DNA from: an uncultured delta proteobacterium
GTDB lineage: Bacteria > Desulfobacterota > Desulfobacteria > Desulfobacterales > SG8-13
Length of the DNA stretch: 64,000 nt
NCBI GenBank assembly: GCA_963787235.1
Contig: CAWBCG010000011.1
Location: 37,561 to 101,560, forward strand
Reading direction: 5' to 3'
Under the pieces are notes generated by a model. That model was not told the DNA's origin and searched no databases. It was given only the letters and a program-made list of their open reading frames with translations. Positions within the stretch are counted from its first letter, which is position 1; each line of letters begins with the position of its first letter. The position numbers and the translations under genes were made by a program. Below, in pieces: positions 1 to 64,000 of the stretch.

Positions 1-64
1 ACTTCTGTGCAAGAAGTAAAGATGTAAGGAAATCCCAAATTCAATATCCAATGACCCAAACAGG

Positions 65-247
65 TTTGTCATTTTGAATTTTGGTGCTTGTTGCTTGGAA
101 TTTATTATCTTGTGATGGGTTAAAGCGGCCAAATCAAACGATGGCGAATAAAATTTCGGAAATCAGCATTTTAAACCTTAAACCCTGAACCCCAAACCCT
201 GAACCAATCAGTTTAGCTATTTGTTATTTGCGATTTGGAATTTTTCA
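65..247 (+). repeat. Intergenic repeat family 3, long copy: two conserved end blocks separated by an insert
   Basis: TTTGTCATTTTGAATTTTGGT (65-85) and TTTGTTATTTGCGATTTGGAATTTTTCA (220-247) recur reverse-complemented and close together at 48864-48933. The insert carries AAACCCTGAACC twice (180-191, 194-205). Confidence 0.5.
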
Positions 248-402
248 TCGAAACTTAAAAGCTTCCTCTTCGATGAAACTTTATGCTTGCAGCCAGAGGC
301 AGTGCTGACACCTGATTCGGTTGCGGCCGACGGCCTGTATTGAGAAACACTATATCGATTTGGGGAAAAATGCAAAGTTGAAAGAGTTGATGGGATTGAT
401 CA

Positions 403-2277
403 GTGAGGAGTTACTCGAATAAATATGACGTCATTGTCGTCGGAGCCGGGCACGCCGGTTGTGAGGCCGCGCTGGTTGCCGCCCGAATGGGTTGCCGTGT
501 GCTCCTGACGGCCATCGACCTGGACAAGGTGGCGGCCATGCCGTGCAGCCCGTCCATCGGTGGTATGGCCAAGGGGCAGCTCGTTAAGGAGATCGATGCC
601 CTGGGTGGTGAAATGGCGAAGACCACGGACAAGTCGGCCATCCAGTACAAGACGCTGAACACCAAGAAAGGACCGGCGGTCCACTCTTCACGAACTCAGA
701 ACGACAAGAACCGCTATCACATGGTGATGAAGCATGTCATCGAGCAGGAACCCAACATCGATCTGAAGCAAGCCATGGTGGAGCGGCTCGTCGTTGCCGG
801 GGACAAGGTGGCCGGGGTGGAAGAGGCCACGGGCTTCGGATACCAGGCCGACACCGTGGTCCTGGCGACCGGAACTTTTCTGAGAGGCCTGGTGCACATC
901 GGTTTCAAGTCCATCAAGGCCGGGCGGGCCGGCGAGTTTGCCGCTTACGGCCTGGCCGTCGACCTCAAGCAGTTCGGATTTCAGCTGGGCCGGATGAAAA
1001 CCGGCACACCGCCGCGGTTGCGCCGATCGAGCATCGACTTCACCCGGTTTACAGAACAGGATGTCGACCCGGCCCCGACGCCGTTTTCGCACTTTACTTC
1101 CGCGATCAGCCTGCCTCAGGTCCCCAGCTACATCGGCCATACCAACCCGGGTGTTCACCGCATCGTGCGCCGCAATCTGGGGCGATCGGCCCTTTACGGC
1201 GGCGTTATCAAAGGGGTTTCGGCCCGGTACTGTCCGTCTTTTGAAGACAAAATCGTACGGTTTCCGGACCGCGAGCGGCACCAGGTGATTCTGGAACCGG
1301 AAGGCCTGGAGACGGAAGAAATCTACGCCAGTGGACTTGGAAACAGCCTGCCGTTGGAAGTTCAGAACGAGATCGTACATGCCGTGGAAGGCCTGGAGCA
1401 GGCCGAGATCATGCGACCCGCGTACGCCGTCGAATACGATTACGTCAATCCGGTCCAATTGAAGCCGACCCTGGAAACCAAGCGGATTGCCGGTCTGTTT
1501 ATGGCCGGACAGATCAACGGGACCTCCGGGTACGAGGAAGCCGCCGCCCAGGGGCTCTGGGCCGGTATAAACGCCGCCTGCCGGGTTCAGAAACGGCCGC
1601 CGTTCATTCTGGATCGCTCCCAGGCTTACATGGGCGTGATGGTCGACGACCTGGTGACCCGGGGTACCCGCGAACCCTACCGGATGTTCACCTCGCGCGC
1701 CGAATACCGGTTGATGCTGAGAGAAGACAACGCCGACTTCCGGCTGATGGAAATCGGTCATTCGCTGGGGCTGATCGATCAAGCGACCCTGCAGGACCTC
1801 GAGGACCGCCGCCGGCAGATCGCCGACGAGATACGCCGCATCCGCAGCAGCGTCATCAAGCCGACCGGCGCGGTGAACGCGTATTTGGCCGAAAAAGGAA
1901 CCAATACGATCAGCAGCGGGACTTATCTTGACCAGTTGCTCAAAAGAGCCGAGCTCGATTACGAGATTGTTAAAACAGTTGACCCGCCGCCGGTTGCGAT
2001 CGGCAAAAAAATCGCTCATCAAGTGGAAATCGACATCAAGTACGAAGGATACATCGCGCGGCAACGAAGGGAAATCGAAAAATTCCAAAATCTTGAACGG
2101 ATGCCCATTCCGTCTGACTTTGACTTCAACCGGGTGCACGGGCTCTCCAACGAACTCAAGGAAAAACTCTCGGCAGTGAAACCGGCCTCCCTCGGACAGA
2201 CGTCCCGCATCGACGGAATGACGCCGGCGGCGATTTCGGTGTTGATGGTGGCGCTCAAGGCGGGTGAGGTCCGGTAG
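403..2277 (+). CDS. mnmG: tRNA uridine 5-carboxymethylaminomethyl modification enzyme MnmG (GidA)
   Basis: 624-aa ORF. N-terminal FAD motif [16 protein letters not shown]. Family-typical blocks throughout ([58 protein letters not shown]). Confidence 0.95.
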
Positions 2278-2346
2278 CCCGGCAGCTATTTGCTCCCGTC
2301 ATTGCGGTCAGCCGGATGCCTGAGCTTACCCTCTTCGGCAGGCAAC

Positions 2347-2376
2347 TTGACAATCAAAGTTTGTATTTTATATTAT
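2347..2376 (+). promoter_or_regulatory. Candidate sigma-70 promoter (TTGACA-N18-TATTAT) upstream of the J-protein gene
   Basis: TTGACA at 2347-2352 and TATTAT at 2371-2376, about 185 nt upstream of the ATG at 2562. Sequence match only. Confidence 0.35.
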
Positions 2377-2561
2377 TTCCCCTGGAATTAAATATTATCA
2401 ACAGGTTATAGGAGACCCGCACGGCTTGACGGTTTTTTCTGCCTTCAGGAATATTAAGACGTTGCGGGGACAAAATGGGGCGAAAACATCCGGTGTACGA
2501 CGGCACCTTGGCAAGATGGTGAGGTACGAGAGAAGTTTTCCCATAGACGAGAGGCATAAAA

Positions 2562-3473
2562 ATGGCCGAAGATTATTACGACATTCTCGGAGTGAGCAAA
2601 AGCGCTTCGGACGCAGAAATCAAAAAAGCGTATCGCAAGCTTGCGATGAAGTATCACCCCGATCACGCCAAAGACGACAAGTCCGCTGAGGATAGATTCA
2701 AGAAAATCAGTGAAGCCTATGCCGTGCTAAGCGACAAAGAAAAACGCAAACAGTACGATACTTACGGCTCCGAGGGGTTCAGCCAGCGGTTTTCACAGGA
2801 GGACATCTTCCGGGGTTTCGACTTCAGCGACATCCTGCGGGAATTCGGAATCGGCGGCCGCGGTGGAAATGTACGTTTCACTTACGGTTCCGGCAACCCA
2901 TTCGGCGGCGGCTCACCTTTCGGTAATTCCGGCCAACAGCCGCGACAGGTCAAGGGGTCGGACCTCGTCTACGAGCTTCCCTTGACGCTTCAGGAAGTTA
3001 TAAACGGTACCCGCAAGACCATCAGTTTCGATCATAAGGGTCGCTCGGAGAGGATCACGGTAAAAATTCCAAAAGGAATGACGACCGGCAAGAAACTGCG
3101 CCTGGCCGGAAAGGGCGAGGCGAGCCCATATGGCGGACCGATGGGCGATCTTTATGTTCAAGCCAAAATTATAGATGACCCCACGTTCAGCGTGGAAGGT
3201 CAGGATTTGACCACCAACCGCGACATCAAACTGAGCGAGGCTCTTCTCGGCACGACCCTATCCATTCCGACCCCGGACGGAAAAGAGCTAAGTCTAAAAG
3301 TGCCGCCGGGGACCCGTCACGGCACAAAAATGCGGCTATCCGGTCACGGTCTACCAAGCATGCAGGGCGGCAAGCGGGGCAATCTATACGTCCGCATTCA
3401 CATCGTTATCCCCAAGAAACTGACCAGCGACCAGAAGGATCTTATCCGGAATTTGGCACAATCGGGCCTGTAA
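2562..3473 (+). CDS. DnaJ-family co-chaperone, CbpA-like (J domain, G/F-rich linker, DnaJ C-terminal domains, no zinc finger)
   Basis: DYYDILGV...[15 protein letters not shown] domain with HPD motif. Gly-rich linker. No CxxCxGxG repeats. C-terminal GDLYV...I.IP-type DnaJ_C blocks. Confidence 0.85.
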
Positions 3474-3582
3474 TTCTTTAAAATTATTGACAAGAAGAGC
3501 CTTTTTGTGGCAATATTGACATTGTATTACGCGGTAATGGTCCAGATGATGTCGCTGAATCGAGTGGGAAGTTTCCAAAACG

Positions 3583-4101
3583 ATGCCAGACCTCAAACCC
3601 GTCTTGAGTCAGGAAGAAATCGAAACGACGGTATCCGATCTCGCGCAGCAAATATCACATGACTACAAAGGCCGTGAAGTCATTCTGGTTGGCGTTCTGA
3701 AGGGGGCCTTCGTTTTTCTGGCCGATCTTATCCGACATCTGACAATTCCGGTTAAAATCGATTTTATTCAGCTCGCCAGCTACGGATGCAACACTAGTTC
3801 CAGCGGTACCGTCTGCCTGACCAAAGAAATCGAAATCGATATCGGCGGCAAAGATATACTCGTCGTTGAGGATATTGTCGACACCGGTCTTTCACTCGAA
3901 TTCTTAATCGGCCATTTGAAGACGCTTAATGCCAAAAGTGTGCGGCTTTGCGCCCTGATCGACAAACGCGAAAGACGTCAAGGTAACATTACTGTCGATT
4001 ATGTCGGCCGCATCGTCGAGAAGGGTTTTTTAGTCGGCTACGGTCTCGACTATGCCGAGAGATACCGTCATTTGCCCGCTATTTATGATCTGCAAATCTA
4101 A
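3583..4101 (+). CDS. hpt: Hypoxanthine phosphoribosyltransferase
   Basis: 172-aa ORF. PRPP-binding motif ILVVEDIVDTGLSL. C-terminal FLVGYGLDYAERYRHLP typical of Hpt. Confidence 0.9.
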   Translation: MPDLKPVLSQEEIETTVSDLAQQISHDYKGREVILVGVLKGAFVFLADLIRHLTIPVKIDFIQLASYGCNTSSSGTVCLTKEIEIDIGGKDILVVEDIVDTGLSLEFLIGHLKTLNAKSVRLCALIDKRERRQGNITVDYVGRIVEKGFLVGYGLDYAERYRHLPAIYDLQI

Positions 4102-4116
4102 TCGTTGGGGACAGCC

Positions 4117-6516
4117 ATGATCTTAACCTGTGAAAAGTGCGATACGAGTTTCAGCTTTGATGAGAATCTGATCAAACCATCCGGATCAAAAGTCCGTTGC
4201 TCCAAGTGCCGGAATGTTTTTGTCGTTCATCCGCCCGCACCGACGGAGCAGGAAGACAGCGTGTCGGAAGACCTGCCTTCCGACACGGCCGCGGCTGCGG
4301 GGGAAACGGGTCTAGATGATCTGGACTTGGCCGCCATCGAGAAATCGCTCGATCTGGACATCGACCAAGAGCCGGATGCGGGCCTTGCGACTGCAGGCGA
4401 TGTCGCGATGGACGATAACGATCTTAATTTAGACGCGGCTGATTTTGGAGCTGCCGCGGACATCGGCGCAATAACCGCTGATAGCGACACCGACGATCTG
4501 AATTTCGAGCTTGATATCGATTCGCTCGCAGATGACAATGCCATTACCACCGGCGTCACCGGCGGGTCTACCGAAACGATGGATTTCGATCTGGATCTTG
4601 ACTTCGACGATCTTGACAGCGAAACGGCCGATGCCGAGGCGACCGGGCCGGCCACCGATGAAATCGATTTCGACCTCGACTTTGAGGGCCTCGAAGATAC
4701 TGCTGCAGATTCAAAGGACGCTCGATCGGCCGAAGGTACCGCTGAGGCGGACACCGGGTCGGAAGATGATCTTGATTTCGAACTCGATATGGATTTAGAC
4801 AATGCCGCCGACGACTCGGAATCGGACTCCCTCGACTTCGAATTGGATCGGGGTTCGGAGGAAAAATCGGTCGTGTCCGATGTGAAAGTTGAATTCGACG
4901 AAACCCAGGAACTCGACCTGTCCGATGTGGACAGTCTGCTTGACTTGGGCCACGACGAGACCGGTGCACCGGCAGAAGGCGATCAAGCGGAGGATTTGGA
5001 TTTGGAGCTCGATCTGGAAGCCGATGCACCTGCGGAGAAGGATACGGCAGCCGGTACGGAGGCAACCGAAGAACTGGATCTGGCGGAGCTCGAAGAGATG
5101 ATCGAAAAGGCCGAAGAGACTGCGCTGTCGCAGGATTCCATACACGACGATGCCGAATTAGACCTCGATCTCAATTTGGATCCTGCATTCGATGCTGTCG
5201 AAGAAAAAACAAACGTTGCTGCACCGGACGATGTCGAAATAACCGACGAATTCGACTTGACCGGACTGGACGAGCTGTTGGAAGAAGACGCTGTTGAGGC
5301 CCCGGTCGACCAGAAAAGCGCGGAATCAAAATCGCCGGCGATCCAAACGGGCTTGACCGACGAACTGACCCTGGCAAACGAAGATGCCGGTGCCGTTGAC
5401 CTCGACGACATGCTCGAGCTGGCGCAGGAAGAACCGGAAGCGGAAGTGGAAGGCGTGTCGGCTGAGTCGACCGAAGAATTTGACCTGGAATTCGACTCCG
5501 ACGAATCCGATGCGGCAGACACCTCAATTGAGGCGCCGGAAACGGCGGCATCAGATGACATTGAGGATGCAGAATTTGACTTGTCGAACCTGGACGACAT
5601 GCTTGAACTCGCTGAAGAGCCGTCGGGCGATGCGTCACAGACAGAAGATGACGACATTGACCTTCAGTTCGACCTGGAGGAGATGCCCGTTCCAGACGCT
5701 GAAACCGATGCCGAAACCGCCGCCCGCGCGGCCGGCGATCTGGAGTTCGAAGTCGAAGAAGAGGACGATTACGCAGCAGAGCCGGCACCGGCTGCAGCGA
5801 CTGCGTCTGAGGGGGATGCCGTTGCCGACACCTTTGATATGGGCGCGCTTTCCGAAGATGGAAAAGATCTCGATACCGACAGCAAGGAGGCGTATCCTGA
5901 AACCGAAGAATTGGAAGAGGCCGTACTAGCCGAGACCGCGAAGAAACAAGGCGGCGGCATGATGCGTGCGCTTTTCGTGCTGGTTCTTCTGGTGGCCGTG
6001 GGCGCCGGAGCAATCTTCGCAGCGCAGTATTTAGGCATCGACATACCCTACCTCGACAAGTTAAAGGGTGTTAAAATCCCTTATGTCAGTGATCTGTTAG
6101 GGCCGAAGTTTGAAGATGCCGGGAACCTGAAAATCGCCATCGATGAAAAAGACGTTAACGGGCGTTTCGTCAAAAATGAAAACCTTGGAGCGCTTTATGT
6201 CGTTAGCGGTAAGGTGAAAAACGACTATGATGATTCCCGCAGTGCTATTCGTGTCATCGGCAAGATCTATTCCAAAGGGCGCAAACTCGAGCTCGAAAAA
6301 ACCGTCTATGCCGGAAATGTCTTGTCCGACGATGTTTTGAGTGCAATAGACCAGGCGGGCATCGACCAAAAGCTACAAAACCGTTTCGGTCAAGAGAGAA
6401 AAAATTTGGATGTCAAGAAAGGCGCAACAGTGCCGTTTATGATCGTTTTCTCAAATTTGCCCAAGGATCCGGACGAATACACCGTCGAAGTGGCTGATTC
6501 TCAGAAGGCCAAATAG
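4117..6516 (+). CDS. Zinc-ribbon (MJ0042-type) / DUF3426 membrane protein with a very long D/E-rich repeat region
   Basis: ATG at 4117 preceded by GGGGA; the ORF track extends to TTG 4105. Two CxxC pairs (CEKCDTSF...CSKCRNVF). Roughly 600 aa of acidic low complexity with recurring DLDFELD-like units. One TM helix (ALFVLVLLVAVGAGAIFAA). C-terminal beta domain of DUF3426 type. Confidence 0.8.
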   Translation: MILTCEKCDTSFSFDENLIKPSGSKVRCSKCRNVFVVHPPAPTEQEDSVSEDLPSDTAAAAGETGLDDLDLAAIEKSLDLDIDQEPDAGLATAGDVAMDDNDLNLDAADFGAAADIGAITADSDTDDLNFELDIDSLADDNAITTGVTGGSTETMDFDLDLDFDDLDSETADAEATGPATDEIDFDLDFEGLEDTAADSKDARSAEGTAEADTGSEDDLDFELDMDLDNAADDSESDSLDFELDRGSEEKSVVSDVKVEFDETQELDLSDVDSLLDLGHDETGAPAEGDQAEDLDLELDLEADAPAEKDTAAGTEATEELDLAELEEMIEKAEETALSQDSIHDDAELDLDLNLDPAFDAVEEKTNVAAPDDVEITDEFDLTGLDELLEEDAVEAPVDQKSAESKSPAIQTGLTDELTLANEDAGAVDLDDMLELAQEEPEAEVEGVSAESTEEFDLEFDSDESDAADTSIEAPETAASDDIEDAEFDLSNLDDMLELAEEPSGDASQTEDDDIDLQFDLEEMPVPDAETDAETAARAAGDLEFEVEEEDDYAAEPAPAAATASEGDAVADTFDMGALSEDGKDLDTDSKEAYPETEELEEAVLAETAKKQGGGMMRALFVLVLLVAVGAGAIFAAQYLGIDIPYLDKLKGVKIPYVSDLLGPKFEDAGNLKIAIDEKDVNGRFVKNENLGALYVVSGKVKNDYDDSRSAIRVIGKIYSKGRKLELEKTVYAGNVLSDDVLSAIDQAGIDQKLQNRFGQERKNLDVKKGATVPFMIVFSNLPKDPDEYTVEVADSQKAK

Positions 6517-6828
6517 GATCGATATCTTAGGGCTCACTGGAATCGCCTCAGCAGCGCACCAACGTTCGTCTCCGTACCACGTCCCGGCATTTTAAAACCG
6601 TGCGGATATCGTCCGATTCGCGGGTTGGTCACCGATCAGTGCATTCTAAATCCCCGGCCTATAAAACAATGGACTGCCGCCGAACAGCCCTTTTCATTTT
6701 AAGATGAAAACGCCTTGAGCAGGCCCAGGGGTTTTCTTCTTGACTACAGGGAGGGGAGTTGCTAAAAGGGCCGTTGCCGAAAGCGGTGCAAAACGGCGTC
6801 GGTGGTACGCATTTATCAATAATGACAT

Positions 6829-6905
6829 GGCGATGTAGCTCAGTCGGTTAGAGCATGCGGCTCATATCCGCAGTGTCCGGGGTTCGAATCCCTGCATCGC
6901 CACCA
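6829..6905 (+). tRNA. tRNA-Met (anticodon CAT), elongator-like; tRNA-Ile2 (lysidine) not excluded
   Basis: Manual cloverleaf: acceptor GGCGATG/CATCGCC, D arm GCTC..GAGC, anticodon stem TGCGG/CCGCA with loop CTCATAT (CAT at 6863-6865), T arm CGGGG-TTCGAAT-CCCTG, encoded CCA. Confidence 0.9.
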
Positions 6906-6923
6906 ATAAATGAAATAAATAAA

Positions 6924-6950
6924 GCCCCCTAAAAAAGGGGGTTTTATTTA
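6924..6950. terminator. Bidirectional intrinsic terminator between tRNA-Met and the convergent PurD-like gene
   Basis: GCCCCCT-AAAAAA-GGGGG hairpin, flanked by an A-rich tract on the left and TTTTATTTATTTT on the right. Confidence 0.55.
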
Positions 6951-8453
6951 TTTTGAAGGGAAGATTTTTTCCGCTTTTTTATAATGCAGGCCGATGTCCC
7001 GGCGCAGATCGAGCCGGTTGCCTTCCGGGTTTTCGCGGGGAATGACCCGGATTTTGCCGTTGTCGAAAGCGGCCAGCAGTTTCTGGCGCAGCCGTTCAGC
7101 GACTTCGCCGCGCCGATCGGTGTCCTTGATGGTGACATTTCCGTTGAGGAAGGCGACCCGGGTGCCGTCGGATTTGAAGACCTCGCCTTCGTTGGCTACG
7201 GTCATCGCTGAGGGAATGACCTGTATGGCTTTACGCTTGAGGTATTTGAAATCTATTTCCAGAGGTTCGCCCTTGGTGCAGGACCAGGGATAGCCTTTTT
7301 GACCGTCAGGTCCACCCGGGCCGGTGACAAGGGCGATGCAGACCGCAACCTGGTCATCGCGAACCTCCGGGTAGACATCCTTGAGGCGTCCTTCGGCGGT
7401 AGCCTCGATCAAGGCGCCCAGGTTGCGGATCCGCCGGGCCACCGGCTGGGCTTCGGGCTCACCGGGCCGGATGTTGATTTCCGATACGCGGATCCGGGCC
7501 GGTCGCATGTTCGCGTCCAGGGAAACGAAACAGCCCGGGTAAAGAATGCAGGGGCGCAGGATTTTTTGCGCTTGCATGGCTTTTATTAACGGCTTGGCGA
7601 TGACATCTCCGGCCATTTCGATCAACTCGGGGGTCTCCATCGGGTGGGGGGAAATGGCACCGACGCCGCCGGTGATGGGATTGTCTTTGCCCGCCGGTCC
7701 TTCGAAGCGTTCCGGATAATCCATGGCTGTGGGCAGAACCTGAAAATCCCCGTTGGCATCCACAAGAATGGTGAAGCTGATTTCCGCCCCGGACATCAAG
7801 GATTCAATCAACAGCGGCCAGGGACCTTTTTTGCCGAACTGGAGCCGATAGGGCTCCTTGTAGTCGCTGATCAGGGTCTCGTAGACTTCCCTGATCAGCC
7901 ATGAGTTGCGGATGATTCGCGCACCCTTGCCGCCCGCGCTGAAGGGATATTTGAGAACCGCACCACCGTAGGTATCCATCAGTTTCAGGCAGATTTTCAG
8001 CACGCTTTTGTAATCACGGGCATCGACCTCGAACCATTCGGGGGCTACCGGTATGCCGGCTTCCCGGCACAAGCTTTTGCACCTGAGTTTGTCACCTTCG
8101 ATAAAAGCGCCGGCCTTGGCGAGGCCGATGATGCGGTCACCGAAGCCTGCCGCCTCAACGTCATCCACGAGCCCGTCGAAAAGCAGCGCCTCGGGCATCG
8201 GGATCACGTAGTCGATTTCATCCGCTCTCATCGCCCGGATCAGGCTTTCGGCATAGTCAGCGATCGAGTTGCTGGCGGTCGGAATGAAGTCAACCGGCCA
8301 GTTCATCAGTTCGGCAAATTTGGGCATCGCCGGGGTGCCGCGTACGACGACGCCCTGATAGACGTCAGGATTCACATCACTTTTAGCGGTGGAGACGATC
8401 AGGGCCGACAGGATTGTCCGGCCGTCGGTGCCGGCGAACGCGATTTTTTTCAT
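6948..8453 (-). CDS. Phosphoribosylamine--glycine ligase-like ATP-grasp protein (divergent, long PurD-like)
   Basis: 501-aa ORF. ATP-grasp layout. NPITGGVGAISPHP resembles the PurD GGMGAYSP block. The N-terminus and length differ from canonical PurD. Confidence 0.65.
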   Translation of the reverse strand: MKKIAFAGTDGRTILSALIVSTAKSDVNPDVYQGVVVRGTPAMPKFAELMNWPVDFIPTASNSIADYAESLIRAMRADEIDYVIPMPEALLFDGLVDDVEAAGFGDRIIGLAKAGAFIEGDKLRCKSLCREAGIPVAPEWFEVDARDYKSVLKICLKLMDTYGGAVLKYPFSAGGKGARIIRNSWLIREVYETLISDYKEPYRLQFGKKGPWPLLIESLMSGAEISFTILVDANGDFQVLPTAMDYPERFEGPAGKDNPITGGVGAISPHPMETPELIEMAGDVIAKPLIKAMQAQKILRPCILYPGCFVSLDANMRPARIRVSEINIRPGEPEAQPVARRIRNLGALIEATAEGRLKDVYPEVRDDQVAVCIALVTGPGGPDGQKGYPWSCTKGEPLEIDFKYLKRKAIQVIPSAMTVANEGEVFKSDGTRVAFLNGNVTIKDTDRRGEVAERLRQKLLAAFDNGKIRVIPRENPEGNRLDLRRDIGLHYKKAEKIFPSK

Positions 8454-8765
8454 GCAGCCATTATTCCTTTCCGGGCGGTTGTGGTTGTTCTGTGTAGCAA
8501 AATACAGCCCGGAGGGTCAAATTATAATTCGTTTCCGTTTTTTCTTGGAGGGCGTTTAGGGGATTCGCACTTGATAACGGCAATAAAGATGTATTATAAA
8601 TTATTGTCACATAGGTTGAGCCGTTAAGGGTTCAACGTTCTGAGTTGAAAAGCCTTTAAACAGCTCATATCGACATAATTCTGGCTTCATGGTATTTATA
8701 AATGGACCTACGGGTTGGATACCCATGGTTTTGTGCATGGCCGCAACTTCCTGTGGAGGCCACCG

Positions 8766-9158
8766 ATGCTTGCAGGATTTGACAAGATAGTCGAAGAACG
8801 GATTCGTGATGCGCAGCGGCGCGGGATGTTCAATCATCTCGAGGGTGCCGGCAAACCGCTCAAACCGGACGAGTTCGCCAACGTTCCGGAAGAGCTTCGC
8901 ATGGCCTACAAGATCCTGAAAAATGCCGACATGCTCCCCCCTGAAATAGAACTCAAAAAAGAAATCATTCAGACCGAAGACCTTCTGCGCGGCATGGGCG
9001 ATACGGCCGAAAAATACCGGACCATCAAAAAACTCAACTTCCTGATCTTGAAGCTGAACAGCATGCGCAGCGGATCGATCGAGTTTGAGATTCCCCAGTA
9101 CTACGAGAATAAAATGATCGACCGGCTCGAGAAGACCAGGCCGGGCACTAAACGCTGA
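8766..9158 (+). CDS. DUF1992 (DnaJC28-like) domain protein
   Basis: ATG 8766 preceded by GGAGG (8755-8759). IVEERIRDAQRRGMFNHLEGAGKPL...ILKNADMLPPEIELKKEI matches the DUF1992 pattern. The ORF-track start at 8715 is probably too early. Confidence 0.7.
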   Translation: MLAGFDKIVEERIRDAQRRGMFNHLEGAGKPLKPDEFANVPEELRMAYKILKNADMLPPEIELKKEIIQTEDLLRGMGDTAEKYRTIKKLNFLILKLNSMRSGSIEFEIPQYYENKMIDRLEKTRPGTKR

Positions 9159-9191
9159 GCCTGCGGTCGGTCCCAGAGGAAGGAATGCGCC

Positions 9192-10124
9192 ATGAAAAAA
9201 CTGACCGTGGCCCTGCTGTCCGGAGGTATATCTTCGGAAAGAGAGGTGTCGCTTAACAGCGGCAATCAGGTCTTTGAGGCCCTCGACAAAAAAAAGTACG
9301 ATGTCCTCCGCTATGACCCGAAAACGGATCTGCAGCGTCTCGTCGCCGATGCCCCGAAGATCGATGTCGCCATGATCATCCTGCATGGCCCATTCGGCGA
9401 AGACGGAACGGTCCAGGGACTGCTCGACCTGTTGGGTATTCCTTACCAGGGTTCCGGGGTGCTGGGCAGCGCCGTCGCCATGAACAAATTGATGTCCAAG
9501 CAACTGTATCAACAGGTGGGGTTGCCGGTGCCGTCTTATCTGGCGCTCAAACGCTCGGATACGGTCGATCCTGCCGGTATCGCCGCGCGGCTGGGACTGC
9601 CGGTTGTGATCAAACCGGTTCAAGGCGGCTCGAGTGTCGGCATGTCGATCGTCCGATCGGAAAAAGAACTGCCGGGTGCGATCCAAAAAGCATTCGACTA
9701 CGACACTACGGTGCTTGTCGAAGCCTACATCGACGGAATCGAGATCACCGGGGGTGTGCTGGGTAACAGTGATCCCGTGGCCTTGCCGCTGATTGAAATC
9801 ATTCCCGACAAGAGCCATGAGTTTTTCGACTACGAAGCGAAATACACCGCCGGTGTCACCCAGGAGATCTGTCCGGCCCGCATCGACGCGGCCTTGACCG
9901 AAAAAGCCCGTACCTACGCGGTGATGGCCCACGAGGCCCTCGGCTGCAAGGGCTACAGCCGGACCGACCTGATGCTGAAAGGCCGCGATCTCTTCGTGCT
10001 CGAAACCAACACGATTCCGGGCATGACGGCCACCAGCCTCTTTCCACAGGCTGCCGCCGCCGCCGGTTTGCCGTTCGGTCAGCTCCTGGACCGGTTAATC
10101 GAACTGGGTCTGGAAGGTCGCTAA
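9192..10124 (+). CDS. ddl: D-alanine--D-alanine ligase
   Basis: 310-aa ORF. GGISSEREVSLNSG, HGPFGEDGTVQGLLDLLGIPYQGSGV, VIKPVQGGSSVGMSIV and NTIPGMT blocks typical of Ddl. Confidence 0.95.
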   Translation: MKKLTVALLSGGISSEREVSLNSGNQVFEALDKKKYDVLRYDPKTDLQRLVADAPKIDVAMIILHGPFGEDGTVQGLLDLLGIPYQGSGVLGSAVAMNKLMSKQLYQQVGLPVPSYLALKRSDTVDPAGIAARLGLPVVIKPVQGGSSVGMSIVRSEKELPGAIQKAFDYDTTVLVEAYIDGIEITGGVLGNSDPVALPLIEIIPDKSHEFFDYEAKYTAGVTQEICPARIDAALTEKARTYAVMAHEALGCKGYSRTDLMLKGRDLFVLETNTIPGMTATSLFPQAAAAAGLPFGQLLDRLIELGLEGR

Positions 10125-10127
10125 GCG

Positions 10128-10316
10128 TTCACAGGGCACCGCATCTGCTTTGTTGTCGGGCACTTGAAGTACAACAGTACGTCTGCGCGCCCGACGCCTT
10201 GCATCTGCCTGCCCCGTGAAATGCGAAGCCTATTTCACCGGGGCGGCACCCTGTAAACGATTACAATTAGGTGGTTTGAAGCGCATCGGACGTTGCAACC
10301 CTGTGAACGGTTACAA
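10128..10316 (+). repeat. MITE-like repeat family 2, copy 1 (terminal inverted repeat TTCACAGGG...CCCTGTGAA)
   Basis: Starts 4 nt after the ddl stop. Near-identical reverse-complement copy at 42910-43099. Internal hairpins GTCGGGC...GCCCGAC and CCCCGTGAAAT...ATTTCACCGGGG. Confidence 0.75.
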
Positions 10317-10452
10317 AAAGTCAGTTCGCCATCCTGGGCGTTGCGGCACCCGACCGGCAAGGCGTGAAAACTCGGCCTGGTCATCTATTCCGAGCCTTCG
10401 CAAGACAGTCGGAAGGGATGCTTTGCCGTCAAAAAGGCGATCGCCTTTTTGA

Positions 10453-11322
10453 GTGAGCCCGAAGACGGCGGCGATCCGGAAATCCTTGGCGAATGTAAAG
10501 GCTTTCCCAAAAACAGCGGTCGAGAACGAAATGATCGTCAGGGGCAGCAGGCAACTTTCAGAACTCTATGACCGGCTCGCACCCGGCGATGTCTACGTCG
10601 GTAAAATCCCCGGCGGTCCCCTGCGGTACACCCGCCTGATCGACCTCATGGAAAGGGGTGTTCATTGTCTGCCGACACCCCTGGCGCAGGCCCTCAATGC
10701 GTCAAAGGCGGCTCAGGCCGCCATTCTCAATGAATGGATGCTGCCTCTCACGCGGGTTGTCCGGCGCCGTGCAGACCTGATCGCGGCTATCGGCATCTAC
10801 CAAAGGCAGGCTGTCGGTCCCGTGGTGACCAAAGAAGACCGCTTGCATTGCGGTCACGGTGTGCGGTACTGGGAGAACATCGAGATTCTCTACAGCTTGG
10901 CAGCCCTTGACAAGTCCTCCTTTCCATTTGTATTGCAGCCTTTTCTGCAGCATTTCAGCGATGTGCGTGTTATTGTCGTGGGCGACTATGTCGAGGCATA
11001 CAGCCGGCACAATCCCGACAATTTTCGCATGAATCTCGCCGTCGGCGGCACGAGCCGACCATTCGTGATGGACACGGACCAGCAGCGGTTCTGCCGGTCG
11101 GTTATGGAAAGGGCCCGGTTTCCTTATGCCCATCTGGATCTGCAGCTGCTCGAAAACGGGCGGTGCTATCTGGCTGAAATGGCTCTCGAGGGTGGCATCA
11201 AGGGAGCGCAGGTTGACCGCCGGTCTCTGGTTAGGATGAAATCGGAGTTGCTCGAGAGAGAGGCGCGCCACATGTGCATCAGTGAGGGGTCGGCAAGAGG
11301 CGGAAGCCAAAAACTTAACTGA
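10453..11322 (+). CDS. ATP-grasp protein, RimK/glutathione-synthetase-like
   Basis: C-terminal half resembles RimK-type ligases (DVRVIVVGDYVEAYSRHNPDNFRMNLAVGG...YAHLDL...CYLAEM). Start uncertain: GTG 10453 or ATG 10531. Confidence 0.6.
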   Translation: MSPKTAAIRKSLANVKAFPKTAVENEMIVRGSRQLSELYDRLAPGDVYVGKIPGGPLRYTRLIDLMERGVHCLPTPLAQALNASKAAQAAILNEWMLPLTRVVRRRADLIAAIGIYQRQAVGPVVTKEDRLHCGHGVRYWENIEILYSLAALDKSSFPFVLQPFLQHFSDVRVIVVGDYVEAYSRHNPDNFRMNLAVGGTSRPFVMDTDQQRFCRSVMERARFPYAHLDLQLLENGRCYLAEMALEGGIKGAQVDRRSLVRMKSELLEREARHMCISEGSARGGSQKLN

Positions 11323-11334
11323 GGGAGGCCGAAT

Positions 11335-11868
11335 TTGACATCAGAGCAAAGTGGAGATTTAGCTGAAAAACGCCGGCCCCAGGTCGGCATCGTCATGGGG
11401 AGTGATTCCGACCTGGATGTCATGAAGGAGACGGTGGCGATCCTGCGCAATTTCGGGGTCGCCTTCGAGATAACCGTGGCTTCGGCCCATCGGACCCCCC
11501 GGCGCGCGGCCGAGTTCGCCGAGTCTGCCAGAAACCGTGGGATTAAAGTGATCATTGCCGGGGCCGGCCACGCCGCGCACCTGGCCGGTGCCATGGCGGC
11601 CCATACGACCTTGCCGGTGATCGGCGTGCCGATCGACTCTTCCGCTTTTCAGGGGCTCGATGCCCTGCTGTCGACGGTACAGATGCCGCCGGGCATCCCA
11701 GTGGCCACCGTTGCCGTCGGCAAACCCGGCGCCGTGAATGCCGGCATTCTGGCTGTTCAGATACTGGCGGTCGGCGATCCGGCGCTGGTCGAAAAATTGG
11801 CCAATCACAAGGCGGCGATGGCGGCCAAGGTCGAGGAAAAAGCGCAGAAACTTGAAGATTACGCCTAA
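11335..11868 (+). CDS. purE: N5-carboxyaminoimidazole ribonucleotide mutase
   Basis: VGIVMGSDSDLDVM, ASAHRTP, IAGAGHAAHLAGAMAAHTTLPVIGVP blocks. TTG start per the ORF track. Confidence 0.9.
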   Translation: MTSEQSGDLAEKRRPQVGIVMGSDSDLDVMKETVAILRNFGVAFEITVASAHRTPRRAAEFAESARNRGIKVIIAGAGHAAHLAGAMAAHTTLPVIGVPIDSSAFQGLDALLSTVQMPPGIPVATVAVGKPGAVNAGILAVQILAVGDPALVEKLANHKAAMAAKVEEKAQKLEDYA

Positions 11869-11946
11869 GATCCGCCCGATCGACCCGCTGCACCCTCATG
11901 CCGACCTGATCGATGCGGCGGTCCGAATCCTCGAAACGCGGAGGGA

Positions 11947-12498
11947 GTGATCGCGTTTCCGACCGGTTCTCTCTATGGCTTGGGGGCGGACGCCCTGAAT
12001 GGCAGTGCCGTGGAGAGGGTGTTCACCATCAAACGGCGGCCTCCCGACAAGCCTCTTCTGATCCTTGTTCCCGACCGCGCCGTTGTTTTCGACCTGGCGG
12101 CCGAGGTACCGCCGGCGGCGAAAAGACTCATGGACCGATTCTGGCCGGGACGGGTGACCATCGTGTTTAAGGCGCTTTCGATCCTGCCCGCCAACCTGAC
12201 GGCCGGTTCCGGTAAGATCGGGATCCGGCTGCCCGGTCATCCGGTCGCCAAGGCCCTGGTGGCGGCGTTCGGTCGCCCGATAACCGGCACCAGCGCCAAT
12301 CCGTCCGGGCACAAGGGCTGTCATCGAATTACCGAACTGGAGCCCAAGATGATCGAGCAACTCGACCTGGTGCTTGACGCCGGTCCGCTAAAAGAAGGCA
12401 TCGGGTCCACTGTGGTCGACATCATCACCGGGGCCGAGCCCATTGTTATCAGAGAGGGGGTTGTGTCCAAACAGGCGATCTTAGCGGCCGTATGCTGA
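11947..12498 (+). CDS. tsaC: L-threonylcarbamoyladenylate synthase (TsaC/YrdC/Sua5 family); the conserved N-terminal segment lies in another frame upstream
   Basis: VIAFPTGSLYGLGADALN, KRRPPDKPLLILV, RLPGHPVAKALV, PITGTSANPSG blocks. The expected N-terminus (KIRPIDPLHPHADLIDAAVRILE) is encoded in a different frame from TTG 11852 and stops at 11948-11950. Confidence 0.8.
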   Translation: MIAFPTGSLYGLGADALNGSAVERVFTIKRRPPDKPLLILVPDRAVVFDLAAEVPPAAKRLMDRFWPGRVTIVFKALSILPANLTAGSGKIGIRLPGHPVAKALVAAFGRPITGTSANPSGHKGCHRITELEPKMIEQLDLVLDAGPLKEGIGSTVVDIITGAEPIVIREGVVSKQAILAAVC

Positions 12499-12630
12499 GC
12501 GCGGCCAATTTTTATTGACGAATATGTCGGATTCCTGTAAAGACATTGGCACTTCTACTGTTCGAGTTTCGCGGCATTCCACAAGTACATTGTGCTGCTG
12601 CACGGAATGTGCGTTTGAGTGCTTAGAGTT

Positions 12631-12717
12631 GCCGGAGTGGTGAAACTGGTAGACGCAGAGGACTCAAAATCCTCCGACCGTAAGGTCATGTCGGTTCGAT
12701 TCCGACCTCCGGCACCA
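12631..12717 (+). tRNA. tRNA-Leu (anticodon CAA)
   Basis: Acceptor GCCGGAG/CTCCGGC. Anticodon stem GAGGA/TCCTC with loop CTCAAAA (CAA at 12665-12667). Long variable arm. T arm CGGTTCGATTCCG. Encoded CCA. Confidence 0.9.
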
Positions 12718-13197
12718 TCAATTAAATCAATTGGTTAGGTAAAAAAACCGAAACCCTTTTCGTTGACATCGCGTATAAAATTCTGGATTTTACCCCTCAT
12801 AGGCCCCTCACTTAAAAATACGCCTAAGTACAAGTAAACCAACTGCAAGCGCTTTCAAATTCGTGATAGGACACCGATATGCATCAAATGAGGGATGTGG
12901 CCGATGAGAAGGACAAGCTGTAAACGATGAGGCTTCTGGAAGGTTACAGATCCTGCGAGGTCAATACCGCATTTAGTGACCAAAATGCTCGATTGCCTTG
13001 ATAATATATTGAAATAATAGCTAAAAATGGCTGACTTGTATTCTTGAGGTAATCAGCAGAAAAAATGGTTGCGAAGGCCGTACTCCATTATTGGTTAATG
13101 ATAACGATAAGTTGGGGAAGCGGTTAGTGCAGGAAGCAACAATAGCGGATGCTATGTACCACTCCTGGCTGGATTCTCGTTTTTAGTCGTATTTCGC

Positions 13198-14067
13198 TTA
13201 TCGGCCATTTCCCTCGGTCAAACCTTTCAAGAGATAGTCGAAATAGATTACCAGTCGGTCATAATCGAGTCGACCAAATCTGTCACTGTTTAGGACGTCA
13301 ACCGCAATCCGATGGCCTTGGGCACGTTGGGATTCTCTTTTAAGAATTTCTATCAAGATCGCCTTTGTTGAAGTCGAGGAAATCTTAGACATGTCCCGCC
13401 CCAGAAACTGTGCTGAACCCAGGTCGTAATCATAATTTTCGGCCTCTACAATATCCATAGCTTCGTTAAACAATCGGTCTACGTTGCCTGCATCGAGATA
13501 ATTTTGGATAATAAAGAACAGGTCTGGTGCGTCCTTCCTGCGCCTTTCTGGATTATCGTCCCATGCGATCAATTTGAGAATTGCGAGTCCGGCCAGACTG
13601 ACCACCGGTACTACGACGTCAGGGTGTTCGGCTAACTTGACTGAGATTGATTCACGATAGCATTCCTCAAAACCTGCGACACTCATTTTGAAGCTGCCAT
13701 CTGGCGGCCATGAAATATGGTCATCATCTTCGGTTACACCACCAAACGGAACAATGTCTACTGGCAATCGATCCTTGAAAATGAGACGATGCTTCTTTTG
13801 TCCCGGTTCAAAATCGGAGGATTTGAGCAACGCTTTCTTGATGTGATCGAACTGAGTCCAGTTTTCAAGAATCACGGCGATGTCGATATCTGCAGTGGCG
13901 CGTCTCGAGATAAAACCGTGAGCAGCCTCGAGAAGAAGGTCCCGAGCTGTTGCTCCGACAACAAAAAACAAAATTCGTTCTTTTAGAGTGATATTTTGAA
14001 TTTGATTCAGAGCAGATACGATCAACGGATCAATCTTCCCGCACAAGTCCAGCGATGTGCTTGTCAT
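13198..14067 (-). CDS. Nucleotidyltransferase, candidate AbiEii-like toxin partner
   Basis: 289-aa ORF with an NTase signature (VVGATARD...ATADIDIAV...PVDIVPFGG). Overlaps the upstream AbiEi-like gene by 38 nt. Lies in the AT-rich islet. Confidence 0.55.
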   Translation of the reverse strand: MTSTSLDLCGKIDPLIVSALNQIQNITLKERILFFVVGATARDLLLEAAHGFISRRATADIDIAVILENWTQFDHIKKALLKSSDFEPGQKKHRLIFKDRLPVDIVPFGGVTEDDDHISWPPDGSFKMSVAGFEECYRESISVKLAEHPDVVVPVVSLAGLAILKLIAWDDNPERRRKDAPDLFFIIQNYLDAGNVDRLFNEAMDIVEAENYDYDLGSAQFLGRDMSKISSTSTKAILIEILKRESQRAQGHRIAVDVLNSDRFGRLDYDRLVIYFDYLLKGLTEGNGR

Positions 14068-15052
14068 AAATCATCTCCGCGGCTTCGATGTTTCTTGGAT
14101 CACCAGTGGTTATCAAATCAGCGTACACCAAAAGGGGAGGGACGATTCCAGTTTTGGCCTCCTTCCAGTGGAAATTCCAAAATGGCTTTAGAATTTCCAC
14201 ATTACCTTTAGGATCTTTCTGTAGCTTGTATTTAAAGACAAGTTTTCCAGGCGGTTTATTGCTGTAGATGACGAATTTTTCGGGTTTGAGATATCCGGTC
14301 ATTTTGGCTGCGGCAATTTCACCACCCCAAAATGCATTAAAATCTGTCGGAATAATATCCTGCCACCACAACTGGGTATCCACCCTGAATTTATCTTTAA
14401 CGAGTTTGGGCCTCAATTGTTCTGGGTAGGCTTCGACCCATCGCCGAAGCAAATCGGTCTTGTTGATTAGCCTCCGCCCCGCTTTGCCTTGGTCTACAAT
14501 AAAGCCTGTGTCTTTCAGGTCATATATCACCCAGCCAACAGTGCCCAAGGCAACCCCTGCCTCGTTGGCAATATCACGATATGGCTTATTTTCGCCCCCG
14601 GGATGATTCAAAAGCACGAAAAGCACCCGCAGCCCGCTTGGTTTGAAGAGTCGCTTTGTGCGGTCACCTTTAAATTCCTCCGTGGGCTTGTTTCCCTTGA
14701 TATAAACATACAAAGAGGGCTTTTTAATGAATGCATTGCCAGCTGCATCAATGAAGGGGATTTCCTGCTCTTTTAAGTCATTTGCAAGCTCGGGATTTAC
14801 ATAATCCGTAACTAGTAGGATTCGGCCCAACTTGAGCTTCTCCCAATTAAACAGTCCTATAATGGTACGATTGATCCGCCGTTTTATTTCAGCAGCAAAT
14901 TCAAGCGCCTGATTCCCATGTTCAATTCGGACTATTCCATCCGGAAATTTGCGCCCATCCACCACGCCCGGACGATAATCCGCCTGCAGGCCTGTTGCAT
15001 CTTGAAACGCCTTCACAGCTCGTAATGCAATCGTTTTCTCAGTGGCTGTCAT
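14030..15052 (-). CDS. AbiEi-like antitoxin / wHTH transcriptional regulator (type IV TA / abortive-infection family)
   Basis: 340-aa ORF. Central wHTH-like segment (YRDIANEAGVALGTVGWVIYDLKDTGFIV). The C-terminal VPPLLVYADLITTGDPRNIEAAEMIY block is one I recognise from AbiEi_3-type proteins. Family assignment is from memory, not a search. Confidence 0.55.
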   Translation of the reverse strand: MTATEKTIALRAVKAFQDATGLQADYRPGVVDGRKFPDGIVRIEHGNQALEFAAEIKRRINRTIIGLFNWEKLKLGRILLVTDYVNPELANDLKEQEIPFIDAAGNAFIKKPSLYVYIKGNKPTEEFKGDRTKRLFKPSGLRVLFVLLNHPGGENKPYRDIANEAGVALGTVGWVIYDLKDTGFIVDQGKAGRRLINKTDLLRRWVEAYPEQLRPKLVKDKFRVDTQLWWQDIIPTDFNAFWGGEIAAAKMTGYLKPEKFVIYSNKPPGKLVFKYKLQKDPKGNVEILKPFWNFHWKEAKTGIVPPLLVYADLITTGDPRNIEAAEMIYDKHIAGLVRED

Positions 15053-15080
15053 AAACCGACCTTTTGTTCAAAATATAGTT

Positions 15081-15118
15081 TTGTACATTATTAATGAACA
15101 TACATAAATTTTGAACAA
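15081..15118 (-). promoter_or_regulatory. Candidate operator/promoter unit upstream of the AbiEi-like gene (copy 1 of a 38-nt unit)
   Basis: TTGTACATTATT (15081-15092) and AATTTTGAACAA (15107-15118), 29-66 nt from the start codon at 15052. The same two 12-mers recur with identical spacing at 15304-15341. Confidence 0.3.
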
Positions 15119-15303
15119 TTGTCAATATCAAAACTTAAATTTGAAACATTAATATTTCGTAACTTAATGCAATCCGTTACACAAATAATCTAGTATCTTA
15201 GAAAAATCCTCTGGCAAGATTTGAAAGGGTCGTGTTGGCCTTATTCACGTCTCTAACATGCTTTAATTTCAGCCAATCAAAGAGGCGTGTTCAACATTTA
15301 AAA

Positions 15304-15341
15304 TTGTACATTATTTTTGTACGATCATTAATTTTGAACAA
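15304..15341 (-). promoter_or_regulatory. Second copy of the 38-nt TTGTACATTATT...AATTTTGAACAA unit
   Basis: Exact 12-mers at 15304-15315 and 15330-15341, again 26 nt apart start to start, 223 nt from copy 1. Confidence 0.3.
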
Positions 15342-15524
15342 CTTGGAGGATGTGGAGATTCAAAGGTCGTTATAAATATTCGGAGTACACAAGGAGTAGG
15401 CAGTTTCCTCCATAGTGTATTCTGCGGAATTTTAAGGTACCCTGCGTTAGATGGGACAGGGCAGATAACTATTTTAGATTGTCAGAAAAGTTAATGACAT
15501 CCTTCTGTTAGCGCTGATAGTGTT

Positions 15525-15573
15525 TTGGCCTTTCACGCCGGCAACACCGGTTCAAATCCGGTTGGGGACGCCA
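15525..15573 (+). pseudogene. 3' fragment of tRNA-Glu (TTC): anticodon arm to CCA, no 5' half
   Basis: TTGGC-CTTTCAC-GCCGG anticodon arm (TTC at 15532-15534), T arm CACCGG-TTCAAAT-CCGGTT, acceptor 3' strand GGGGACGCCA as in bacterial tRNA-Glu. The upstream 26 nt cannot form an acceptor or D arm. Confidence 0.65.
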
Positions 15574-15586
15574 CGAATAAAAACAA

Positions 15587-15617
15587 GGGCTTACAATAGA
15601 TTGTGAGTCCTTTTTTT
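15587..15617 (+). terminator. Intrinsic terminator downstream of the tRNA-Glu fragment
   Basis: GGGCTTACAA / TTGTGAGTCC imperfect hairpin followed by TTTTTTT (15611-15617). Confidence 0.55.
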
Positions 15618-16929
15618 ATACCCCAAAATTCCCGCCCCCATCACTATCCCCATCACCCGTCATCCGCGTAAAAGTACGAACAGGTACAATAATTGTTATA
15701 TCTTGGCTCTCTAGTTGCGCCCTCGTCACTATTATTTTAGTGGAATCGATAGATATTGAAATTGCAAGCGCTTGCAATGCCGGCCGCTGCAAAACAACAA
15801 AAACAAGGCCGTTGATGACACTGCTCAATCTAGTAGTCTCGTCGCTGAGATACCTATCAGTCTCCAGTGCACATTACGTGGTCGATGACACCCCGCATCG
15901 ATTTTGATTTTCCCAACAGCCACCATCCGATAGGGCAGACGTCCCAACCATTTTCTGGGTGTGGATTCGGTCTTGATTTCCGGTTCGGTCATAGTCTCGG
16001 TGTCCAATTTAATGGCGGAATTATAGAAATTGCGTTGGGTCTTCCAGTCCGGTCACTTTCGCTGAGAATCAGTCTGCCAGTACGGCCACCAACATCCATT
16101 CGGATTCCTCTGTTAGGTGTGCGGTCTCGGAGCCATTAGTTCGGCTCGGTACTGTAAAAGGTCAATGACCCTGTCTGTAATCATTGCCACTCTTTCTTCG
16201 GCCTCCCCAGTTTACGGTGAATCACCATTTCAAAGTCTGGTTCCAGGATGATCCGCTGGTTCTGGGCGGGGAACCGGTCACCTATTGGTGGTTGACAAAT
16301 AAAATGGCGGTGGTACTGACATATGAGAGAACGCTCAAAAATCTGAAGTTTTTATAACAGACGAATCCCATCGAATGGGGATGATGGGATGTACTGTTTG
16401 GAAATCATATTGAAGGCCAAATTAACGAAAGGATAGTTTGTTGGCCTTTTCGTTGGGAGAATATTAAGTGAAAAAAGAGGATATGGGAGACATATTAACG
16501 TCGTTTTTTTTTTGAGTTCGAGTTCTTTTTTTATCGTTTTGGGAAGTTCTTCTATATAGGTATGAAAAATTGAGATGTCCGAACCTGGACGATCGGGTTT
16601 CAAACGACGACCGCGACTGCCATTAGCTGATTAATTGGCCATCAACCGGTTCTTACAGAAGACGCTTTTCTTCCGTTCTTAAATGCATTCTATTCTCTCC
16701 ACAGACGCCCCGTAGCTTATAACCCCCCCCAATTCTTTACAAAAATAGCATTCCGCGGTAAAATATAACATATAGATTCATTTAAGTGGTGCTTTCGGTA
16801 GGTTTATTTTTAGGCGCACACTTTTGTTGCCGTCCACGGTGGTCGATTTTCTCACTAATTTCTGGGACAATCGACCCAAAGATCCATTTTTACTGCGGAT
16901 GCGCGATAATAACCAAACGGGATTTTCAG

Positions 16930-18711
16930 ATGCGTGCATCAACCAGAAAACATGACCACTGGATGGACTCGATCGTGGTCACCGGTGTCGGTTTGGCCGC
17001 CCTTTATTGGGTGTGCGAATCCTTTATGTTCTTTTTCCTGGCACCGGAAGCCAATATTTTTCACCACATCCTGGGACCGAACCTGTTTGAAGTTTGGACG
17101 CGGCTGCTGGTGCTGTGCATCTTTGTCATATTCGTCTCCCATGTGCGGCAGGACATCAACAAACGCCGGCTGGCCTTCGAAAAGATGCGGGAGCAGGATG
17201 AGAAATACCGTTTGATCGTCGAAAACATCGATGAGGGCTTTTTTGAACTGGACCTGGAAGGGCGCTTTTCTTTCGTCAGCGACCCGGCCTGCGAGATTCT
17301 CGGTTATCGCTCTGACGAGTTGATCGGTACGAAACTGAGCGCATCGAGCTCGCCGGAAAACGCGGCTGACATTGACCGGATACTTGAGCGGGTTTTTCGC
17401 ACCGGCGAATCTTCGCGTGCGACCGAGGTTCTCGTGATCCGCAAAGACGATTCGGAGGTGACGCTTGAATTGTCCGTATACCCCTTGCGCAATACCGAAG
17501 GACAGCCGATCGGCTGCCGCGGCATGGTGCGGGATGTATCCGAAAGGATAGAGAGCGAAAAAGAGAAGGCGAAACTCGAGAATCAGTTGATCATGGCCCA
17601 GAAGATGGAGGCCATCGGCAATTTGGCCGGCGGCATCGCGCACGATTTCAACAACATTCTCATGGGCATGCAGGGCAATGCCTCCCTGATGCTCCTGACC
17701 CTCGACAGTCATCATCCGCATTATGCGAAAGTCAAGGCTATAGAACGGTATGTCGAAAGCGGTGCCGCCCTGACCAGGCAACTGTTGGGGTTCGCCCGGG
17801 GGGGCAAGTACGAGGTCAAGATCACCAAACTCGATGAACTGGTTCGCAGGACGGCCCGAATGTTCGGCCGTACCAAAAAAGAGATTCGCATACACACCGA
17901 CGGGCTCGCCGGCGTGAGGTCAGTCGAAGTCGACCAGTCCCAGATCGAACAGGTTCTGCTCAACATCCTCGTGAATGCATGGCACGCGATGCCGGGCGGC
18001 GGCGAGATCTTTCTGAAAACGGCAAATGTCGACATCGATACGACGGTCGTGCGGCCCTATCGGATCGAAACCGGCCCTTATGTGTGCATGTCGATTACAG
18101 ACACCGGTATCGGCATGGATCAGGCCACCCAGCAGCGTATTTTCGAGCCCTTTTTTACGACCAAGGAGATGGGCCGCGGAACCGGTCTGGGCTTGGCCTC
18201 GGCTTATGGGATCATTAAAAATCACGGCGGATTTATCGAGGCGGACAGCGCCCCGGACGAGGGCTCAACGTTCCACATCTACCTGCCGGCATCGGGCAAG
18301 GCGGTTCTCGAGGAAGAAGAAAGCGTCAGCGAACTTTTCATGGGAGATGAAACGGTGCTGCTGATCGATGACGAACAGGTAATCATCGAGGTCGGGCAGG
18401 AAATTCTCAAGGCGCTCGGTTACAACGTGCTGGTGGCGACCAGCGGCCATGAGGCGCTGAAGATCTTCCGGCGCAAGAAGGACGCCATCGCCCTGGTCAT
18501 TCTGGACATGGTCATGCCGGGGTTGAGCGGCGGGGAGACCTTCGACCAGCTTAAAACCATAAAGCCCGATGTGCGGGTACTGCTCTGCAGCGGCTATAGC
18601 CTCAGCGGCCAGGCAACGGAAATTCTCGAGCGCGGCTGCAGCGGTTTTATCCAGAAGCCTTTCAAACTAAAGGAGCTGTCCGTAAAGCTGAGGGAAATAT
18701 TGGATCAATAG
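16930..18711 (+). CDS. Hybrid sensor histidine kinase (2-TM N-terminal module, PAS, HisKA-like, HATPase_c, C-terminal receiver)
   Basis: The ATG at 16930 precedes the TM module. [14 protein letters not shown]-box. DTGIGMD...GTGLGLA ATPase blocks. Receiver VLLIDDE...LVILDMVMPGLSG. Close paralog of 40176-42137. Confidence 0.85.
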   Translation: MRASTRKHDHWMDSIVVTGVGLAALYWVCESFMFFFLAPEANIFHHILGPNLFEVWTRLLVLCIFVIFVSHVRQDINKRRLAFEKMREQDEKYRLIVENIDEGFFELDLEGRFSFVSDPACEILGYRSDELIGTKLSASSSPENAADIDRILERVFRTGESSRATEVLVIRKDDSEVTLELSVYPLRNTEGQPIGCRGMVRDVSERIESEKEKAKLENQLIMAQKMEAIGNLAGGIAHDFNNILMGMQGNASLMLLTLDSHHPHYAKVKAIERYVESGAALTRQLLGFARGGKYEVKITKLDELVRRTARMFGRTKKEIRIHTDGLAGVRSVEVDQSQIEQVLLNILVNAWHAMPGGGEIFLKTANVDIDTTVVRPYRIETGPYVCMSITDTGIGMDQATQQRIFEPFFTTKEMGRGTGLGLASAYGIIKNHGGFIEADSAPDEGSTFHIYLPASGKAVLEEEESVSELFMGDETVLLIDDEQVIIEVGQEILKALGYNVLVATSGHEALKIFRRKKDAIALVILDMVMPGLSGGETFDQLKTIKPDVRVLLCSGYSLSGQATEILERGCSGFIQKPFKLKELSVKLREILDQ

Positions 18712-20837
18712 TTCATCGCCACCGGGTCCCTCATTATCAGGTCGATGGCCTGGCCGGCTGATTCGGCGGCTTCCGGGAAAATGGCGCGCAGGTTTCGAAT
18801 GTGCCGCAGGTTGTCGGCCGTCCTGAGGATGAGAGAAGCGAATATGCCTTCTTCCATCTCGGCTATAGCGAGGGTTTTCTCCCAGGATTCTTCGGCGGCC
18901 CAGGTGTAGACCGCCGCGGCCGGCCTCAGAAAGAGGGGGCGCGCCGGAAAGCCCCGGGAAATCATATTCCTGGCGAAGGGGGTCAGGGACTCGCGCAGTT
19001 TGAGAAAAGCCGTCAGAAGCGGCTGCGACAGGGCCGATTTTTCGAACCGGTCGTCGGATTCCCTTTCGAACACAAACGAGGCCGTGAGCGCCGCCATCAG
19101 GGCCGGATCTCGGCGTGGCAAAGCGTCCTGGCGGAAACCTTCGGCGATCAGCAGCGGCTGGTCGACCCGTAGCTGCGAGGTCCACCGGCCGTCTTCCGTC
19201 AAACGCCCGTTCGGGTCGACATACGCGTGATCCTTCAGAAATGCCAGGTGCCGCAGGAAATCCTGCCAGAGTAAGTTCGTGTCGCCCCGTCGCTGTTTGC
19301 GCGCTGAGCGCCCCGCGGCCTTGTGCTTGAGCAGATAGGTGGCAAACGAGCGTTGCAAGAGGTTTTCGACCTGTTGCGGTGCGTGCGACAAGAGCAGGTT
19401 GAGCACCATCGAGAAGTTGATTTTGATCTGACTGGTCACATCGGACGGAGGGGCCTCTATCAGCCGGGCCGCCAGGCGGACATCCATGTATTTTCCCGGC
19501 ACCGCCACGCAGAAGCCGATTTTGTCCATGCCGCGCCGACCGGCTCTGCCGGTCATCTGGTGAAACTCGGTGGGTGTCAGCGGGGCGAAATCGAGGCCGT
19601 TGAAGCGGTCGGAGTTGAAGAAGACCACCGTTCGGGCCGGAAAGTTGACGCCGGCTGCCACGGTGCTGGTGGCAAAAACCGCATCGAGCAGCCCCTCGGA
19701 CATCAGGGATTCCAACACCAGCTTCCAGGCCGGCAGCTGGCCGCTGTGGTGGGACCCGACCGCCGGGTGCTCCAGGTACCAGCGTTGGCGATGGCGGGCG
19801 ATGTGCGGGCTGTCGGCGACCAGTTCGTGGATCCGGCGGCTGAGTGTGCCCCGGCGCTCGCCGTTTTGCGGATTGTATTCCCGGCAAAGATCGAGCGCCC
19901 TGTCACAGTCGGCCCGGGATTTTAGAAAGAAAATGGCCGGCAGCAGGTCGTATTTTTTCAGCACGCCGAGCATTTCGCCGAAAGGCGGCAGTCGGCCCGG
20001 CGGAGCGATGCGCGGCTGCCTCCGGGTGTTCACGAATTCTTTCACCTTCCGGTAAAGCTTGGGCTTGCCACCGGCGTCGGCCGGTGTCACGAAAGGCAAC
20101 AGGGTTCCCGAAGGATGAAAAAAGAGCGGATAAAGCGGCACCGGGCGCCTGGTTTCGGACACAACGGCGCATCTTCTGCCGCGCATGCCGGCCAGCCAGT
20201 CCGCAATCCGGTCGGCATTGCCGATGGTAGCCGAGAGCAGCAGCAGGGGGATGCGGGCCGGGAGATAGATCATGATCTCTTCCCACACCACCCCCCGGTC
20301 CGGATCGCCCAGGAAGTGGGCTTCGTCCAGGATCACCAGATCGGTCTTCAGGCTTTCGCCTAAATGCATGGCATCGTAGAGATGGTTGCGCAGGATTTCG
20401 GTGGTCCCGACGATCACCGGGGCTTCAGGGTTTTCCTTGCGGTCCCCGGTCAGGATGCCGACCTGTTCGGCACCGAAGATCCCCGAGAATTCGGCATATT
20501 TGGCATTGGAGAGGGCTTTGAGGGGGGAAGCGTACCAGGCGCTGCCTCCCTTACTGCGCAGGTGCGTGATGGCCTGCAGCGCAATCCATGTTTTCCCGGC
20601 GCCGGTCGGCGCCGTGACCAGGCAGTCCGAGCGCTTGACGGCGGCGACGGCCTCAAGTTGGTACGGGTCGGGTTTGAAGGCTTTATGCCCCGGTACACCG
20701 ATGCCGGCAAAGACCTTTTTGAGTTTGGCATCGGCCCCGGCCTTCAAGCGCTGTACCCGCTGCTTTTCGAATGATTTATGCGGTTGGTGCGGCGCCGGGC
20801 GACGCCGTCTTCGGGGGTATTCGCCTCGTCTGGCCAT
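18705..20837 (-). CDS. Superfamily II DEAD/DEAH helicase, Ski2/HelY-like
   Basis: 710-aa ORF. Motif I TAPTGAGKT, motif II ILDEAHF, SAT, VATSTVAAGVNFPA, QMTGRAGRRG. Its start codon overlaps the cooC-like stop (TGATG). Confidence 0.85.
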   Translation of the reverse strand: MARRGEYPRRRRRPAPHQPHKSFEKQRVQRLKAGADAKLKKVFAGIGVPGHKAFKPDPYQLEAVAAVKRSDCLVTAPTGAGKTWIALQAITHLRSKGGSAWYASPLKALSNAKYAEFSGIFGAEQVGILTGDRKENPEAPVIVGTTEILRNHLYDAMHLGESLKTDLVILDEAHFLGDPDRGVVWEEIMIYLPARIPLLLLSATIGNADRIADWLAGMRGRRCAVVSETRRPVPLYPLFFHPSGTLLPFVTPADAGGKPKLYRKVKEFVNTRRQPRIAPPGRLPPFGEMLGVLKKYDLLPAIFFLKSRADCDRALDLCREYNPQNGERRGTLSRRIHELVADSPHIARHRQRWYLEHPAVGSHHSGQLPAWKLVLESLMSEGLLDAVFATSTVAAGVNFPARTVVFFNSDRFNGLDFAPLTPTEFHQMTGRAGRRGMDKIGFCVAVPGKYMDVRLAARLIEAPPSDVTSQIKINFSMVLNLLLSHAPQQVENLLQRSFATYLLKHKAAGRSARKQRRGDTNLLWQDFLRHLAFLKDHAYVDPNGRLTEDGRWTSQLRVDQPLLIAEGFRQDALPRRDPALMAALTASFVFERESDDRFEKSALSQPLLTAFLKLRESLTPFARNMISRGFPARPLFLRPAAAVYTWAAEESWEKTLAIAEMEEGIFASLILRTADNLRHIRNLRAIFPEAAESAGQAIDLIMRDPVAMNY

Positions 20838-21592
20838 CAGAGTCGGGCGATCATCTCTTTGACCACGGCGATAGCGGTCGAATCGACATCGAAGGGCGAT
20901 TTACCCTGCAGGTCGGCTTCGATCAGGGCATCGTCGAACGGAAGGAAACCGAGGAATTCGAAACCGTCGAGGTGTTCCTTGAGAAAGGCTTCGTCCTTGG
21001 GGCCGCGGATCTTGTTACCCACCACGGCGATGTTGTTCAACTTGATTTCAGACGCCAGCTGCTTGATGTGACCGGCCGTATCGATGCTGCGGCGGCCGGG
21101 CTCGACCACCACGATGAGCTTGTCCACGGCCTTGGCCGTGGCCCGGCCCAGATGCTCGATGCCGGCCTCCATGTCCATGACCACGACCTCGTCGCGCTGC
21201 AAAACGACGTGCCGCACCAGGGCCTTCAGCAGGCTGCTCTCGGGGCAGATGCACCCGGCCCCGCCTTTCGACACGCCGCCAAGGCGCATCAGTTTGATGT
21301 TCTCGAGCTTGGCCGAGAGGGCTTCCGGCAGGTCGTCGACCTTCGGGTTGAGCGAAAAGTAGCCGCCGATGCTGCCGGGCTGCGCCCCGGTGCGTTCGAA
21401 GACCAGATCTTTCATATCGGCTATCGGGGTGATCTTGTCCGCGTCGGCAATGCCGAGCGCCGCCGCCAGGTTGGCGTCCGGGTCGGCATCGATCGCGAGC
21501 ACCCGCCGGCCGTCCCGGCTGAGGGTTCGGATGAGCAGCGCCGCAAACGTCGTTTTGCCGACGCCGCCCTTACCGCTGATCGCAAGTTTCAT
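20837..21592 (-). CDS. cooC: CooC/AcsF-type P-loop NTPase (MinD/ParA-like nickel-insertion accessory family)
   Basis: Deviant Walker A ISGKGGVGKTT. AIDADPDANL. CxC motif in GAGCICPES. About 250 aa, as typical for CooC. Confidence 0.75.
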   Translation of the reverse strand: MKLAISGKGGVGKTTFAALLIRTLSRDGRRVLAIDADPDANLAAALGIADADKITPIADMKDLVFERTGAQPGSIGGYFSLNPKVDDLPEALSAKLENIKLMRLGGVSKGGAGCICPESSLLKALVRHVVLQRDEVVVMDMEAGIEHLGRATAKAVDKLIVVVEPGRRSIDTAGHIKQLASEIKLNNIAVVGNKIRGPKDEAFLKEHLDGFEFLGFLPFDDALIEADLQGKSPFDVDSTAIAVVKEMIARL

Positions 21593-21751
21593 TATGTCTT
21601 CCTTTCTTTATGATTTTCTGTCGAAAATTATTTGCGTCTGTATGTGATGTTATTTAAGAACCCTTTAAAGAATGTGCACTTGATATTAGGGGTACCGCAC
21701 TGACGTTCGACCAACGGCAATATAATGCACGAAGCCGATATTACAAACTTT

Positions 21752-21799
21752 ATAAATTTTTCCATTCCCCGCGCATGCGCGGGGAATGGAAAAATTTAT
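21752..21799. terminator. Perfect 48-bp palindrome: bidirectional intrinsic terminator at the 3' end of the pilus locus
   Basis: ATAAATTTTTCCATTCCCCGCGCA|TGCGCGGGGAATGGAAAAATTTAT. GC-rich stem flanked by T/A runs on both strands. Overlaps the stop codon (21796-21798) of the giant pilin gene. Confidence 0.65.
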
Positions 21800-24700
21800 T
21801 GCTGGATCGGAATCGTCGCCCTTTGCTCGGCGAACCCCAGTTTGACGGCGTAGTCTTTGAAGTAGACGTTGGCAGCGCCGTGTCCTGCGACCTGGAGCCC
21901 GATTTCAGGGCGCGTGAAGGGAATGTAAGTTGTGGGCGAGGTCAGGGTGTCGGTGATGATGATGGAATAGCGGCCGTCATAGTCCTGCGCGCGGGTGACG
22001 GAACTGTCGACCACGTCGTTCCACTGAACGAGGGTAAAGTAGTCGTCAAAGCCGTCTGTGGCTTCACCTGCGTCCGGAGGCCAGTTAGCCGTACCGAAGA
22101 GGTTTTTCAAGCGCTCTTGGTCGTAAGGAAACAAGCCGTCGGAGGCCGGGCTGGTCGGCGGCGGATCGACGCCGGTTTCGGCCCCGTAATAGGCCTGGAT
22201 TAAATTTTCACGTGAGGAGTATTCGGTGACGTTGGCTACGGCTGTGTTCCCCTTGTCCAGTGGCAAACCGGAAGAAAAATCGACACCCGAAGTGTTGTTG
22301 AGCAACAGCGTTCCGGCGGCATTTCCGCCGGCCCAGCTGCCGGAAGACAATATCGGGGGAATGCTGACTTTACCGATGGCACCGTTTGATTGCGTCACAA
22401 AATCATCTTTTTCGATGGGCGTTGTCCCGCCGCTGTTGAACGTGACCAAAGCTCCCTCGTTGATCCGCACCAGCAGGGTGGACTGGTTTACCGGGAAATC
22501 CCGGATGACCCGGATGTCGTCGACCCACCAGCCGTTGCTCGTTGCGCAGCAGTTTCTTTCAAACCGGAAACGGATCCTGACGTTGGAATTACCGGCGTAG
22601 CTGCTGATATCGAGTGTCTTTTTCACCCATCCGCCTACCTCGTCCGGTAATGCGTCACTGTTGCCGGTGTAACCGGCGTAACTCGAATCGTTCGGTTCGA
22701 TTCCTCCACACTCCAACGGCAGCCTGTCGTTCAGCAGGTTCCAGTTTGAACCGGCATCTTCCGAAATTTCAACAAATCCCAAGTCTTCACAGGACGCCAA
22801 ACGGTAGCGGGTCCAAAAGGTCAATTGGACCGTCGTTGCTTGAGAGAGATCGATCGGCTCGGAAATCAGATAATCGTTCCAGATTTCTCCCGCCGCCGGA
22901 TCGTTGTAAGCGCCCGAGCCAGAAGGGCTTGTCGTCCAGGAATAACTGCTGGGGCTGCGGGCGAAATTGTCGGCCCGGGTCCAGAGGGGGTCCCCGGCAT
23001 GATCGTTCTCGCTGATCCATTTTCCGGACGGCGGTTCCAATTCAGCACCATCGGAAAAGAGAAGACCGAGTTCACTGTAGGCCAGCCACTTTCGGCTCGT
23101 GCCATTGCCGGTCTGCTGCCAGAGCACAACCAGGTTGACGTCGTTTTCCGGTACGATTTCGTCGGGAATTCTGTCCGCCGGGCTGCAGAATGCGCAACCG
23201 CGCATGAGAGAAAGACCGTAGAAATTTTCGTTTTCGTCCAGGCGAAAGGCGAGGCCGGCGGCATAATGCTTCGGGATGGGCGAGCCTTCAGGCCCGTAGC
23301 CCGTTTCCGGGAAAGGCGTCGAATCAAATCCGATTTTGACCTGGTTGTCGTAGCTCAGATAATAGCCGGCCAGGCGGTGAGAATAGGCGAAGTTGACGAC
23401 CTTGTTGGTGGCCCAGTTGAAGGCGATCAGGCCGGCCTTTAATACCCCGAAGCCGGGTTCGACGTCGGTCACCGCCAGTACATTTTCACCGCCTCTGTTC
23501 TCGATTGCAAAGGAGCCGAAGTTCGGGGAACTCCAATTGCTCAAGTCGTTGAAATCGTCACGAAAGACAATTGTTTCCGTAGATCGGTCGGGGAGTGGCA
23601 CGTTGTAAACCACTTCCCGGGCGGCTGCCAGCTCCCCCTGGCCGACCATCCCGATGGAATAAACCCGGACAAAGGGCTCCAAAACGACTTCCGTCGAGGT
23701 GTCCACTGAAATGCTGAAGGATTCCTCCGGGTCTTGTGCCATCGTGACATTTTCCAGGACGTTGCCCTCGCGGTTAACATAGCCGTATGAGACCCCGTTG
23801 ATATTGATCCGCCCCTGGACCTTAGGGAAAAAACCACCGTCGGCCAACGTCAGGTCCCCGTTTCTCGTCACTGTGGCACTGCCGGTCGGGAGCCCGAGCA
23901 GCTTGACGACGGCGTTGTCGTAAACTGTTTCCTCCAAAGGGGAATCGAGAGTGAGCTGTCCTGTGCTGTCATTGTAAGAGTTGTAGGAATAGACGACATT
24001 ACCAATTTTGACACGGGCGTTGAAACCGTCTGATGGTAGCGTAAAACCCTCCGGAATCCCACCGGAAAATTTGGTTGACAATCCAGTGCTGCCGACGGAG
24101 GCGTTGCCGTTTGCGGTCAAAAAATAGGGAAAAAACTTCAATCGGAATTGACCGTCGTCTCCACCGCCCATGGTAAACAGGTCATCGTGGAGGTCCTCGA
24201 GGATCTGGTTTTTTTCGTCCTGGGATTTGTAGCGGTTGTTGGTGTCGGTGGTGTTGAGATAGCGGCTGGCGGCGTACCGGAAACCGGATTCGGCAATGTA
24301 ATAGGCTCTAACGGCGGTGTTGCCGGTCACCTGGCTGGTGGATGAGGTGCCGATCAGCGACACCATGCCGGCTCCCAGGGCGGCAAATAGCAGCAGAATG
24401 ACCACCAGTCCCACCAGCACATTGCCGCGTTCGTTGCGAAAAGCGTTTCCGGATGAAGAAGACATTTTGGCTTCAGATCTGTGAGAGTATCCGACAGCGG
24501 CCAGGATGGAGCCGATAACAGCAAGGACTATGGCTGTGACCGGCCATTTTTGAAGCAAACAATACAATAAGCGGCTGCTGGAGGCTGCAGTCGACACGAA
24601 ACATTGATACTGGTTGGCGGTGACTGGCTCGGAGGTGGCCGGCGCGCCGCCGAAATTTTCGGTGTTACGCGGATTAATGGTGGTCGAGAAAGGCACAGTA

Positions 24701-25197
24701 CCCGCTTCACCTTCTCGGCCTTCTTTGCGGCGTAGGGCGATATCCATTTTCACAGCAGACATTAGATTGATGCCATCGGCAATAATCCAATCGGGGTTCG
24801 GGCCTTTGAAATACTGAATGGTGAAACTGTCCACCTGGTCGATCAAGGTATCACCGGTGACTCCCGAGAGATTGGTGGCACCGGCAGTCAGGCTGTAGAG
24901 CCGTATCGTGCTGCCCACTTTGGCGATGGCCTGTCGTCCCAAGAGGCGGTTGTCAAATACAACCCAAGGATCGGCGCCGTCGTCGCGGGAAATGACATCG
25001 GTCAGCTCCATCAATTCGCGATTGATGCGTGTCAGGGCGATCTGGGCCTTCTGGGCCAGGTGGCCGTTTTCCTTGGCCTGCATGTAACCCCGCAGACCGG
25101 TGACGATTCCCATTCCGGCAATAGCGCCCAGGATTCCGACGATTACAAGCGATGCGATCACCTCGACCAGAGTAAAACCGGCGCAATGCCTCTTCAT
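21796..25197 (-). CDS. Giant prepilin-type minor pilin: MshO/PilW-like N-terminus fused in frame to a PilX/MshP-like segment and a large MshQ-like adhesin region
   Basis: ATG 25197 with AGGAG 7 nt upstream. Class III signal MKRHCAG|FTLVEV. The first module ends with FSTTINPRN. A second N-terminal-like hydrophobic segment NERGNVLVGLVVILLLFAALGAGMV follows the internal ATG at 24465. The C-terminal part has a beta-sandwich pattern (IDLS...LTFW...VEIS.D.G.NW...VRIRF...GWWVDDIRV). The ORF track extends to 25332. Confidence 0.8.
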   Translation of the reverse strand: MKRHCAGFTLVEVIASLVIVGILGAIAGMGIVTGLRGYMQAKENGHLAQKAQIALTRINRELMELTDVISRDDGADPWVVFDNRLLGRQAIAKVGSTIRLYSLTAGATNLSGVTGDTLIDQVDSFTIQYFKGPNPDWIIADGINLMSAVKMDIALRRKEGREGEAGTVPFSTTINPRNTENFGGAPATSEPVTANQYQCFVSTAASSSRLLYCLLQKWPVTAIVLAVIGSILAAVGYSHRSEAKMSSSSGNAFRNERGNVLVGLVVILLLFAALGAGMVSLIGTSSTSQVTGNTAVRAYYIAESGFRYAASRYLNTTDTNNRYKSQDEKNQILEDLHDDLFTMGGGDDGQFRLKFFPYFLTANGNASVGSTGLSTKFSGGIPEGFTLPSDGFNARVKIGNVVYSYNSYNDSTGQLTLDSPLEETVYDNAVVKLLGLPTGSATVTRNGDLTLADGGFFPKVQGRININGVSYGYVNREGNVLENVTMAQDPEESFSISVDTSTEVVLEPFVRVYSIGMVGQGELAAAREVVYNVPLPDRSTETIVFRDDFNDLSNWSSPNFGSFAIENRGGENVLAVTDVEPGFGVLKAGLIAFNWATNKVVNFAYSHRLAGYYLSYDNQVKIGFDSTPFPETGYGPEGSPIPKHYAAGLAFRLDENENFYGLSLMRGCAFCSPADRIPDEIVPENDVNLVVLWQQTGNGTSRKWLAYSELGLLFSDGAELEPPSGKWISENDHAGDPLWTRADNFARSPSSYSWTTSPSGSGAYNDPAAGEIWNDYLISEPIDLSQATTVQLTFWTRYRLASCEDLGFVEISEDAGSNWNLLNDRLPLECGGIEPNDSSYAGYTGNSDALPDEVGGWVKKTLDISSYAGNSNVRIRFRFERNCCATSNGWWVDDIRVIRDFPVNQSTLLVRINEGALVTFNSGGTTPIEKDDFVTQSNGAIGKVSIPPILSSGSWAGGNAAGTLLLNNTSGVDFSSGLPLDKGNTAVANVTEYSSRENLIQAYYGAETGVDPPPTSPASDGLFPYDQERLKNLFGTANWPPDAGEATDGFDDYFTLVQWNDVVDSSVTRAQDYDGRYSIIITDTLTSPTTYIPFTRPEIGLQVAGHGAANVYFKDYAVKLGFAEQRATIPIQQ

Positions 25198-25288
25198 AAA
25201 CCGACTCCTGAGAGGGTGCGGGCGATAAGGAATGGTTTCTCCAAAAATTTCAGTATAGGTTTCATCAACTCTGAGAAGCCCAGCCTCC

Positions 25289-25720
25289 TTATCTTGTGTA
25301 TAGGGTCGTGATCTCGTGTTGGCCTCTGACAACGGTTACTTTTAAAACCCGGTGGTAAAAAGGGCTGAGGGGGTCATTGTCCTGAGCCTCGTTTCCGCTG
25401 CCGTCAAACGTAATCCAGGACGTGCTCCAGGTGTAATCACCATAGTTGCCGGTGTTGTTTTCTATGTCACTTTTTAAATCAACTAAGGGATTTTCAGATT
25501 GAGCCAGTTGTTTCTTGTAGTCGGCAGTCATCTTCTCGACGATTGCTGTCAGTTGCATGCTCCCCTGAGCCATTTTTATAGGCACGAAGCTCTTGTGGAC
25601 GGTCTGGCCCAGGAATTCGAGCAGGATGGCCCCCAGGATCGAGCCCACGATCAGGGCAATGATCACCTCGAGCAGGGTGAAGCCGCTCGATTTGCCTTTT
25701 AAAATTCCTGCCGGTTTCAT
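25289..25720 (-). CDS. Prepilin-type minor pilin (MshD/PilV/GspI-like)
   Basis: N-terminal KGKSSG|FTLLEVIIALIVGSIL methylation motif. 143 aa. Start overlaps the upstream stop (ATGA). Confidence 0.8.
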   Translation of the reverse strand: MKPAGILKGKSSGFTLLEVIIALIVGSILGAILLEFLGQTVHKSFVPIKMAQGSMQLTAIVEKMTADYKKQLAQSENPLVDLKSDIENNTGNYGDYTWSTSWITFDGSGNEAQDNDPLSPFYHRVLKVTVVRGQHEITTLYTR

Positions 25721-26202
25721 TCGATAAATCCCGTGTTTTTCGTGATTGTGATCGCGTAATTATCCGACCCTTTAGAGAGGGTCACAGTCCGATTCTCTGT
25801 TATAGGTGCGCCGGGAGGTGTGCCGGAATAGAGCGCGTAATAGGGGATGCCGCGGTCATCGAACGAATACGTGCCGGCCGTTATGCTCATGCCCTCTGCG
25901 GCCAGGTCGACCGTGTTCGCGTTTTCTCCCGGCAGCTTGATGGTCGTGAGGGTGGTGGTAGCGGTGTCATACCTGAAGAGCCAATAACTGCCGCCGGTGC
26001 TGTTGGTCTGTATACCCCAGGGCATATTGTCGTTCATGGCCCGGGCCTGAGCGTGACGCAGCTGGCTCTTCAGGACCTCGGTTTGAACTTTAAGGTCCGC
26101 GCTGGTGACGCGGCCGCGACCGATGGCAAAGGCCACGATGATGCTCATCACGATCAGAACGACCACAATTTCTATAATAGTGAAGCCCGCGTTTTTTTTC
26201 AT
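25717..26202 (-). CDS. Prepilin-type minor pilin (MshC/FimT/GspH-like)
   Basis: MKKNAG|FTIIEIVVVLIVMSII motif. 161 aa. Confidence 0.8.
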   Translation of the reverse strand: MKKNAGFTIIEIVVVLIVMSIIVAFAIGRGRVTSADLKVQTEVLKSQLRHAQARAMNDNMPWGIQTNSTGGSYWLFRYDTATTTLTTIKLPGENANTVDLAAEGMSITAGTYSFDDRGIPYYALYSGTPPGAPITENRTVTLSKGSDNYAITITKNTGFIE

Positions 26203-26379
26203 TTTCGATATTCTGGCGGTAATCGATGAAATTCGAACAAAGCGAGCACGAAGTCAACATACGGCTTCCTTTAGATAATACACTGCCGGTTGACTTCATG
26301 TAAAGAGGCGGGAGAAAGTGTGACGGTAAAAAGGTGAATTCAAACTGGCAGGAACCGGCAGACTCATCTTAATCCTTTA

Positions 26380-26787
26380 TTACGTTTCGGACTTGCGCCA
26401 TTTTGCAGCAACCTGCAGCGTGGACGCTTCCCGGATAAGCGAAATGGTCTGGCTGCCGAAGGAGAGTTGCCCCCCCGTGTCTTTATCCGGTCCGTTGTCC
26501 CAGTGGTAGCTGGAACCGATGTCGGTGTAGGTGGAGGCGGTCATCATCGCCCAGATGGCTTCGTCGCCGGGGTACTTGCCCTGGTTTATGATCAGGTTGG
26601 CCCAGGTCAGGGTTTCCCTGGAGTTTAACTCACTTATTCCGGCCTCGATAGCGCGCAGCTCAGCAGAAATGTTGATATTGTTGTATTTTTTGACGACGAC
26701 GGACGCCATGACACCGATGATAACCAGCATGGCCATCAGTTCGATCAGCGTAAATCCCTTTTCTTCCGATACGTCTATCAGTCTCAT
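26380..26787 (-). CDS. Type IV pilin, paralog 1 (candidate major subunit)
   Basis: Leader ...EEKG|FTLIELMAMLVIIGV. GGGGA RBS. Shares AIEAGI.ELN..E.L.WAN and C-terminal Y.W..GP..GG.L.F blocks with the two upstream paralogs. No Cys. Confidence 0.8.
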   Translation of the reverse strand: MRLIDVSEEKGFTLIELMAMLVIIGVMASVVVKKYNNINISAELRAIEAGISELNSRETLTWANLIINQGKYPGDEAIWAMMTASTYTDIGSSYHWDNGPDKDTGGQLSFGSQTISLIREASTLQVAAKWRKSET

Positions 26788-26851
26788 TCATGTCCCCACT
26801 CCAGATCAGCAGAAAGCATCAATAGTATGCCACACCAGTGCAGTCCAAGTA

Positions 26852-27229
26852 TTATTTTCTTGACCACCTAGCCGGTTTGTCGGATTCAGAAGGATCTCGC
26901 AACAACTCAGCCTCAGCTGAAGATTGAAACGTTAATGTTCCCCCGCCGGCATTCGGTCCAACTGTCCAACTATAGTCAGGGCCCAGGTCCGGATTAATTA
27001 CAGAAAAAACCTGGGTATCATCTTGCCAGCCATTGGGTGCCAGTTTGGCATTGGCCCAGACCAGGCTCTCCTGACCGTTCAATTCGCCAATACCTGCTTC
27101 GATGCCGTGCTCTTTGGCATGTATATCCAGGTTGATAAACTTTGGAACTGCTATCGCCGCCAGCACACTAAGGATAATCAGAACTGATATAATTTCGACT
27201 AATGTGAAACCTTTCTGGTTTATAAGCAT
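26852..27229 (-). CDS. Type IV pilin, paralog 2
   Basis: MLINQKG|FTLVEIISVLIILSVLAAIAVP. The start is taken at the ATG giving a 7-aa leader; the ORF track extends to 27268. No Cys. Confidence 0.75.
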   Translation of the reverse strand: MLINQKGFTLVEIISVLIILSVLAAIAVPKFINLDIHAKEHGIEAGIGELNGQESLVWANAKLAPNGWQDDTQVFSVINPDLGPDYSWTVGPNAGGGTLTFQSSAEAELLRDPSESDKPARWSRK

Positions 27230-27400
27230 GCGACGGTACATTATTTCGAGCAGGTTTTCTTTACCCAACTGATATGCGACAAATTAATTAAACTAATTAA
27301 TTCGTGCAACTGCAATAACGATGCATGCCAAAAGTGCACTAAATCAGGTTGGGTTTTGACAGTCATATTCACTCGGTCGCTGGTCAGTCGGGAAACATGT

Positions 27401-27829
27401 CTATGATCCGGTGAGGGACCAATTACCTGGACTGGTAAGGGTTGCGGCTTGCCGAGTAAGGGTAACACCTGTACCGTTTTTAAAGCTAAGGGTTCCACCA
27501 CCAGCACCGGGACCTGCGGTCCAGACATAGTCCGTGCCGAGATTCGGTACTGTACCTGATTATCGGATCAGTTAAAATTGTAGAGTCCATGTCTGCGTCC
27601 GTTACCCGGCGGGTCAGGGCTGATTTTTATATTGGCCCATGCGAGATTTTCCCGGCCGTTCAATTCGGAATACCGCGGCATCGATGGCGCGCCTCTTGGC
27701 ATTCTCTTCGAGGTTGATGTAGCGCGGGACGGCAACCGCAGCCAGGATACCCAAAATAATCAGAACGGCGATAATTTCGACCAGCGTAAAACCCTCTTCG
27801 TTGGTCAATTGCTTTTTTAACGACATCAT
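27401..27829 (-). pseudogene. Type IV pilin paralog 3, disrupted by frameshifts
   Basis: The intact N-terminus (MMSLKKQLTNEEG|FTLVEIIAVLIILGILAAVAVPRYINLEENAKRRAIDAAV) runs into a stop at 27614. The conserved continuation SELNGRENLAWANIKISP is in another frame. The conserved C-terminus (TVPNLGTDYVWTAGPGAGGGTLSFKNGTGVTLTRQAATLTSPGNWSLTGS*, stop 27401-27403) is back in the first frame. Confidence 0.7.
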
Positions 27830-28007
27830 AAAACGCTCCTTTTTGGCTCGATGATTCTGAAATTCCCCTAATCCTTGTTGGACGGGGGATTATTAGAAGT
27901 ATCCAGCATGTCGAAAAACCTTAAATATAAAGTCCTTGGAAAGACGCTTCTTTATCTCCCTAACGTTTTACAAGACGCTTTAGGACTCAAATGCACTGCA
28001 AATGTAA

Positions 28008-28023
28008 TGCAGATAGCATGCCA
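28008..28023 (-). promoter_or_regulatory. Sigma-54 (-24/-12) promoter candidate upstream of the pilin genes
   Basis: The minus strand reads CTGGCATGCTATCTGCA (TGGCAT-N5-CTGC) with canonical GG/GC spacing, about 180 nt upstream of the first pilin start (27829) and just downstream of the sigma-54 activator gene. Confidence 0.55.
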
Positions 28024-28166
28024 GATTGTGATGAAAGCGAAAAGTTATTTTTTATGAACAGATCACGAACAATTTAAAATGGTTATGCGTTTGTCGGGGT
28101 CGCCATCTTTTTTCGGGTTGACGTCTTGGAAGTATAAATCTACATAATTTGTAGGCAAATTCGTCG

Positions 28167-29537
28167 TTATTTTCCATTTTTGATGCTTTTTACATCGATG
28201 TCGTGTTTCTTGATTCGGTGCCAGAGACTGCGTTGATTGATTCCCAGCAGTTCGGTAGCGCGTACCTGCACCCCATCGGTTTTGCGAAGGGCCTCTATAA
28301 TCAGGTTTTTTTCAATCTCTGCCAGGCGATCGTCCAACGACATGTCAGGCGGGAAAATCGGCGTGGGTGTGTTTGAGGAATCGCTTTTTTCGAAGCCGCT
28401 CGCGATGGGGGCGGGGAGGTGGCCCGGTTCGATATTGCCGTCTTCACAGATGACAGAGGCCCTCTCGATCACGTTCTGCAGTTCCCGCACGTTTCCGGGC
28501 CAGGAATAGGCCATCAGCAATTGAAGCGCCGCAGACGTGATACCGACCTCTCCGGTGGTTTTGCCAAGGAAATGTTCCACCAGCGCCGGAATGTCCTCAC
28601 GTCGTTCGCGCAACGGCGGCAGGTGGAGGGTGAACACGTTGAGCCGGTAATACAGGTCTTCTCGAAAGTGACCTTCTTTGACCATTGTCTCGAGGTTCTT
28701 ATTGGTGGAGGCGATGAAGCGCACATTGACTTTGATGGTCTTGCTCCCACCGACCCGGTAGAATTCACGTTCCTGAATGATTCTTAGGATTTTTGACTGT
28801 AAGTTGAGCGGCATATCGCCGATTTCATCCAGGAAGATGGTGCCGCCGTTGGCCATGTCGAACTTACCCGGCTTAAAGGCGGTGGCCCCGGTGAAGGCCC
28901 CTTTCTCGTGACCGAACAATTCGCTCTCCAAGAGTTCCTCCGGGATGGCGGCACAATTGAGCTTGATGAACGGTTTGTCTTTTCGCAGACCCTGATCGTA
29001 AATGCTGGTGGCGACCAATTCCTTGCCGGTTCCACTTTCACCGAGAATCAGCACGGTCGAGTCAGTGGGAGACACCTTCATGATCAAGCTCATCAACGCG
29101 CGCATCGGCAGGCTTTCACCGATGATCTTCGGGAAAAAACTGCGCGATTCCAATCGGCTCAAGACGCTGGTGACCTGGTCGAACACATAGGTAAATTGCT
29201 GGATCTGGTCGCCGGAATCTTTGGATGGCGCTGTCGGGTCGCTCTCTTCAAGCGGCGTGAATTGGCGCGCATTTTCAACAAAACGTTCCACCGGTTTCAG
29301 AATCAACCGCACTAGAAGAACCCCTGACGCAAAGGCCGCTATGGCGATCAGGGCGATTGCCCAAAAAATCGGGCTGATTGTTGTCCCCGTTTTGGGTCCA
29401 AAGGGATATTGGGTGAGGTTAAAGGCGACAAGGGCCGCCAGCACTGTGAATCCCATGATGATAAAAGGGATAATAACGTAAAGGCTGATGTGAAAGCGCG
29501 GCAGATTCCTGATTTCTTTCAGGTACCTTTTCATCAT
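28167..29537 (-). CDS. Sigma-54-dependent transcriptional activator with an N-terminal two-TM membrane anchor and no receiver domain
   Basis: Two hydrophobic helices (ISLYVIIPFIIMGFTVLAALVAF; IFWAIALIAIAAFASGVLLV). AAA+ core with GESGTGKE, intact GAFTGA, RED..YRL. C-terminal Fis-type HTH (ATELLGINQRSLWHRIKK). Confidence 0.9.
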   Translation of the reverse strand: MMKRYLKEIRNLPRFHISLYVIIPFIIMGFTVLAALVAFNLTQYPFGPKTGTTISPIFWAIALIAIAAFASGVLLVRLILKPVERFVENARQFTPLEESDPTAPSKDSGDQIQQFTYVFDQVTSVLSRLESRSFFPKIIGESLPMRALMSLIMKVSPTDSTVLILGESGTGKELVATSIYDQGLRKDKPFIKLNCAAIPEELLESELFGHEKGAFTGATAFKPGKFDMANGGTIFLDEIGDMPLNLQSKILRIIQEREFYRVGGSKTIKVNVRFIASTNKNLETMVKEGHFREDLYYRLNVFTLHLPPLRERREDIPALVEHFLGKTTGEVGITSAALQLLMAYSWPGNVRELQNVIERASVICEDGNIEPGHLPAPIASGFEKSDSSNTPTPIFPPDMSLDDRLAEIEKNLIIEALRKTDGVQVRATELLGINQRSLWHRIKKHDIDVKSIKNGK

Positions 29538-29546
29538 TTTGCTTTA

Positions 29547-29685
29547 GTTTATTCAGAAATGTGCAATTTTTCGCAAGTTCAAGGAAATTGACTGTATTGC
29601 GCGGAGGCGTACTTTTGTACGCCGCACAAGCGATTCAGCCGATTGACGCCGAAATTGCGGAAAAGGGCCATTTATGGATGGAAAC
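29547..29685 (-). repeat. MITE-like repeat family 1, copy A (one terminus degenerate)
   Basis: Aligns along its length with copies at 32963-33103 and 46129-46270. Its last base is the first base of the platform-gene stop codon complement (29685-29687). Confidence 0.8.
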
Positions 29686-30902
29686 TACTTGACCATCGTG
29701 GACAGATCCCACATCGGTAAAAATATGGCCAGCGCGAAGAACCCGACCACCGCCGCAAGGCCGATGGTCAAAAGGGGACCAAGGGCTTCCGACAGTTTGC
29801 TCATCGCATATTTGACTTCGGAATCGTAATGGTCGGCGACTTCCTGCAGCATTTCCTGGAGGTTGCCGGTTTCCTCGCCGATGGCCACCATGTTGATCAA
29901 CATCGGGGTAAAATATTTTGAACTGGCAAGCGGACCGGCGATGCCCCGGCCTTCTTCCAGCAGGCTCTTCGTTTCTTCGAGATCATTTCCGATGGCGGTA
30001 TTGCCGATGGTGCCGGACAGGATGTTCATCGATTCGAGAATGTCCACCCCGCTGGCGTGCAGGATCGAAAAAATACTGGCAAACCGTGAAATCGCCGCTT
30101 TCTGGAGCAGGATGCCGATAATCGGAAGCTTGAGAATGCTTCGGTCACGAATGAAGCGGCCCGGTGGCGTGCGAAAAAAATAGAAAAGGGCGATCGCACC
30201 CACCACCAACCCGGCGATGATCAGCATCCAGTAAGCGGCCATGAAGCTGTAGAGCTTCATGCAAATGACGGTCGGCAGGGGCAGTATCAATCCGGCGCTT
30301 TTGAAAATGCTGGCAAATTTTGGGATGACGAAGGTCAGCAGGACGATAAAGGCAATGATCAGAAAAGCGACGACGATGGCCGGATATTGCAATGCCGACT
30401 TGATGTCGGATTTGACCTTTTGTTCGTGTTCCAGGATATAGGTCAACCGATGGAGTATTTCGGGCAGCGCACCGCTGGCCTCACCGGCCTGCACCATGCT
30501 GCAGTAGAGCGGTGAAAAAACGCGGGGATGCCTGCGAAAGGCTTCGGTCAGACTGGCACCTTCGTTGATGTCCTGGTGCATCACGGAGATGACTTTTTTG
30601 AGCTTTACGTTCTCGGTCTGATCTTCCAGGATCGACAACAGGCTCAGCATCGAGACTCCGGCACGGATCATGGTGCGGAACTGTTTTGTGAAAAGAATGA
30701 TTTCCGATGTCCGAATCGGGGAGAGTTGATCTTGTAAGGCTTTGAAATTGATCCCCGCGCCGGCACCGATTGCTTTGACCCGGGTTGGGATGTATCCCAT
30801 TGCAGTGAGCTTGTTGTTGGCGGAATCGGTTGAATCGGCCTCGATGAAGCCGGAACCGGTTTCGCCGGTTTCGGTGATAACCTTGTAGGCGTATTTCGGC
30901 AT
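29685..30902 (-). CDS. Type IV pilus / T2SS platform protein (GspF/PilC/MshG family)
   Basis: ATG 30902 with GAGGA RBS (MPKYAYKVITETGE...). Two GspF-type repeats and 3 TM segments. The ORF track extends to 30992. Confidence 0.9.
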   Translation of the reverse strand: MPKYAYKVITETGETGSGFIEADSTDSANNKLTAMGYIPTRVKAIGAGAGINFKALQDQLSPIRTSEIILFTKQFRTMIRAGVSMLSLLSILEDQTENVKLKKVISVMHQDINEGASLTEAFRRHPRVFSPLYCSMVQAGEASGALPEILHRLTYILEHEQKVKSDIKSALQYPAIVVAFLIIAFIVLLTFVIPKFASIFKSAGLILPLPTVICMKLYSFMAAYWMLIIAGLVVGAIALFYFFRTPPGRFIRDRSILKLPIIGILLQKAAISRFASIFSILHASGVDILESMNILSGTIGNTAIGNDLEETKSLLEEGRGIAGPLASSKYFTPMLINMVAIGEETGNLQEMLQEVADHYDSEVKYAMSKLSEALGPLLTIGLAAVVGFFALAIFLPMWDLSTMVK

Positions 30903-31035
30903 TTGTTCCTCTATGGCCGTGGCGGCGGTCCCTTCCGTCAGCAGCCAGAAATTAGCGGTGGCAATAAGAATACAATAGATTACGCCGGGCAACCGGATTT
31001 TATGGGTTTACCGAGAACCACTATTCGGCAGCCCG

Positions 31036-32811
31036 TTACGTTAATACCGCTGATGCGGCCTCCTCGAACGTCGTGATACCCAGTTTGATTTTTTGCGCGG
31101 CATCTTCCTTCAACGTCATGAAATGACCGGCTTCTTTTGCGGCGCGTCCGATTTTGTGGGATGACTGCTTTTTCAGGATCATGTTTTGAATCATGTCGTC
31201 GATCAACAGCACTTCGTAAATGCCGGTTCGGCCTTTGTACCCCGTGTGCATGCAGTTGTAGCATCCGGTTCCGTGCAGAAAACTGGCATGGCGGTTGTTC
31301 GTCAGACCCCAGTATTCGAGGACTTCCGGAGGGGCATTGTGTGGTTTTTTGCAGTGGGGGCAGATGGTCCGAACCAGACGTTGGGCAAAGGATACGATCA
31401 TCGTCGAGGCCACCAGAAAAGGTTCGATGCCCATGTCGATGAAACGGGTAATTGCGCCGGCGGCGTCATTTGTATGCAGAGTGCTCAACACCTTGTGGCC
31501 GGTCAAAGCGGCCTGGACGGCCACCGTGGCGGTCTCGGAGTCGCGGATTTCGCCGACCATGATGACATCCGGGTCCTGGCGCAGGATCGACCTCAGACCG
31601 TCCGCAAAGGTCATCCCCGCTTTGCGGTTGAGCTGGACCTGGCAGATTTTTTCGATCCGATATTCCACCGGGTCTTCGACCGTGATGATGTTGGTGTCCG
31701 GTTTGTTTATGGTTTTGAGGATCGAATACAAGCTGGTGCTCTTGCCACTGCCTGTCGGTCCGGTGCTCAGGATCATGCCGTATGAACGGTTGATGACCGA
31801 AACGAGTTTGCCCCGATCCATCTCCGACATGCCGAGGCGTTCGAGAGAGTAGACCCCGCTGCTGGTGTCGAGCAACCGCAGCACCAGATTCTCGCCGTAG
31901 ATGGACGGTATGGTCGACGTCCGAATATTAATCTCCTTGTTTTTCATCTTGACCGTGAAACGGCCGTCCTGGGGAACGCGTGCAATGGAGATGTCCATGT
32001 TGGCGAGAATCTTGAGTCTGGAGATGATCGGCAGGAACATCGACTTGGGCGGGGCGGGCACATCGTGAAGTTTGCCGTCGACACGGAAGCGCACCTGCAC
32101 ATAATCTTTTTCCGGGCTGATGTGAATGTCGCTGGCACCCTCACGGACGGCTTGCGACAGAATCGAGTTGACCAAACGGATAACCGGAGCCTCTTCGGCC
32201 ATGCCCTGCAGGGAACTGACCTCGACGTCCTCCGTCACCGCGGCCTTTTCGATCTCCTTATCGTACTGCATCTCCTCCATGTCTTCCAACACACCACCGA
32301 TACCCGAATAAGTGCCGTAGAGTGTGCTCAGAAGCTGGTTCAGATCCTGTTCGGTGCAGATCACCGTTTCGACTTCGTTGTTGGTATACACCTCGATCGC
32401 ATCGACGGCATTGATATCCATCGGGTCGATCATGGCGATCGTCAGGAGCAGATGGTTTTTTTTAAGCGGCACAGCCTGGTAGCGAAAGGCCATATCAGCG
32501 GGGATGACGTTGGCCAACTCGGTGTCGATCTGGTAGGCTTCTGCCGAGTATTTTTCCAGATTCAACTGGTTGGAGACCATTTCGACGATCTGAACCTCAC
32601 TGACAATACCCTCGCGCACAAGAAACTGACCCAGCTTCAGACCGGATTTTTTTTGGTACGGTAGGGCTTCCTCAAGCTGCGACCGGGTTAAAAGCCCGCC
32701 TTCAATGAGTATTTCTCCCAATCGCTTTTTCGTTTTCAATTTTTTAGTCTCACCGGCTTGCCTGCTGCCGCCGCTATCGAGGGGCATCGGGTTATTTGGG
32801 TTTGGTTTCAT
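31036..32811 (-). CDS. mshE: Type IV pilus assembly ATPase, MshE/PilB type, with an N-terminal MshEN (T2SSE_N) domain
   Basis: GspE-family core (Walker A GPTGSGKST, Asp box, Walker B, tetracysteine CPHC...CYNC). The N-terminus carries two tandem 24-residue c-di-GMP-binding-type motifs. Confidence 0.9.
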   Translation of the reverse strand: MKPNPNNPMPLDSGGSRQAGETKKLKTKKRLGEILIEGGLLTRSQLEEALPYQKKSGLKLGQFLVREGIVSEVQIVEMVSNQLNLEKYSAEAYQIDTELANVIPADMAFRYQAVPLKKNHLLLTIAMIDPMDINAVDAIEVYTNNEVETVICTEQDLNQLLSTLYGTYSGIGGVLEDMEEMQYDKEIEKAAVTEDVEVSSLQGMAEEAPVIRLVNSILSQAVREGASDIHISPEKDYVQVRFRVDGKLHDVPAPPKSMFLPIISRLKILANMDISIARVPQDGRFTVKMKNKEINIRTSTIPSIYGENLVLRLLDTSSGVYSLERLGMSEMDRGKLVSVINRSYGMILSTGPTGSGKSTSLYSILKTINKPDTNIITVEDPVEYRIEKICQVQLNRKAGMTFADGLRSILRQDPDVIMVGEIRDSETATVAVQAALTGHKVLSTLHTNDAAGAITRFIDMGIEPFLVASTMIVSFAQRLVRTICPHCKKPHNAPPEVLEYWGLTNNRHASFLHGTGCYNCMHTGYKGRTGIYEVLLIDDMIQNMILKKQSSHKIGRAAKEAGHFMTLKEDAAQKIKLGITTFEEAASAVLT

Positions 32812-32962
32812 AATCTTTTTGACAAACTCCTCATTTGCACCCGTGTTCCTGGATGCTTCGATTCGCGAACGCGAAATCGTATTTAGAAGAATAAAAATTG
32901 ATCGGCTGCTCAGTCAGCAATTAGCTTGTGCCCATCCACGGTTTTTTTGAGGGCACTGGTAA

Positions 32963-33103
32963 GTTTCCGATCCAGAAATGTGCCATTTTCTGCAAGTTCA
33001 AGGAAATCAAAGAATTGCGCGGAGGCATACTACTGTATGCCGCACAAGCGATTCCGCCGATTGACGCCGAAATTGCGGAAAAGGGCCATTTATGGACGGA
33101 AAC
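32963..33103 (-). repeat. MITE-like repeat family 1, copy B (full length, 141 nt)
   Basis: Termini GTTTCCGATCCA...TGGACGGAAAC. Central hairpin GGCATAC-TACT-GTATGCC. Lies between the ExeA-like and mshE genes. Confidence 0.85.
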
Positions 33104-33110
33104 GAGCTTG

Positions 33111-34817
33111 TCAACCATTGGTGCGACGGTGTTGATGTCCAAAAAACGGGTCTCTGTAAAAGACCGTTTCAGGCGACCAGATCGATACGATTCGGCTCTC
33201 CTGTGAGAGGGCCGTCGGCAGATGTTCTAATGTAATCCGGGCCGTCAAGGGGTCGAAAAAAAAACGGTTTAACAACAGGTCGAACTGGATGCCGGTTCGC
33301 GGGGTCCAGTAAGAGACGATCCTGACCTGGCGGGCATTGCCGGTCAAGGAGCGTAATAAAACATAGGCGTCTTCGAGACTCCGGCGGTGCGCGACACTGA
33401 TCCACCACACGGGATCGGCAAGAGGACGGACATCCGCCGGAATAGCCGGTATCCGCACCATCTGGCCCACCTGAACCAGGTTGGGATCGGTAATGAGCGG
33501 GTTGGCGAGCAACAGGGATTCAAAGAGCGCGGAACTGACATCGCCGTAGATGGTTTCTATCAACCCGTAAAGATTTTCGTTGGGCATGATGGTGATCTGT
33601 CCGAGTTCATGGGGCGTTTCGAGCTGTGGCGGGTTTGTGACTGTCGCAGGCCCCGCCGATTGTAAACTGGCGGCCAGATCGGCAGTAACCGGAGCAGTGC
33701 CCCCGGACACGGGCTGCACAGCTGGGGCTGCAGGTGGTGATACAGGGGGTGCAGGGGGCGCTGGTAAGTCGGTTGCAGCGGAATGCGGCATCATGGGCGC
33801 AGGTAGCGGTTCCGGCATGACGTCGATTTTGCGATAGCTGACCGTTGAACGACTGGACTGCGGGTCGGTCAACGAGGAGTCGGTTTGAGCCGATAATCGC
33901 AGGTGTCGAATGTCGATTGCCGCGATACCGATCGCCAAAAACAGGAGTGGGATGCCAACGGACAGAGCCAGACGTTTGATGCGTCGGCTACGGTGTGGAA
34001 ATACACGCCGGATGCAGGTCCGGGCCAGAAAGAGATCAACCGATGGTCGACTCTGAATGATCATCGTCAGGATGCATCGGTGGCACAGATTGATGATTTT
34101 ACGGGGGTATCCCCTCGAAGCCACGTAGATGGCGATCAGTGCCGGCAGGCTGAAATACGTGTAGGCTTTGTAATTCGTGCTCGATTTCTCGAGCCGGAAG
34201 CGGATCATGGCGCGGGTATCGCCGAAACTCATCGGTTTCAAATGGTGATACAAATTGATCCGGTCGGCAAAATTGGCATAGTGGTCGATCGTGTTTTGAA
34301 ATTCCGTTTGGGCGAATATGACGATCTGCAGCAATTTGTATTCATTGGTCTCGTAGTTCAAGAACTCCCGCAGCAGTTCCAGACAAAACGCCGGCAATTT
34401 CTGACCCTCGTCGATGATGAGAACGACTGTCTTTTTTTCATCCACGCCGCGCTTAAAGAGATGGTTTTTGACCACTTCCTTCATCTGCCAGTCCCGGGCC
34501 TCTTCCGGTGGCCGCCGGCCGGTCAGCATTTCAATGATCGTCACTAAAAATTCCGCGGTGCTCGAAAAGCCGGGATCCAGAACGAGGTGGGTTTCAAATT
34601 CATTGGTCTTGGTAAACCGACGGATCAACTGGCGGCAAAGGGTGGTCTTGCCGGTGCCGACATCGCCGATGATGACGTTCAGACCGCGGCGCAACCGCAG
34701 GGCGAGTTCTAACTTTTGCAGGCATTCGAGATGCTGTTGGGAACCGTAGAAAAATTCAGGATCCGGCGAGTTGGAAAACGGTTCCTTGTCGAGGTTGACG
34801 ATGCTGAAATATTCCAT
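33111..34817 (-). CDS. ExeA/GspA/MshM-like AAA ATPase with TM segment, Pro/Ala-rich linker and C-terminal peptidoglycan-binding-like region
   Basis: N-terminal FSNSPDPEFFYGSQQH...IIGDVGTGKTTLCRQL (ExeA-type Walker A). TM LALSVGIPLLFLAIGIAAI. LysM-like NENLYGLIETIYG...VQVGQMVRIP. Further C-terminal beta-rich domain. Confidence 0.85.
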   Translation of the reverse strand: MEYFSIVNLDKEPFSNSPDPEFFYGSQQHLECLQKLELALRLRRGLNVIIGDVGTGKTTLCRQLIRRFTKTNEFETHLVLDPGFSSTAEFLVTIIEMLTGRRPPEEARDWQMKEVVKNHLFKRGVDEKKTVVLIIDEGQKLPAFCLELLREFLNYETNEYKLLQIVIFAQTEFQNTIDHYANFADRINLYHHLKPMSFGDTRAMIRFRLEKSSTNYKAYTYFSLPALIAIYVASRGYPRKIINLCHRCILTMIIQSRPSVDLFLARTCIRRVFPHRSRRIKRLALSVGIPLLFLAIGIAAIDIRHLRLSAQTDSSLTDPQSSRSTVSYRKIDVMPEPLPAPMMPHSAATDLPAPPAPPVSPPAAPAVQPVSGGTAPVTADLAASLQSAGPATVTNPPQLETPHELGQITIMPNENLYGLIETIYGDVSSALFESLLLANPLITDPNLVQVGQMVRIPAIPADVRPLADPVWWISVAHRRSLEDAYVLLRSLTGNARQVRIVSYWTPRTGIQFDLLLNRFFFDPLTARITLEHLPTALSQESRIVSIWSPETVFYRDPFFGHQHRRTNG

Positions 34818-34928
34818 GGTGGCCGGTGGGTGGTGCCAAAAACAAAATTAGAATACCATCAAGGAGCGCAAAAAGATGAACAGATTATGCTTCGAAACCC
34901 TTCATTAAACTTTTAGGTTGGGACGGCT

Positions 34929-36509
34929 TCACTGTGTGGGGTAAGGCGCAATGGAAGAAGACGTGGCCGTGCCTGCCGCTTTTTCTTCCAGTATGTAAGG
35001 CGTGATGAAAATAAGCACATCTTCCATAGCGCCGCTGCGGGACCGACTACCGAAAAGCCATCCAAGCCCTGGTACGTCTTTCAGATACGGGATTCCGGCC
35101 TGGTTGGAGGCCGTTGTCTCTTTATTCAAGCCACCGATGACCGTTGTCTGCCCATTCAACAGGATGACGTTGGTCTCGGCTTTTTTTGTAATGATGGTGG
35201 GGTTGCCGGCAACCGGCCGGGAAAAATCGGGTTCGTCCTTGTTGGTGAGAATCTTTAATTTCAAAGCGTCCTCATCGATGACATTCGGAGTGACTTCCAG
35301 TCGAAGAGTTGCCTGAACATATTCGATATTGACCTCTCCGTTTTCCACGGTCTGAATCGGGATCCTGCTGCCGGACTCTATCAGGGCGATTTGGTTCTCC
35401 AGGGTTGTGATCGAGGGACTCGAGAGAATGTTGAGCCGACCTTCATTCTGCAGGGCCTGCAGCTGCAGGGAAAGGGCGCTTCGGCCGACATTTTGGAACA
35501 GGAAACCCAGCGACAAACCGATGTTGTCCTGGAGGTTTATCGGGAAATTGGAAATATTTCCCAAAGGCCATAGATATTCGATCGGGTCGCCGTTTTCGTC
35601 TTTGATTGACCTTCTGTCCTCGAAATTGACGCTGTCGGGCCCCACCCAGATGTTGTTGTCGTTCGAGGTGCCGTAGAACAGCCCCCCCCACTGCACACCG
35701 AGAGCTCTGGCCGTGTCGTTGCTGGTCTCAACAATGTAGGCCTGGATCAAAATCTGGGCGATCGGGCGGTCGATCTGGTCCACCACGGCCAGCATGCGGC
35801 GCAGGTCACTGGGAATGGCCTGGATGATCAGGGAGTTGGTGTGTTCGTCAACCAGCACCGACCCCAAAGGCTTGCCTTCCCTGTCGAGCGACAGGAACTG
35901 CTGCATGTTTTCCCGTAGCGTGGCCGCGCTGGCATAGCTGATTTTGACTACTTCGGTCGTCAGCGGCTCGGCCTTATCGAGCTCATTTCTTTGTTCTTCA
36001 CGCTTCAGCTCGGTCTCCATGTCCTGCACCGTCATGACACGGATGATGTCCCCCTCCCAGGCATAGGTCAGCCCCTGGGTGCGCAGTATGCTTTTAAAAA
36101 CCTGATCCCAGGGAGCTTCCGTGATATTGATGTTGATCTTGCCCGTGACCTTATCGTTGAGCATGATATTCTGATTGGCAATCCGGGCCAGGGCTCGCAA
36201 CAAAACCGGAACGTCGATGTCGTTCATTTTCATGGTGATTTTACGGGACGGCAGCGGCTTTTCCGGGGGCGGTTTCAAAACATCGGGTTTGGCGGCTGCG
36301 CCTCCATGGTCGCCGGCCATCGATTCCCGTCCGTGTTTTTTGGGCGATGGAGAATACGCCTGGGAATCGGCCACCCTGGCTTTCCATTCCTCGAAAATGC
36401 CCTTCTCAGACGGAGGCGGAGGCGTTGTGCAGCCAATAATAAGGGCGGTCACCAGCAAGAAGCTGACCAGACGCACCAAGAATTGAACGGTTCTGTCGTA
36501 GGATGCCAT
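34929..36509 (-). CDS. Secretin (PilQ/MshL/GspD family), lipoprotein-type signal
   Basis: Lipobox LIIGC. N-domain repeats. Secretin C-domain blocks (VLVDEHTNSLII, TTVIGGL, GIPYLKDVPGLGWLFG, LIFITPYI). Confidence 0.9.
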   Translation of the reverse strand: MASYDRTVQFLVRLVSFLLVTALIIGCTTPPPPSEKGIFEEWKARVADSQAYSPSPKKHGRESMAGDHGGAAAKPDVLKPPPEKPLPSRKITMKMNDIDVPVLLRALARIANQNIMLNDKVTGKININITEAPWDQVFKSILRTQGLTYAWEGDIIRVMTVQDMETELKREEQRNELDKAEPLTTEVVKISYASAATLRENMQQFLSLDREGKPLGSVLVDEHTNSLIIQAIPSDLRRMLAVVDQIDRPIAQILIQAYIVETSNDTARALGVQWGGLFYGTSNDNNIWVGPDSVNFEDRRSIKDENGDPIEYLWPLGNISNFPINLQDNIGLSLGFLFQNVGRSALSLQLQALQNEGRLNILSSPSITTLENQIALIESGSRIPIQTVENGEVNIEYVQATLRLEVTPNVIDEDALKLKILTNKDEPDFSRPVAGNPTIITKKAETNVILLNGQTTVIGGLNKETTASNQAGIPYLKDVPGLGWLFGSRSRSGAMEDVLIFITPYILEEKAAGTATSSSIAPYPTQ

Positions 36510-36523
36510 TTTCCCCTGCTGCT

Positions 36524-37039
36524 CTATTGCATTTCTTCCAATTTGACGGTGATCTTCTTTTTTTTGCCTTGCATGCCCACAACCACCCTGTTCGGGTGGA
36601 TCTCCTCGACGATATGGGCGCCGTCCGGCAGTTTTTCGCCTTTTTCGTATTCGATGCCGTTGATGATGGCGAGATTTCGGTTACCCATGTTTAAAAAACC
36701 CGAATAGACGATGCCAAGCTCCTGGGCGGTTGCACCCTTTTTAACCTCGTCCAGTTTTTCCTTTTCCGGTTTGAACGCGACTTCTTTTCTGGTGTTCAAG
36801 AGAGGATCTTTGGTCCATTTGACCGGGATTTTATCGATGATGTAGGTTTCCTCTTCCGAAACGCCCCCCTTGACCAGTGTGGCGACATTCGTGATGAATT
36901 TATTGAATGTGTCCAGCTTGTTTCCGGAGGCGGCCAGTTTCGGTTTGCCCGGTGACGGGTTTTCAAGAAACAGGGCATAGAAACCGTAAACGATCGTCAG
37001 CGCCATTATGATCAGAATAACTTTTTCCCGCTTGGACAT
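36524..37039 (-). CDS. PilP/MshK-like pilus assembly protein
   Basis: Single N-terminal TM. C-terminal YSGFLNMGNRNLAIINGIEYEKGEKL...IVEEIHPNRVVV pattern typical of PilP/GspC-like HR domains. Start uncertain (37039 or 37087). Confidence 0.55.
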   Translation of the reverse strand: MSKREKVILIIMALTIVYGFYALFLENPSPGKPKLAASGNKLDTFNKFITNVATLVKGGVSEEETYIIDKIPVKWTKDPLLNTRKEVAFKPEKEKLDEVKKGATAQELGIVYSGFLNMGNRNLAIINGIEYEKGEKLPDGAHIVEEIHPNRVVVGMQGKKKKITVKLEEMQ

Positions 37040-37251
37040 TTTCGGGGCCTTAAGGGATGTACGGCCGTGATCCGGAGCTGTGATCAATCAGTCGGTGCCC
37101 GCAAGGCCCGACGCTGAAAGAAGGGCTCCAGTCGTAAAACCGCATGAATTGTATTATCATATCACTATTCAACCATCAAATTAAGAGAAGATTTCTGGAT
37201 CGAAAACCGACCAGTGCCATCATAAATAAATTCGTGGCTGGACATGACCTG

Positions 37252-37788
37252 TCACTCACGGGCCAGCAGCAACCGCAGCCGGAACTCTTTCGTGTCGCTG
37301 GCCGACTTGATCGTAATTTCCTCTATCTTATCAAGATACGGCAGCCGGCAGATCTGGAGCAGGAACGGCTGCAAATTAAAAAAGTCTCCCTTCAACAGCA
37401 TGCTGACTTTCAGGGTGCCGGTCTCACCGATCATCGATTGGATTTCCGGTGAATATTCAGCCAGCTGAAGTTTGCTTTCCCTGGCCATCTCTTGAAAAGT
37501 CCGTCCAACTTTGTCGGTTTCGTCCCGCTTCAGTTTCTCCGCCGGAACGACATTCAGTCCCGCGGGGGGCTTCATCTGTGTTTTCTTTAAAAGGCTCTCG
37601 TAGAGCGGCGTCAGGATCTGTTCCTCTTTGATCCGTCCACTGATCTCATCGATCCGTCTATCGAGCGCTTCGGAATCTCTTTGCGCCGGTAAAATGGCCA
37701 ACAGCACGAAAAGGATGATGCCGCCGCCGAAAATGATCACATTCAATAGGCTCTTAGTGGGAACCGATGTCAGGTTAATTTTGGCCAT
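37252..37788 (-). CDS. PilO/MshJ-like pilus assembly protein
   Basis: N-terminal TM, coiled-coil segment, C-terminal ferredoxin-like region. Position between the PilM/N fusion and the PilP-like gene. Confidence 0.65.
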   Translation of the reverse strand: MAKINLTSVPTKSLLNVIIFGGGIILFVLLAILPAQRDSEALDRRIDEISGRIKEEQILTPLYESLLKKTQMKPPAGLNVVPAEKLKRDETDKVGRTFQEMARESKLQLAEYSPEIQSMIGETGTLKVSMLLKGDFFNLQPFLLQICRLPYLDKIEEITIKSASDTKEFRLRLLLARE

Positions 37789-37795
37789 AGCGATT

Positions 37796-39682
37796 TTAAA
37801 CGAGCTTGAGCTGCGCCGTAAACCGCAGCACTTCCTTGTCGTTGAAAAAACCGGGTTCCTTCTGGTTGATCACCGGTTGTTTGAACAGGGGAGATCCGCT
37901 AAGCTGGATCAAGTAACCGGCCAGGGCCGATTCGAAAGCCGTTCGGTCGCCGAGAACAATGCCTTCCAAAATCACGTTTTTCTGCGGGGGTTCTTTGCCG
38001 CCGGCCTTGTCAGAAAAACGGACCGAAATGCTGGTCAGGCGAATGTTGGTGGGCGTCAAATTCGATATTTCCGTCAGGGCGACAACGCTCAAGTATTTTC
38101 GGCTGAATTCCAGAAATTCCTGGTTTTTGCTTTTCGCCTGTTCGACCAGATTGAGAATCAGTTTTTGGTCCACAGGGACCCTGTAATTGCTCAGTTGGTT
38201 CTGCAGATGCTTGATGTCGGCTTTTTTCTCTTCGATCAGACGATTCTGCCAGCTGTAAAATCCGACACAGATCGCCAACAGAACGAGAGCGGCGATGGCC
38301 GTAATTTTGTTGAGCAATTTGGTTCGAGCGGCTTTGGCTTTTTCCTTGTAGGTATATAGAAAATTCGGTGTTTGTGTCTTGGTGGAAAGCGCCATACCGA
38401 TTGCCGGTGCATATGATCCTCTTTCGGCTTCTGACAACGGCGCCTCGACCTCACCCAGATATTCGGGAGTCGTGACGAACGGATCGAAGGTTTCCCGCGG
38501 CAGTCCGAGTTCGTCCCCGATGTAATCGACAATGCGGCGATGGGGGCGGACGGTGCTGGAGATGTAGAGCTTTTCCACACGTTCATTGTCGAAGTTGGCG
38601 GCATAGTGATCGAAAGTCCGCTCCACCTGCTGACCCAGGCGTTTGAGTGCCGGCAGGATCATTCGGAAGATTTCCTCTTCTTCCGGTTGCAGGGCGGAAG
38701 ATTCATCGGCTTTCGGGGAAACGTCGTACAGCAGTCCGAAAAAAATCTTTTGTGCTTTTTCAGGGTCGAATTTCGGTTGGCCGGGTCTTTGATCTTGTGG
38801 TTTGTCCTCGGCCGAGGCCATCATTTCCGGTATAATCTCGATCGAGCCTTCGAAATCATTTTCGATGATCTCCCCGCGCATCGCCTCGTTCATAGTTTTT
38901 ATACCGGCTTTTATGCCGCGGGAAAGCACGAGACTGCCACCTGAAAAAATGTCGATACGCGACCAGTCGCGCCCGATGTATAGGCTTGAGATCGTCTTGA
39001 CTTTTGAATTGACCCAGCCGGTGCGCAATAGATTTTGAAAGGCGAAGGGCACGATGGAAACACCCGTCAGAGGAAATCCGCTTTTCGAAAACAGGTTCTT
39101 GTGGAACTGGATTTCCTTTTCCGGAGCGGTAAATGAGACCGCTGCATATTTCGGTGTTCCGTCGTCGAGAATTTCACCCAGTATCTCGAAATCGAAGATT
39201 ACCTCGCCTTCTTTGTAGGGAGCGACCTTTTTATGGGACCAGTAGACCGCATTGTCCAGTTGTTTCTGGGCAACTTTCGGTATCTTCAGGTACCGCAGTT
39301 CGACTCGTGCAGATGAAATACAGCTCCAGAACTCCAGGTTTTTGGATGACCCGCAAAAGCGGCCCAGGTTCTTTCGCAGGAATTTGGCAAAGTCGGGATG
39401 CCCGGGATGCAGGTCGGGCTCGAAGGGCACTCGGAGGTAATCGATCAATTCGTGCTTTTGATGCGAGGCGTTGTTGACTTTAACCAATTTCAGATCGTCG
39501 TAGCCGATATCGACCCCGACGGTGGTCGCTTTTTTGAAGGATACGCTGTTTTTCAGACCGCTGCCGATGCGCGTGGAGATCGATGGGGGGGGCGGTGTTT
39601 CGATCCTATCCGGTGCGTCACCTTGGTTGCGAATCAAGTCCAGAAGTTTCTCGGTCGAGGAAATTTCGTCCTTCTTGGCCAA
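37796..39682 (-). CDS. PilM-PilN fusion (MshI-like) pilus assembly protein
   Basis: Actin-like ATPase fold start TVGVDIGYDDLKLVKV. PilM-type blocks. Then a TM helix (ITAIAALVLLAICVGFYSW) and a PilN-like coiled coil plus C-terminal domain. Confidence 0.8.
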   Translation of the reverse strand: MAKKDEISSTEKLLDLIRNQGDAPDRIETPPPPSISTRIGSGLKNSVSFKKATTVGVDIGYDDLKLVKVNNASHQKHELIDYLRVPFEPDLHPGHPDFAKFLRKNLGRFCGSSKNLEFWSCISSARVELRYLKIPKVAQKQLDNAVYWSHKKVAPYKEGEVIFDFEILGEILDDGTPKYAAVSFTAPEKEIQFHKNLFSKSGFPLTGVSIVPFAFQNLLRTGWVNSKVKTISSLYIGRDWSRIDIFSGGSLVLSRGIKAGIKTMNEAMRGEIIENDFEGSIEIIPEMMASAEDKPQDQRPGQPKFDPEKAQKIFFGLLYDVSPKADESSALQPEEEEIFRMILPALKRLGQQVERTFDHYAANFDNERVEKLYISSTVRPHRRIVDYIGDELGLPRETFDPFVTTPEYLGEVEAPLSEAERGSYAPAIGMALSTKTQTPNFLYTYKEKAKAARTKLLNKITAIAALVLLAICVGFYSWQNRLIEEKKADIKHLQNQLSNYRVPVDQKLILNLVEQAKSKNQEFLEFSRKYLSVVALTEISNLTPTNIRLTSISVRFSDKAGGKEPPQKNVILEGIVLGDRTAFESALAGYLIQLSGSPLFKQPVINQKEPGFFNDKEVLRFTAQLKLV

Positions 39683-40175
39683 ATCGACGCTCCAAACCTG
39701 TCAACGGCAAGCACTCTGACCGGCATAATTTGAAAGCACGCTTACAGTTGGTTCCAGAATTTGTAATATGCCGATATCACATAGAATGCATAATGGATAA
39801 ATGTATTAATTAACTCATAAATCCTGTTGCTTGTCAAGAATTAACACGTGCTGCGGGTCAGATGGATAATGGATGGAGATTGATTTCTTGCTTCTATTTA
39901 ATTTCCTGCTTGCGTATAATGACTGTTTTTTAACCTGTGTGACCGACAATTATCATCGATTTTTGATTTTAAAATGGTTGACGCATTCCATTGTACCGAA
40001 TACTTTACCACGTTCGATGGGTCCACGTTGATCAATAGTGTATGCCGTTTCTATTGGTTCTACCCCTTAAACCTTGAACCGGGAATCGAAAACCTAAGCC
40101 GAGACAAAAGAATTGCGGAAGACAATGCCGACCGGCCGGATATAACCCGGTCCGAAGAAATCGGTCGGTACAATC

Positions 40176-42137
40176 ATGTGGTTGAGACTTATGACACCAA
40201 CAGCATCCTTGCCTGAGCACACGATACCCAGTGGGCTCCAAAATGGCGTTGCGGCCGAAGCCAGCAACAACCGCTTGGAGAGTTTTTTTAATTCTATGGT
40301 TTTGATCGGTGTGTTCATCGCCATCATTTACGTTGCGCTGGACACCATTCTACATATTTTCTATTCAGACCGGTTCAACCTGATCGCCAGCGCGGTTGGC
40401 GAGGATTTGTATGACATTTATATCCGCATCATCGTTTTGTGTCTATTTGCGATCTTCGGTTCCCACGCCCAGTACACGATCAACAATTTGAAAAAGAAAG
40501 AAAAAGAGCTCGTCACCTACCGCAATCACCTGGAAGAACTGGTCAATGATCGAACTTCCGCTCTATTGGAGACCAATCAGAAGTTGCGTGATGAAATTAG
40601 CGTGCGTGAGCGTTCGGAGCAGGCGCTGCGCGAGTCCGAGGAAAAGTACCGCTTACTGGTGGAAAACGCCAACGACGCAATCTTTATCATCCAGGATGAC
40701 AAGGTGACGTTTCCTAATCCCAAAGCCCGTCAATTGAGCAGTGAGATGAATGTGGACATCGACAGGCAACCGTTTTTCGAATTTGTTCACCCGGATGACA
40801 AAGATAGGGTTATCAAATGGTACGAGAGGCGTTTGAAAAGCAAAGACGTTCCGAGTACCTGTACTTTCAAACTGATTGACCGTTTTGGCAAGGAGCACTG
40901 GATCGAACTGAATGCCGTGCTGATTTACTGGGAAAAGAAAATTGCAGCCCTTAACTTTCTAAAAGATATCACCGCTCAAAAAATTATGGAGATTCAGTTC
41001 CGGCAATCTCAACGCATGGAGTCAATCGGCACCCTTGCCGGCGGCATTGCCCATGATTTCAATAATCTTTTGATGGGCATCCAGGGCAATACGTCGGTCA
41101 TGCTATTGGACATCGACCCGGAGCATTCGTTGTATGAAAACCTCAAAAGCATTCAGCGGTGTGTCAAGAGCGGGGCCAACCTCACCCGGCAGTTGCTCGG
41201 TTTCGCCCGGGGGGGTAAGTATGTCGTCAAACCGACCAACATTAATGAGGTCATCGATCGCACCGCTCACATCTTCGGTCGTTCCCGCAAGGATATCAAC
41301 TTCCACCGCCGCTACAACAAGAACATCAGGATGGTCAATGTAGATGTCGGCCAAATCGAGCAAGTGCTGCTGAATCTCTATGTCAATGCCTGGCAGGCCA
41401 TGCCCAACGGTGGTGATCTATACCTGGAAACAGACAACATCCGCCTCGACAAGTTTTATATCGAAACCAAGCCTTTCAGTGTCAAACCCGGCCGTTATGT
41501 GAAAATCTCGGTTACCGACACCGGTATGGGTATGGACAAAAAGATCCAACTTCGAATTTTTGAACCGTTTTTTACCACCAAGGAGGTCGGGCAGGGGACT
41601 GGCCTGGGATTGGCTTCCGCCTACGGAATCATTAAAAACCACGGCGGCTTCATTACCTGCTACAGCGAAGTCGGGGTCGGATCCACCTTCAACATCTATC
41701 TGCCGGCGTATGCGAAAAAAGGCACCCAAACCGAGAAGGCGGTTGAAGAGGCCCTCGGGGGTAACGAGACCATCCTGCTGATCGACGATGAAAAAATGAT
41801 CATCGAAGTGGGTCGGAAGATGATGGAAAGCCTCGGTTACCTGGTGGTCGCGGCAGGAAAGGGCGAAGAGGCACTGACCCTTTACCGCAAGCGCTGCGAC
41901 CATATCGATTTGATCATTCTCGACATGATCATGCCCTACATGGGGGGTAAAGACGTGTTCAACCGTATCAAGGAAATCAATCCGAAGGCGAAGGTACTGC
42001 TCTCAAGTGGTTACAGCCTCAACGGTCAGGCACAGGAAATCATGGCGCAGGGGTGTAACGGATTTATCCAGAAACCCTTTGATACGGTCGCGTTATCCAG
42101 GAAAATCCGTGAAATTCTCGATTCTCCGAATAGTTGA
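40176..42137 (+). CDS. Hybrid sensor histidine kinase, paralog of 16930-18711
   Basis: Same architecture and highly similar H-box region ([17 protein letters not shown]...[14 protein letters not shown]), HATPase and receiver (ILLIDDE...[13 protein letters not shown]). Start uncertain (40176 or 40191). Confidence 0.85.
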
Positions 42138-42248
42138 CATTAGCGCAAAAATCATATACAATTTTTCTTTTAATTATATGTAAATTAAGTAAGTTATGTT
42201 TCTATAAGCGTTTCCCTCCGCCCCCTGGTCCAGGAAAGGATTGTTGAG

Positions 42249-42824
42249 ATGGCGTTTTTCCGCAACAAGTTTTACGCACTAAAAAGAGACTTTTTAGTGG
42301 TCTTCAAGATACTTCTCAGCGGTCTGACCGCCGTATTCTTGATTTTTTTTATTTCGGCGTTGGGGGGAACCGATTTAAAAAAAAATTCCGATATGATCAA
42401 GGAACTGGATAAAATGTACGCCGAAATCAATACGGAACTGGAAACCGGCATCGACAAGCGGATCAAAGGATTGGGGGAGGTGCCGCAGATCAATCCCTAC
42501 AAAAAATATTACAGTGCGGAATTCGCGAAAGAAATTCACGACATCTCCTACCTGGCCGAAAAGCAGAAAATCATGTTCGATGCCTTTAACGTGCGCGATT
42601 TCGAGTACAAAGCCCAACAACTGATCAAGTATGCCGATACGGCCGACATGGCGGCGTTGTTCAAGGAGCTGGAGATCGTAAAAAGGGAGCTCAAAAACTC
42701 CGCCAACCTGATTGCCAGTAAACAGAGGACGCTTTTACGGCAGCGCACGGCTTACATCGTTTTTTTCTTTCTGCTGTGGATCCTGGTATATATGTTTTAC
42801 AGTCGCGGCATTATCAGAAGATAG
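42249..42824 (+). CDS. Hypothetical membrane protein (N- and C-terminal TM helices, coiled-coil middle)
   Basis: 191-aa ORF with no recognisable family. Coding-like composition. Followed by a strong hairpin. Confidence 0.45.
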   Translation: MAFFRNKFYALKRDFLVVFKILLSGLTAVFLIFFISALGGTDLKKNSDMIKELDKMYAEINTELETGIDKRIKGLGEVPQINPYKKYYSAEFAKEIHDISYLAEKQKIMFDAFNVRDFEYKAQQLIKYADTADMAALFKELEIVKRELKNSANLIASKQRTLLRQRTAYIVFFFLLWILVYMFYSRGIIRR

Positions 42825-42829
42825 ATGCC

Positions 42830-42854
42830 TGCTGCGGCTGAGGCAGCCGCAGCA
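42830..42854 (+). terminator. Strong stem-loop downstream of 42249-42824 (no T tract)
   Basis: TGCTGCGGCTG-AGG-CAGCCGCAGCA, 11-bp perfect stem. Confidence 0.35.
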
Positions 42855-42909
42855 CGGGACACAAGCGCCATTTGCGAAATGAAAAAGGCCGGCGTTTCCA
42901 CACCCAGCG

Positions 42910-43099
42910 GTTGTAACCGCTCACAGGGTTGCAACGTCCGATGCGCTTCAAAACTAATTGTAAGCGTTTGCAGGGTGCCGCCCCGGTGAAATAGGCTTCG
43001 CATTTCACGGGGCAGGCAGATGCAAGGCGTCGGGCGCGCAGACGTACTATTGTACTTCAAGTGCCCGACAACAATGCAGATGCGGTGCCCTGTGAATGC
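42910..43099 (-). repeat. MITE-like repeat family 2, copy 2 (inverted relative to copy 1)
   Basis: The reverse complement aligns with 10128-10316, with about half a dozen substitutions and one 3-nt indel by manual alignment. Confidence 0.75.
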
Positions 43100-43474
43100 T
43101 TACCAGCGGTTCCATGTTCGAAACGGTCAGGTCCTGCGACAACCGGTGTTGAAACCGGAGCCGAAAACATGTATTACATTTTTAGATCATTTGACTGCGG
43201 TGCCCGAATAACGTTTTCACCGTCGACGACTTGGGATCACGGTAAGAAATAATGCCACACGATTGCGCCGGATTATGGTTTGTCTACAAGGCACATCCAC
43301 CTGCGCATATCGGGATACGTGTGGGTGGATGTAACGCAGTAGACGGGCCATAAGACAAGCAAGAGGTGGAATTATTTTCTGTCGGGGCCCTTACCGTTGT
43401 TCGCAGCTTCGGGGGCTGTGGTTGCCCGAAAGAACACCGCATACGGTTGCCTAATATAGAGGTTTGGTATCCCA

Positions 43475-45022
43475 ATGTATTTGTCATTTTACGAACTTAG
43501 ACGAAAGCCCTTTGAAATCACGGTGGATCCCGATTTTTTGTGGCTTGGCGAAAAGCATAATGAGGCCCTGGCCACTTTGGAATACGGCATCCGGGAGGAC
43601 AAGGGCTTTCTGCTTCTCACAGGCGACGTCGGAACCGGCAAAACCGTACTGATCAATCGTCTTGTCCGGAACATCCACTTACAGTCCATTATATCGACGG
43701 TTCCGGACCCAGGCCTTGACCTGATCGATTTTTATAATTTTCTGGCGGCAACTTTCAGATTCGGCCGTACGATAAAATCAAAAGGCGAATTTCTGGCCCT
43801 GCTTAAAAAATTTCTGATCAAAGCCGAGGCGATCAAACGCAAGGTCCTGCTCCTGGTTGACGAAGCCCAGCGTCTGAACCACAGCCTGCTCGAGGAAATT
43901 CGACTGCTGTCGAATATCGAGATGGAAAATCGCAAACTCATCAGCATTTTCTTTGTGGGTCAAACCGAATTCAACCAAATCTTGTTGGAGCCCCGTAACC
44001 GTGCCGTGCGCCAGCGCATTGCCGTTCGCTACCAAATCGAACCGCTGAGTGTTGAAGAGACCACCCAATATGTTTTGCACCGTCTGCAGGTGGCCGGCGC
44101 GGAGCATTCGATTTTTACGGCTGAAGCCTTGCGGGAAGTCTACGTATTCACGAGGGGTAATCCGCGGCTGACCAATATCATCTGCGATCATGCCTTGCTG
44201 ACCGGTTATTCGATGGAACGCGAGACGATCGATTCCGGTGTCATCAGAGAGTGCGCGGAAGAACTCCAGCTTCCCGGAGAACGAACCTTGCTGCCCACAG
44301 AAAGCAAAACCAAGGGGGCCATGGCCCTACCCGCTGAAAAACCGGCGGGCAAACATTCTTCGATATCGCCTTTTATCGTGACCGTCCTTATTATCGCCGC
44401 TATCCTGACAGCCGGATATTTCATGTTCACCGGTGAGAAGATCTCGACGATGCCTTGGTCACCGGACCAGCTTGCCCCTCAGGGACCTCCGGTGCCCGTA
44501 CCGCCCAAACCGGAAGCCGCCATGGCGGGAAAGCAGGCGGTTGTTGAGGATAAAACCACAGAAGGCCAGTTGGCGCCGGACACCGGAACCGATGGCTCGA
44601 TCGAGATCAAGGAAATAAACCCGGTGGCCCAAAAGTCCGCCGCAGGCGCCGCTGAATCGCTTTTCAACCTGTCGAATATCAACAAGGTTGTCATCCGGTT
44701 CAACCACAATTCCAATGAACTGCCCACCAATGCCTACATGCCACTCGACCGGTTTGCCGCCTCCTTGCTGAATAATCCGGACATCAGCGTCATCGTAAAC
44801 GGATACACGGACAATACCGGTGTGCTGAGTTACAACGTGAGCGTCTCGGAGTTTCGCGCCAACATTGTCAAGAGTTACCTGGTTGGCAAAGGTGTCGATC
44901 CGTCGCGCATTGCCGCAAACGGTTTGGGGCCCAAGGATCCGATCGGCTCCAACGCCACTGCGGAAGGTCGCAGCCTCAATCGCCGGGTCGAAATTATATT
45001 CACCAAAAAGTCTCCCGGTTAG
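43475..45022 (+). CDS. ExeA/GspA-like AAA ATPase with TM segment and C-terminal OmpA/MotB peptidoglycan-binding domain
   Basis: RKPFEITVDPDFLWLGEKH...LTGDVGTGKTVLINRL. TM FIVTVLIIAAILTAGYF. OmpA-like NGYTDNTG...YNVSVSEFRANIV..YL...G...RI...G.G...P......EGRSLNRRVEI. Confidence 0.85.
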   Translation: MYLSFYELRRKPFEITVDPDFLWLGEKHNEALATLEYGIREDKGFLLLTGDVGTGKTVLINRLVRNIHLQSIISTVPDPGLDLIDFYNFLAATFRFGRTIKSKGEFLALLKKFLIKAEAIKRKVLLLVDEAQRLNHSLLEEIRLLSNIEMENRKLISIFFVGQTEFNQILLEPRNRAVRQRIAVRYQIEPLSVEETTQYVLHRLQVAGAEHSIFTAEALREVYVFTRGNPRLTNIICDHALLTGYSMERETIDSGVIRECAEELQLPGERTLLPTESKTKGAMALPAEKPAGKHSSISPFIVTVLIIAAILTAGYFMFTGEKISTMPWSPDQLAPQGPPVPVPPKPEAAMAGKQAVVEDKTTEGQLAPDTGTDGSIEIKEINPVAQKSAAGAAESLFNLSNINKVVIRFNHNSNELPTNAYMPLDRFAASLLNNPDISVIVNGYTDNTGVLSYNVSVSEFRANIVKSYLVGKGVDPSRIAANGLGPKDPIGSNATAEGRSLNRRVEIIFTKKSPG

Positions 45023-45090
45023 CGTGAAATGCCGGCATTAAAAGTATGCAGAAAATACCCCCTGTCCTCTTCTGCCATCGGACTGTCGTA

Positions 45091-46125
45091 ATGGCTGATT
45101 TTATAAAGCTCTCGATTTTTGCCTTGCTGGTGGTGCTCCTGCCCGACCTGGCGGCGGCCGATCTTATTGTTCTAAAAGATGGAACGAAGGTGAAGGCGCA
45201 GAAGGCGTGGGAGGAAAACGAATTGGTCCACTTCACACTGCCGGATTATGACGGCATTGTGGTCACCTACGCCAAAGAGATTGTTTTGCGGATCGAAAAA
45301 GAAAAAGCGGCAACCGGAGCAGGAGAATCGCCGCCGGATTCGAGGCTGCAAACTCCTGCGACAGGAGCAACTGCGGCCGAAAAAGCCCTATCTGTCGTAA
45401 AACCGGATAAGAGGCCGATCGCTTTGACCGTACCGGGAGCCGCCGCTCAACCATCGAGTCCAGGTGATTTGGTTAGGGAGGGGACCGGCGAGCCTGTCGG
45501 GGCCGGACAGGAAGTCTCTTCTGCGCCAGTTGGATCTTCCTCACCGGTACGGGCTCATCAGATGCCGGTCACCAACGGCAAGGGTGCCGGGGAGCGCATA
45601 CCCAAAGGGGTAGCGGTATCTCCAGGCAAAGTCGATGAGGATTTGGTGCAGCCGGTGACCGGCATTCAATTTTACGATCCCAGGCGGCACTACAAATATC
45701 AGACCGGTACTACAAAGCGTTACCACACGCTGAAAGAGGCCGTGGATGATCTGGCGACCAAGTTTGACAAGCCACCCCGGTGGGTTGAGATGAATTTAGG
45801 CGACACCAACGATCTGGGTCAAATCTACCGTAATTTAAGCCGGCCAATTGAGGGCGTTCAGACTGAAACCGAAACCGAGAGCACGACGTCCGGCATTCTT
45901 TTCTACGACCCCCGCAGAGCCGAAAAGTACTGGGTCAGTCCCGAATCGCGCTGTCGGACACTGGCAGAAGCCGTTGGTATATTGGCCAAACAATATGAGC
46001 AGACGCCGAACTGGGTCATAGCCCATTTGGGGGAGACCAACGACCTTGTGGAGATCCACCGCAATCTCGCACGCAGTGCCGCCACCGAAACCGGTCAAAA
46101 ATTATCAGGGGAATCTGCAAAATAA
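45091..46125 (+). CDS. Secreted hypothetical protein with two tandem copies of an unassigned ~62-aa domain
   Basis: ATG 45091 gives the signal peptide MADFIKLSIFALLVVLLPDLAAA. Repeats at 45661-45843 and 45892-46077 (FYDPRR..KY......R..TL.EAV..LA......P.WV...LG.TNDL..I.RNL.R). Confidence 0.6.
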   Translation: MADFIKLSIFALLVVLLPDLAAADLIVLKDGTKVKAQKAWEENELVHFTLPDYDGIVVTYAKEIVLRIEKEKAATGAGESPPDSRLQTPATGATAAEKALSVVKPDKRPIALTVPGAAAQPSSPGDLVREGTGEPVGAGQEVSSAPVGSSSPVRAHQMPVTNGKGAGERIPKGVAVSPGKVDEDLVQPVTGIQFYDPRRHYKYQTGTTKRYHTLKEAVDDLATKFDKPPRWVEMNLGDTNDLGQIYRNLSRPIEGVQTETETESTTSGILFYDPRRAEKYWVSPESRCRTLAEAVGILAKQYEQTPNWVIAHLGETNDLVEIHRNLARSAATETGQKLSGESAK

Positions 46126-46128
46126 TTA

Positions 46129-46270
46129 GTTTCCGTCCATAAATGGCCCTTTTCCGCAATTTCGGCGTCAATCGGCGGAATCGCTTGTGCGGCGTACACG
46201 AGTACGCCTCCGCGCAATGCCGCAGATTTCCTTGAACTTGCAGAAAATTGCGCATTTCTGGATCGGAAAC
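46129..46270 (+). repeat. MITE-like repeat family 1, copy C (full length, 142 nt, reference orientation)
   Basis: GTTTCCGTCCATAAATGGCC...CATTTCTGGATCGGAAAC. 12-nt terminal inverted repeats with one mismatch. Central hairpin GGCGTAC-ACGA-GTACGCC. Confidence 0.85.
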
Positions 46271-46337
46271 CAATCAGTGCCTTTAATGGAACCGAGGATG
46301 GACACTGATTAAATTTTAAAAATCAGCAAATATCTGA

Positions 46338-46367
46338 TTGTACAATTATAATTTCCTCTGTTATAAT
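46338..46367 (+). promoter_or_regulatory. Candidate sigma-70 promoter (TTGTAC-N18-TATAAT) upstream of the stand-alone receiver gene
   Basis: TTGTAC 46338-46343 and TATAAT 46362-46367, about 75 nt upstream of ATG 46442. Sequence match only. Confidence 0.3.
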
Positions 46368-46441
46368 GAATTGTAACCTACTTTACACAATTGCCGTTGG
46401 ATTCCGTCTTTTTATTATTCACCATTTTTAGGATACGACAG

Positions 46442-46819
46442 ATGGACAGACCGTATAAGCTGCTCGTTATCGATGACAGTCAGGAAATCCTGGTGGCTCT
46501 CGACAAATATTTCAAGAAAAAGAAATTCGAGGTTGTGACCGCCACTGATGGTCTGGAAGGGATCAAATTGCTCAAAGCAGAGCAAGGCGGATTCGACCTT
46601 GTGATCACCGATCTCGTGATGCCTTACGTCAGCGGCGTGGGGGTTATATCCATACTGAAGAAAGAGTTTCCGGGTACACCGGTGGTGGCGATAACCGGGT
46701 GGGGGGAACATCCGGAAGCATTGGCTATTGAGGCCAACGCGGACATGGTGTTGGAAAAACCTTTTGACTTGGACGAGCTCGAGCAGTCCATCACAGCGTT
46801 GCTCGAGAAGCGGACCTGA
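46442..46819 (+). CDS. Stand-alone response-regulator receiver protein
   Basis: ATG 46442 with AGGA RBS. LLVIDDSQ...DLVITDLVMPYVSG...VVAITG...KPF. Paralog of 53596-53970. Confidence 0.85.
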   Translation: MDRPYKLLVIDDSQEILVALDKYFKKKKFEVVTATDGLEGIKLLKAEQGGFDLVITDLVMPYVSGVGVISILKKEFPGTPVVAITGWGEHPEALAIEANADMVLEKPFDLDELEQSITALLEKRT

Positions 46820-46915
46820 AACAAGAGGGCCCTGTCGGCTGGCATACCCCGGCCGCATTGAAAGCAGGAAACATCGAAAGAGCCGAATTCATCAACATCA
46901 ATTGATAGGGCGAGC

Positions 46916-47968
46916 ATGAGTACGGAAATCGTCGGCGTCAGTCACAACATCCAACGCATAAAAGAACTGATCGAGCAGGTGGCCGATACCGGTCTGAACA
47001 CTCTCGTATGCGGTGAAACCGGAGTCGGTAAAGAGCTGGTCGTTCAAAAACTTTACGAGCAATCGAACCGGATGGGCAAACCGTTTGTAAAAGTCAATTG
47101 TGCGGCGCTGCCGGACGGTTTGCTCGAAAGCGAATTGTTCGGTTACGAACAGGGAGCCTTCACGGGAGCCCAACGACGCCGACGGGGCAAATTTGAACTC
47201 GCACACGGCGGTGTGCTGTTTCTGGATGAGATCGGTGATATGACACTGCCCTTGCAGTCCAAAGTCCTGCATGTACTTCAAGGGGGGCATTTTTCACCAT
47301 TAGGTTCGGAAAAAGATGTCAAAAGCGACACTTGGGTGGTTGCCGCTACAAATCATGAACTCGAAGGCGATATGAAACAAGGCAAGTTCCGCGGCGATCT
47401 GTTTTACCGTCTCAGCACGATCAAAATATACATCAGTCCACTGCGTGAAAGACCGGAGGACATCCCTTACCTCATCGACTACTATCTGCGAGAATACAGT
47501 ATTCAATTCAAAGGTAAAGAGATCACTAAACCGAGCGGTGAGGTTATGAAAAAGATGCTCGGCTATTCATGGCCGGGCAATATCCGGGAACTGCAGAATG
47601 TGCTGAAACGCATTCTGATTCTGGGCGATACCGAGGAAAGCATCGATGAACTGCTTCAAACCGCTGAGGACCAGGGCTATTCAGGGAACAGCAATCCCGG
47701 TAACGTCGCGCCTTTGGTTCACGGTGAATTGATCAACCTCGATTTTGAAAACGGTGCCAAGAATAACTCTTTGTCTCTCAAAAAAGTCAGAAAGAAAGTT
47801 CTCGATCATGTTGAAAGAGAGGTGATCGCCCACGTACTCAACAAGACCGGTTGGAACCGCAGCAAGGCGACTAAAATCCTTAACATCAGCTACAAGACCC
47901 TTCTTTATAAAATCAAGGACCTCCATATCGAGCCCCCCGAAGGTGCCGATTTAAATCAGGAATTATAG
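46916..47968 (+). CDS. Sigma-54-dependent activator consisting only of an AAA+ core and a Fis-type HTH (no N-terminal regulatory domain)
   Basis: Starts directly at the AAA+ domain ([15 protein letters not shown]...CGETGVGKE). GAFTGA intact. [18 protein letters not shown]-terminal HTH ([18 protein letters not shown]). Confidence 0.9.
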
Positions 47969-48108
47969 CCGGAAAATCGCTCGAAAAATGCAGTTGCACC
48001 CATTGGAAAGTTAGTCTATTTGTCAGCGCGGACCTGAAATCGACTGTCTCTGGCGGCTGACCTGTGAAAGGTGTTGCCTTTTTTTATAACTTGAATACCA
48101 TACCCTTT

Positions 48109-48122
48109 GTTTTTGCAAAAAC
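48109..48122. promoter_or_regulatory. Perfect 14-bp palindrome GTTTTTGCAAAAAC, candidate activator binding site (UAS)
   Basis: Lies about 110-120 nt upstream of the sigma-54 promoter candidate at 48230, the usual UAS distance. Confidence 0.3.
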
Positions 48123-48229
48123 CCAACTCGTTTTCTCCACCGCCGAATTACGATTATAAGGTTATGTAATTATTTATAATTTACGATATAAGCCGGAGTG
48201 GGAAGTCGTCTTTCCAATTGATATTTGAG

Positions 48230-48245
48230 TGGCATGAAAGATGCA
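48230..48245 (+). promoter_or_regulatory. Sigma-54 (-24/-12) promoter candidate
   Basis: TGGCATGAAAGATGCA (TGGCAT-N5-ATGC) with canonical spacing. 262 nt downstream of the activator gene end and about 195 nt upstream of the small ORF start at 48439. Confidence 0.55.
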
Positions 48246-48438
48246 TTTCCAAGAGAAGTGCAAAGTGATTACGAGCGCTTATAACTTTGATATTATTGGA
48301 AATACGAAATGTTCTCCAACGAATTCATTTATATTTAGGAAACATTTTACAGATAACACTGGTTTTAGAAACTTTATCGACATATATCTGTTTCCGCTTT
48401 TACATAGGCTCCGTTCGGAAATATTGAGGATCGTTTCC

Positions 48439-48666
48439 ATGACTGAATTCGAAAAGGACCTACTGTTCCAGATCTCTGCAACCGACGTTGTGACGATCTC
48501 AACCAACCCTTACAAAAAGTTCGTGCTGATCGACAACGGCGGCAGACGAACCGGCGGGGATCGCAGGAATTATTCATATTCAATCCACCTTCCAGAAAGA
48601 AGAGCCCGTAATGACCGGCGCTGTGGTAAGGATCGCCGGAGATATCCCCGTTACAAGTGCGAGTGA
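48439..48666 (+). CDS. Small (75-aa) hypothetical protein with a C-terminal Arg-rich (G/N/K)DRR repeat tail
   Basis: ATG 48439 with GAGGA 8 nt upstream. MTEFEKDLLFQISATDVVTISTNPYKKFVLIDNGGRRTGGDRRNYSYSIHLPERRARNDRRCGKDRRRYPRYKCE. The upstream part of the 141-aa ORF-track ORF looks non-coding. Confidence 0.45.
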   Translation: MTEFEKDLLFQISATDVVTISTNPYKKFVLIDNGGRRTGGDRRNYSYSIHLPERRARNDRRCGKDRRRYPRYKCE

Positions 48667-48863
48667 TTCCCCTTTTTCCCATTTATCCCGGAGCCTACTC
48701 CTATTTATTGAAATCCTTATCGCAAATCAAAGCAGACAGTCGCCGGCCGTTAAGACAAAAAAAACTAAACTGATCAGTTTCCCGCCCAGGCGTGATTCAA
48801 GTGTCAGAACTGCCTCTGGCCGCCGCCTCCAGTTTGATCGAAGAGAAAACTTTTACGTTTAGG

Positions 48864-48933
48864 TGAAAAATTTCAAATCGCAAATAACAAAAATCAGACA
48901 AATCACAACGACCTAAATTCAAAATTACAAACG
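48864..48933 (-). repeat. Intergenic repeat family 3, compact copy
   Basis: The reverse complement carries TTTGTAATTTTGAATTTAGGT and TTTGTTATTTGCGATTTGAAATTTTTCA, matching the end blocks at 65-85 and 220-247. Confidence 0.5.
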
Positions 48934-49039
48934 TGTATTGTGCTGCGGCCACAGCCGTATTAAGATTAGGGACCCAGCATGACTTCAAAATGGCGACCTT
49001 ATTTTTTTGTAAACCGGTAGCTTCGAGAGGAGAGGCTCG

Positions 49040-51715
49040 ATGAGGAATGCGGTTGCAGTGAAGAGCCTGCCATATGCGAAAAACAAGCAAAAAATCAAGG
49101 TTCGCTTCTGGGATCAGATGGTTCTCATCGCTATTGCGTTGGCCGTTTTTTACACCATATTTGATTCAATCCTTTATATTTTTCTTTCCTATGACGTCGA
49201 TTTTTTCAGACGGCTTTTTGGTCCGGACATCAGCGTCATCTGGTCGCGTCTGACCATTTTGGCGCTGCTGTTGCTGCTTGGCTCCCACGCCCAGTTCACG
49301 ATCAATCAACGGCAAGCTGTAGAGGAGGCTCTCAGGGAAAGCGAGGAAAAATATCGCTCGATCATCGAAACCACCCAGGACGGTTATTACGAGGTCGACA
49401 CGGCCGGCAGGTTGACCTTTTTCAACGAGGCCATGTGCGGCATCCTCGGATATTCAAGGGCAGAGCTCAACGCGATGAACAAGAGCTTTCCACTGGATCC
49501 GGAGAGTAATCGTATTGTTAAGCGAGCTTTTAACCGAGTTTACACGTCGGGAATCCCGGCAAAATCGGTCGGTTGGAAATTCGTCCGCAAGGATGGCGTC
49601 CGGCGGTTCGTTGAATCTTCGGTTTCTCTTCTCAAAGACAACAAAGGCCGGACGACCGGATTCAGCGGCTTTTTAAGAGATGTCACCGAGCGGAAACAGG
49701 CTGAAGGGCTGCAACGGGCGAAATTGTCTGCCGAAGCTGCCAACCAGGCGAAAAATGAATTTATTGCCAAGATGAGCCACGAAATTCGTACTCCACTCAA
49801 CTCGATTATCGGCATGGTGGAGTTGATGCTTGGGACGGAGCTTAAACCCCAACAGCGTGAGGATCTGGATGTCGTTATTGCGTCTGCCCATGCGCTGCTG
49901 GCGGTGATCAACAACATTCTCGATCACTCCAAGATCGAAGCCGGCAGACTGGCGCTGGAAGAAACGCTCTTCAGTCCGCGTGAAATCCTCGAAGAGTCCT
50001 TGCGGATCATGGCCATGAAATGCCAGGCAAAGGGCCTGGAGCTGGTCTATCGCGTGGATTCGAATGTGCCCGAACGACTTTACGGCGACCCCGGGCGATT
50101 CCGTCAGGTGCTGCTCAACCTCGTCGACAATGCCTACAAATACACAGATACAGGCGAGATCGTCGTCCGCATGTTTCGCGAGGAAAGTTCCGATTCCGGA
50201 ACCTGCTTGCACGTAACAGTGGCCGATACCGGTATCGGCATTGTCAAAGAAAAACAGTCCGGCATCTTCAAGGCCTTTTCCCAGGCCGATGCCGCTAAAT
50301 CCCGCCGGTACGGCGGGGCCGGTCTCGGCCTGGCCGTATCGACCCAGCTCGTTCAATTGATGGGTGGGCGGATGTGGCTTGAAAGCGATTTGGGCAAGGG
50401 CTCCATTTTCCATTTTACCAGCCGTTTCGGTGGATTGAAGGAGATGGCCCAATCCGGCCCACCGACTGCAGCACCGGCGCTTAACGGGGTGAAAGTCCTG
50501 GTCGTTGACGACAACCGCACCAACTGCAACATCATTGCGGAAATCTTGGAATCCTGGAACATGAAACCCACAGCGGTGTCAGAAATTGAGGCGGCGCGGA
50601 AGATCATCCTTGGCAAGGGTCCGGAGGAAGGGCCTTACAAGGTGGCCCTGATCGATGCCTCACTACCCGGCTCCGGTGGATTCGAACTGGCACGATGGAT
50701 TTCGCAGCAGAATGCTGTCGATCTGCCGATTGTTATCATGTTGACGTATCCTCACCTGAGCATGAAAGTCGATTTCGCCGCGTTGGGTATCTTCAGCAGT
50801 GTGATGAAGCCGGTCCGACCTGTTGAGCTGCTGAAAGCCCTTACCGACGTTTTAAAAATCTCACTCTCGACGACAGCGTCAGTGGAGCGAAAAAGGGTAG
50901 AAAAGCCCGCTGAAGCGGTGCAGCCCCTCAAAATTCTCGTTGCGGAAGATACCCATTTTAATCAGGTATTCATCCAACGGCTGCTGGAACGCTGGGGTCA
51001 CGATGTGGTCATGGTGGAAAATGGGCGGCTGGTCATTGAGAAGCTGTCAGAAACCTCGTTTGACCTGATCTTGATGGATGTCCAAATGCCCATAATGGAT
51101 GGGTACGAGGCAGCCCGCGCCATTCGGGCGGCAGAGTCCGGTAGAGACGGTGAGCACCACATCCCGATAGTTGCCATGACGGCCCACGCTAACAAAGGCG
51201 ACCGGGAACAGTGCTTGACGGCCGGAATGGACGACTACCTGTCGAAACCGATTTCCTCAGGCAAGCTGCAGGACATTTTAAGGGGATTTGCGAACGAGAA
51301 ATACGGTGCGCCAGTGCCGACTACAGGGCACGATGCGGGAGGCGTGAGCCAAGGGCCGCCCATATTAATTGACAAGCAAATGCTGCGAGATGCTTTTGAC
51401 CGGGATTGGGATTTTTTCAAGGAGATAGTCGACTTGTTTATGATCGATTCCCCGCGAATGATCGACCTTTTGCGGGAGACGCTGAAAGCCGGAGACGCGG
51501 CCGCCTTCAGCCGTAACGCCCACGCGGTCAAGGGAATGGCCAGACTGTTTCAGGCCGAGGAGGCGGCGATGATGGCTCAAGCACTCGAAGAAAGGGGCCG
51601 TAACGGCGATCTTGCCGGAGCGGCCGAGGGTGTCGATCGGCTCGCCGTTGGGCTCGATCAGCTGAAGAATGTTTTAATTGGGCTTTTAAACGAAAGGCTG
51701 CCGGAGATAAAATGA
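49040..51715 (+). CDS. Hybrid sensor histidine kinase (2-TM module, PAS, HisKA, HATPase_c, two receivers, C-terminal HPt)
   Basis: H-box FIAKMSHEIRTPLNSIIG. DTGIGI...GGAGLGLAV. Receivers VLVVDDN...ALIDASLPG and ILVAEDT...LILMDVQMPIMDG. HPt NAHAVKGMARLF. Confidence 0.9.
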   Translation: MRNAVAVKSLPYAKNKQKIKVRFWDQMVLIAIALAVFYTIFDSILYIFLSYDVDFFRRLFGPDISVIWSRLTILALLLLLGSHAQFTINQRQAVEEALRESEEKYRSIIETTQDGYYEVDTAGRLTFFNEAMCGILGYSRAELNAMNKSFPLDPESNRIVKRAFNRVYTSGIPAKSVGWKFVRKDGVRRFVESSVSLLKDNKGRTTGFSGFLRDVTERKQAEGLQRAKLSAEAANQAKNEFIAKMSHEIRTPLNSIIGMVELMLGTELKPQQREDLDVVIASAHALLAVINNILDHSKIEAGRLALEETLFSPREILEESLRIMAMKCQAKGLELVYRVDSNVPERLYGDPGRFRQVLLNLVDNAYKYTDTGEIVVRMFREESSDSGTCLHVTVADTGIGIVKEKQSGIFKAFSQADAAKSRRYGGAGLGLAVSTQLVQLMGGRMWLESDLGKGSIFHFTSRFGGLKEMAQSGPPTAAPALNGVKVLVVDDNRTNCNIIAEILESWNMKPTAVSEIEAARKIILGKGPEEGPYKVALIDASLPGSGGFELARWISQQNAVDLPIVIMLTYPHLSMKVDFAALGIFSSVMKPVRPVELLKALTDVLKISLSTTASVERKRVEKPAEAVQPLKILVAEDTHFNQVFIQRLLERWGHDVVMVENGRLVIEKLSETSFDLILMDVQMPIMDGYEAARAIRAAESGRDGEHHIPIVAMTAHANKGDREQCLTAGMDDYLSKPISSGKLQDILRGFANEKYGAPVPTTGHDAGGVSQGPPILIDKQMLRDAFDRDWDFFKEIVDLFMIDSPRMIDLLRETLKAGDAAAFSRNAHAVKGMARLFQAEEAAMMAQALEERGRNGDLAGAAEGVDRLAVGLDQLKNVLIGLLNERLPEIK

Positions 51716-53589
51716 AAATTCTTTTGGTCGACGATGATCGGGTTTTTCTCAAATACCTCACGCGACAACTGGAAACGGCAGGGCACGATGTGGTCACCGC
51801 CGCAGACGGTATTTCCGCCCTTAACCTGCTCACCGAAATCACACCGGACGTCATATTCCTCGACCTGATCCTCCCCAAAATCGACGGCGACAAGCTGTGT
51901 CGCGTCATCCGTAAAATGGATCACCTCAACAATTGTCATCTGGTTGTCATTTCGGCTGTGGTGGCCGAAATGGGGTCCAATTTCGATGATATCGGCGCCG
52001 ATTCCTATATTGCCAAAGGTCCTTTTGCCACAGTTGCCGAGCATGTCATGGCCGTCTTGGAAGCTTCGAGTGCACCGGAGGAGCGGGATAAGTCCAAGAA
52101 AATTTTAGGTCTCGAGCATATTTCACCGCGGCAATTGACCCGTGAATTGCTCTCCCGGAACCAACATCTAAAAACAATACTGGAGAGCATGGAGGAGGGA
52201 ATTCTCGAAATTGTCGAAGGCGTCGTCGTCTATGCCAATTCGGCCGCTGTAAGACTTTTTGGGTTGCCTCTCGAAAAAATACTCGCATCAAATCCGATTA
52301 ACCTCTTTGATGTCAAGGAACGTTTCAGGGTTGCCGACCTGCTCGGCAAAACCGATGCCAAAATGGTCGAAATCGGTGAAAATCGTCCGATCGAACAGGG
52401 CGGACGTCACGTAACGGTCAGGCTATTTCGGGTCAGCTCTGATTCGAAAGGCAGAATCATCCTGATCTCGGATATTACTGACCGCAAACGATTGGAGGTT
52501 CAGCTTCAACACGCTCAGAAAATGGAGGCGATCGGCACAATCGCCAGTGGCGTGGCCCACAATTTCCGGAATAGCTTGACCGGCATTCTGGTGAACAGCC
52601 AAGTTATTCAGGAAAACTATCCGGACAACCCGGAACTGATGGAAATCGCAGGACGGATCAACACGTCGGTCAAAAAAGGCGCACAATTGATTGAGCGGTT
52701 GATGCAGTTCTCTCGTAAACAGATCGTGCGCGAATACCATAAAGTCGACTTTGTGACCGTGATTGCCGGGATTTACCAAATTATTCGAAAATCGTTTAAT
52801 GACAACATCGACATCCGGCTCAACCTCTATCAGTCCTTACCGGTTATCGGCGACGAGGCGGGCTTGAGCCTGGTCTTGATGAACCTGTTTTCCAACGCCA
52901 GGGATGCGATGCCGAACGGCGGTACACTTGAAATTGACGCGCTGAGGGATGGGGTGACGGCTGTGGTCAAAATTTGCGACAGCGGTGAAGGCATGGACGA
53001 AGAGACCTGCAAAAAGTGCTTCGACCCCTTTTTTACAACCAAGGATGTCGGTAAGGGGACCGGTCTCGGACTTTCGACCTCATATGGAATCATTAAGGGA
53101 CACGATGGAGAAATCAGCGTTGAATCCTCACCGCAGAAGGGTACGACGTTTTTGATTCGGCTGCCACTGGCCGATCGGGGTGAAAAAAGTGACCATGGGG
53201 GTCAGCAGGACATCTTAAAAGGCAATGGTCAGACGATCCTTGTTTTCGATGAGAAAGACAAGGAACAGACGTCGCTGCGGGATGTGCTGGATTGCATCGG
53301 TTATCGGCCCGTGCTGACGTCTGCCGAAGATGACATGCTGAATCAATACAAGAATATACGGCCTCAGGCGATACTGCTGGACATTAATTCCCCCGCGGAA
53401 AACGGGACGCCATATGTCGATAAGATCTTGTCGCTTGACCCGTCTGCCAATATTGCGATTTTCTTAAACAATGTTGCCGATGAAACGAAGCTTTCCGGCA
53501 AAGGATCTAACGGAAGGATTAAAGGTTATCTCGGGAAACCTGCGGATGTCGCCGAGCTGAGCCGGTTGTTGGCGGCCTTGTTGAGTTGA
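51712..53589 (+). CDS. Response regulator / histidine kinase hybrid (REC-PAS-HisKA-like-HATPase-REC-like)
   Basis: Start overlaps the upstream stop (ATGA). MKILLVDDD...IFLDLILPKIDG. H-box GVAHNFRNSLTG. DSGEGMD...GTGLGLS. C-terminal receiver-like ILVFDE...ILLDINSP. Confidence 0.9.
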   Translation: MKILLVDDDRVFLKYLTRQLETAGHDVVTAADGISALNLLTEITPDVIFLDLILPKIDGDKLCRVIRKMDHLNNCHLVVISAVVAEMGSNFDDIGADSYIAKGPFATVAEHVMAVLEASSAPEERDKSKKILGLEHISPRQLTRELLSRNQHLKTILESMEEGILEIVEGVVVYANSAAVRLFGLPLEKILASNPINLFDVKERFRVADLLGKTDAKMVEIGENRPIEQGGRHVTVRLFRVSSDSKGRIILISDITDRKRLEVQLQHAQKMEAIGTIASGVAHNFRNSLTGILVNSQVIQENYPDNPELMEIAGRINTSVKKGAQLIERLMQFSRKQIVREYHKVDFVTVIAGIYQIIRKSFNDNIDIRLNLYQSLPVIGDEAGLSLVLMNLFSNARDAMPNGGTLEIDALRDGVTAVVKICDSGEGMDEETCKKCFDPFFTTKDVGKGTGLGLSTSYGIIKGHDGEISVESSPQKGTTFLIRLPLADRGEKSDHGGQQDILKGNGQTILVFDEKDKEQTSLRDVLDCIGYRPVLTSAEDDMLNQYKNIRPQAILLDINSPAENGTPYVDKILSLDPSANIAIFLNNVADETKLSGKGSNGRIKGYLGKPADVAELSRLLAALLS

Positions 53590-53595
53590 CGAATA

Positions 53596-53970
53596 TTAAG
53601 TCTTTGAGAGCAAATCTTCAATATGTTTTCTGAGATCCTTCAATTCGAATGGCTTTACCAGGACACTGTCTGCGTTGGCTTCCCATGCCAATTTTTCTGG
53701 ATGTTCGCCCATACCGGTTATGGCGATCACCGGTGTTACAGGACTTCTCTGCTTTATGACCGCAATGATCCCGACACCACTGACATAAGGCATGACCACG
53801 TCTGTAATAACCAAATCGAATCCTTCGCGATCGGCTTCAATGATTTTCATGCCCTCCAGGCCGTCTGGAGCCGTCACGACTTCGTACCCCTTCCGGCTTA
53901 AAAAGTTCATGAGGCCGGCCAGAATTTCCTGGTTGTCATCGATCAACAATATTCGGGCATTTTTTTTCAT
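53596..53970 (-). CDS. Stand-alone response-regulator receiver protein, paralog of 46442-46819
   Basis: MKKNARILLIDDNQ...DLVITDVVMPYVSGVG...VIAITG...KPF. Start taken at ATG 53970; the ORF track extends to 54006. Confidence 0.85.
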   Translation of the reverse strand: MKKNARILLIDDNQEILAGLMNFLSRKGYEVVTAPDGLEGMKIIEADREGFDLVITDVVMPYVSGVGIIAVIKQRSPVTPVIAITGMGEHPEKLAWEANADSVLVKPFELKDLRKHIEDLLSKT

Positions 53971-54201
53971 TGTATAGACACCAAAAAGTAGATGCCAAAA
54001 TTGCAATATTAAGTTACAATAACAAGTTATCGCCTATTGGGCAAGTCGATTGTTTATCGGAAAAAAATAAGAACGGTAAAATAATACCTATCATGGGATA
54101 AAGTATTACATACATTTTGTGGAAATTAGTTCCATCTAAATGTGACCATTGGGTTGATCAAGATCATCTAAGAGATTCGGGAAAAGCCGCTGGGAGAGGA
54201 G

Positions 54202-54220
54202 TTGGCAAAATTATTGCCAA
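54202..54220. promoter_or_regulatory. Palindromic sigma-54 promoter-like element TTGGCAA-AATTA-TTGCCAA (reads as TGGCAA-N5-TTGC on both strands)
   Basis: Perfect 7-bp arms. On either strand the GG and GC dinucleotides have the canonical spacing. About 220-230 nt upstream of the receiver gene start (53970, minus strand) and about 430 nt upstream of 54650 (plus strand). Confidence 0.45.
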
Positions 54221-54313
54221 TATTTGGTTAAATTGATACATTATATTGGCTTTATACCCTGATATGCTCTTTTTTCTGAAAACCAACCCTGATCGGCATG
54301 TTAATTGCTAATT

Positions 54314-54389
54314 TGTTTCCGTCAATAAATGGCCCTTTTTCGCAATTCCGCTGGTCTACTAATTCATTTGAATTGCACATTTCAGGATC
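54314..54389 (+). repeat. MITE-like repeat family 1, copy D (short, internally deleted)
   Basis: GTTTCCGTCAATAAATGGCCCTTTTTCGCAATTCCG...ATTGCACATTTCAGGATC retains both end regions of the family but lacks the central hairpin part. Confidence 0.6.
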
Positions 54390-54649
54390 TGTACTGATCA
54401 GTGCTTTTGATGAAACCGTGGATGGGAGCTTTTGAGCAAACGACACATTCATAAATAAATGGCGACATTGCGGTGAACCACTATGGTTTTCAACCCGAAT
54501 TGTTTGGAAGCGTAGCCACTACTGATTTCCGCTCTACTGCCGTAAGTGTATTGAAAATAAAGTTATATCAATTGGTTGATGCGTATTTAGCATGGTAATC
54601 AACGCGGCGGAGCTATATAAGCCGGCTTGCAGATTAGAATTTAACCCTT

Positions 54650-56075
54650 ATGGTCGATCTAAACCAGTCTAAGATTGTGCTTTTGGAGGCGGACTCATCC
54701 CGCCGGGATTTCCTAAAGTCCACCTTTTTGAGATGGGGATATCTTCCGTTCGTCTTTGAAAAAGAGTCTATTTGTTTGGACAACCTGACGTCGCTTGATC
54801 CTGATTTGGTTATCTCGTCCAGCGGCGCTTCCGATGACACCATTCGATTTGTCAATTCTCTGAAAATGATCAGATACAGTCTGCCGGTTTTGCTCTTGGC
54901 CGACGATAGTATTTTGGAAGAGTATATCAATACCAGTGGGTTCACAGGTGTCAGGGTCTATCGTAAAAACACTTCGCTCAATAAATTCAGATGTGCCGTT
55001 CTGCAAGCACTTGACCCAAAGACCAACGAGGGAAACGACGGCACCCGGCCGCTGGTTGTCGGGAACAGCCCCGAAATAGCAAAGATAAAAAAGTTGATTC
55101 CAAAGCTCGGCCAGTCCAACGAAGCGGTTATAATCGAAGGAGAGCCTGGAACCGGAAAAGAACTATTGGCGCGTGCCATTCACAGTCATTCCAACAGGCG
55201 GAATAACCCATTTATCAAGGTCAACGCCGTTAAACTTCCATATCAACTTTTAGAAGGCGAACTTTTCGGGAACCAGAATTGTGGCGCCGCCAATTTGCCA
55301 CGGCATAAGAGCGGGATTCTGAGCGTATCTGACAATACAACCTTTTTTATTAAGGAAATCAGTGCAATACCAAATTGGCTGCAGGCTAAAATATCCGAGC
55401 TTCTCGAGGGCGGTTCTTATTCATTCGATTCAAGAGACGGAAGTAAAAAAAATACCATCGATGTCCGTATCATCGCTTCGACAACCCAGCAACTCTGTCC
55501 GGTCTGGTCAAAAAGGGGTTGTTTCGCGAGGACCTGTTCCATCGCTTGAATGTTCTGAAGGTAAGGATTCCGCCCCTTCGAGACAGAATTTCGGACATTC
55601 CCGCGCTCACCGATTTTTTTTCCTACAAGCACTGCTATGAATTCGAAAAGAGTTATTATCAAATATCATCGGCCACTATATCAGGATTTTGTGAATACAA
55701 TTGGCCCGGGAATCTCGAAGAACTTGAAAAGATAGTTGAACAAATTATCCTGTGTGGACAAGAAAAGCATGTGGTGCAGAAACCTTTTAAAGACACGGGC
55801 GCAAGGCAGCCTGCAACAAAAGAACCCGCCCGACAATATTATTGACAATGGTAGCGGGTTTTCTGATATAAAAACGTATTTAGCAGAAACCCAAACTTAT
55901 TCGCTGAAATCCGTTCGGCAAGAGTTATACGGCCGCGGTAGAGAAGAATCTGGTCGGCAAGGCTTTGGAATTTACCGGCGGGAACCGCAAAAAAGCTGCG
56001 CAAGCTCTTGGAATCAGCTATAAATCATTGCTAAACAAAATAAAATCATTTGGCCTTGCCAATAAAGTATCTTGA
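54650..56075 (+). pseudogene. Sigma-54 activator-like gene, degenerate and split over four reading-frame segments
   Basis: Receiver-like N-terminus lacking the acceptor Asp context (DLVISSS). Walker A GEPGTGKE. GAFTGA replaced (NQNCGAANL). Continuation LVKKGLFREDLFHRLNV (55519-55845) and the Fis HTH (ALEFTGGNRKKAAQALGISYKSLLNKIKSFG, stop 56073-56075) lie in other frames. Confidence 0.7.
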
Positions 56076-56085
56076 GGGAAGCTAT

Positions 56086-57596
56086 ATGCAATCAACGGAA
56101 ATGATAAAACCAGAGGATGTTATCGATATTGTTATCAGGCGGCGCTGGTATATTCTCACGCCTCTCTTTCTTGCGCTGATCTTTGGAATCTATTATGCCT
56201 TTACGGCTCCCAGGATTTACGAAGCCACCACGCTGGTGATGGTTGAGCCTCAGCAGGTTCCAAAGGAATTCGTCCGGTCTGTCGTAACGGACGATGCCGA
56301 GTCGATGCTCAACATTATTTCCCAGCAGATCACAAGCCGCACCTATCTTGAACGAATTGTCGATGATTTTAATCTGGTGCCGAAAAATAGACCTGATATT
56401 TTGATCGAAGATGTCATTGAGGCGATGAAGCAGAAAATTAAGATCAAAGTGAAACGGGATAGACTTGGCACGGATACTTTTTCAGTTTCGTATCAAGAGT
56501 ACAAACCCTCAAGAGAGCTATGGAGATTACGAATGCATTGGCGAGCAATTTTATCGAAGCCAACATGATAGAAAGAGAATATCAAGCCGCTGACACCAAC
56601 ACTTTCTTGGAAGGCGAACTCGAAACAGTCCGCAAGCGGCTTATTGAAAAAGAAGACGAATTGAAAGAATACCGTCAGCGATTCATGGGTGAGTTGCCGG
56701 AACAACTGGGTAGCAACCTGTCGGTGTTGCAGGGGCTCCAGAATCAGTTGACGGCCAAAGAGACCAGCCTTAGGGATCTTAAAAACAGGCTGGCTGAAGT
56801 AGAAAGCCAGGCAGCCACTTCCTCGGAAGGAGTTACAGACCCGAACGACATAGGGTCTTTGAAAAGAAAGCTCGATGATCTGCTTATGCGCTATACGGAA
56901 AATCATCCGGATGTCACGCGATTGAGAAACCGAATCGAGGAGCTCGAGAAACTTCCGGCCGACGGGAAAACCGGTCAAATATCAAGCAGTCCTTTCTCTC
57001 GTAAGAAGTCTGAGCTCTTGCGCGACAAGTCGGCTCTCGAATTTCAAATTGCCCAACTTCAATCCCAGATAAGAATTTACCAGTTGCGTGTGGAGGAAAC
57101 GCCGAAACGTGAACAGGAGCTCATTTCCTTGAGGCGGGACTATGATAACGTGGACAACATTTACAAATCGTTGTTAAAACGGAAACTTGAGTCCGAGATT
57201 TCGATCAGCATGGAAAGAAAGCAGAAAGGCGAAAAGTACCGTGTTATTGATAGAGCTCAAATACCCAAAAGACCAATTGAGCCGGATTTAAAACGTATTT
57301 TTATGTTGACGATGGCTGTTGGATTCGGTCTTGGCTGCGGACTGGCATTTTTATTGGAATTCCTGGATTCATCTTACAGGAGGCCGGAAAAGGTCGAAGA
57401 AGATTTTAAAATTCCGGTCATTGCCACTATCCCGGCAATCTACACTGTGAAAACTGTTTTCAAGAAACGAATTGATATGGGTCTGTGCAGCTTATTTGCG
57501 CTGATAATTCTTGTCTTAATTGGGACTTTCTCCTTTTTAACCTTGTGGGGGGGCGATCAGGCTATGGATATGTTTAAAAATTATGTCAGCCTGTGA
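56086..57596 (+). pseudogene. Polysaccharide chain-length determinant (Wzz/GumC/EpsF-like), one frameshift near 56480-56520
   Basis: ATG 56086 with GAGGGA RBS. N-terminal TM plus Wzz block (RRRWYILTPLFLALIFGIYYAF...YEATT). The sequence continues in another frame from about 56520 (EITNALASNFIEAN..., long coiled coil, C-terminal TM). Confidence 0.75.
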
Positions 57597-57653
57597 AAAA
57601 CCTAAATGTTGAAAATAATCGCTATCCTATAACAGACAATTGGTGAGACACAA

Positions 57654-58286
57654 ATGGGTAAGATACACAAGGCATTAGAAAAATCAAAAAAAGAGCATCA
57701 AGGAAAATCAAAGTCCGGCTCCTCGTCCTTCTTCAATAACGGAACTGTTCAAAAGGATGGCCCTGGTCATGGCGCCTCAGAGCAAAAACACAGTCCCGCA
57801 TTGTCTACGCCCGTTTCATCTGAGGTCAACCTCGGAACAATCCATGAACTGCTGCACGATCCTCTGGAGCCCGGAGCTTCTCATTCCCGTCTAAAAAACG
57901 ACATAATCCTAAAAAATATTCAGGATACCTCGGCACCTAGCAAAGCACCGACAGTTGCTTTTACAGATTCTGAGAAATCAAACAGATTGGCTAAGAGCCA
58001 TGAAAAGAAGCCGGGTACTGATCCCAGATTCAGCAAAGATGAAAACCATCAAGTAACGAAAAACAACAAACTTCTCCAGGACACCCGAAATCATATTAAC
58101 GCTGACCCCACCCCGATTGGTCCACTGCCGCAAAATACAAATGAATCGATCAAGAACCACAAAATTAGCACATCCGAATCAAGCGAACCTATCGATAAAA
58201 AGGTATTTGTTTTAAGAGAAAGAGCCCTGAATGAATCTTCGCGAGAGGACTCAACGAGAAAAAATGGGAACCGGTACCAACGATAA
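57654..58286 (+). CDS. Low-complexity Ser/Lys/Pro-rich ORF; its N-terminus (MGKIHKALEKSKKE) looks like the usual N-terminus of EPS-locus tyrosine-kinase-like ATPases
   Basis: 210-aa ORF overlapping the next ORF by 56 nt in a different frame. Either a separate gene or the frameshifted 5' part of 58231-59016. Confidence 0.4.
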   Translation: MGKIHKALEKSKKEHQGKSKSGSSSFFNNGTVQKDGPGHGASEQKHSPALSTPVSSEVNLGTIHELLHDPLEPGASHSRLKNDIILKNIQDTSAPSKAPTVAFTDSEKSNRLAKSHEKKPGTDPRFSKDENHQVTKNNKLLQDTRNHINADPTPIGPLPQNTNESIKNHKISTSESSEPIDKKVFVLRERALNESSREDSTRKNGNRYQR

Positions 58287-59016
58287 AACTGGGCCGGACA
58301 ATACGGCTTCGGATTCAATCAATTATACCCCTGTTAACAATTCCCTGGTAGCACTGTTGAAACCTCGATCCTATGAAGCTGAACAGTTTAAGATATTGCG
58401 AACAAACCTATTGTTTCCTGAATCCGGGAAACCGGCTAGATCCATTTTGATCACCAGCGCCGCACCTGGTGATGGAAAATCATTTGTTTCCGCGAATCTG
58501 GCCGTTAGCTTGGCGCTCGATCATGATCGAAAGGTTTTATTAATCGATGCGGATGTCCGCCGCGCAGCAATTCATAATATTTTCGGACTTAACGGTTTTG
58601 AGAAAGGGGTTTGCGATTTTTTGACCGATCGGGTTCCTCTTGCCTCTCTGTTGGTCAGGACCAGTCTAAAGAACCTGTTTATCCTGCCGGCCGGTCAACT
58701 GACCCATGACCCTTCTCAGCTGCAGTCTTTGGAAAAGCTGCCAAAGCTTTTCGAAGAACTGTCGGCCCATTTTGGCGAGTATTTCATTGTAATCGATTCC
58801 CCACCCCCAAAACTGGCAGCTGAAACAGGTGTTTTAGCAAGACTGGTTGACAGAATCGTGATCGTTATGAAAGCCGGTGTCACGAAAAAAGAGTATATTG
58901 AAGAAACGATAGAGCTGGTGGACAAGGGAAAGATTGCGGGGATTGTGTTTAATTGGCATGAAAACAGAATGTCAAAATATAAAAAATATGCTAAGAAACG
59001 TGAATATTATTCCTAA
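58231..59016 (+). CDS. BY-kinase-like P-loop ATPase (CpsD/CapB/EpsG family)
   Basis: EAEQFKILRTNLLF. Walker A ITSAAPGDGKSFVSANLA. Walker A' LLIDADVRR. Walker B FIVIDSPP. Confidence 0.8.
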   Translation: MNLRERTQREKMGTGTNDKTGPDNTASDSINYTPVNNSLVALLKPRSYEAEQFKILRTNLLFPESGKPARSILITSAAPGDGKSFVSANLAVSLALDHDRKVLLIDADVRRAAIHNIFGLNGFEKGVCDFLTDRVPLASLLVRTSLKNLFILPAGQLTHDPSQLQSLEKLPKLFEELSAHFGEYFIVIDSPPPKLAAETGVLARLVDRIVIVMKAGVTKKEYIEETIELVDKGKIAGIVFNWHENRMSKYKKYAKKREYYS

Positions 59017-59159
59017 CGATTCTCGTGCCAATACATAAGGCAAATTGAATATCGACTGTTACAAATTGCGGCTTCAATAGAATTGTGCTGATTTGTTTAA
59101 TTACCTCTTGCTGGGAAGCCAGATTTTTTACCGTCCAATAAATCGATAAACTATAAACT

Positions 59160-60555
59160 ATGATTCGGGTATTCAAGCAGTATTATCCCATACGAAATAT
59201 CTTTTTCGTTATTGGGGAAGGGCTCGTGATCTATCTTTCAGTTTTTACGGCTGCCTATGCACTCCGGAATACTGAGCCTTTTGTTCCCGATAGTACCTTG
59301 GCCTTAAAGATGCTGCTGGCTACTTTGGTTTGCCAGTTATGCCTCTACTACGGTGATTTATACGACATGAGCACCTCAAAAAGCTCGGTCGAGCTGTGTG
59401 TACGACTGCTGCAGGCATTGGGTGTGGCGGCTATTTTGTTAGCGATTATCTATTTTATCTTTCCTAAGACGATTCTCAATACGGGAAACTACATCGTCAG
59501 TGCCCTGATTCTCGTCTTTTTGTTGAGTTCATGGCGGCTTGGGTATGCGCTTGTGCTCAATCGTGGCTTGTTTGACAAAAAAATTATACTCATCGGATCC
59601 GACGAACTCGCGCAAAAAATAAATAATGAGATTATGCAGAAAAAGGACTGCGGGTACCAAGTCGCCTGTATTGTCCTCGAAAAATACCATCAAGGAACCA
59701 TAACCGATGCCCAGACGCCGGTCATTCGGAAAAAAGGATACCAGGGGCTTTGTGCCCTTGCCAAAAAATTAAACATCGATACGATCGTGGTTGCCATCAA
59801 GGAAAAAAGGGGTGAATTGCCGACAAAGGAACTTCTGCAATGTCGTATCGACGGAATCGAAGTTTTTGATGGAATCAGTTTTTACGAGACGCTTTCCGGA
59901 AAACTTCTTGTAGAGCATATCAGTCCGTCCTGGTTGATTTTTTCGGATGGTTTCCAGAAATCCAGCATCAAAAAAATTCTCAAACGACTTACCGATATAA
60001 TCTTGTCAATTATATTGCTCGTTATTTTTTCCCCGATATCTTTTCATAGTGATGCTGGTGATCAAAATCGATTCGAAAGGACCTGTTTTTTACAGTCAGG
60101 ACAGGGTTGGAGAAGGGCACATAATTTATCGGGTTTACAAATTTCGTTCCATGTTCACAGATGCGGAGGAAAAAACCGGCCCAGTGTTCACCGCCAAAAA
60201 CGATGACCGCATTACCCGAGTCGGACGGTTTTTGCGCAAATGGCGCATCGACGAGATTCCGCAATTGTGGAACGTCCTCAGAGGGGAAATGAGCTTTGTC
60301 GGTCCGCGGCCGGAGCGCGAATTTTTTGTCAAACAATTGGAACAAAAAATTCCATACTATAGAGAACGTTTCAGCGTAAAGCCCGGCATTACCGGTTGGG
60401 CCCAGGTCTGTTACCGCTATGGATATACGCTCGAGGATGCAGTCGAGAAATTAAATTACGACCTGTTTTATATCAAAAACATGTCAATTTTCATGGATCT
60501 TATGATTATTTTGCGAACGATCAAAATTGTTCTTTTCGGAATCGGTGCGCAGTGA
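59160..60555 (+). pseudogene. Polyprenyl-phosphate glycosyl-phosphotransferase (bacterial sugar transferase, EpsB/WbaP-like), one frameshift near 60037-60048
   Basis: N-terminal 4-TM plus Rossmann-like part (59160-60040) ends ...LLVIFSPI. The catalytic domain (LVIKIDSKGPVFYSQDRVG...YKFRSM...[21 protein letters not shown]) continues in another frame to 60555. The shift lies among T and C homopolymers. Confidence 0.8.
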
Positions 60556-60603
60556 ATCAGATGACTTTGGTTTCATACACAGCGAGAAATAGGAAGGACC
60601 ATT

Positions 60604-61217
60604 ATGAATAAAAGAGTAAAAAATTGGACATTCGTTATCATTATTGCCCTCATCTTTGGTATGTTTTGCAAGCGGCAAGCGTGAATCAGTAGCTGCAGAT
60701 ACCAAGAGTGCGACTGCCAAACCAGCGATTGCCTCCTACATAATTGGTGCCGGCGATGTGCTGCGGATCGTTACATGGAAAGAAGCGGACTTCACTTTGG
60801 ATATCAGTTCTGGTCAGAACGGACGGGAAAATATCATTTCCACTGCTCAATGACGTTCAAGCTGCCGGCTTGACGCCGATGATGCTCAAAGACGTTCTCG
60901 AAACCGGACTAAAAAATTATGTCGCTGCTCCAGTCATTACCGTGACGGTCACAAACGCCGGAAGCCAGAAGTTTTATATTCTGGGCGAAGTGCCGCGAAC
61001 AGGTGAATATCCGATTGTTAAAGATCTTTCGGTTTTGCAGGCTTTTGCGTTGGCGGGAGGATTTACCGAATGGGCTTCGAAGGACGAAATCCTTTTGATC
61101 CGCCGCGAAGGTGGCCAAAAGAAGGTCTATAAGATCGATTACAAAGACATGGCCAAAGGAAAGAACCTGGATCAGGATCTTCTGATCAAGGCGGATGATA
61201 CCATTATTGTTCCATAA
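60604..61217 (+). pseudogene. Polysaccharide export protein (Wza/EpsE-like), split over three frames
   Basis: Signal/lipoprotein-like MNKRVKNWTFVIIIALIFGMFC (frame 1). YIIGAGDVLRIVTWKEADF (frame 2). VRTDGKISFPLLNDVQAAGLT...ILGEV...GGFTEWA (frame 3, to 61217). Confidence 0.7.
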
Positions 61218-61328
61218 AAAATGTTAGTTGTTGGTAGTATGTTGTAAATTGTAAAACAAAACAGACAACTAACAACAATCAACTAACGACTATCAATTAT
61301 CAACATCGAACACGAGGGAGGGAATGAT

Positions 61329-62721
61329 ATGAAAAAGGTCAAGACAGTTGTTATTATTTTAGCAGTTATCAGTCTCCCGATCCTTTCCTCCCATGCTTTA
61401 GCAGCCAAGTATACGTTCATCCCGCGTCTTGACGTCGATTCCTATTACACAGATAATGTTAATTTGACACCGACGGATACTGAATCTGCCTTCGTCACCT
61501 CGGTCGTCCCCGGATTCACGGCCGGTGTTTCCGGGAGGACCGCCGGACTCGATCTCAGATTTAATCCCGGTTACACCTTTTACTCCAATGATAGTGACCA
61601 GAACTACTGGCGAATTAATGCCGGCCTCAATAGCTTCGTTGATATTACGCAGCACACAAAACTTACAGTAACGGACAGCTACTATCTTACGCAAGATCCG
61701 AATCCCGAGTTCTTGATTACCGACGTGAGGGCCGGCGAGCCGGGTGCATCCGTGGACCCCACCGTTCGGCAAGGCCAGAATAAATACTGGCACAACACTT
61801 TCGGGGCGCGTGGGGACTATCAGTTCGGCCAGGACAAATCGATATTCGCAGAATATCGTAATCAAATCTTGCGCAACGACAACACCGACCAATATGAAGA
61901 CAGCAATGTCAACACCGGGACTGCCGGGCTGACGTATTTTTTTGGTCCGAAATGGGGAACGCAATTGGAGGGCACTTATTCAAATCGCGCATTTGAGCAG
62001 ACCCAAAATTATGCCGGCGTGCCTTCAAGTGATTCGGATTTATGGGGAGGTAGCATTCGACTTATCAGACGGTTTTCCCGGACAACCGACGGATTTTTAG
62101 AGTATACGATACGGCAATGTTAAATACACCAGCGGAAACAATTTTTCGGTGGTGCCCGGAGAGGGTCAACCAACGCTCGTGGTCAATGAGGATTATCAGA
62201 TCAATGATGCAAGGGTCGGCGTGAATTATGCGATCGCGGAGGACATAACGTTTACTGCCAATGTCGGATGGGTCTTAAAGGTGAATGACGTCACCGACAA
62301 CCAGGACGGAGGGGTGGGCGAACTGGTGCTCAGAAAAGCGTTGAAAAGGGGAGGTTTCAGGCTCGAAGCCGGCGCCGGGTACGATTTAGGCACTTTAAAT
62401 ACTACTGCTCAAAATTACGGGGTTACCCGGTACTACCGCGCCGGGGCTACCGGAGATTATCAACTATTCAGGCGATTATATGGCGACATATACGGCGCTT
62501 ACCGCCATAATAAATATATCGATACATTTCCCGAGCGTGACGAGGACATATACACGGCCGGAGCCGGGATTACCTGGCAGCCTTTTCGATGGGGTTCCCT
62601 ACGCTTAGGGTACTCTTATCGGCAGAGTATATCGGATATAAATACCTACGAATACACCGAAAACCGTATTTTGTTGAACCTCTCGCTTTCTACCGAACTG
62701 CCTTACAGGGCGCTTTTTTAG
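61329..62721 (+). pseudogene. Putative outer-membrane beta-barrel protein of the EPS locus, one frameshift near 62105-62115
   Basis: Signal peptide MKKVKTVVIILAVISLPILSSHALA. Alternating beta-strand pattern rich in Y/G/N/T. Continuation YGNVKYTSGNNFSVVPGEG... in another frame. C-terminal ...LPYRALF ends in Phe as in OMP beta-signals. Confidence 0.6.
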
Positions 62722-62749
62722 CACTATCAACATACGCTTAAAATAGTTG

Positions 62750-63874
62750 ATGAAAAAATTCAAAATTCATCTTGTGGCTGCGGCACGGCCGAATTTCATG
62801 AAAGTCGCACCGCTGTACCATGCCCTCAAAAGTGAACCGTGGTCTGATCCTGTCATTGTCCACACCGGTCAGCATTACGATTTAAACATGTCCGATGTCT
62901 TTTTTCAGGATCTCGGACTACCCGCACCGCATATCCATCTCGGTGTCGGTAAAGGAACTCATGCCGAACAGACCGGTCAGGTCATGATGGCCTATGAAAA
63001 AATTCTGTTCGAAGTGCGACCGGATTTGGTCGTTGTCGTCGGAGATGTCAACTCGACCGTGGCCTGCACCCTTTCCGCCGTAAAACTCGGTGTACCGGTG
63101 GCTCACCTGGAAGCCGGATTGAGATCCTTCGACCGTAAAATGCCTGAGGAAATCAACCGATTGGTTACGGACGCACTGGCCGACATTCTCTGGACTCCGT
63201 CAGCGGACGGCGATACCAACTTGATGCGTGAGGGCATTCCCGCAGAAAAAATTCAGCTGGTCGGAAACATCATGATCGATTCACTGGAGATGGTGCGTGA
63301 AAAAATCGAGCGGGAGGAGACACTGAAAAACCTCCATCTGAGTCGTCGCAAATATGCAGTGGTGACGCTGCACCGGCCCTCAAATGTCGATGCACCGGAG
63401 ATGTTAAAAAAACTGAGTGAAACTCTGGTAGACGTTTCATCAATGGTTCCTCTGGTTTTCCCGGTGCATCCGAGAACCCGAAAAAATATCGCAAAGGCAG
63501 GGTTGAGCGACTACCTGGCTAAAACGCGAAATTTGCTGCTGCTCGAACCGCTGAGCTATCGTCGTTTCATGAATTTGGTTTTCAATTGCCGCCTGGCGAT
63601 TACCGATTCCGGTGGCATTCAGGAGGAAACAACTTATCTTGGTATTCCCTGCTTGACCTTGCGGTCCAACACCGAACGGCCGATCACCCTTACCCGAGGA
63701 ACGAATCAACTCTGCGAAATAGAAGAACTGGTGTCTAAGGTGAAAAGCGTTCTTTCCATGCCTGAAAAGACGTTACCCAAAATAGAACTATGGGACGGTC
63801 GCACAGCCGCCCGGGTTGTTCAGTCGATTCAAAAATATTTTCGGCCTGTTTTGGATAAATGTCCAAACGAGTAA
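62750..63874 (+). CDS. wecB: UDP-N-acetylglucosamine 2-epimerase (non-hydrolysing)
   Basis: RPNFMKVAPL, HTGQHYD, VVVGDVNSTVAC, HLEAGLRSFD..MPEEINR, DSGGIQEE blocks. Confidence 0.9.
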   Translation: MKKFKIHLVAAARPNFMKVAPLYHALKSEPWSDPVIVHTGQHYDLNMSDVFFQDLGLPAPHIHLGVGKGTHAEQTGQVMMAYEKILFEVRPDLVVVVGDVNSTVACTLSAVKLGVPVAHLEAGLRSFDRKMPEEINRLVTDALADILWTPSADGDTNLMREGIPAEKIQLVGNIMIDSLEMVREKIEREETLKNLHLSRRKYAVVTLHRPSNVDAPEMLKKLSETLVDVSSMVPLVFPVHPRTRKNIAKAGLSDYLAKTRNLLLLEPLSYRRFMNLVFNCRLAITDSGGIQEETTYLGIPCLTLRSNTERPITLTRGTNQLCEIEELVSKVKSVLSMPEKTLPKIELWDGRTAARVVQSIQKYFRPVLDKCPNE

Positions 63875-63924
63875 TTGTATGCCATCCTTCCGTTAACCGT
63901 GACATTTCACCCACAGGATAGAAC

Positions 63925-64000
63925 ATGATGAAGAAAGAAGAAAAATACCTTAACCCTGAAATTGACCGCAAACAGACCGCAGTATCGGTTTGTCCGGGGG
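63925..64000 (+). CDS. 5' end of an unidentified ORF running off the window
   Basis: ATGATG at 63925 with AGGA 6 nt upstream. Only 25 codons (MMKKEEKYLNPEIDRKQTAVSVCPG) are visible. Confidence 0.25.
   Translation, partial: MMKKEEKYLNPEIDRKQTAVSVCPG

Follow-up and report, generated by a model that had tools for sequence, protein, structure and literature searches.

A type IV pilus gene cluster with MSH-like gene order in Desulfobacterales

Background

A cluster of 13 minus-strand genes, occupying about 18 kb (positions 21796-39682) of the 64-kb stretch of DNA analysed here (the window), forms a mostly intact type IV pilus locus. Its gene order is collinear with that of the MSHA (MSH) loci of Vibrio cholerae, Aeromonas and Shewanella (mshIJKLMNEGF / mshBACDOPQ), and an earlier, sequence-only reading had taken it for an MSHA-type locus with a non-canonical list of parts. 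Does the cluster belong to the MSH family, and are its unusual parts peculiar to this one stretch of DNA? The coordinates and gene calls of that reading all stand on recheck, and nearly all of its observations were borne out by domain searches and direct reading. Of its interpretation, a type IV filament locus of msh-collinear order that is poorly described is retained, while MSHA membership is not. The description as poorly known agrees with our literature search, which found no publication describing an MSH-like pilus locus of Desulfobacterales.

Results and discussion

Gene order and conservation

In transcription order, the first half of the cluster encodes a PilM/N fusion and a PilO-like protein, then a small protein with an HR domain and a lipoprotein secretin, and finally two ATPases, the first ExeA/MshM-like and the second of MshEN type, ahead of a platform protein; the second half encodes a two-TM sigma-54 activator, pilins from three genes (one of them frameshifted), two minor pilins and a protein of 1133 aa. 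The profile-HMM comparison and the survey of synteny in related genomes that the sequence-only reading had proposed were both carried out. Component families could be assigned, and the order MN-O-P-Q-A-E-G-R-pilins-m1-m2-BIG was found to recur in about 45 long loci from distinct Desulfobacterales species, among them the isolate Desulfosarcina alkanivorans PL12. Apart from the absence of a prepilin peptidase and PilT, the non-canonical parts are therefore conserved traits of a large Desulfobacterales family rather than peculiarities of the window.

Alignment proteins

37796-39682, minus strand: PilM/PilN-type fusion, 628 aa, in which a single TM segment joins a cytoplasmic actin-like PilM domain to a periplasmic C-terminal region
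37252-37788, minus strand: PilO-like bitopic protein, 178 aa
36524-37087, minus strand: GspB/ExeB-like small bitopic protein (p187) with a C-terminal HR-type domain, in the PilP/MshK slot

The fusion protein matches PilM_2 (Pfam, 35 bits) and TIGR01175 (NCBIfam, E=3e-16, residues 50-432) and has more than 1195 homologues, nearly all in Desulfobacterales. The PilO-like gene holds the same position in about 45 loci, and its product scores 16.8 bits against Pfam PilO, below the cutoff. The third protein is a 187-aa ORF with a likely start at Met17, which would give 171 aa. It had been called PilP-like, a name we have replaced by GspB (T2SSB)-like, because PilP was matched by none of 26 orthologues and T2SSB by 17 of them; p187 itself scores 22 bits against T2SSB, below the Pfam cutoff of 28.4. 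Based on position and sub-threshold matches, the PilO and PilP identities are putative. Searches with phmmer gave no match between these three proteins and MshI, MshJ or MshK of Aeromonas or Legionella. With hhalign, the fusion gave a weak collinear match to a Legionella MshI1-like protein (E=0.0019) and the C-terminus of p187 aligned with Legionella MshK (E=0.004); the PilO-like protein gave no useful match to MshJ. Together, the three proteins would couple the motor to the secretin.

Secretin and ExeA-like ATPase

34929-36509, minus strand: outer-membrane secretin, 526 aa, predicted lipoprotein (lipobox IIGC), with N0, one N1 and the secretin domain
33111-34817, minus strand: ExeA/GspA/MshM-like AAA ATPase, 568 aa, with AAA_22 (70.8 bits), a TM segment, a Pro/Ala-rich linker and a periplasmic tail

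Pfam searches of the secretin detected Secretin (149 bits), Secretin_N and GspD N0, and no AMIN domain; a lipobox-like motif is present in 41 of 55 orthologues. The protein passed the PilQ subfamily model (TIGR02515, 323 bits, cutoff 284) and failed the MshL equivalog (TIGR02519, 94.7 bits, cutoff 250.2).

The ExeA-like gene lies between those of the secretin and the MshEN-type ATPase, which is a hallmark of MSH loci, and its product scores 115-120 bits against Aeromonas and Legionella MshM. In the alignment of orthologues, the periplasmic C-terminal region is conserved over about 160 aa and comprises a LysM-like and a second alpha/beta module. Phage_tail_X, of the LysM clan, was matched in 4 of 26 orthologues and LysM at E=0.014; searches of the tail for PG_binding_1, OmpA and SPOR domains gave no match, and the AF2 model of the protein (pLDDT 39) was unusable. 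The long periplasmic extension seen earlier is upheld; its peptidoglycan-binding label, supported by weak LysM-clan matches, is tentative.

The ATPase and p187 resemble the ExeA-ExeB (GspA-GspB) pair of the Aeromonas and Vibrio T2SS. There too, the secretin gene is flanked by one gene for an AAA_22 ATPase, which has a TM segment and a periplasmic C-terminal domain, and another for a small bitopic protein ending in a T2SSB-type domain. The Desulfobacterales pair differs in that it accompanies a pilus machine and not a T2SS, and in that its periplasmic domain appears at best LysM-like rather than PF01471 peptidoglycan-binding; the T2SSB match of p187 is, as stated, below threshold. As ExeAB does for ExeD, the two proteins may aid assembly of the secretin through the cell wall.

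Motor

31036-32811, minus strand: extension ATPase, 591 aa, whose N-terminal domain is of the c-di-GMP-binding MshEN type (T2SSE 453 bits, MshEN 57 bits)
29685-30992, minus strand: inner-membrane platform protein of the GspF/PilC/MshG family (T2SSF 185 bits)

Two 24-residue MshEN motifs, RLGEILIEGGLLTRSQLEEALPYQ and KLGQFLVREGIVSEVQIVEMVSNQ, can be read straight from the ATPase sequence, and the protein scores 62 bits against the c-di-GMP motif model NF053729 (curated cutoff 38). Its phmmer scores were 447 with Legionella MshE, 410 with Aeromonas MshE and 461-467 with Geobacter PilB. In a neighbour-joining tree, whose deep nodes are unresolved (bootstraps 2-46%), it falls in a clade apart from MshE, PilB and GspE. 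The platform protein likely starts near 30902, giving about 405 aa (orthologues have 405-406), and scores 240 bits with Aeromonas MshG and 354 bits with the GspF profile. The ATPase, probably activated by c-di-GMP, would drive the platform protein to extrude pilins.

Neither Peptidase_A24 nor PilT was found anywhere in the 64-kb window, as had been noted before. MSH loci are normally without either gene (Denise et al. 2019), so their absence, previously listed as a difference from MSH, is not one. The prepilin peptidase and any retraction ATPase would be encoded at other sites of the genome, as they are for MSH systems.

Sigma-54 activator and promoter

28167-29537, minus strand: membrane-anchored sigma-54 enhancer-binding protein, 456 aa (Sigma54_activat 242 bits, and HTH_8)
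28008-28023, minus strand: sigma-54 (-24/-12) promoter TGGCATGCTATCTGCA, preceding the first pilin gene by about 180 nt

The membrane-anchored activator reported between the platform and pilin genes is confirmed. It starts with two TM helices, followed by a linker, an AAA+ domain bearing the GAFTGA motif, and HTH_8; receiver, GAF and PAS domains are absent, and residues 1-145 have no Pfam match. The anchor is conserved, two hydrophobic N-terminal segments preceding Walker A in all 53 orthologues, and the gene occupies the same place in almost all related loci.

The promoter is the one strict sigma-54 match in the 64 kb, where 0.18 would be expected, and it precedes the first pilin gene. It too is conserved: 34 of 59 loci have an equivalent -24/-12 motif, with at most two mismatches, at a distance of 53-203 nt ahead of the first pilin gene, and TGGCAT-N5-xTGCT was seen in 9 of 18 re-inspected loci (16 of the 18 taken from the remaining 25). 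Desulfosudis oleivorans has two loci that lack the activator, and of these one has no promoter (L070) and the other a poor match (L069). The second and third pilin genes of the window have degenerate promoter-like sequences alone, the only canonical promoter fronting the frameshifted first gene. Pilin transcription would be driven from the sigma-54 promoter under the adjacent receiver-less activator, which, purely as conjecture, may sense an intramembrane signal such as the pool of unassembled pilin.

Pilins and the giant protein

27401-27829, minus strand: first pilin gene, with about three frameshifts, read directly in three frames
26852-27268, minus strand: second pilin gene, likely start 27241, no cysteine (N_methyl 29 bits)
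26380-26787, minus strand: third pilin gene, 135 aa, no cysteine (N_methyl 23 bits)
25717-26202, minus strand: GspH/FimU-like minor pilin, 161 aa (N_methyl; GspH 21.8 bits, cutoff 21; TIGR01708 E=1e-10)
25289-25720, minus strand: minor pilin, 143 aa (N_methyl 29.6 bits), kept as 'm2' in related loci
21796-25197 (ORF to 25332), minus strand: bimodular giant minor pilin of 1133 aa, counted from the ATG at 25197 (N_methyl and InhA-like_MAM)

The second pilin has the leader MYRRMLINQKG/FTLVE. The description of the pilin as triplicated and free of cysteine, with one decayed copy, is correct for the window and does not hold between strains. A sister strain (L001) has two pilin genes: the first is intact (147 aa, two cysteines), the second is missing, and the third shares 94.8% nucleotide identity with that of the window. 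The machinery of the two strains is 99.1% identical over 13.4 kb, whereas the pilin C-terminal regions cannot be aligned. Conserved machinery combined with variable pilins is what diversifying selection on a surface-exposed filament would be expected to produce.

The N-terminal part of the giant protein has a prepilin motif, a GspJ/MshO-like pilin module, a truncated CFI-box and a TM hairpin; the second part has a GspK/PilX-like second pilin helix after the invariant Gly258, followed by tandem jelly-roll (MAM/CBM-like) domains. Its AF2 model, a confident one (pLDDT 77), contains two pilin-type helices and jelly-roll domains, with Foldseek matches to reelin repeats, CBM22, MAM and gingipain adhesin. 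Among 109 homologues the fusion is kept down to about 30% identity, and two (P0154 and P0186) contain a full internal CFI-box-CTERM domain; the gene is fused in some Desulfobacterales species and split in others. The MshO/P/Q equivalents had been thought to form one continuous ORF. Continuous it is, but no homology to MshP or MshQ was found, and the N-module alone resembles MshO, weakly.

In modular type IV pilins, such as Streptococcus sanguinis PilB/PilC, a pilin module is grafted to a functional domain; tip minor pilins of the GspK/PilX type are comparable. The giant protein shares with them a pilin N-terminal helix carrying bulky adhesin-type domains, probably displayed at the tip, and differs in joining two pilin modules in one polypeptide through a CFI-box-like segment and TM hairpin, the second module having its own conserved Gly(-1) cleavage-type motif. 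With the two small minor pilins it would prime assembly and present the tandem jelly-roll adhesin domains at the pilus tip.

Hairpin repeats

29551-29685, unstranded: hairpin-forming intergenic repeat, about 140 nt, MITE/REP-like, abutting the platform gene stop codon (predicted -41 to -56 kcal/mol)
32952-33103, unstranded: second full copy, abutting the ExeA-like gene stop codon (predicted -55 to -61 kcal/mol)
37191-37226, unstranded: inverted 36-nt fragment between the PilO-like and p187 genes

The two MITE-like repeats previously seen inside the locus are about 89% identical and fold as long hairpins. They belong to a dispersed element, with a third full copy at 46129-46281 and a fragment at 54315-54404 outside the locus, and in related species the repeats are found at other intergenic sites of intact loci.

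Relationship to other systems

The cluster shares with MSHA a single locus in which alignment proteins, secretin, ExeA-like MshM, MshEN-ATPase, platform protein, pilins, minor pilins and a final, very large protein follow one another, with no prepilin peptidase or PilT and with c-di-GMP motifs in the ATPase. It differs in having a sigma-54 activator gene and promoter ahead of the pilins, an MshM homologue twice as long, with its TM segment and periplasmic tail, and a last protein that fuses two pilin modules. With the T4aP of Pseudomonas, Myxococcus and Geobacter, whose pilA is under PilS-PilR/sigma-54 control, it shares a sigma-54 major-pilin promoter with an NtrC-family activator beside it, alignment proteins of PilM/N/O type, a secretin of the PilQ subfamily and an ATPase about as near to Geobacter PilB as to MshE. 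Unlike these systems, it has an activator with a two-TM anchor and neither receiver nor partner kinase, a fused PilM/PilN, an AMIN-less secretin, an ExeA-like ATPase and all genes in one locus; its proteins do not reach the curated PilB and PilM cutoffs.

Could the cluster nevertheless fall within the MSH clade as an orthologue of the Vibrio and Aeromonas loci, having lost MshN and MshF and diverged in sequence? The collinear order, the syntenic MshM homologue, the MshEN motif and the single peptidase-less locus, as in all MSH loci, speak for this, and the top two gammaproteobacterial records inspected among the near-full-query matches listed (H2 and H7) are MshE proteins in msh loci (Legionella, 41% identity to the extension ATPase; Aeromonas, 39%). 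Against it, the secretin is PilQ-like by profile and far below the MshL cutoff, and no similarity to MshI, J, K, N, F, D, P or Q was detected; the earlier statement that MshN (TPR) and MshF are missing was confirmed among the locus products by profile and phmmer searches. Furthermore, in the neighbour-joining tree the ATPase lies outside the MshE group, and it scores equally or higher with Geobacter PilB; the sigma-54 control is akin to PilR-type T4aP regulation, and Denise et al. (2019) report MSH in Gamma- and Epsilonproteobacteria and Chrysiogenetes only, with none in Deltaproteobacteria. We regard orthology with MSH as unlikely, and the label MSHA-type, for want of a passing MshL score, of MshI/J/K similarity and of a shared ATPase clade, was rejected as a statement of membership, which these sequence comparisons do not establish.

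A T2SS-like machine with a short periplasmic pseudopilus and no surface pilus, which might export the giant protein or other cargo, would explain why several best profiles are of Gsp type (GspF for the platform, GspH/GspG for pilins, T2SSB for p187, and the ExeA-like ATPase) and why a homologue of the giant protein is annotated 'GspJ'. However, GspC, GspL and GspM are absent and a PilM/N/O-type complex is present instead, the GspD, GspE and GspF equivalog cutoffs were all missed, the pilin genes, unlike those of conserved pseudopilins, are present in several copies and vary strongly between near-identical strains, and a giant adhesin-like minor pilin suits a tip-displayed structure; this reading is very improbable. 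That the locus is decaying or silent in this strain seems less probable still. The lead pilin is frameshifted behind the only canonical promoter, three repeat insertions lie between genes of the locus, and another gene of the window outside the locus, BBP2_2, is split as well, which suggests either pseudogenes or assembly indels; yet the remaining twelve ORFs are of full length, with 99% identity to those of a strain whose lead pilin is intact, related species carry the repeats in intact loci, and the frameshifts, all in a part of the metagenome assembly that varies between strains, may have arisen during assembly.

Conclusions

The locus is thus likely to encode a complete type IV pilus machine at a single site, one that belongs to a Desulfobacterales-specific family within the T4aP/MSH/T2SS branch and has an MSH-like organisation. 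Its several unusual parts make it a hitherto uncharacterised version of a known machine, not one new in kind, and it is common to dozens of species of sulfate-reducing Desulfobacterales.

Gene content and conservation of the pilus locus

The region 21796-39682 is filled by thirteen ORFs, all on the minus strand, whose products are listed here in transcription order with assignments from profile searches.

Products of the pilus locus in transcription order
37796-39682, minus: PilM/N-type fusion: PilM domain, TM segment and periplasmic tail of ~150 aa (PilM_2, TIGR01175)
37252-37788, minus: PilO-like protein (Pfam PilO 16.8 bits, sub-threshold)
36524-37087, minus: p187, a bitopic protein of 187 aa (sole match the GspB C-terminal domain, T2SSB)
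34929-36509, minus: lipobox-bearing (IIGC) secretin composed of N0, a single N1 and the secretin domain (Secretin 149 bits)
33111-34817, minus: ExeA-like protein, an AAA_22 (ExeA/MshM-type) ATPase of 568 aa (AAA_22 70.8 bits)
31036-32811, minus: T2SSE-family ATPase that includes an MshEN domain (curated c-di-GMP motif 62 bits, cutoff 38)
29685-30992, minus: platform protein of GspF/PilC type (T2SSF 185 bits)
28167-29537, minus: predicted sigma-54 enhancer-binding protein (Sigma54_activat 242 bits, HTH_8 44 bits)
27401-27829, 26852-27268 and 26380-26787, minus: three pilin genes (N_methyl)
25717-26202 and 25289-25720, minus: GspH-like minor pilin and second minor pilin (N_methyl, GspH)
21796-25332 (true start ATG 25197), minus: giant protein, 1133 aa (N_methyl, InhA-like_MAM)

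The profile searches confirmed the gene calls and most of the domain content of the sequence-only reading, and both 24-residue c-di-GMP motifs can be read directly in the ATPase sequence. Rfam matched two tRNAs only in the whole window, and scans for sigma-70 promoters and terminators gave no excess over the shuffled expectation.

For the PilM/N fusion more than 1195 homologues were found, nearly all of them labelled Desulfobacterales, Deltaproteobacteria or Thermodesulfobacteriota. Relatives of the ATPase number 301 in species-representative genomes, and the best 80 of these 301 are all from Desulfobacterales, one isolate included. The synteny survey proposed in the sequence-only reading found the order PilM/N fusion, PilO-like protein, p187, secretin, ExeA-like protein, ATPase, platform, activator, pilins, two minor pilins and giant protein in about 45 long related loci, so that the set of parts earlier framed as non-canonical is the standard one of a Desulfobacterales family.

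Some neighbouring genes vary among relatives. A shorter ATPase-like ORF (367-424 aa), not found in the window, follows the giant gene in some of them (L052, L055, L059, L063, L072 and L081), and an extra T2SSE-family ATPase (712-719 aa), which the window also lacks, lies upstream of the PilM/N gene in L040 and L070. A PAS-HisKA-HATPase-REC hybrid kinase is encoded at 40176-42137 on the plus strand, divergent from the PilM/N gene; at this position 23 of 45 related loci have a kinase-like gene, which is clearly orthologous in close relatives only.

Relationship to MSH, T4aP and T2SS

Denise et al. (2019, PMC6668835) take mshA, E, G, L and M as the defining genes of MSH pili and state as a rule that these pili are encoded at a single locus without a prepilin peptidase; genera of the present family are not named in the supplements of that study. 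As references we recovered the msh loci of Aeromonas caviae (L005) and Legionella adelaidensis (L086, with mshL annotated). The ExeA-like ATPase gene, placed between the secretin and ATPase genes, puts an MshM counterpart in the locus; its product matches the MshM proteins of Aeromonas and Legionella at 115-120 phmmer bits and differs from them in having an additional TM segment and a periplasmic tail. No prepilin peptidase (Peptidase_A24) or PilT gene occurs anywhere in the 64 kb, so the locus agrees with the single-locus rule; the absence had been noted earlier as a difference, but it is normal for MSH. The ATPase scores 410-447 phmmer bits against MshE, 461-467 against Geobacter PilB and about 395-399 against GspE, and the highest-ranked of its full-length gammaproteobacterial matches inspected are MshE. 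Bootstrapping of an NJ tree gave 100% support to a clade of the Desulfobacterales ATPases, apart from PilB (99%), MshE (100%) and GspE (60%), with deep nodes lacking resolution (the sequence 'OlaviusDelta1like_E' in this tree is the PilM/N ORF of the related locus L004 and is to be disregarded). The platform protein matches MshG at 240 phmmer bits, its best profile being GspF or PilC, while the pilins match MshA at 25-41 bits over the N-terminal helix only and the giant protein matches the MshO N-terminus weakly (18-26 bits). With phmmer the PilM/N fusion, PilO-like protein and p187 had no match to MshI, J or K, nor any window ORF to MshN, F, D, P or Q; profile searches likewise detected no MshN or MshF homologue among the window ORFs, in keeping with the sequence-only reading. 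By hhalign there were weak matches to MshI1 and MshK (E=0.002-0.004) and nothing usable for the PilO-like and PilN-like parts against Legionella MshJ and MshI2.

The secretin failed the pilus_MshL model TIGR02519 (94.7 bits, cutoff 250.2), reached only 41-55 phmmer bits against the Aeromonas and Legionella MshL proteins, and passed the PilQ subfamily model TIGR02515 (323 bits, cutoff 284). Of the other T4aP models, the curated ones for PilB (588 bits, below 676) and PilM (59 bits, below 133) were missed, and no AMIN domain was found in the secretin by Pfam search. All T2SS equivalog cutoffs were missed as well (GspD 230 bits against 351, GspE 584 against 630, GspF 354 against 424), and there were no matches to GspC, GspL or GspM among the window products, a combination that would place the locus outside the T2SS. 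We conclude that the system is organised like an MSH pilus and probably works like one. It would be premature to assign it to the MSH family, and one defining component, MshL, fails its model. The earlier label 'MSHA-type' is apt for the MSH-like organisation, MshM and the single locus, but not for MshL and the accessory Msh proteins.

The ExeA-like protein and p187

The ExeA-like protein consists of an AAA_22 domain (residues 1-260), a TM segment, a Pro/Ala-rich linker and a C-terminal region of ~160 aa, in which two blocks are conserved across 26 orthologues. The long periplasmic extension ascribed to this MshM homologue is thus present, but its description as peptidoglycan-binding-like needs softening, since the matches to the LysM clan are weak: Phage_tail_X in 4 of 26 orthologues (best E=1e-4), and LysM at E=0.014. 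The region had no match to PG_binding_1 (PF01471), OmpA or SPOR, and hhalign against single LysM (MltD) and SPOR (FtsN) sequences was uninformative (probability <1%). A homologue search with the short C-terminal query returned 4 proteins only, and the AlphaFold model from a 5-sequence alignment (pLDDT 39) was unusable. Peptidoglycan binding by this region is at most weakly suggested.

The label 'PilP-like' for p187 also needs softening, as 17 of 26 p187 orthologues match T2SSB and none matches PilP. The window protein scores 22 bits against T2SSB, below the threshold of 28.4, and aligns weakly with MshK. Because of the T2SSB matches, and because the p187 and ExeA-like genes flank the secretin gene, the best inference is that the two proteins would act in an ExeAB-like manner in secretin assembly; p187 may possibly double as the PilP/MshK equivalent.

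A second ExeA-like protein of 515 aa, with AAA_22 and a C-terminal OmpA peptidoglycan-binding domain, is encoded within 43475-46281. It matches MshM at 136-146 bits, above the pilus locus's own copy, and is followed by a 359-aa ORF without a Pfam match and then by a full inverted copy of a hairpin repeat.

A predicted membrane-anchored sigma-54 activator and its promoter

The strict motif TGGCAY-N5-YTGCW has a sole match in the 64 kb, at 28008-28023, where 0.18 would be expected by chance; the match is correctly oriented and precedes the first pilin gene by about 180 nt. Of 59 related loci, 34 have a -24/-12 motif with up to two mismatches at a distance of 53-203 nt ahead of their first pilin gene, where the background density would predict about 0.02 per locus. 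On re-inspection of 18 loci, 16 of them drawn from the remaining 25, nine were found to carry TGGCAT-N5-xTGCT. In the two Desulfosudis oleivorans loci without an activator gene, the motif is absent (L070) or weak (L069).

GAFTGA can be read in the activator sequence, and with its AAA+ domain, HTH and cognate -24/-12 promoter the protein has the features expected of an enhancer-binding protein. No receiver, GAF, PAS or other known sensory domain was found in it. The membrane anchoring proposed earlier was supported: all 53 activator orthologues have two hydrophobic segments, predicted to be transmembrane, within the first ~100 residues, before the AAA+ domain.

Sigma-54 and PilR are well known to control pilin genes in T4aP, and such control also exists in sulfate reducers (PMC4641369). 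A receiver-less membrane-anchored activator controlling pilins was not found in the literature that could be searched. By analogy with PilS, the activator may sense the membrane pilin pool; a receiver-less protein with two TM segments could be a one-protein substitute for PilS-PilR, which would relay the state of the pilin pool, or another intramembrane cue, to the pilin promoter. This mechanism is open to test, with Desulfosudis oleivorans, which lacks the activator, as a natural control.

Another sigma-54 activator (350 aa, no sensory domain) is encoded within the stretch 46916-48666. A -24/-12-like motif, TGGCATGAAAGATGCA, follows it at 48230-48245 and overlaps the start of a 141-aa ORF without a family match.

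Pilin genes

We examined the pilin region at 26150-28250 on the minus strand. In the first pilin gene (27829-27401) the leader and N-terminal helix are intact and are followed by about three frame changes to the C-terminus; the second and third genes are intact and encode no cysteines. The contig of a sister strain (L001, GCA_049590035.1) is 99.1% identical to the window across 13.4 kb of machinery genes, and divergence begins exactly at the pilin region. This strain has two pilin genes instead of three, its first pilin is intact (147 aa) with two cysteines, and the C-terminal halves of the pilins cannot be aligned between the two strains. Since the sister strain differs in all three respects, triplication, lack of cysteine and decay, which the sequence-only reading had correctly described, are traits of the window strain. 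Related species have one to three pilin genes. Such variability is more in keeping with a surface-exposed subunit than with a periplasmic pseudopilin.

The giant protein

Full-length homologues of 1040-1200 aa occur down to about 30% identity, for example DSCA_09150 of Desulfosarcina alkanivorans, and the giant ORF is therefore a genuine fusion and no read-through artefact; in other species the same region consists of two genes, encoding ~190-245 aa and ~860-935 aa. The proposal that the MshO/P/Q equivalents are one ORF holds for the fusion but not for any similarity to MshP or MshQ, to which phmmer found no match. The N-module is a GspJ/MshO-like minor pilin, ending in a conserved GGAPxTxxPxTAxQYxCF(V/I)xTAA and a hydrophobic stretch. 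This end recalls the CFI-box-CTERM (NF041770), a 69-residue C-terminal domain beginning CF(I/V)xTAAYG. Two homologues of the giant protein (P0154 and P0186) contain the full domain in an internal position (76 and 72 bits, cutoff 40); the window protein has a truncated form, QYQCFVSTAA and the TM segment only, without an HMM match. A literature search on the CFI-box gave nothing specific.

After the N-module come a basic loop and then ERG|NVLVGLVV, in which Gly258 is invariant in 60 homologues. In the split genes the position of this glycine is taken by Gly(-1) of a normal prepilin-type leader. AlphaFold, run on an alignment of 60 sequences (mean pLDDT 77), predicts two long pilin-type helices (residues 10-62 and 260-314) separated by a helical hairpin, and about 800 residues of beta-sandwich domains. 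The best Foldseek PDB matches are reelin repeats, CBM22, meprin/InhA MAM domains, the gingipain K1 adhesin and Eph ligand-binding domains, which suggests jelly-roll binding modules in the predicted structure; no PilY1-type propeller was among them. The most economical reading is that the protein is a tip-located adhesin on a GspK/PilX-like minor pilin, covalently linked to a GspJ-like partner. Cleavage by prepilin peptidase inside the giant protein is predicted to be topologically possible: the tip complex could arise from a 'polyprotein', two minor pilins joined by the CFI-box and TM hairpin, which could be cut at Gly258 (ERG|NVLVGL), on the cytoplasmic face according to the predicted three-TM topology. 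The fused or split giant pilin can be tested with the related species that have a split gene as natural controls.

Hairpin repeats and the rest of the window

A ~140-nt repeat forms a long imperfect hairpin (predicted folding energy -41 to -61 kcal/mol) and has no Rfam family match.

Copies of the hairpin repeat
29551-29685: full copy, inside the locus
32952-33103: full copy, inside the locus
46129-46281: full copy, inverted, outside the locus
37191-37226: fragment
54315-54404: fragment

Both full copies inside the locus adjoin a stop codon. In related species the repeat lies between the ATPase and platform genes (L013:11683-11846, L015:11722-11866) or between the platform and activator genes (L008:13443-13508, L010:13361-13505), and these differing intergenic sites of an orthologous locus indicate independent insertions. 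The repeat behaves as a lineage-specific MITE/REP-like element and no part of the pilus system; the two MITE-like repeats reported inside the locus are there, but the dispersed copies and differing sites remove them from the parts list. The third copy was considered as a sigma-54 promoter and rejected: it contains TGGCAC-like strings, but their spacing is wrong and the scans gave no match.

Elsewhere in the window, an AbiEi/AbiEii type IV toxin-antitoxin pair (13198-15052, minus strand) directly follows a tRNA gene (12631-12714); with a GC content of 0.44 against about 0.53, this patch looks like a small integrated island. The stretch 49040-64000 encodes two hybrid histidine kinases, a truncated activator-like ORF (54650-55549) and an exopolysaccharide-type cluster with a GNVR chain-length protein, an AAA_31 kinase-like protein, a sugar transferase and a UDP-GlcNAc 2-epimerase. 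The BBP2_2 porin of this cluster is split (61329-62123 and 62149-62721), as either a pseudogene or an assembly indel.

Implications

The locus is a real, conserved and uncharacterised variant of a known machine. That the family is a class of its own among type IV pili, so far uncharacterised, and has two features without a described precedent, the one-protein activator and the two-pilin 'polyprotein', is conceivable and in our judgement rather unlikely. By mixing MSH organisation, T4aP-type sigma-54 regulation and a T2SS-type ExeA/GspB module, the system is a natural intermediate among type IV filaments, and its mixed traits bear on the diversification of these machines and on their classification by annotation pipelines.

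In sediments, Desulfobacterales (Desulfosarcina, Desulfosudis and their relatives) have key roles as sulfate reducers and as syntrophic partners. A literature search on Desulfosarcina pili gave nothing specific, and to our knowledge the attachment of Desulfobacterales to surfaces and partner cells is poorly known. A conserved pilus with a giant lectin-like, putative tip protein is a concrete candidate for this attachment.

What the first reader, a model, noticed from the sequence alone, without database searches (positions are those of the whole stretch)
21796..25197. Giant minor pilin that fuses MshO/PilW-like, PilX/MshP-like and MshQ-like parts in one frame
**Layout of the ORF:**
- It begins with a standard class III signal (G|FTLVEV).
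- A about 180-aa pseudopilin module follows and ends with the typical ...FSTTINPRN (to about 24664).
- Then 66 codons run without a stop (24466-24663), including a hydrophobic stretch WPVTAIVLAVIGSILAAVGY.
- At ATG 24465 a second, PilX-like N-terminus begins (NERGNVLVGLVVILLLFAALGAGMV).
- About 890 further residues follow, including a jelly-roll-like surface domain.

**Why it matters.** In characterised MSHA loci these are separate genes. Two readings are possible:
- It is a real tip-complex fusion with three hydrophobic segments, which would be topologically odd.
- It is two genes, with the second starting at 24465 and an open inter-gene frame by chance.
Basis: partly seen in the sequence, partly recalled or inferred. 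Interest (0 to 1): 0.65.

Follow-up and report, generated by a model that had tools for sequence, protein, structure and literature searches.

The report
Two tip pilins fused in one precursor
This is one real, conserved gene of sulfate-reducing bacteria that joins two pilus-tip subunits, normally made from separate genes, through a membrane-crossing linker borrowed from a protein-sorting tag, so the cell probably has to cut it back into two pilins.

Summary
An 1133-codon ORF lies on the minus strand (21796-25197) with three hydrophobic segments.

The fusion is real, not a chance open frame:
- About 140 non-redundant homologs, down to 30% identity, keep the same single-ORF layout. They come from Desulfobacterales, Syntrophales and a cultured Nitratidesulfovibrio.
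- The Met at 24465 is not conserved.
- Both 893-aa "split" homologs are artefacts: one a frameshifted contig, one a contig end.

Other relatives do have two genes. There the first ends just after the PRN motif. The second starts with a short basic leader ending in Gly.

The linker is a reduced CFI-box-CTERM sorting domain: an almost always conserved Cys-Phe motif, one transmembrane helix and a basic tail. Deeper-branching homologs carry the full NCBIfam domain internally.

The topology is coherent, not odd. It runs in-out-in-out. The basic loop is predicted cytoplasmic and ends in an invariant Gly before a GspK/PilX-type helix that lacks Glu5.

- **Module 1:** folds like GspJ/EpsJ.
- **Module 2:** a PilX-like pilin followed by jelly-roll/MAM adhesin-like domains.

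My best reading, which is inferred and not shown, is a pilin polyprotein cleaved by prepilin peptidase at two sites. I rate it a new variant of a known kind, of moderate to high interest.

The parts
21796..25197 (-). Complete fused ORF of 1133 aa plus stop. It encodes a precursor with three transmembrane segments.
   Evidence: Full-length homologs at 29-93% identity. AGGAG lies 7 nt upstream of the ATG at 25197.
25177..25197 (-). Leader peptide 1, MKRHCAG, ending in Gly7. This is the canonical class III cleavage site G|FTLVEV.
   Evidence: Pfam N_methyl 27.4 bits (cut-off 21.2) and TIGR02532 21.8 bits (cut-off 16.3). G7, F8 and E12 are invariant in 69 sequences.
24664..25176 (-). Module 1, residues 8-178: a GspJ/PilW/MshO-type minor pilin. 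It has a long N-terminal helix and a beta-sheet, and ends in ...TTINPRN.
   Evidence: AF2 gives helix 10-63 and strands 65-174, with pLDDT about 75-90. Foldseek top hits are EpsJ/GspJ (3cfi, 2ret, 3ci0_J), probability 1.0, TM-score 0.51-0.60 on the target. Pfam T2SSJ hits 3 of 20 homologs. In two-gene relatives the gene stops just after PRN.
24604..24663 (-). Spacer, residues 179-198 (TENFGGAPATSEPVTANQYQ), rich in Pro, Thr and Ala. N181 and G184 are invariant.
   Evidence: AF2 pLDDT is below 50.
24583..24603 (-). Cys-box CFVSTAA, residues 199-205: the signature motif of a reduced CFI-box-CTERM domain.
   Evidence: C199 is invariant and F200 is conserved in at least 90% of 69 sequences. Homologs P0066, P0088 and P0106 match the complete NF041770 model starting at this Cys, at 72-78 bits against a cut-off of 40. 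The same motif starts genuine C-terminal CFI-box domains.
24487..24546 (-). TM2, residues 218-237 (WPVTAIVLAVIGSILAAVGY): predicted return helix running from periplasm to cytoplasm.
   Evidence: A hydropathy peak is present in nearly all homologs. AF2 places a helix at 218-236. It corresponds to the transmembrane helix of CFI-box-CTERM proteins.
24424..24486 (-). Basic loop, residues 238-258 (SHRSEAKMSSSSGNAFRNERG), predicted cytoplasmic. It equals the leader peptide of module 2 and ends in the invariant Gly258. It contains the non-conserved Met245 (24463-24465).
   Evidence: The loop is net positive in 64 of 68 homologs, with a mean of 5.1 K/R against 1.35 D/E, and G258 is present in 69 of 69. 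Stand-alone homologs start with an 8-45 aa leader ending in this Gly. Met245 is Ile or absent in P0001, P0010, P0011 and P0024.
24349..24423 (-). TM3, the N-terminal helix of module 2 (NVLVGLVVILLLFAALGAGMVSLIG). It is GspK/PilX-type, with no Glu at +5.
   Evidence: The site consensus is [RK]-G|[NSA]-[VA]-L-[IV]-[GA]-L-[IV]-V. Pfam PilX_N hits 8 of 20 homologs, best E 2.4e-4. AF2 places a helix at 259-314.
23578..24348 (-). Module 2 pilin-like head and first beta domains, residues 284-540, including the invariant YY(L/I)AESGFRYAAS motif.
   Evidence: Y299, E303 and G305 are invariant. AF2 pLDDT is mostly 85-95.
21799..23577 (-). Distal beta-rich adhesin-like region, residues 541-1133. It contains jelly-roll/MAM-type domains (Pfam hit 778-916, window 22450-22866) and a nearly invariant extreme C-terminus, ...IPIQQ.
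   Evidence: Pfam InhA-like_MAM 34.8 bits (cut-off 26.9). Foldseek hits reelin, meprin MAM, InhA2, Eph ligand-binding and gingipain adhesin domains. P1130 and Q1132 are conserved in at least 90%.
25289..26202 (-). Two upstream minor-pilin genes: a GspH-like one at 25717-26202 and a 143-aa pilin in the GspI/MshD position at 25289-25720. Together with the fused gene they give the order H, I, J~K.
   Evidence: TIGR01708 gspH E 1.3e-10 and Pfam GspH. N_methyl motifs are present.
29685..39682 (-). MSHA-type assembly machinery of the same cluster: T2SSF platform, MshE-type ATPase (MshEN domain), MshM/ExeA-like AAA protein, secretin and a PilM-like protein.

Best explanation
**What it is.** The ORF is a genuine fused gene of an MSHA-type type IV filament cluster. 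It encodes one precursor with three transmembrane helices.

- TM1 is the class III signal helix of a GspJ/PilW/MshO-type minor pilin (module 1).
- TM2 is the membrane helix of a cut-down CFI-box-CTERM sorting domain. It brings the chain back to the cytoplasm.
- TM3 is the helix of a GspK/PilX/MshP-type capping pilin that lacks Glu5. That pilin already carries its own large jelly-roll/MAM adhesin-like domains (module 2).
- Both globular modules therefore face the periplasm.
- The short basic loop between TM2 and TM3 is cytoplasmic. It is homologous to the leader peptide of stand-alone module-2 genes.

**Proposed mechanism (inferred).**
- The Sec machinery inserts the chain as an ordinary polytopic membrane protein.
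- Prepilin peptidase then cuts after Gly7 and after the invariant Gly258. This yields the J-type and K-type tip subunits side by side and in a 1:1 ratio, ready to prime pilus assembly with the upstream H- and I-type pilins.
- For module 1 to leave the membrane with the growing tip, TM2 must also come off, presumably at or near the conserved Cys-Phe motif.

**Shown versus inferred.** The single conserved ORF, the domain identities, the origin of the linker, the charge pattern and the invariant Gly are shown. Every cleavage event and the topology itself are inferred.
For: **The fusion is real**
- 68 aligned homologs at 29-93% identity keep one frame with linkers of variable length (46-160 aa).
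- About 143 of 243 collected relatives are fused. They include Smithella, Syntrophaceae, Desulfatibacillaceae, Desulfosarcina alkanivorans and a cultured Nitratidesulfovibrio.
- Both 893-aa 'split' hits are artefacts.

**It arose from two genes**
- Two-gene relatives end gene 1 right after PRN.
- They start gene 2 with a basic leader, then Gly, then the same helix and AESG(F/Y)RY motif.

**The linker is a CFI-box**
- NF041770 scores 72-78 bits (cut-off 40) internally in P0066, P0088 and P0106.
- Genuine C-terminal examples end with a Cys motif, a helical part, a transmembrane helix, RRR and a stop.
- The window's subfamily keeps the Cys-Phe motif, one transmembrane helix and the basic tail.

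**Topology and cleavage site**
- The loop is net positive in 64 of 68 homologs.
- Gly258 is invariant, and no homolog has Glu at +5.
- Prepilin peptidase cuts on the cytoplasmic face after a Gly or Ala that ends a hydrophilic leader of variable length. Tip complexes are capped by a subunit lacking Glu5 (PMC10191384).

**Module identities**
- The Foldseek top hits are EpsJ/GspJ.
- PilX_N and T2SSJ give weak Pfam hits in homologs.
- The gene order is H, I, J~K inside an MSHA-type cluster.

**Precedent.** Caulobacter CpaL is a K-type pilin that carries its own adhesin and a C-terminal strand (PMC13533445).
Against: - No experiment shows cleavage at an internal class III site in any system. Here the 'leader' is tethered to a transmembrane helix instead of having a free N-terminus, and in some homologs it reaches 50-59 aa.
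- After cleavage at Gly258, module 1 would still carry TM2. A third, unknown protease is then needed, and no prepilin peptidase, CPBP or sortase-like gene was found in the window.
- The window protein itself scores on neither NF041770, PilX_N nor T2SSJ. Those assignments come from homologs.
- No GspK structure appeared among the Foldseek hits.
- The EpsJ match is modest (E about 2e-3), and the tool does not report which part of the query aligned.
- Full CFI-box forms have an extra semi-hydrophobic segment before the transmembrane helix. If that segment also spanned the membrane, the topology would break.
- One fused homolog, P0153, lacks the Cys.
Confidence: 0.6

Rival explanations
1. The fusion is real but is not cut internally. 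Only the N-terminal leader is removed. The protein then acts as one membrane-anchored unit with three transmembrane helices, holding the J- and K-type heads together at the inner-membrane platform. It might work as an assembly initiator or a short pseudopilus cap that never travels far from the membrane.
For: - No case of internal prepilin-peptidase cleavage was found in the literature searches.
- TM2 and the loop are retained in every fused homolog.
- The linker between PRN and TM2 is flexible and low-confidence in the model, as expected for a tether.
- No extra protease gene is in the window.
Against: - Gly258 is invariant in 69 of 69 sequences, and the site matches the start of stand-alone homologs that must be processed there.
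- In canonical type IV filaments the N-termini of the subunit helices pack in the filament core, and filaments grow from tip to base (PMC10191384). A hairpin of about 60 residues joined to the N-terminus of the K subunit would not fit (inference).
- A tether of about 40 residues would stop the tip leaving the membrane (inference).
Confidence: 0.25
2. It is two genes. Module 2 is translated independently from ATG 24465, and the 66 open codens upstream of it are open by chance.
For: In this single sequence, a 66-codon open stretch has a chance probability of about 0.08. Gene callers produced 893-aa products starting at the equivalent Met in two relatives.
Against: - The frame is open in the 68 aligned homologs, with invariant C199 and G258 inside the 'spacer'.
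- Met245 is Ile in P0001, P0010 and P0011 and absent in P0024.
- No Shine-Dalgarno sequence precedes 24465, whereas AGGAG precedes 25197.
- The two 893-aa calls come from a frameshift inside module 1 in an error-prone contig and from a contig end. In both, the linker is still in frame with module 2.
Confidence: 0.03
3. It is an assembly or sequencing artefact, or a recent pseudogene that lost a stop codon between two genes.
For: Relatives with two separate genes exist. A related contig, L001, carries frameshifts.
Against: - The same architecture is found in independent assemblies from JGI, ENA, NCBI and Logan.
- It also occurs in a complete genome (Desulfosarcina alkanivorans DSCA_09150) and in a cultured Nitratidesulfovibrio.
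- The linker is not a read-through intergenic region. It is an inserted, conserved domain.
Confidence: 0.01

Closest known systems
Vibrio cholerae MSHA tip genes mshO, mshP and mshQ, equivalent to PilW/PilX/PilY1 and to GspJ/GspK (table in PMC13533445)
   Same: - The cluster type matches: MshE ATPase with MshEN domain, MshM-like AAA protein, secretin and platform.
- The gene order matches: major pilins, H-type, I-type, then J-type, K-type and a large distal protein.
- Module 1 ends in a short ...N-P-R-N strand, much as MshO/PilW-like proteins end in ...N-x-P.
   Different: - In Vibrio these are three separate genes. Here they are one ORF joined by a Cys-box and a transmembrane helix.
- No MshO, MshP or MshQ family model matched the protein.
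- The distal part is built of MAM/jelly-roll domains, not a recognisable MshQ or PilY1 domain.
T2SS GspJ-GspK (EpsJ, XcpW/XcpX; PDB 3CI0, 3CFI, 2RET)
   Same: - Foldseek places part of the 1-540 model closest to EpsJ/GspJ, most likely module 1, though the tool does not report the aligned query range.
- Module 2 shares the GspK hallmark: a class III-like site with Gly at -1 and no Glu5 (PMC10191384).
   Different: - GspJ and GspK are separate polypeptides.
- No GspK structure matched module 2.
- Module 2 is about 875 aa and all-beta after its helix.
Caulobacter CpaL and the modular pilins PilB and PilC of Streptococcus sanguinis
   Same: A pilin module carries grafted adhesive domains in one chain. 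CpaL is a K-type subunit predicted to supply its own C-terminal strand (PMC13533445; PMC10191384). Module 2 has the same layout and a nearly invariant extreme C-terminus...PIQQ.
   Different: Those proteins hold one pilin module and one N-terminal signal. This protein holds two pilin modules, and the second class III-like site is internal.
[quoted passage not shown]
   Same: The layout is the same: an invariant Cys in a short motif, then a transmembrane helix, then a basic cluster (Haft preprint 10.1101/2023.06.07.544157). Deep-branching homologs pass the NF041770 cut-off.
   Different: - Those domains are C-terminal by definition. Here the domain is internal, and its basic tail runs into a second pilin leader.
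- The window's version has lost the central LRxFRD helical part and does not score on the model.
- No paper on the CFI-box was found, and its processing enzyme, if any, is unknown to me.

Membership tests
Type IV pilin / pseudopilin (class III signal peptide) | Short hydrophilic leader ending in Gly or Ala, followed by about 20 hydrophobic residues, usually with Glu at +5 | tested here: met
   Module 1: MKRHCAG|FTLVEV. Pfam N_methyl scores 27.4 bits (cut-off 21.2) and TIGR02532 21.8 bits (cut-off 16.3). G7, F8 and E12 are invariant.
Type IV pilin / pseudopilin (class III signal peptide) | Lollipop fold: a long N-terminal helix packed on an antiparallel beta-sheet | tested here: met
   AF2 gives helix 10-63 with strands 65-174, and again helix 259-314 followed by sheet.
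GspJ / PilW / MshO minor pilin (module 1) | Sequence membership (Pfam T2SSJ PF11612 or a PilW/MshO model) | tested here: inconclusive
   The window protein has no hit at E<=1. 3 of 20 homologous module-1 sequences hit T2SSJ, best E 8.3e-4. A profile search against PDB matched only the N-terminal helix.
GspJ / PilW / MshO minor pilin (module 1) | GspJ-type fold | tested here: inconclusive
   With the model of residues 1-540, the top Foldseek hits are all EpsJ/GspJ chains (3cfi, 2ret, 3ci0_J). Probability is 1.0, TM-score on the target 0.51-0.60 and rmsd 4.2-5.9 A, but E is only 2e-3 to 2e-2. The tool does not say which query residues aligned.
GspK / PilX / MshP capping minor pilin (module 2) | Class III-like site with Gly at -1 and no Glu at +5; last pilin of the minor-pilin operon | tested here: met
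   Gly258 is present in 69 of 69 sequences. Position +5 is G, A, T or S and never E. The position follows the H-, I- and J-type pilins.
GspK / PilX / MshP capping minor pilin (module 2) | Sequence or fold membership (Pfam PilX_N PF14341; GspK structure) | tested here: inconclusive
   PilX_N hits 8 of 20 homologs (best E 2.4e-4) but not the window sequence. No GspK chain is among the Foldseek hits. A profile search against PDB found nothing.
GspK / PilX / MshP capping minor pilin (module 2) | Actual cleavage by prepilin peptidase | not testable with these tools
   This needs N-terminal mapping or co-expression with the peptidase.
PilY1 / PilC / MshQ tip adhesin (distal part) | Sequence membership in a PilY1/PilC or MshQ family | tested here: not met
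   No such Pfam or NCBIfam hit was found. Only InhA-like MAM, Reelin subrepeat B and the MAM-like region of M36 peptidases matched.
PilY1 / PilC / MshQ tip adhesin (distal part) | Extreme C-terminal beta-strand that completes the sheet of the K-type pilin | not testable with these tools
   The C-terminus ...IPIQQ is nearly invariant, and AF2 draws a short strand at residues 1131-1132. Model coordinates and contacts are not available, so the partner of that strand is unknown.
CFI-box-CTERM sorting domain (NF041770) | Score above the curated cut-off (40 bits) | tested here: not met
   The window protein has no hit at E<=1. Homologs P0066, P0088 and P0106 score 72-78 bits. The window keeps only the CFVSTAA motif, the transmembrane helix and the basic tail.
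CFI-box-CTERM sorting domain (NF041770) | Location at the C-terminus of the protein | tested here: not met
   The domain lies at about residues 193-261 of proteins of 1100-1360 aa. Genuine examples end 10-15 residues after the transmembrane helix.
MSHA-type type IV filament system (the cluster) | MshE-type ATPase with MshEN domain, MshM/ExeA-like AAA protein, secretin, platform protein and PilM-like protein next to the pilin genes | tested here: met
   One search found T2SSE with MshEN, AAA_22, Secretin with N0, T2SSF and PilM_2. No prepilin peptidase gene was found among the window ORFs scanned.

The most novel reading that the evidence does not exclude
This is a natural pilin polyprotein. 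One precursor is cut three times: by prepilin peptidase after Gly7, by prepilin peptidase again at an internal class III site after Gly258, and by an unidentified Cys-box (CFI-box) sorting protease near Cys199. The cuts release a J-type and a K-type/adhesin tip subunit in fixed 1:1 stoichiometry.

As far as I could find, this would be:
- the first internal substrate site for a prepilin peptidase;
- the first 'C-terminal' sorting signal working from inside a protein;
- a direct handle on what the orphan CFI-box does.
Probability: 0.3. Interest if true: 0.8.

Novelty: new variant of a known kind. Interest (0 to 1): 0.6.

Why it matters
- **Tip complexes.** Complexes of J- and K-type minor pilins prime every type IV filament. 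How they meet in the membrane in the right ratio is still being worked out (PMC13533445, PMC10191384). A widespread natural fusion of the two subunits suggests that co-insertion and fixed stoichiometry are selectable.
- **Prepilin peptidase.** The fusion gives a built-in test of whether the peptidase can use an internal site whose leader is tethered to a membrane helix.
- **CFI-box.** An orphan sorting domain sits in a context where its role can be read out, either as a membrane-return anchor or as a cleavage site. The window's subfamily has already trimmed it to Cys-Phe, one transmembrane helix and a basic tail.
- **Experiments.** Cultured carriers exist: Desulfosarcina alkanivorans DSCA_09150 and Nitratidesulfovibrio sp. 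1201_IL3209.
- **Annotation.** Source annotations name these proteins inconsistently: immune inhibitor A, choice-of-anchor J, PulJ/GspJ, PilX. Gene callers sometimes split them.

Tried and rejected
- **Window protein against NCBIfam and Pfam.** Neither recognised the linker or either pilin body. The CFI-box appeared only when distant homologs were scanned.
- **The two 893-aa homologs that looked like split genes.**
  - P0012 lies on a contig with a frameshift inside module 1 and a second frameshift in the helicase gene.
  - P0013 begins 213 nt from a contig end, and the upstream frame is open through the Cys-box.
  - Both were rejected as evidence for two genes.
- **Profile searches of module 1 and of the module 2 N-terminus against PDB sequences.** Only the generic N-terminal helix matched.
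- **Foldseek with the full-length model.** Jelly-roll and MAM hits swamped the result and said nothing about the pilin modules. A second model of residues 1-540 was needed.
- **Search for genuine CFI-box proteins with the linker of P0066.** It returned only 5 hits because of the word index. That was enough to see how real C-terminal domains end but not to survey the family.
- **Literature searches.** Terms were 'CFI-box', 'CFIATAAYG', fused minor pilins, 'prepilin peptidase' with 'polyprotein', and MshO/MshP/MshQ. None found a description of this architecture.
- **Search for a prepilin peptidase, CPBP/Rce1-like protease or sortase-like gene among about 45 window ORFs.** None was found.
- **Hedgehog/intein-like autoprocessing at the 'CF' motif.** I considered this and dropped it. 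The CFI-box is about 70 mostly helical residues and in this window only about 40, which is too small for a Hint fold. This is reasoning only and was not tested.
- **Synonymous versus non-synonymous comparison of module 2 between the window and L001/L037.** Indels put the comparison out of register, so I ignored it.

Full report
**1. Observation**

The minus strand carries an ORF from ATG 25197 to the stop at 21796-21798, 1133 aa. The mechanical ORF extends to a TTG at 25332. However, AGGAG lies 7 nt before the 25197 ATG, and the product then starts MKRHCAG|FTLVEV, a canonical class III signal. Pfam N_methyl scores 27.4 bits against 21.2, and TIGR02532 scores 21.8 against 16.3.

The features are these:
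- Module 1 ends ...FSTTINPRN at residue 178 (24664).
- They contain CFVSTAA (199-205) and WPVTAIVLAVIGSILAAVGY (218-237).
- Met245 is at 24465.
- NERG|NVLVGLVVILLLFAALGAGMV follows, then about 875 more residues with an InhA-like MAM / jelly-roll hit at 778-916.

In this one sequence, 66 open codons have a chance probability of about 0.08. The question therefore had to be settled by comparison.

**2. One gene or two**

A search of the 5.8-billion-protein collection returned 109 relatives. About 70 cover the whole query at 30-93% identity and are 1040-1200 aa long. In an alignment of 69 sequences the frame is continuous through linkers of 46-160 aa. The linker itself holds invariant residues, C199 and G258.

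Met245 is not conserved. It is Ile in P0001, P0010 and P0011 and absent in P0024. No Shine-Dalgarno sequence precedes it.

Two 893-aa hits looked like a separate second gene, and both are artefacts:
- P0012 sits on a contig with a frameshift inside module 1. The linker is still in frame with module 2, and the neighbouring helicase gene is frameshifted too.
- P0013 begins 213 nt from a contig end, with the upstream frame open through the Cys motif.

An exhaustive HMMER search of 1.84 billion cluster representatives found 244 clusters at E<=1e-30. Of the 243 sequences I then held, I classified them by motif:
- about 143 are fused;
- 56 fall in the stand-alone module-2 class, which includes P0012 and P0013, the two artefacts above, and a few truncated gene calls.

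The fusion is real and old.

**3. Where the fusion came from**

A scan of species-representative genomes found fused genes in several lineages:
- a Desulfatibacillaceae MAG;
- Smithella;
- Syntrophaceae;
- a cultured Nitratidesulfovibrio sp.

Desulfosarcina alkanivorans DSCA_09150 is another carrier.

Other Syntrophales and Desulfobacterales genomes have two genes. Gene 1 stops within about 10 residues of the PRN motif, for example ...FSTTVNPRNTGG*. Gene 2 begins with a basic leader ending in Gly, followed by the same helix and the AESG(F/Y)RY motif. Examples are M..EKIKAGHRG|SVLISLLV and MIKGYCPVESHLVRSGRG|AMLISLII.

The loop of the fused protein is therefore the former leader peptide of gene 2. 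Module 2, a K-type pilin with its own large distal domains, already existed as one protein before module 1 was joined to it.

**4. What the linker is**

Deep-branching fused homologs (P0066, P0088, P0106 and many others) match the complete NCBIfam CFI-box-CTERM domain NF041770. They score 72-78 bits against a cut-off of 40, and the match lies internally at about residues 193-261.

Genuine CFI-box proteins end with these elements in order:
- the motif CFIATAAYGS;
- a helical part, LRQFRD...YYR.SPP;
- an amphipathic segment;
- a transmembrane helix;
- RRR and then the stop.

This is the motif / transmembrane helix / basic-cluster layout that Haft describes for other Cys-containing C-terminal sorting signals (10.1101/2023.06.07.544157).

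The window's subfamily has deleted the central helical part and keeps Cys-Phe-Val-Ser-Thr-Ala-Ala, one transmembrane helix and the basic tail. It therefore does not score on the model.

The Cys-[FM]-[IVL] motif is present in all fused sequences I inspected except P0153. That protein keeps only the transmembrane helix, an RRKRR loop and the Gly.

I found no paper on the CFI-box.

**5. Topology**

They are not:
- TM1 runs in to out.
- TM2 runs out to in.
- TM3 runs in to out.

Both globular modules therefore end up in the periplasm. The 21-residue loop SHRSEAKMSSSSGNAFRNERG lies in the cytoplasm.

Across homologs, the segment between the last linker transmembrane helix and Gly258 has on average 5.1 K/R against 1.35 D/E. 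It is net positive in 64 of 68. That fits the positive-inside rule, which also orients ordinary prepilins (PMC10191384).

AF2 models the linker as a low-confidence coil plus a helix at 218-236, flanked by two confident pilin lollipops (mean pLDDT 80.3).

One caveat applies. Full CFI-box forms show a second, weaker hydrophobic segment before the transmembrane helix. In genuine CFI-box proteins that segment carries charged residues and looks amphipathic. I treat it as not membrane-spanning, but that is an inference.

**6. Identity of the modules**

The cluster is MSHA-type:
- a PilM-like protein;
- a secretin;
- an MshM/ExeA-like AAA protein;
- an MshE ATPase with MshEN domain;
- a T2SSF platform;
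- a sigma-54 activator;
- several G-type pilins.

A GspH-like pilin follows (TIGR01708 E 1.3e-10), then a 143-aa pilin in the I position, then the fused gene.

*Module 1.* With a model of residues 1-540 (pLDDT 78.4), the top Foldseek PDB hits are all EpsJ/GspJ chains (3cfi, 2ret, 3ci0_J). Probability is 1.0 and TM-score on the target is 0.51-0.60, but E is only 2e-3 to 2e-2. T2SSJ hits 3 of 20 homologs.

*Module 2.* The site consensus is [RK]-G|[NSA]-[VA]-L-[IV]-[GA]-L-[IV]-V, with no Glu at +5. Lacking Glu5 is the hallmark of the subunit that caps the tip complex (PMC10191384). PilX_N hits 8 of 20 homologs. No GspK structure matched.

*Distal 600 residues.* These resemble MAM, CBM, Eph ligand-binding and gingipain-adhesin jelly rolls. 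No PilY1, PilC or MshQ family matched, so 'MshQ-like' holds by position only.

*C-terminus.* The extreme C-terminus ...IPIQQ is nearly invariant. By analogy with CpaL, MshQ and PilY1 (PMC13533445) it may be the strand that completes the K-type sheet. I could not test this because model coordinates are not exposed.

**7. Mechanism**

Shown:
- a single conserved ORF;
- two pilin modules;
- a CFI-box-derived return helix;
- a positively charged loop homologous to a leader peptide;
- an invariant Gly.

Inferred:
- The chain inserts as a polytopic membrane protein.
- Prepilin peptidase works on the cytoplasmic face and cuts after a Gly or Ala that ends a hydrophilic leader of variable length (PMC10191384). 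It cuts after Gly7 and after Gly258.
- This delivers J-type and K-type subunits together in a 1:1 ratio.

In canonical filaments the subunit N-termini pack in the core, and the tip moves away from the membrane. Module 1 must therefore also lose TM2. The conserved Cys-Phe motif is the obvious candidate site, by analogy with the Cys-containing sorting signals that Haft proposes are cut by CPBP/Rce1-type proteases.

No peptidase gene of either kind lies in the window.

My confidence in each step:
- real fused gene: above 0.95;
- coherent in-out-in-out topology: about 0.8;
- internal prepilin-peptidase cleavage: about 0.55;
- third cut at the Cys-box: about 0.35.

The main rival is an uncleaved membrane-anchored J~K unit, at about 0.25.

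**8. Comparison and novelty**

The closest known systems are:
- MshO/MshP/MshQ and GspJ/GspK, which are separate genes;
- CpaL and the modular pilins, which have one pilin module plus an adhesin;
- the CFI-box and other Cys-type C-terminal sorting signals, which are always terminal.

This family differs from all of them. It has two pilin modules in one chain, an internal class III-like site, and a 'C-terminal' sorting domain used as an internal connector.

I found no description of such an architecture. Source annotations name members inconsistently.

I rate it a new variant of a known kind. It is computationally solid as an architecture, speculative as a processing pathway, and testable in cultured strains. 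Interest: 0.6.

Noticed in passing
window 27300-27829 (-): A third major-pilin paralog is broken by at least two frameshifts. The listed 71-aa ORF (27614-27829) is only its N-terminal stub. The rest continues in other frames (SELNGRENLAWANIK..., then ...TDYVWTAGPGAGGGTLSF...) and resembles the two intact paralogs downstream. It is either a pseudogene or a sequencing error.
   Followed up: partly
L001 (ENA ERZ25039549 contig_22409), 5187-8682 and 9640-11773: This close relative's contig has a frameshift in the fused pilin gene and another in the DEAD-box helicase gene, which is intact in the window (18705-20837). The assembly looks error-prone, and its gene calls produced the misleading 893-aa 'split' protein.
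   Followed up: yes
protein P0153 (a hit of the representatives search): This fused homolog has no Cys motif in the linker at all. It has only a transmembrane helix, an RRKRR loop and the Gly. The Cys-box is therefore not strictly required for the fusion to persist.
   Followed up: partly
window 21799-21828 (-), residues 1124-1133: The extreme C-terminus ...IPIQQ is nearly invariant across the family, and related two-gene proteins end in ...IQY or ...LQY. It may be the C-terminal beta-strand assembly signal described for PilY1, MshQ and CpaL.
   Followed up: partly
window 13198-15052 (-): An AbiEi antitoxin / AbiEii nucleotidyltransferase toxin pair (type IV toxin-antitoxin or abortive-infection module).
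   Followed up: no
window 61329-62721 (+): A BBP2_2 beta-barrel porin appears split into two ORFs (61329-62123 and 62149-62721). It lies beside GNVR chain-length-determinant, ParA-like and UDP-GlcNAc 2-epimerase genes, which together look like an exopolysaccharide locus.
   Followed up: no
window 40176-55549 (+): Beside the pilus cluster there is dense regulatory content: three hybrid histidine kinases with PAS and receiver domains (40176-42137, 49040-51715, 51712-53589), two further sigma-54 activators (46916-47968, 54650-55549), and a second ExeA/MshM-like AAA_22 protein with an OmpA domain (43475-45022).
   Followed up: no
window 16786-18711 (+) and 20837-21592 (-): A PAS / histidine kinase / receiver hybrid and a CbiA/ParA-type P-loop ATPase flank the fused gene on its downstream side. 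The ParA-like gene and the helicase are syntenic in L001 and L037.
   Followed up: no
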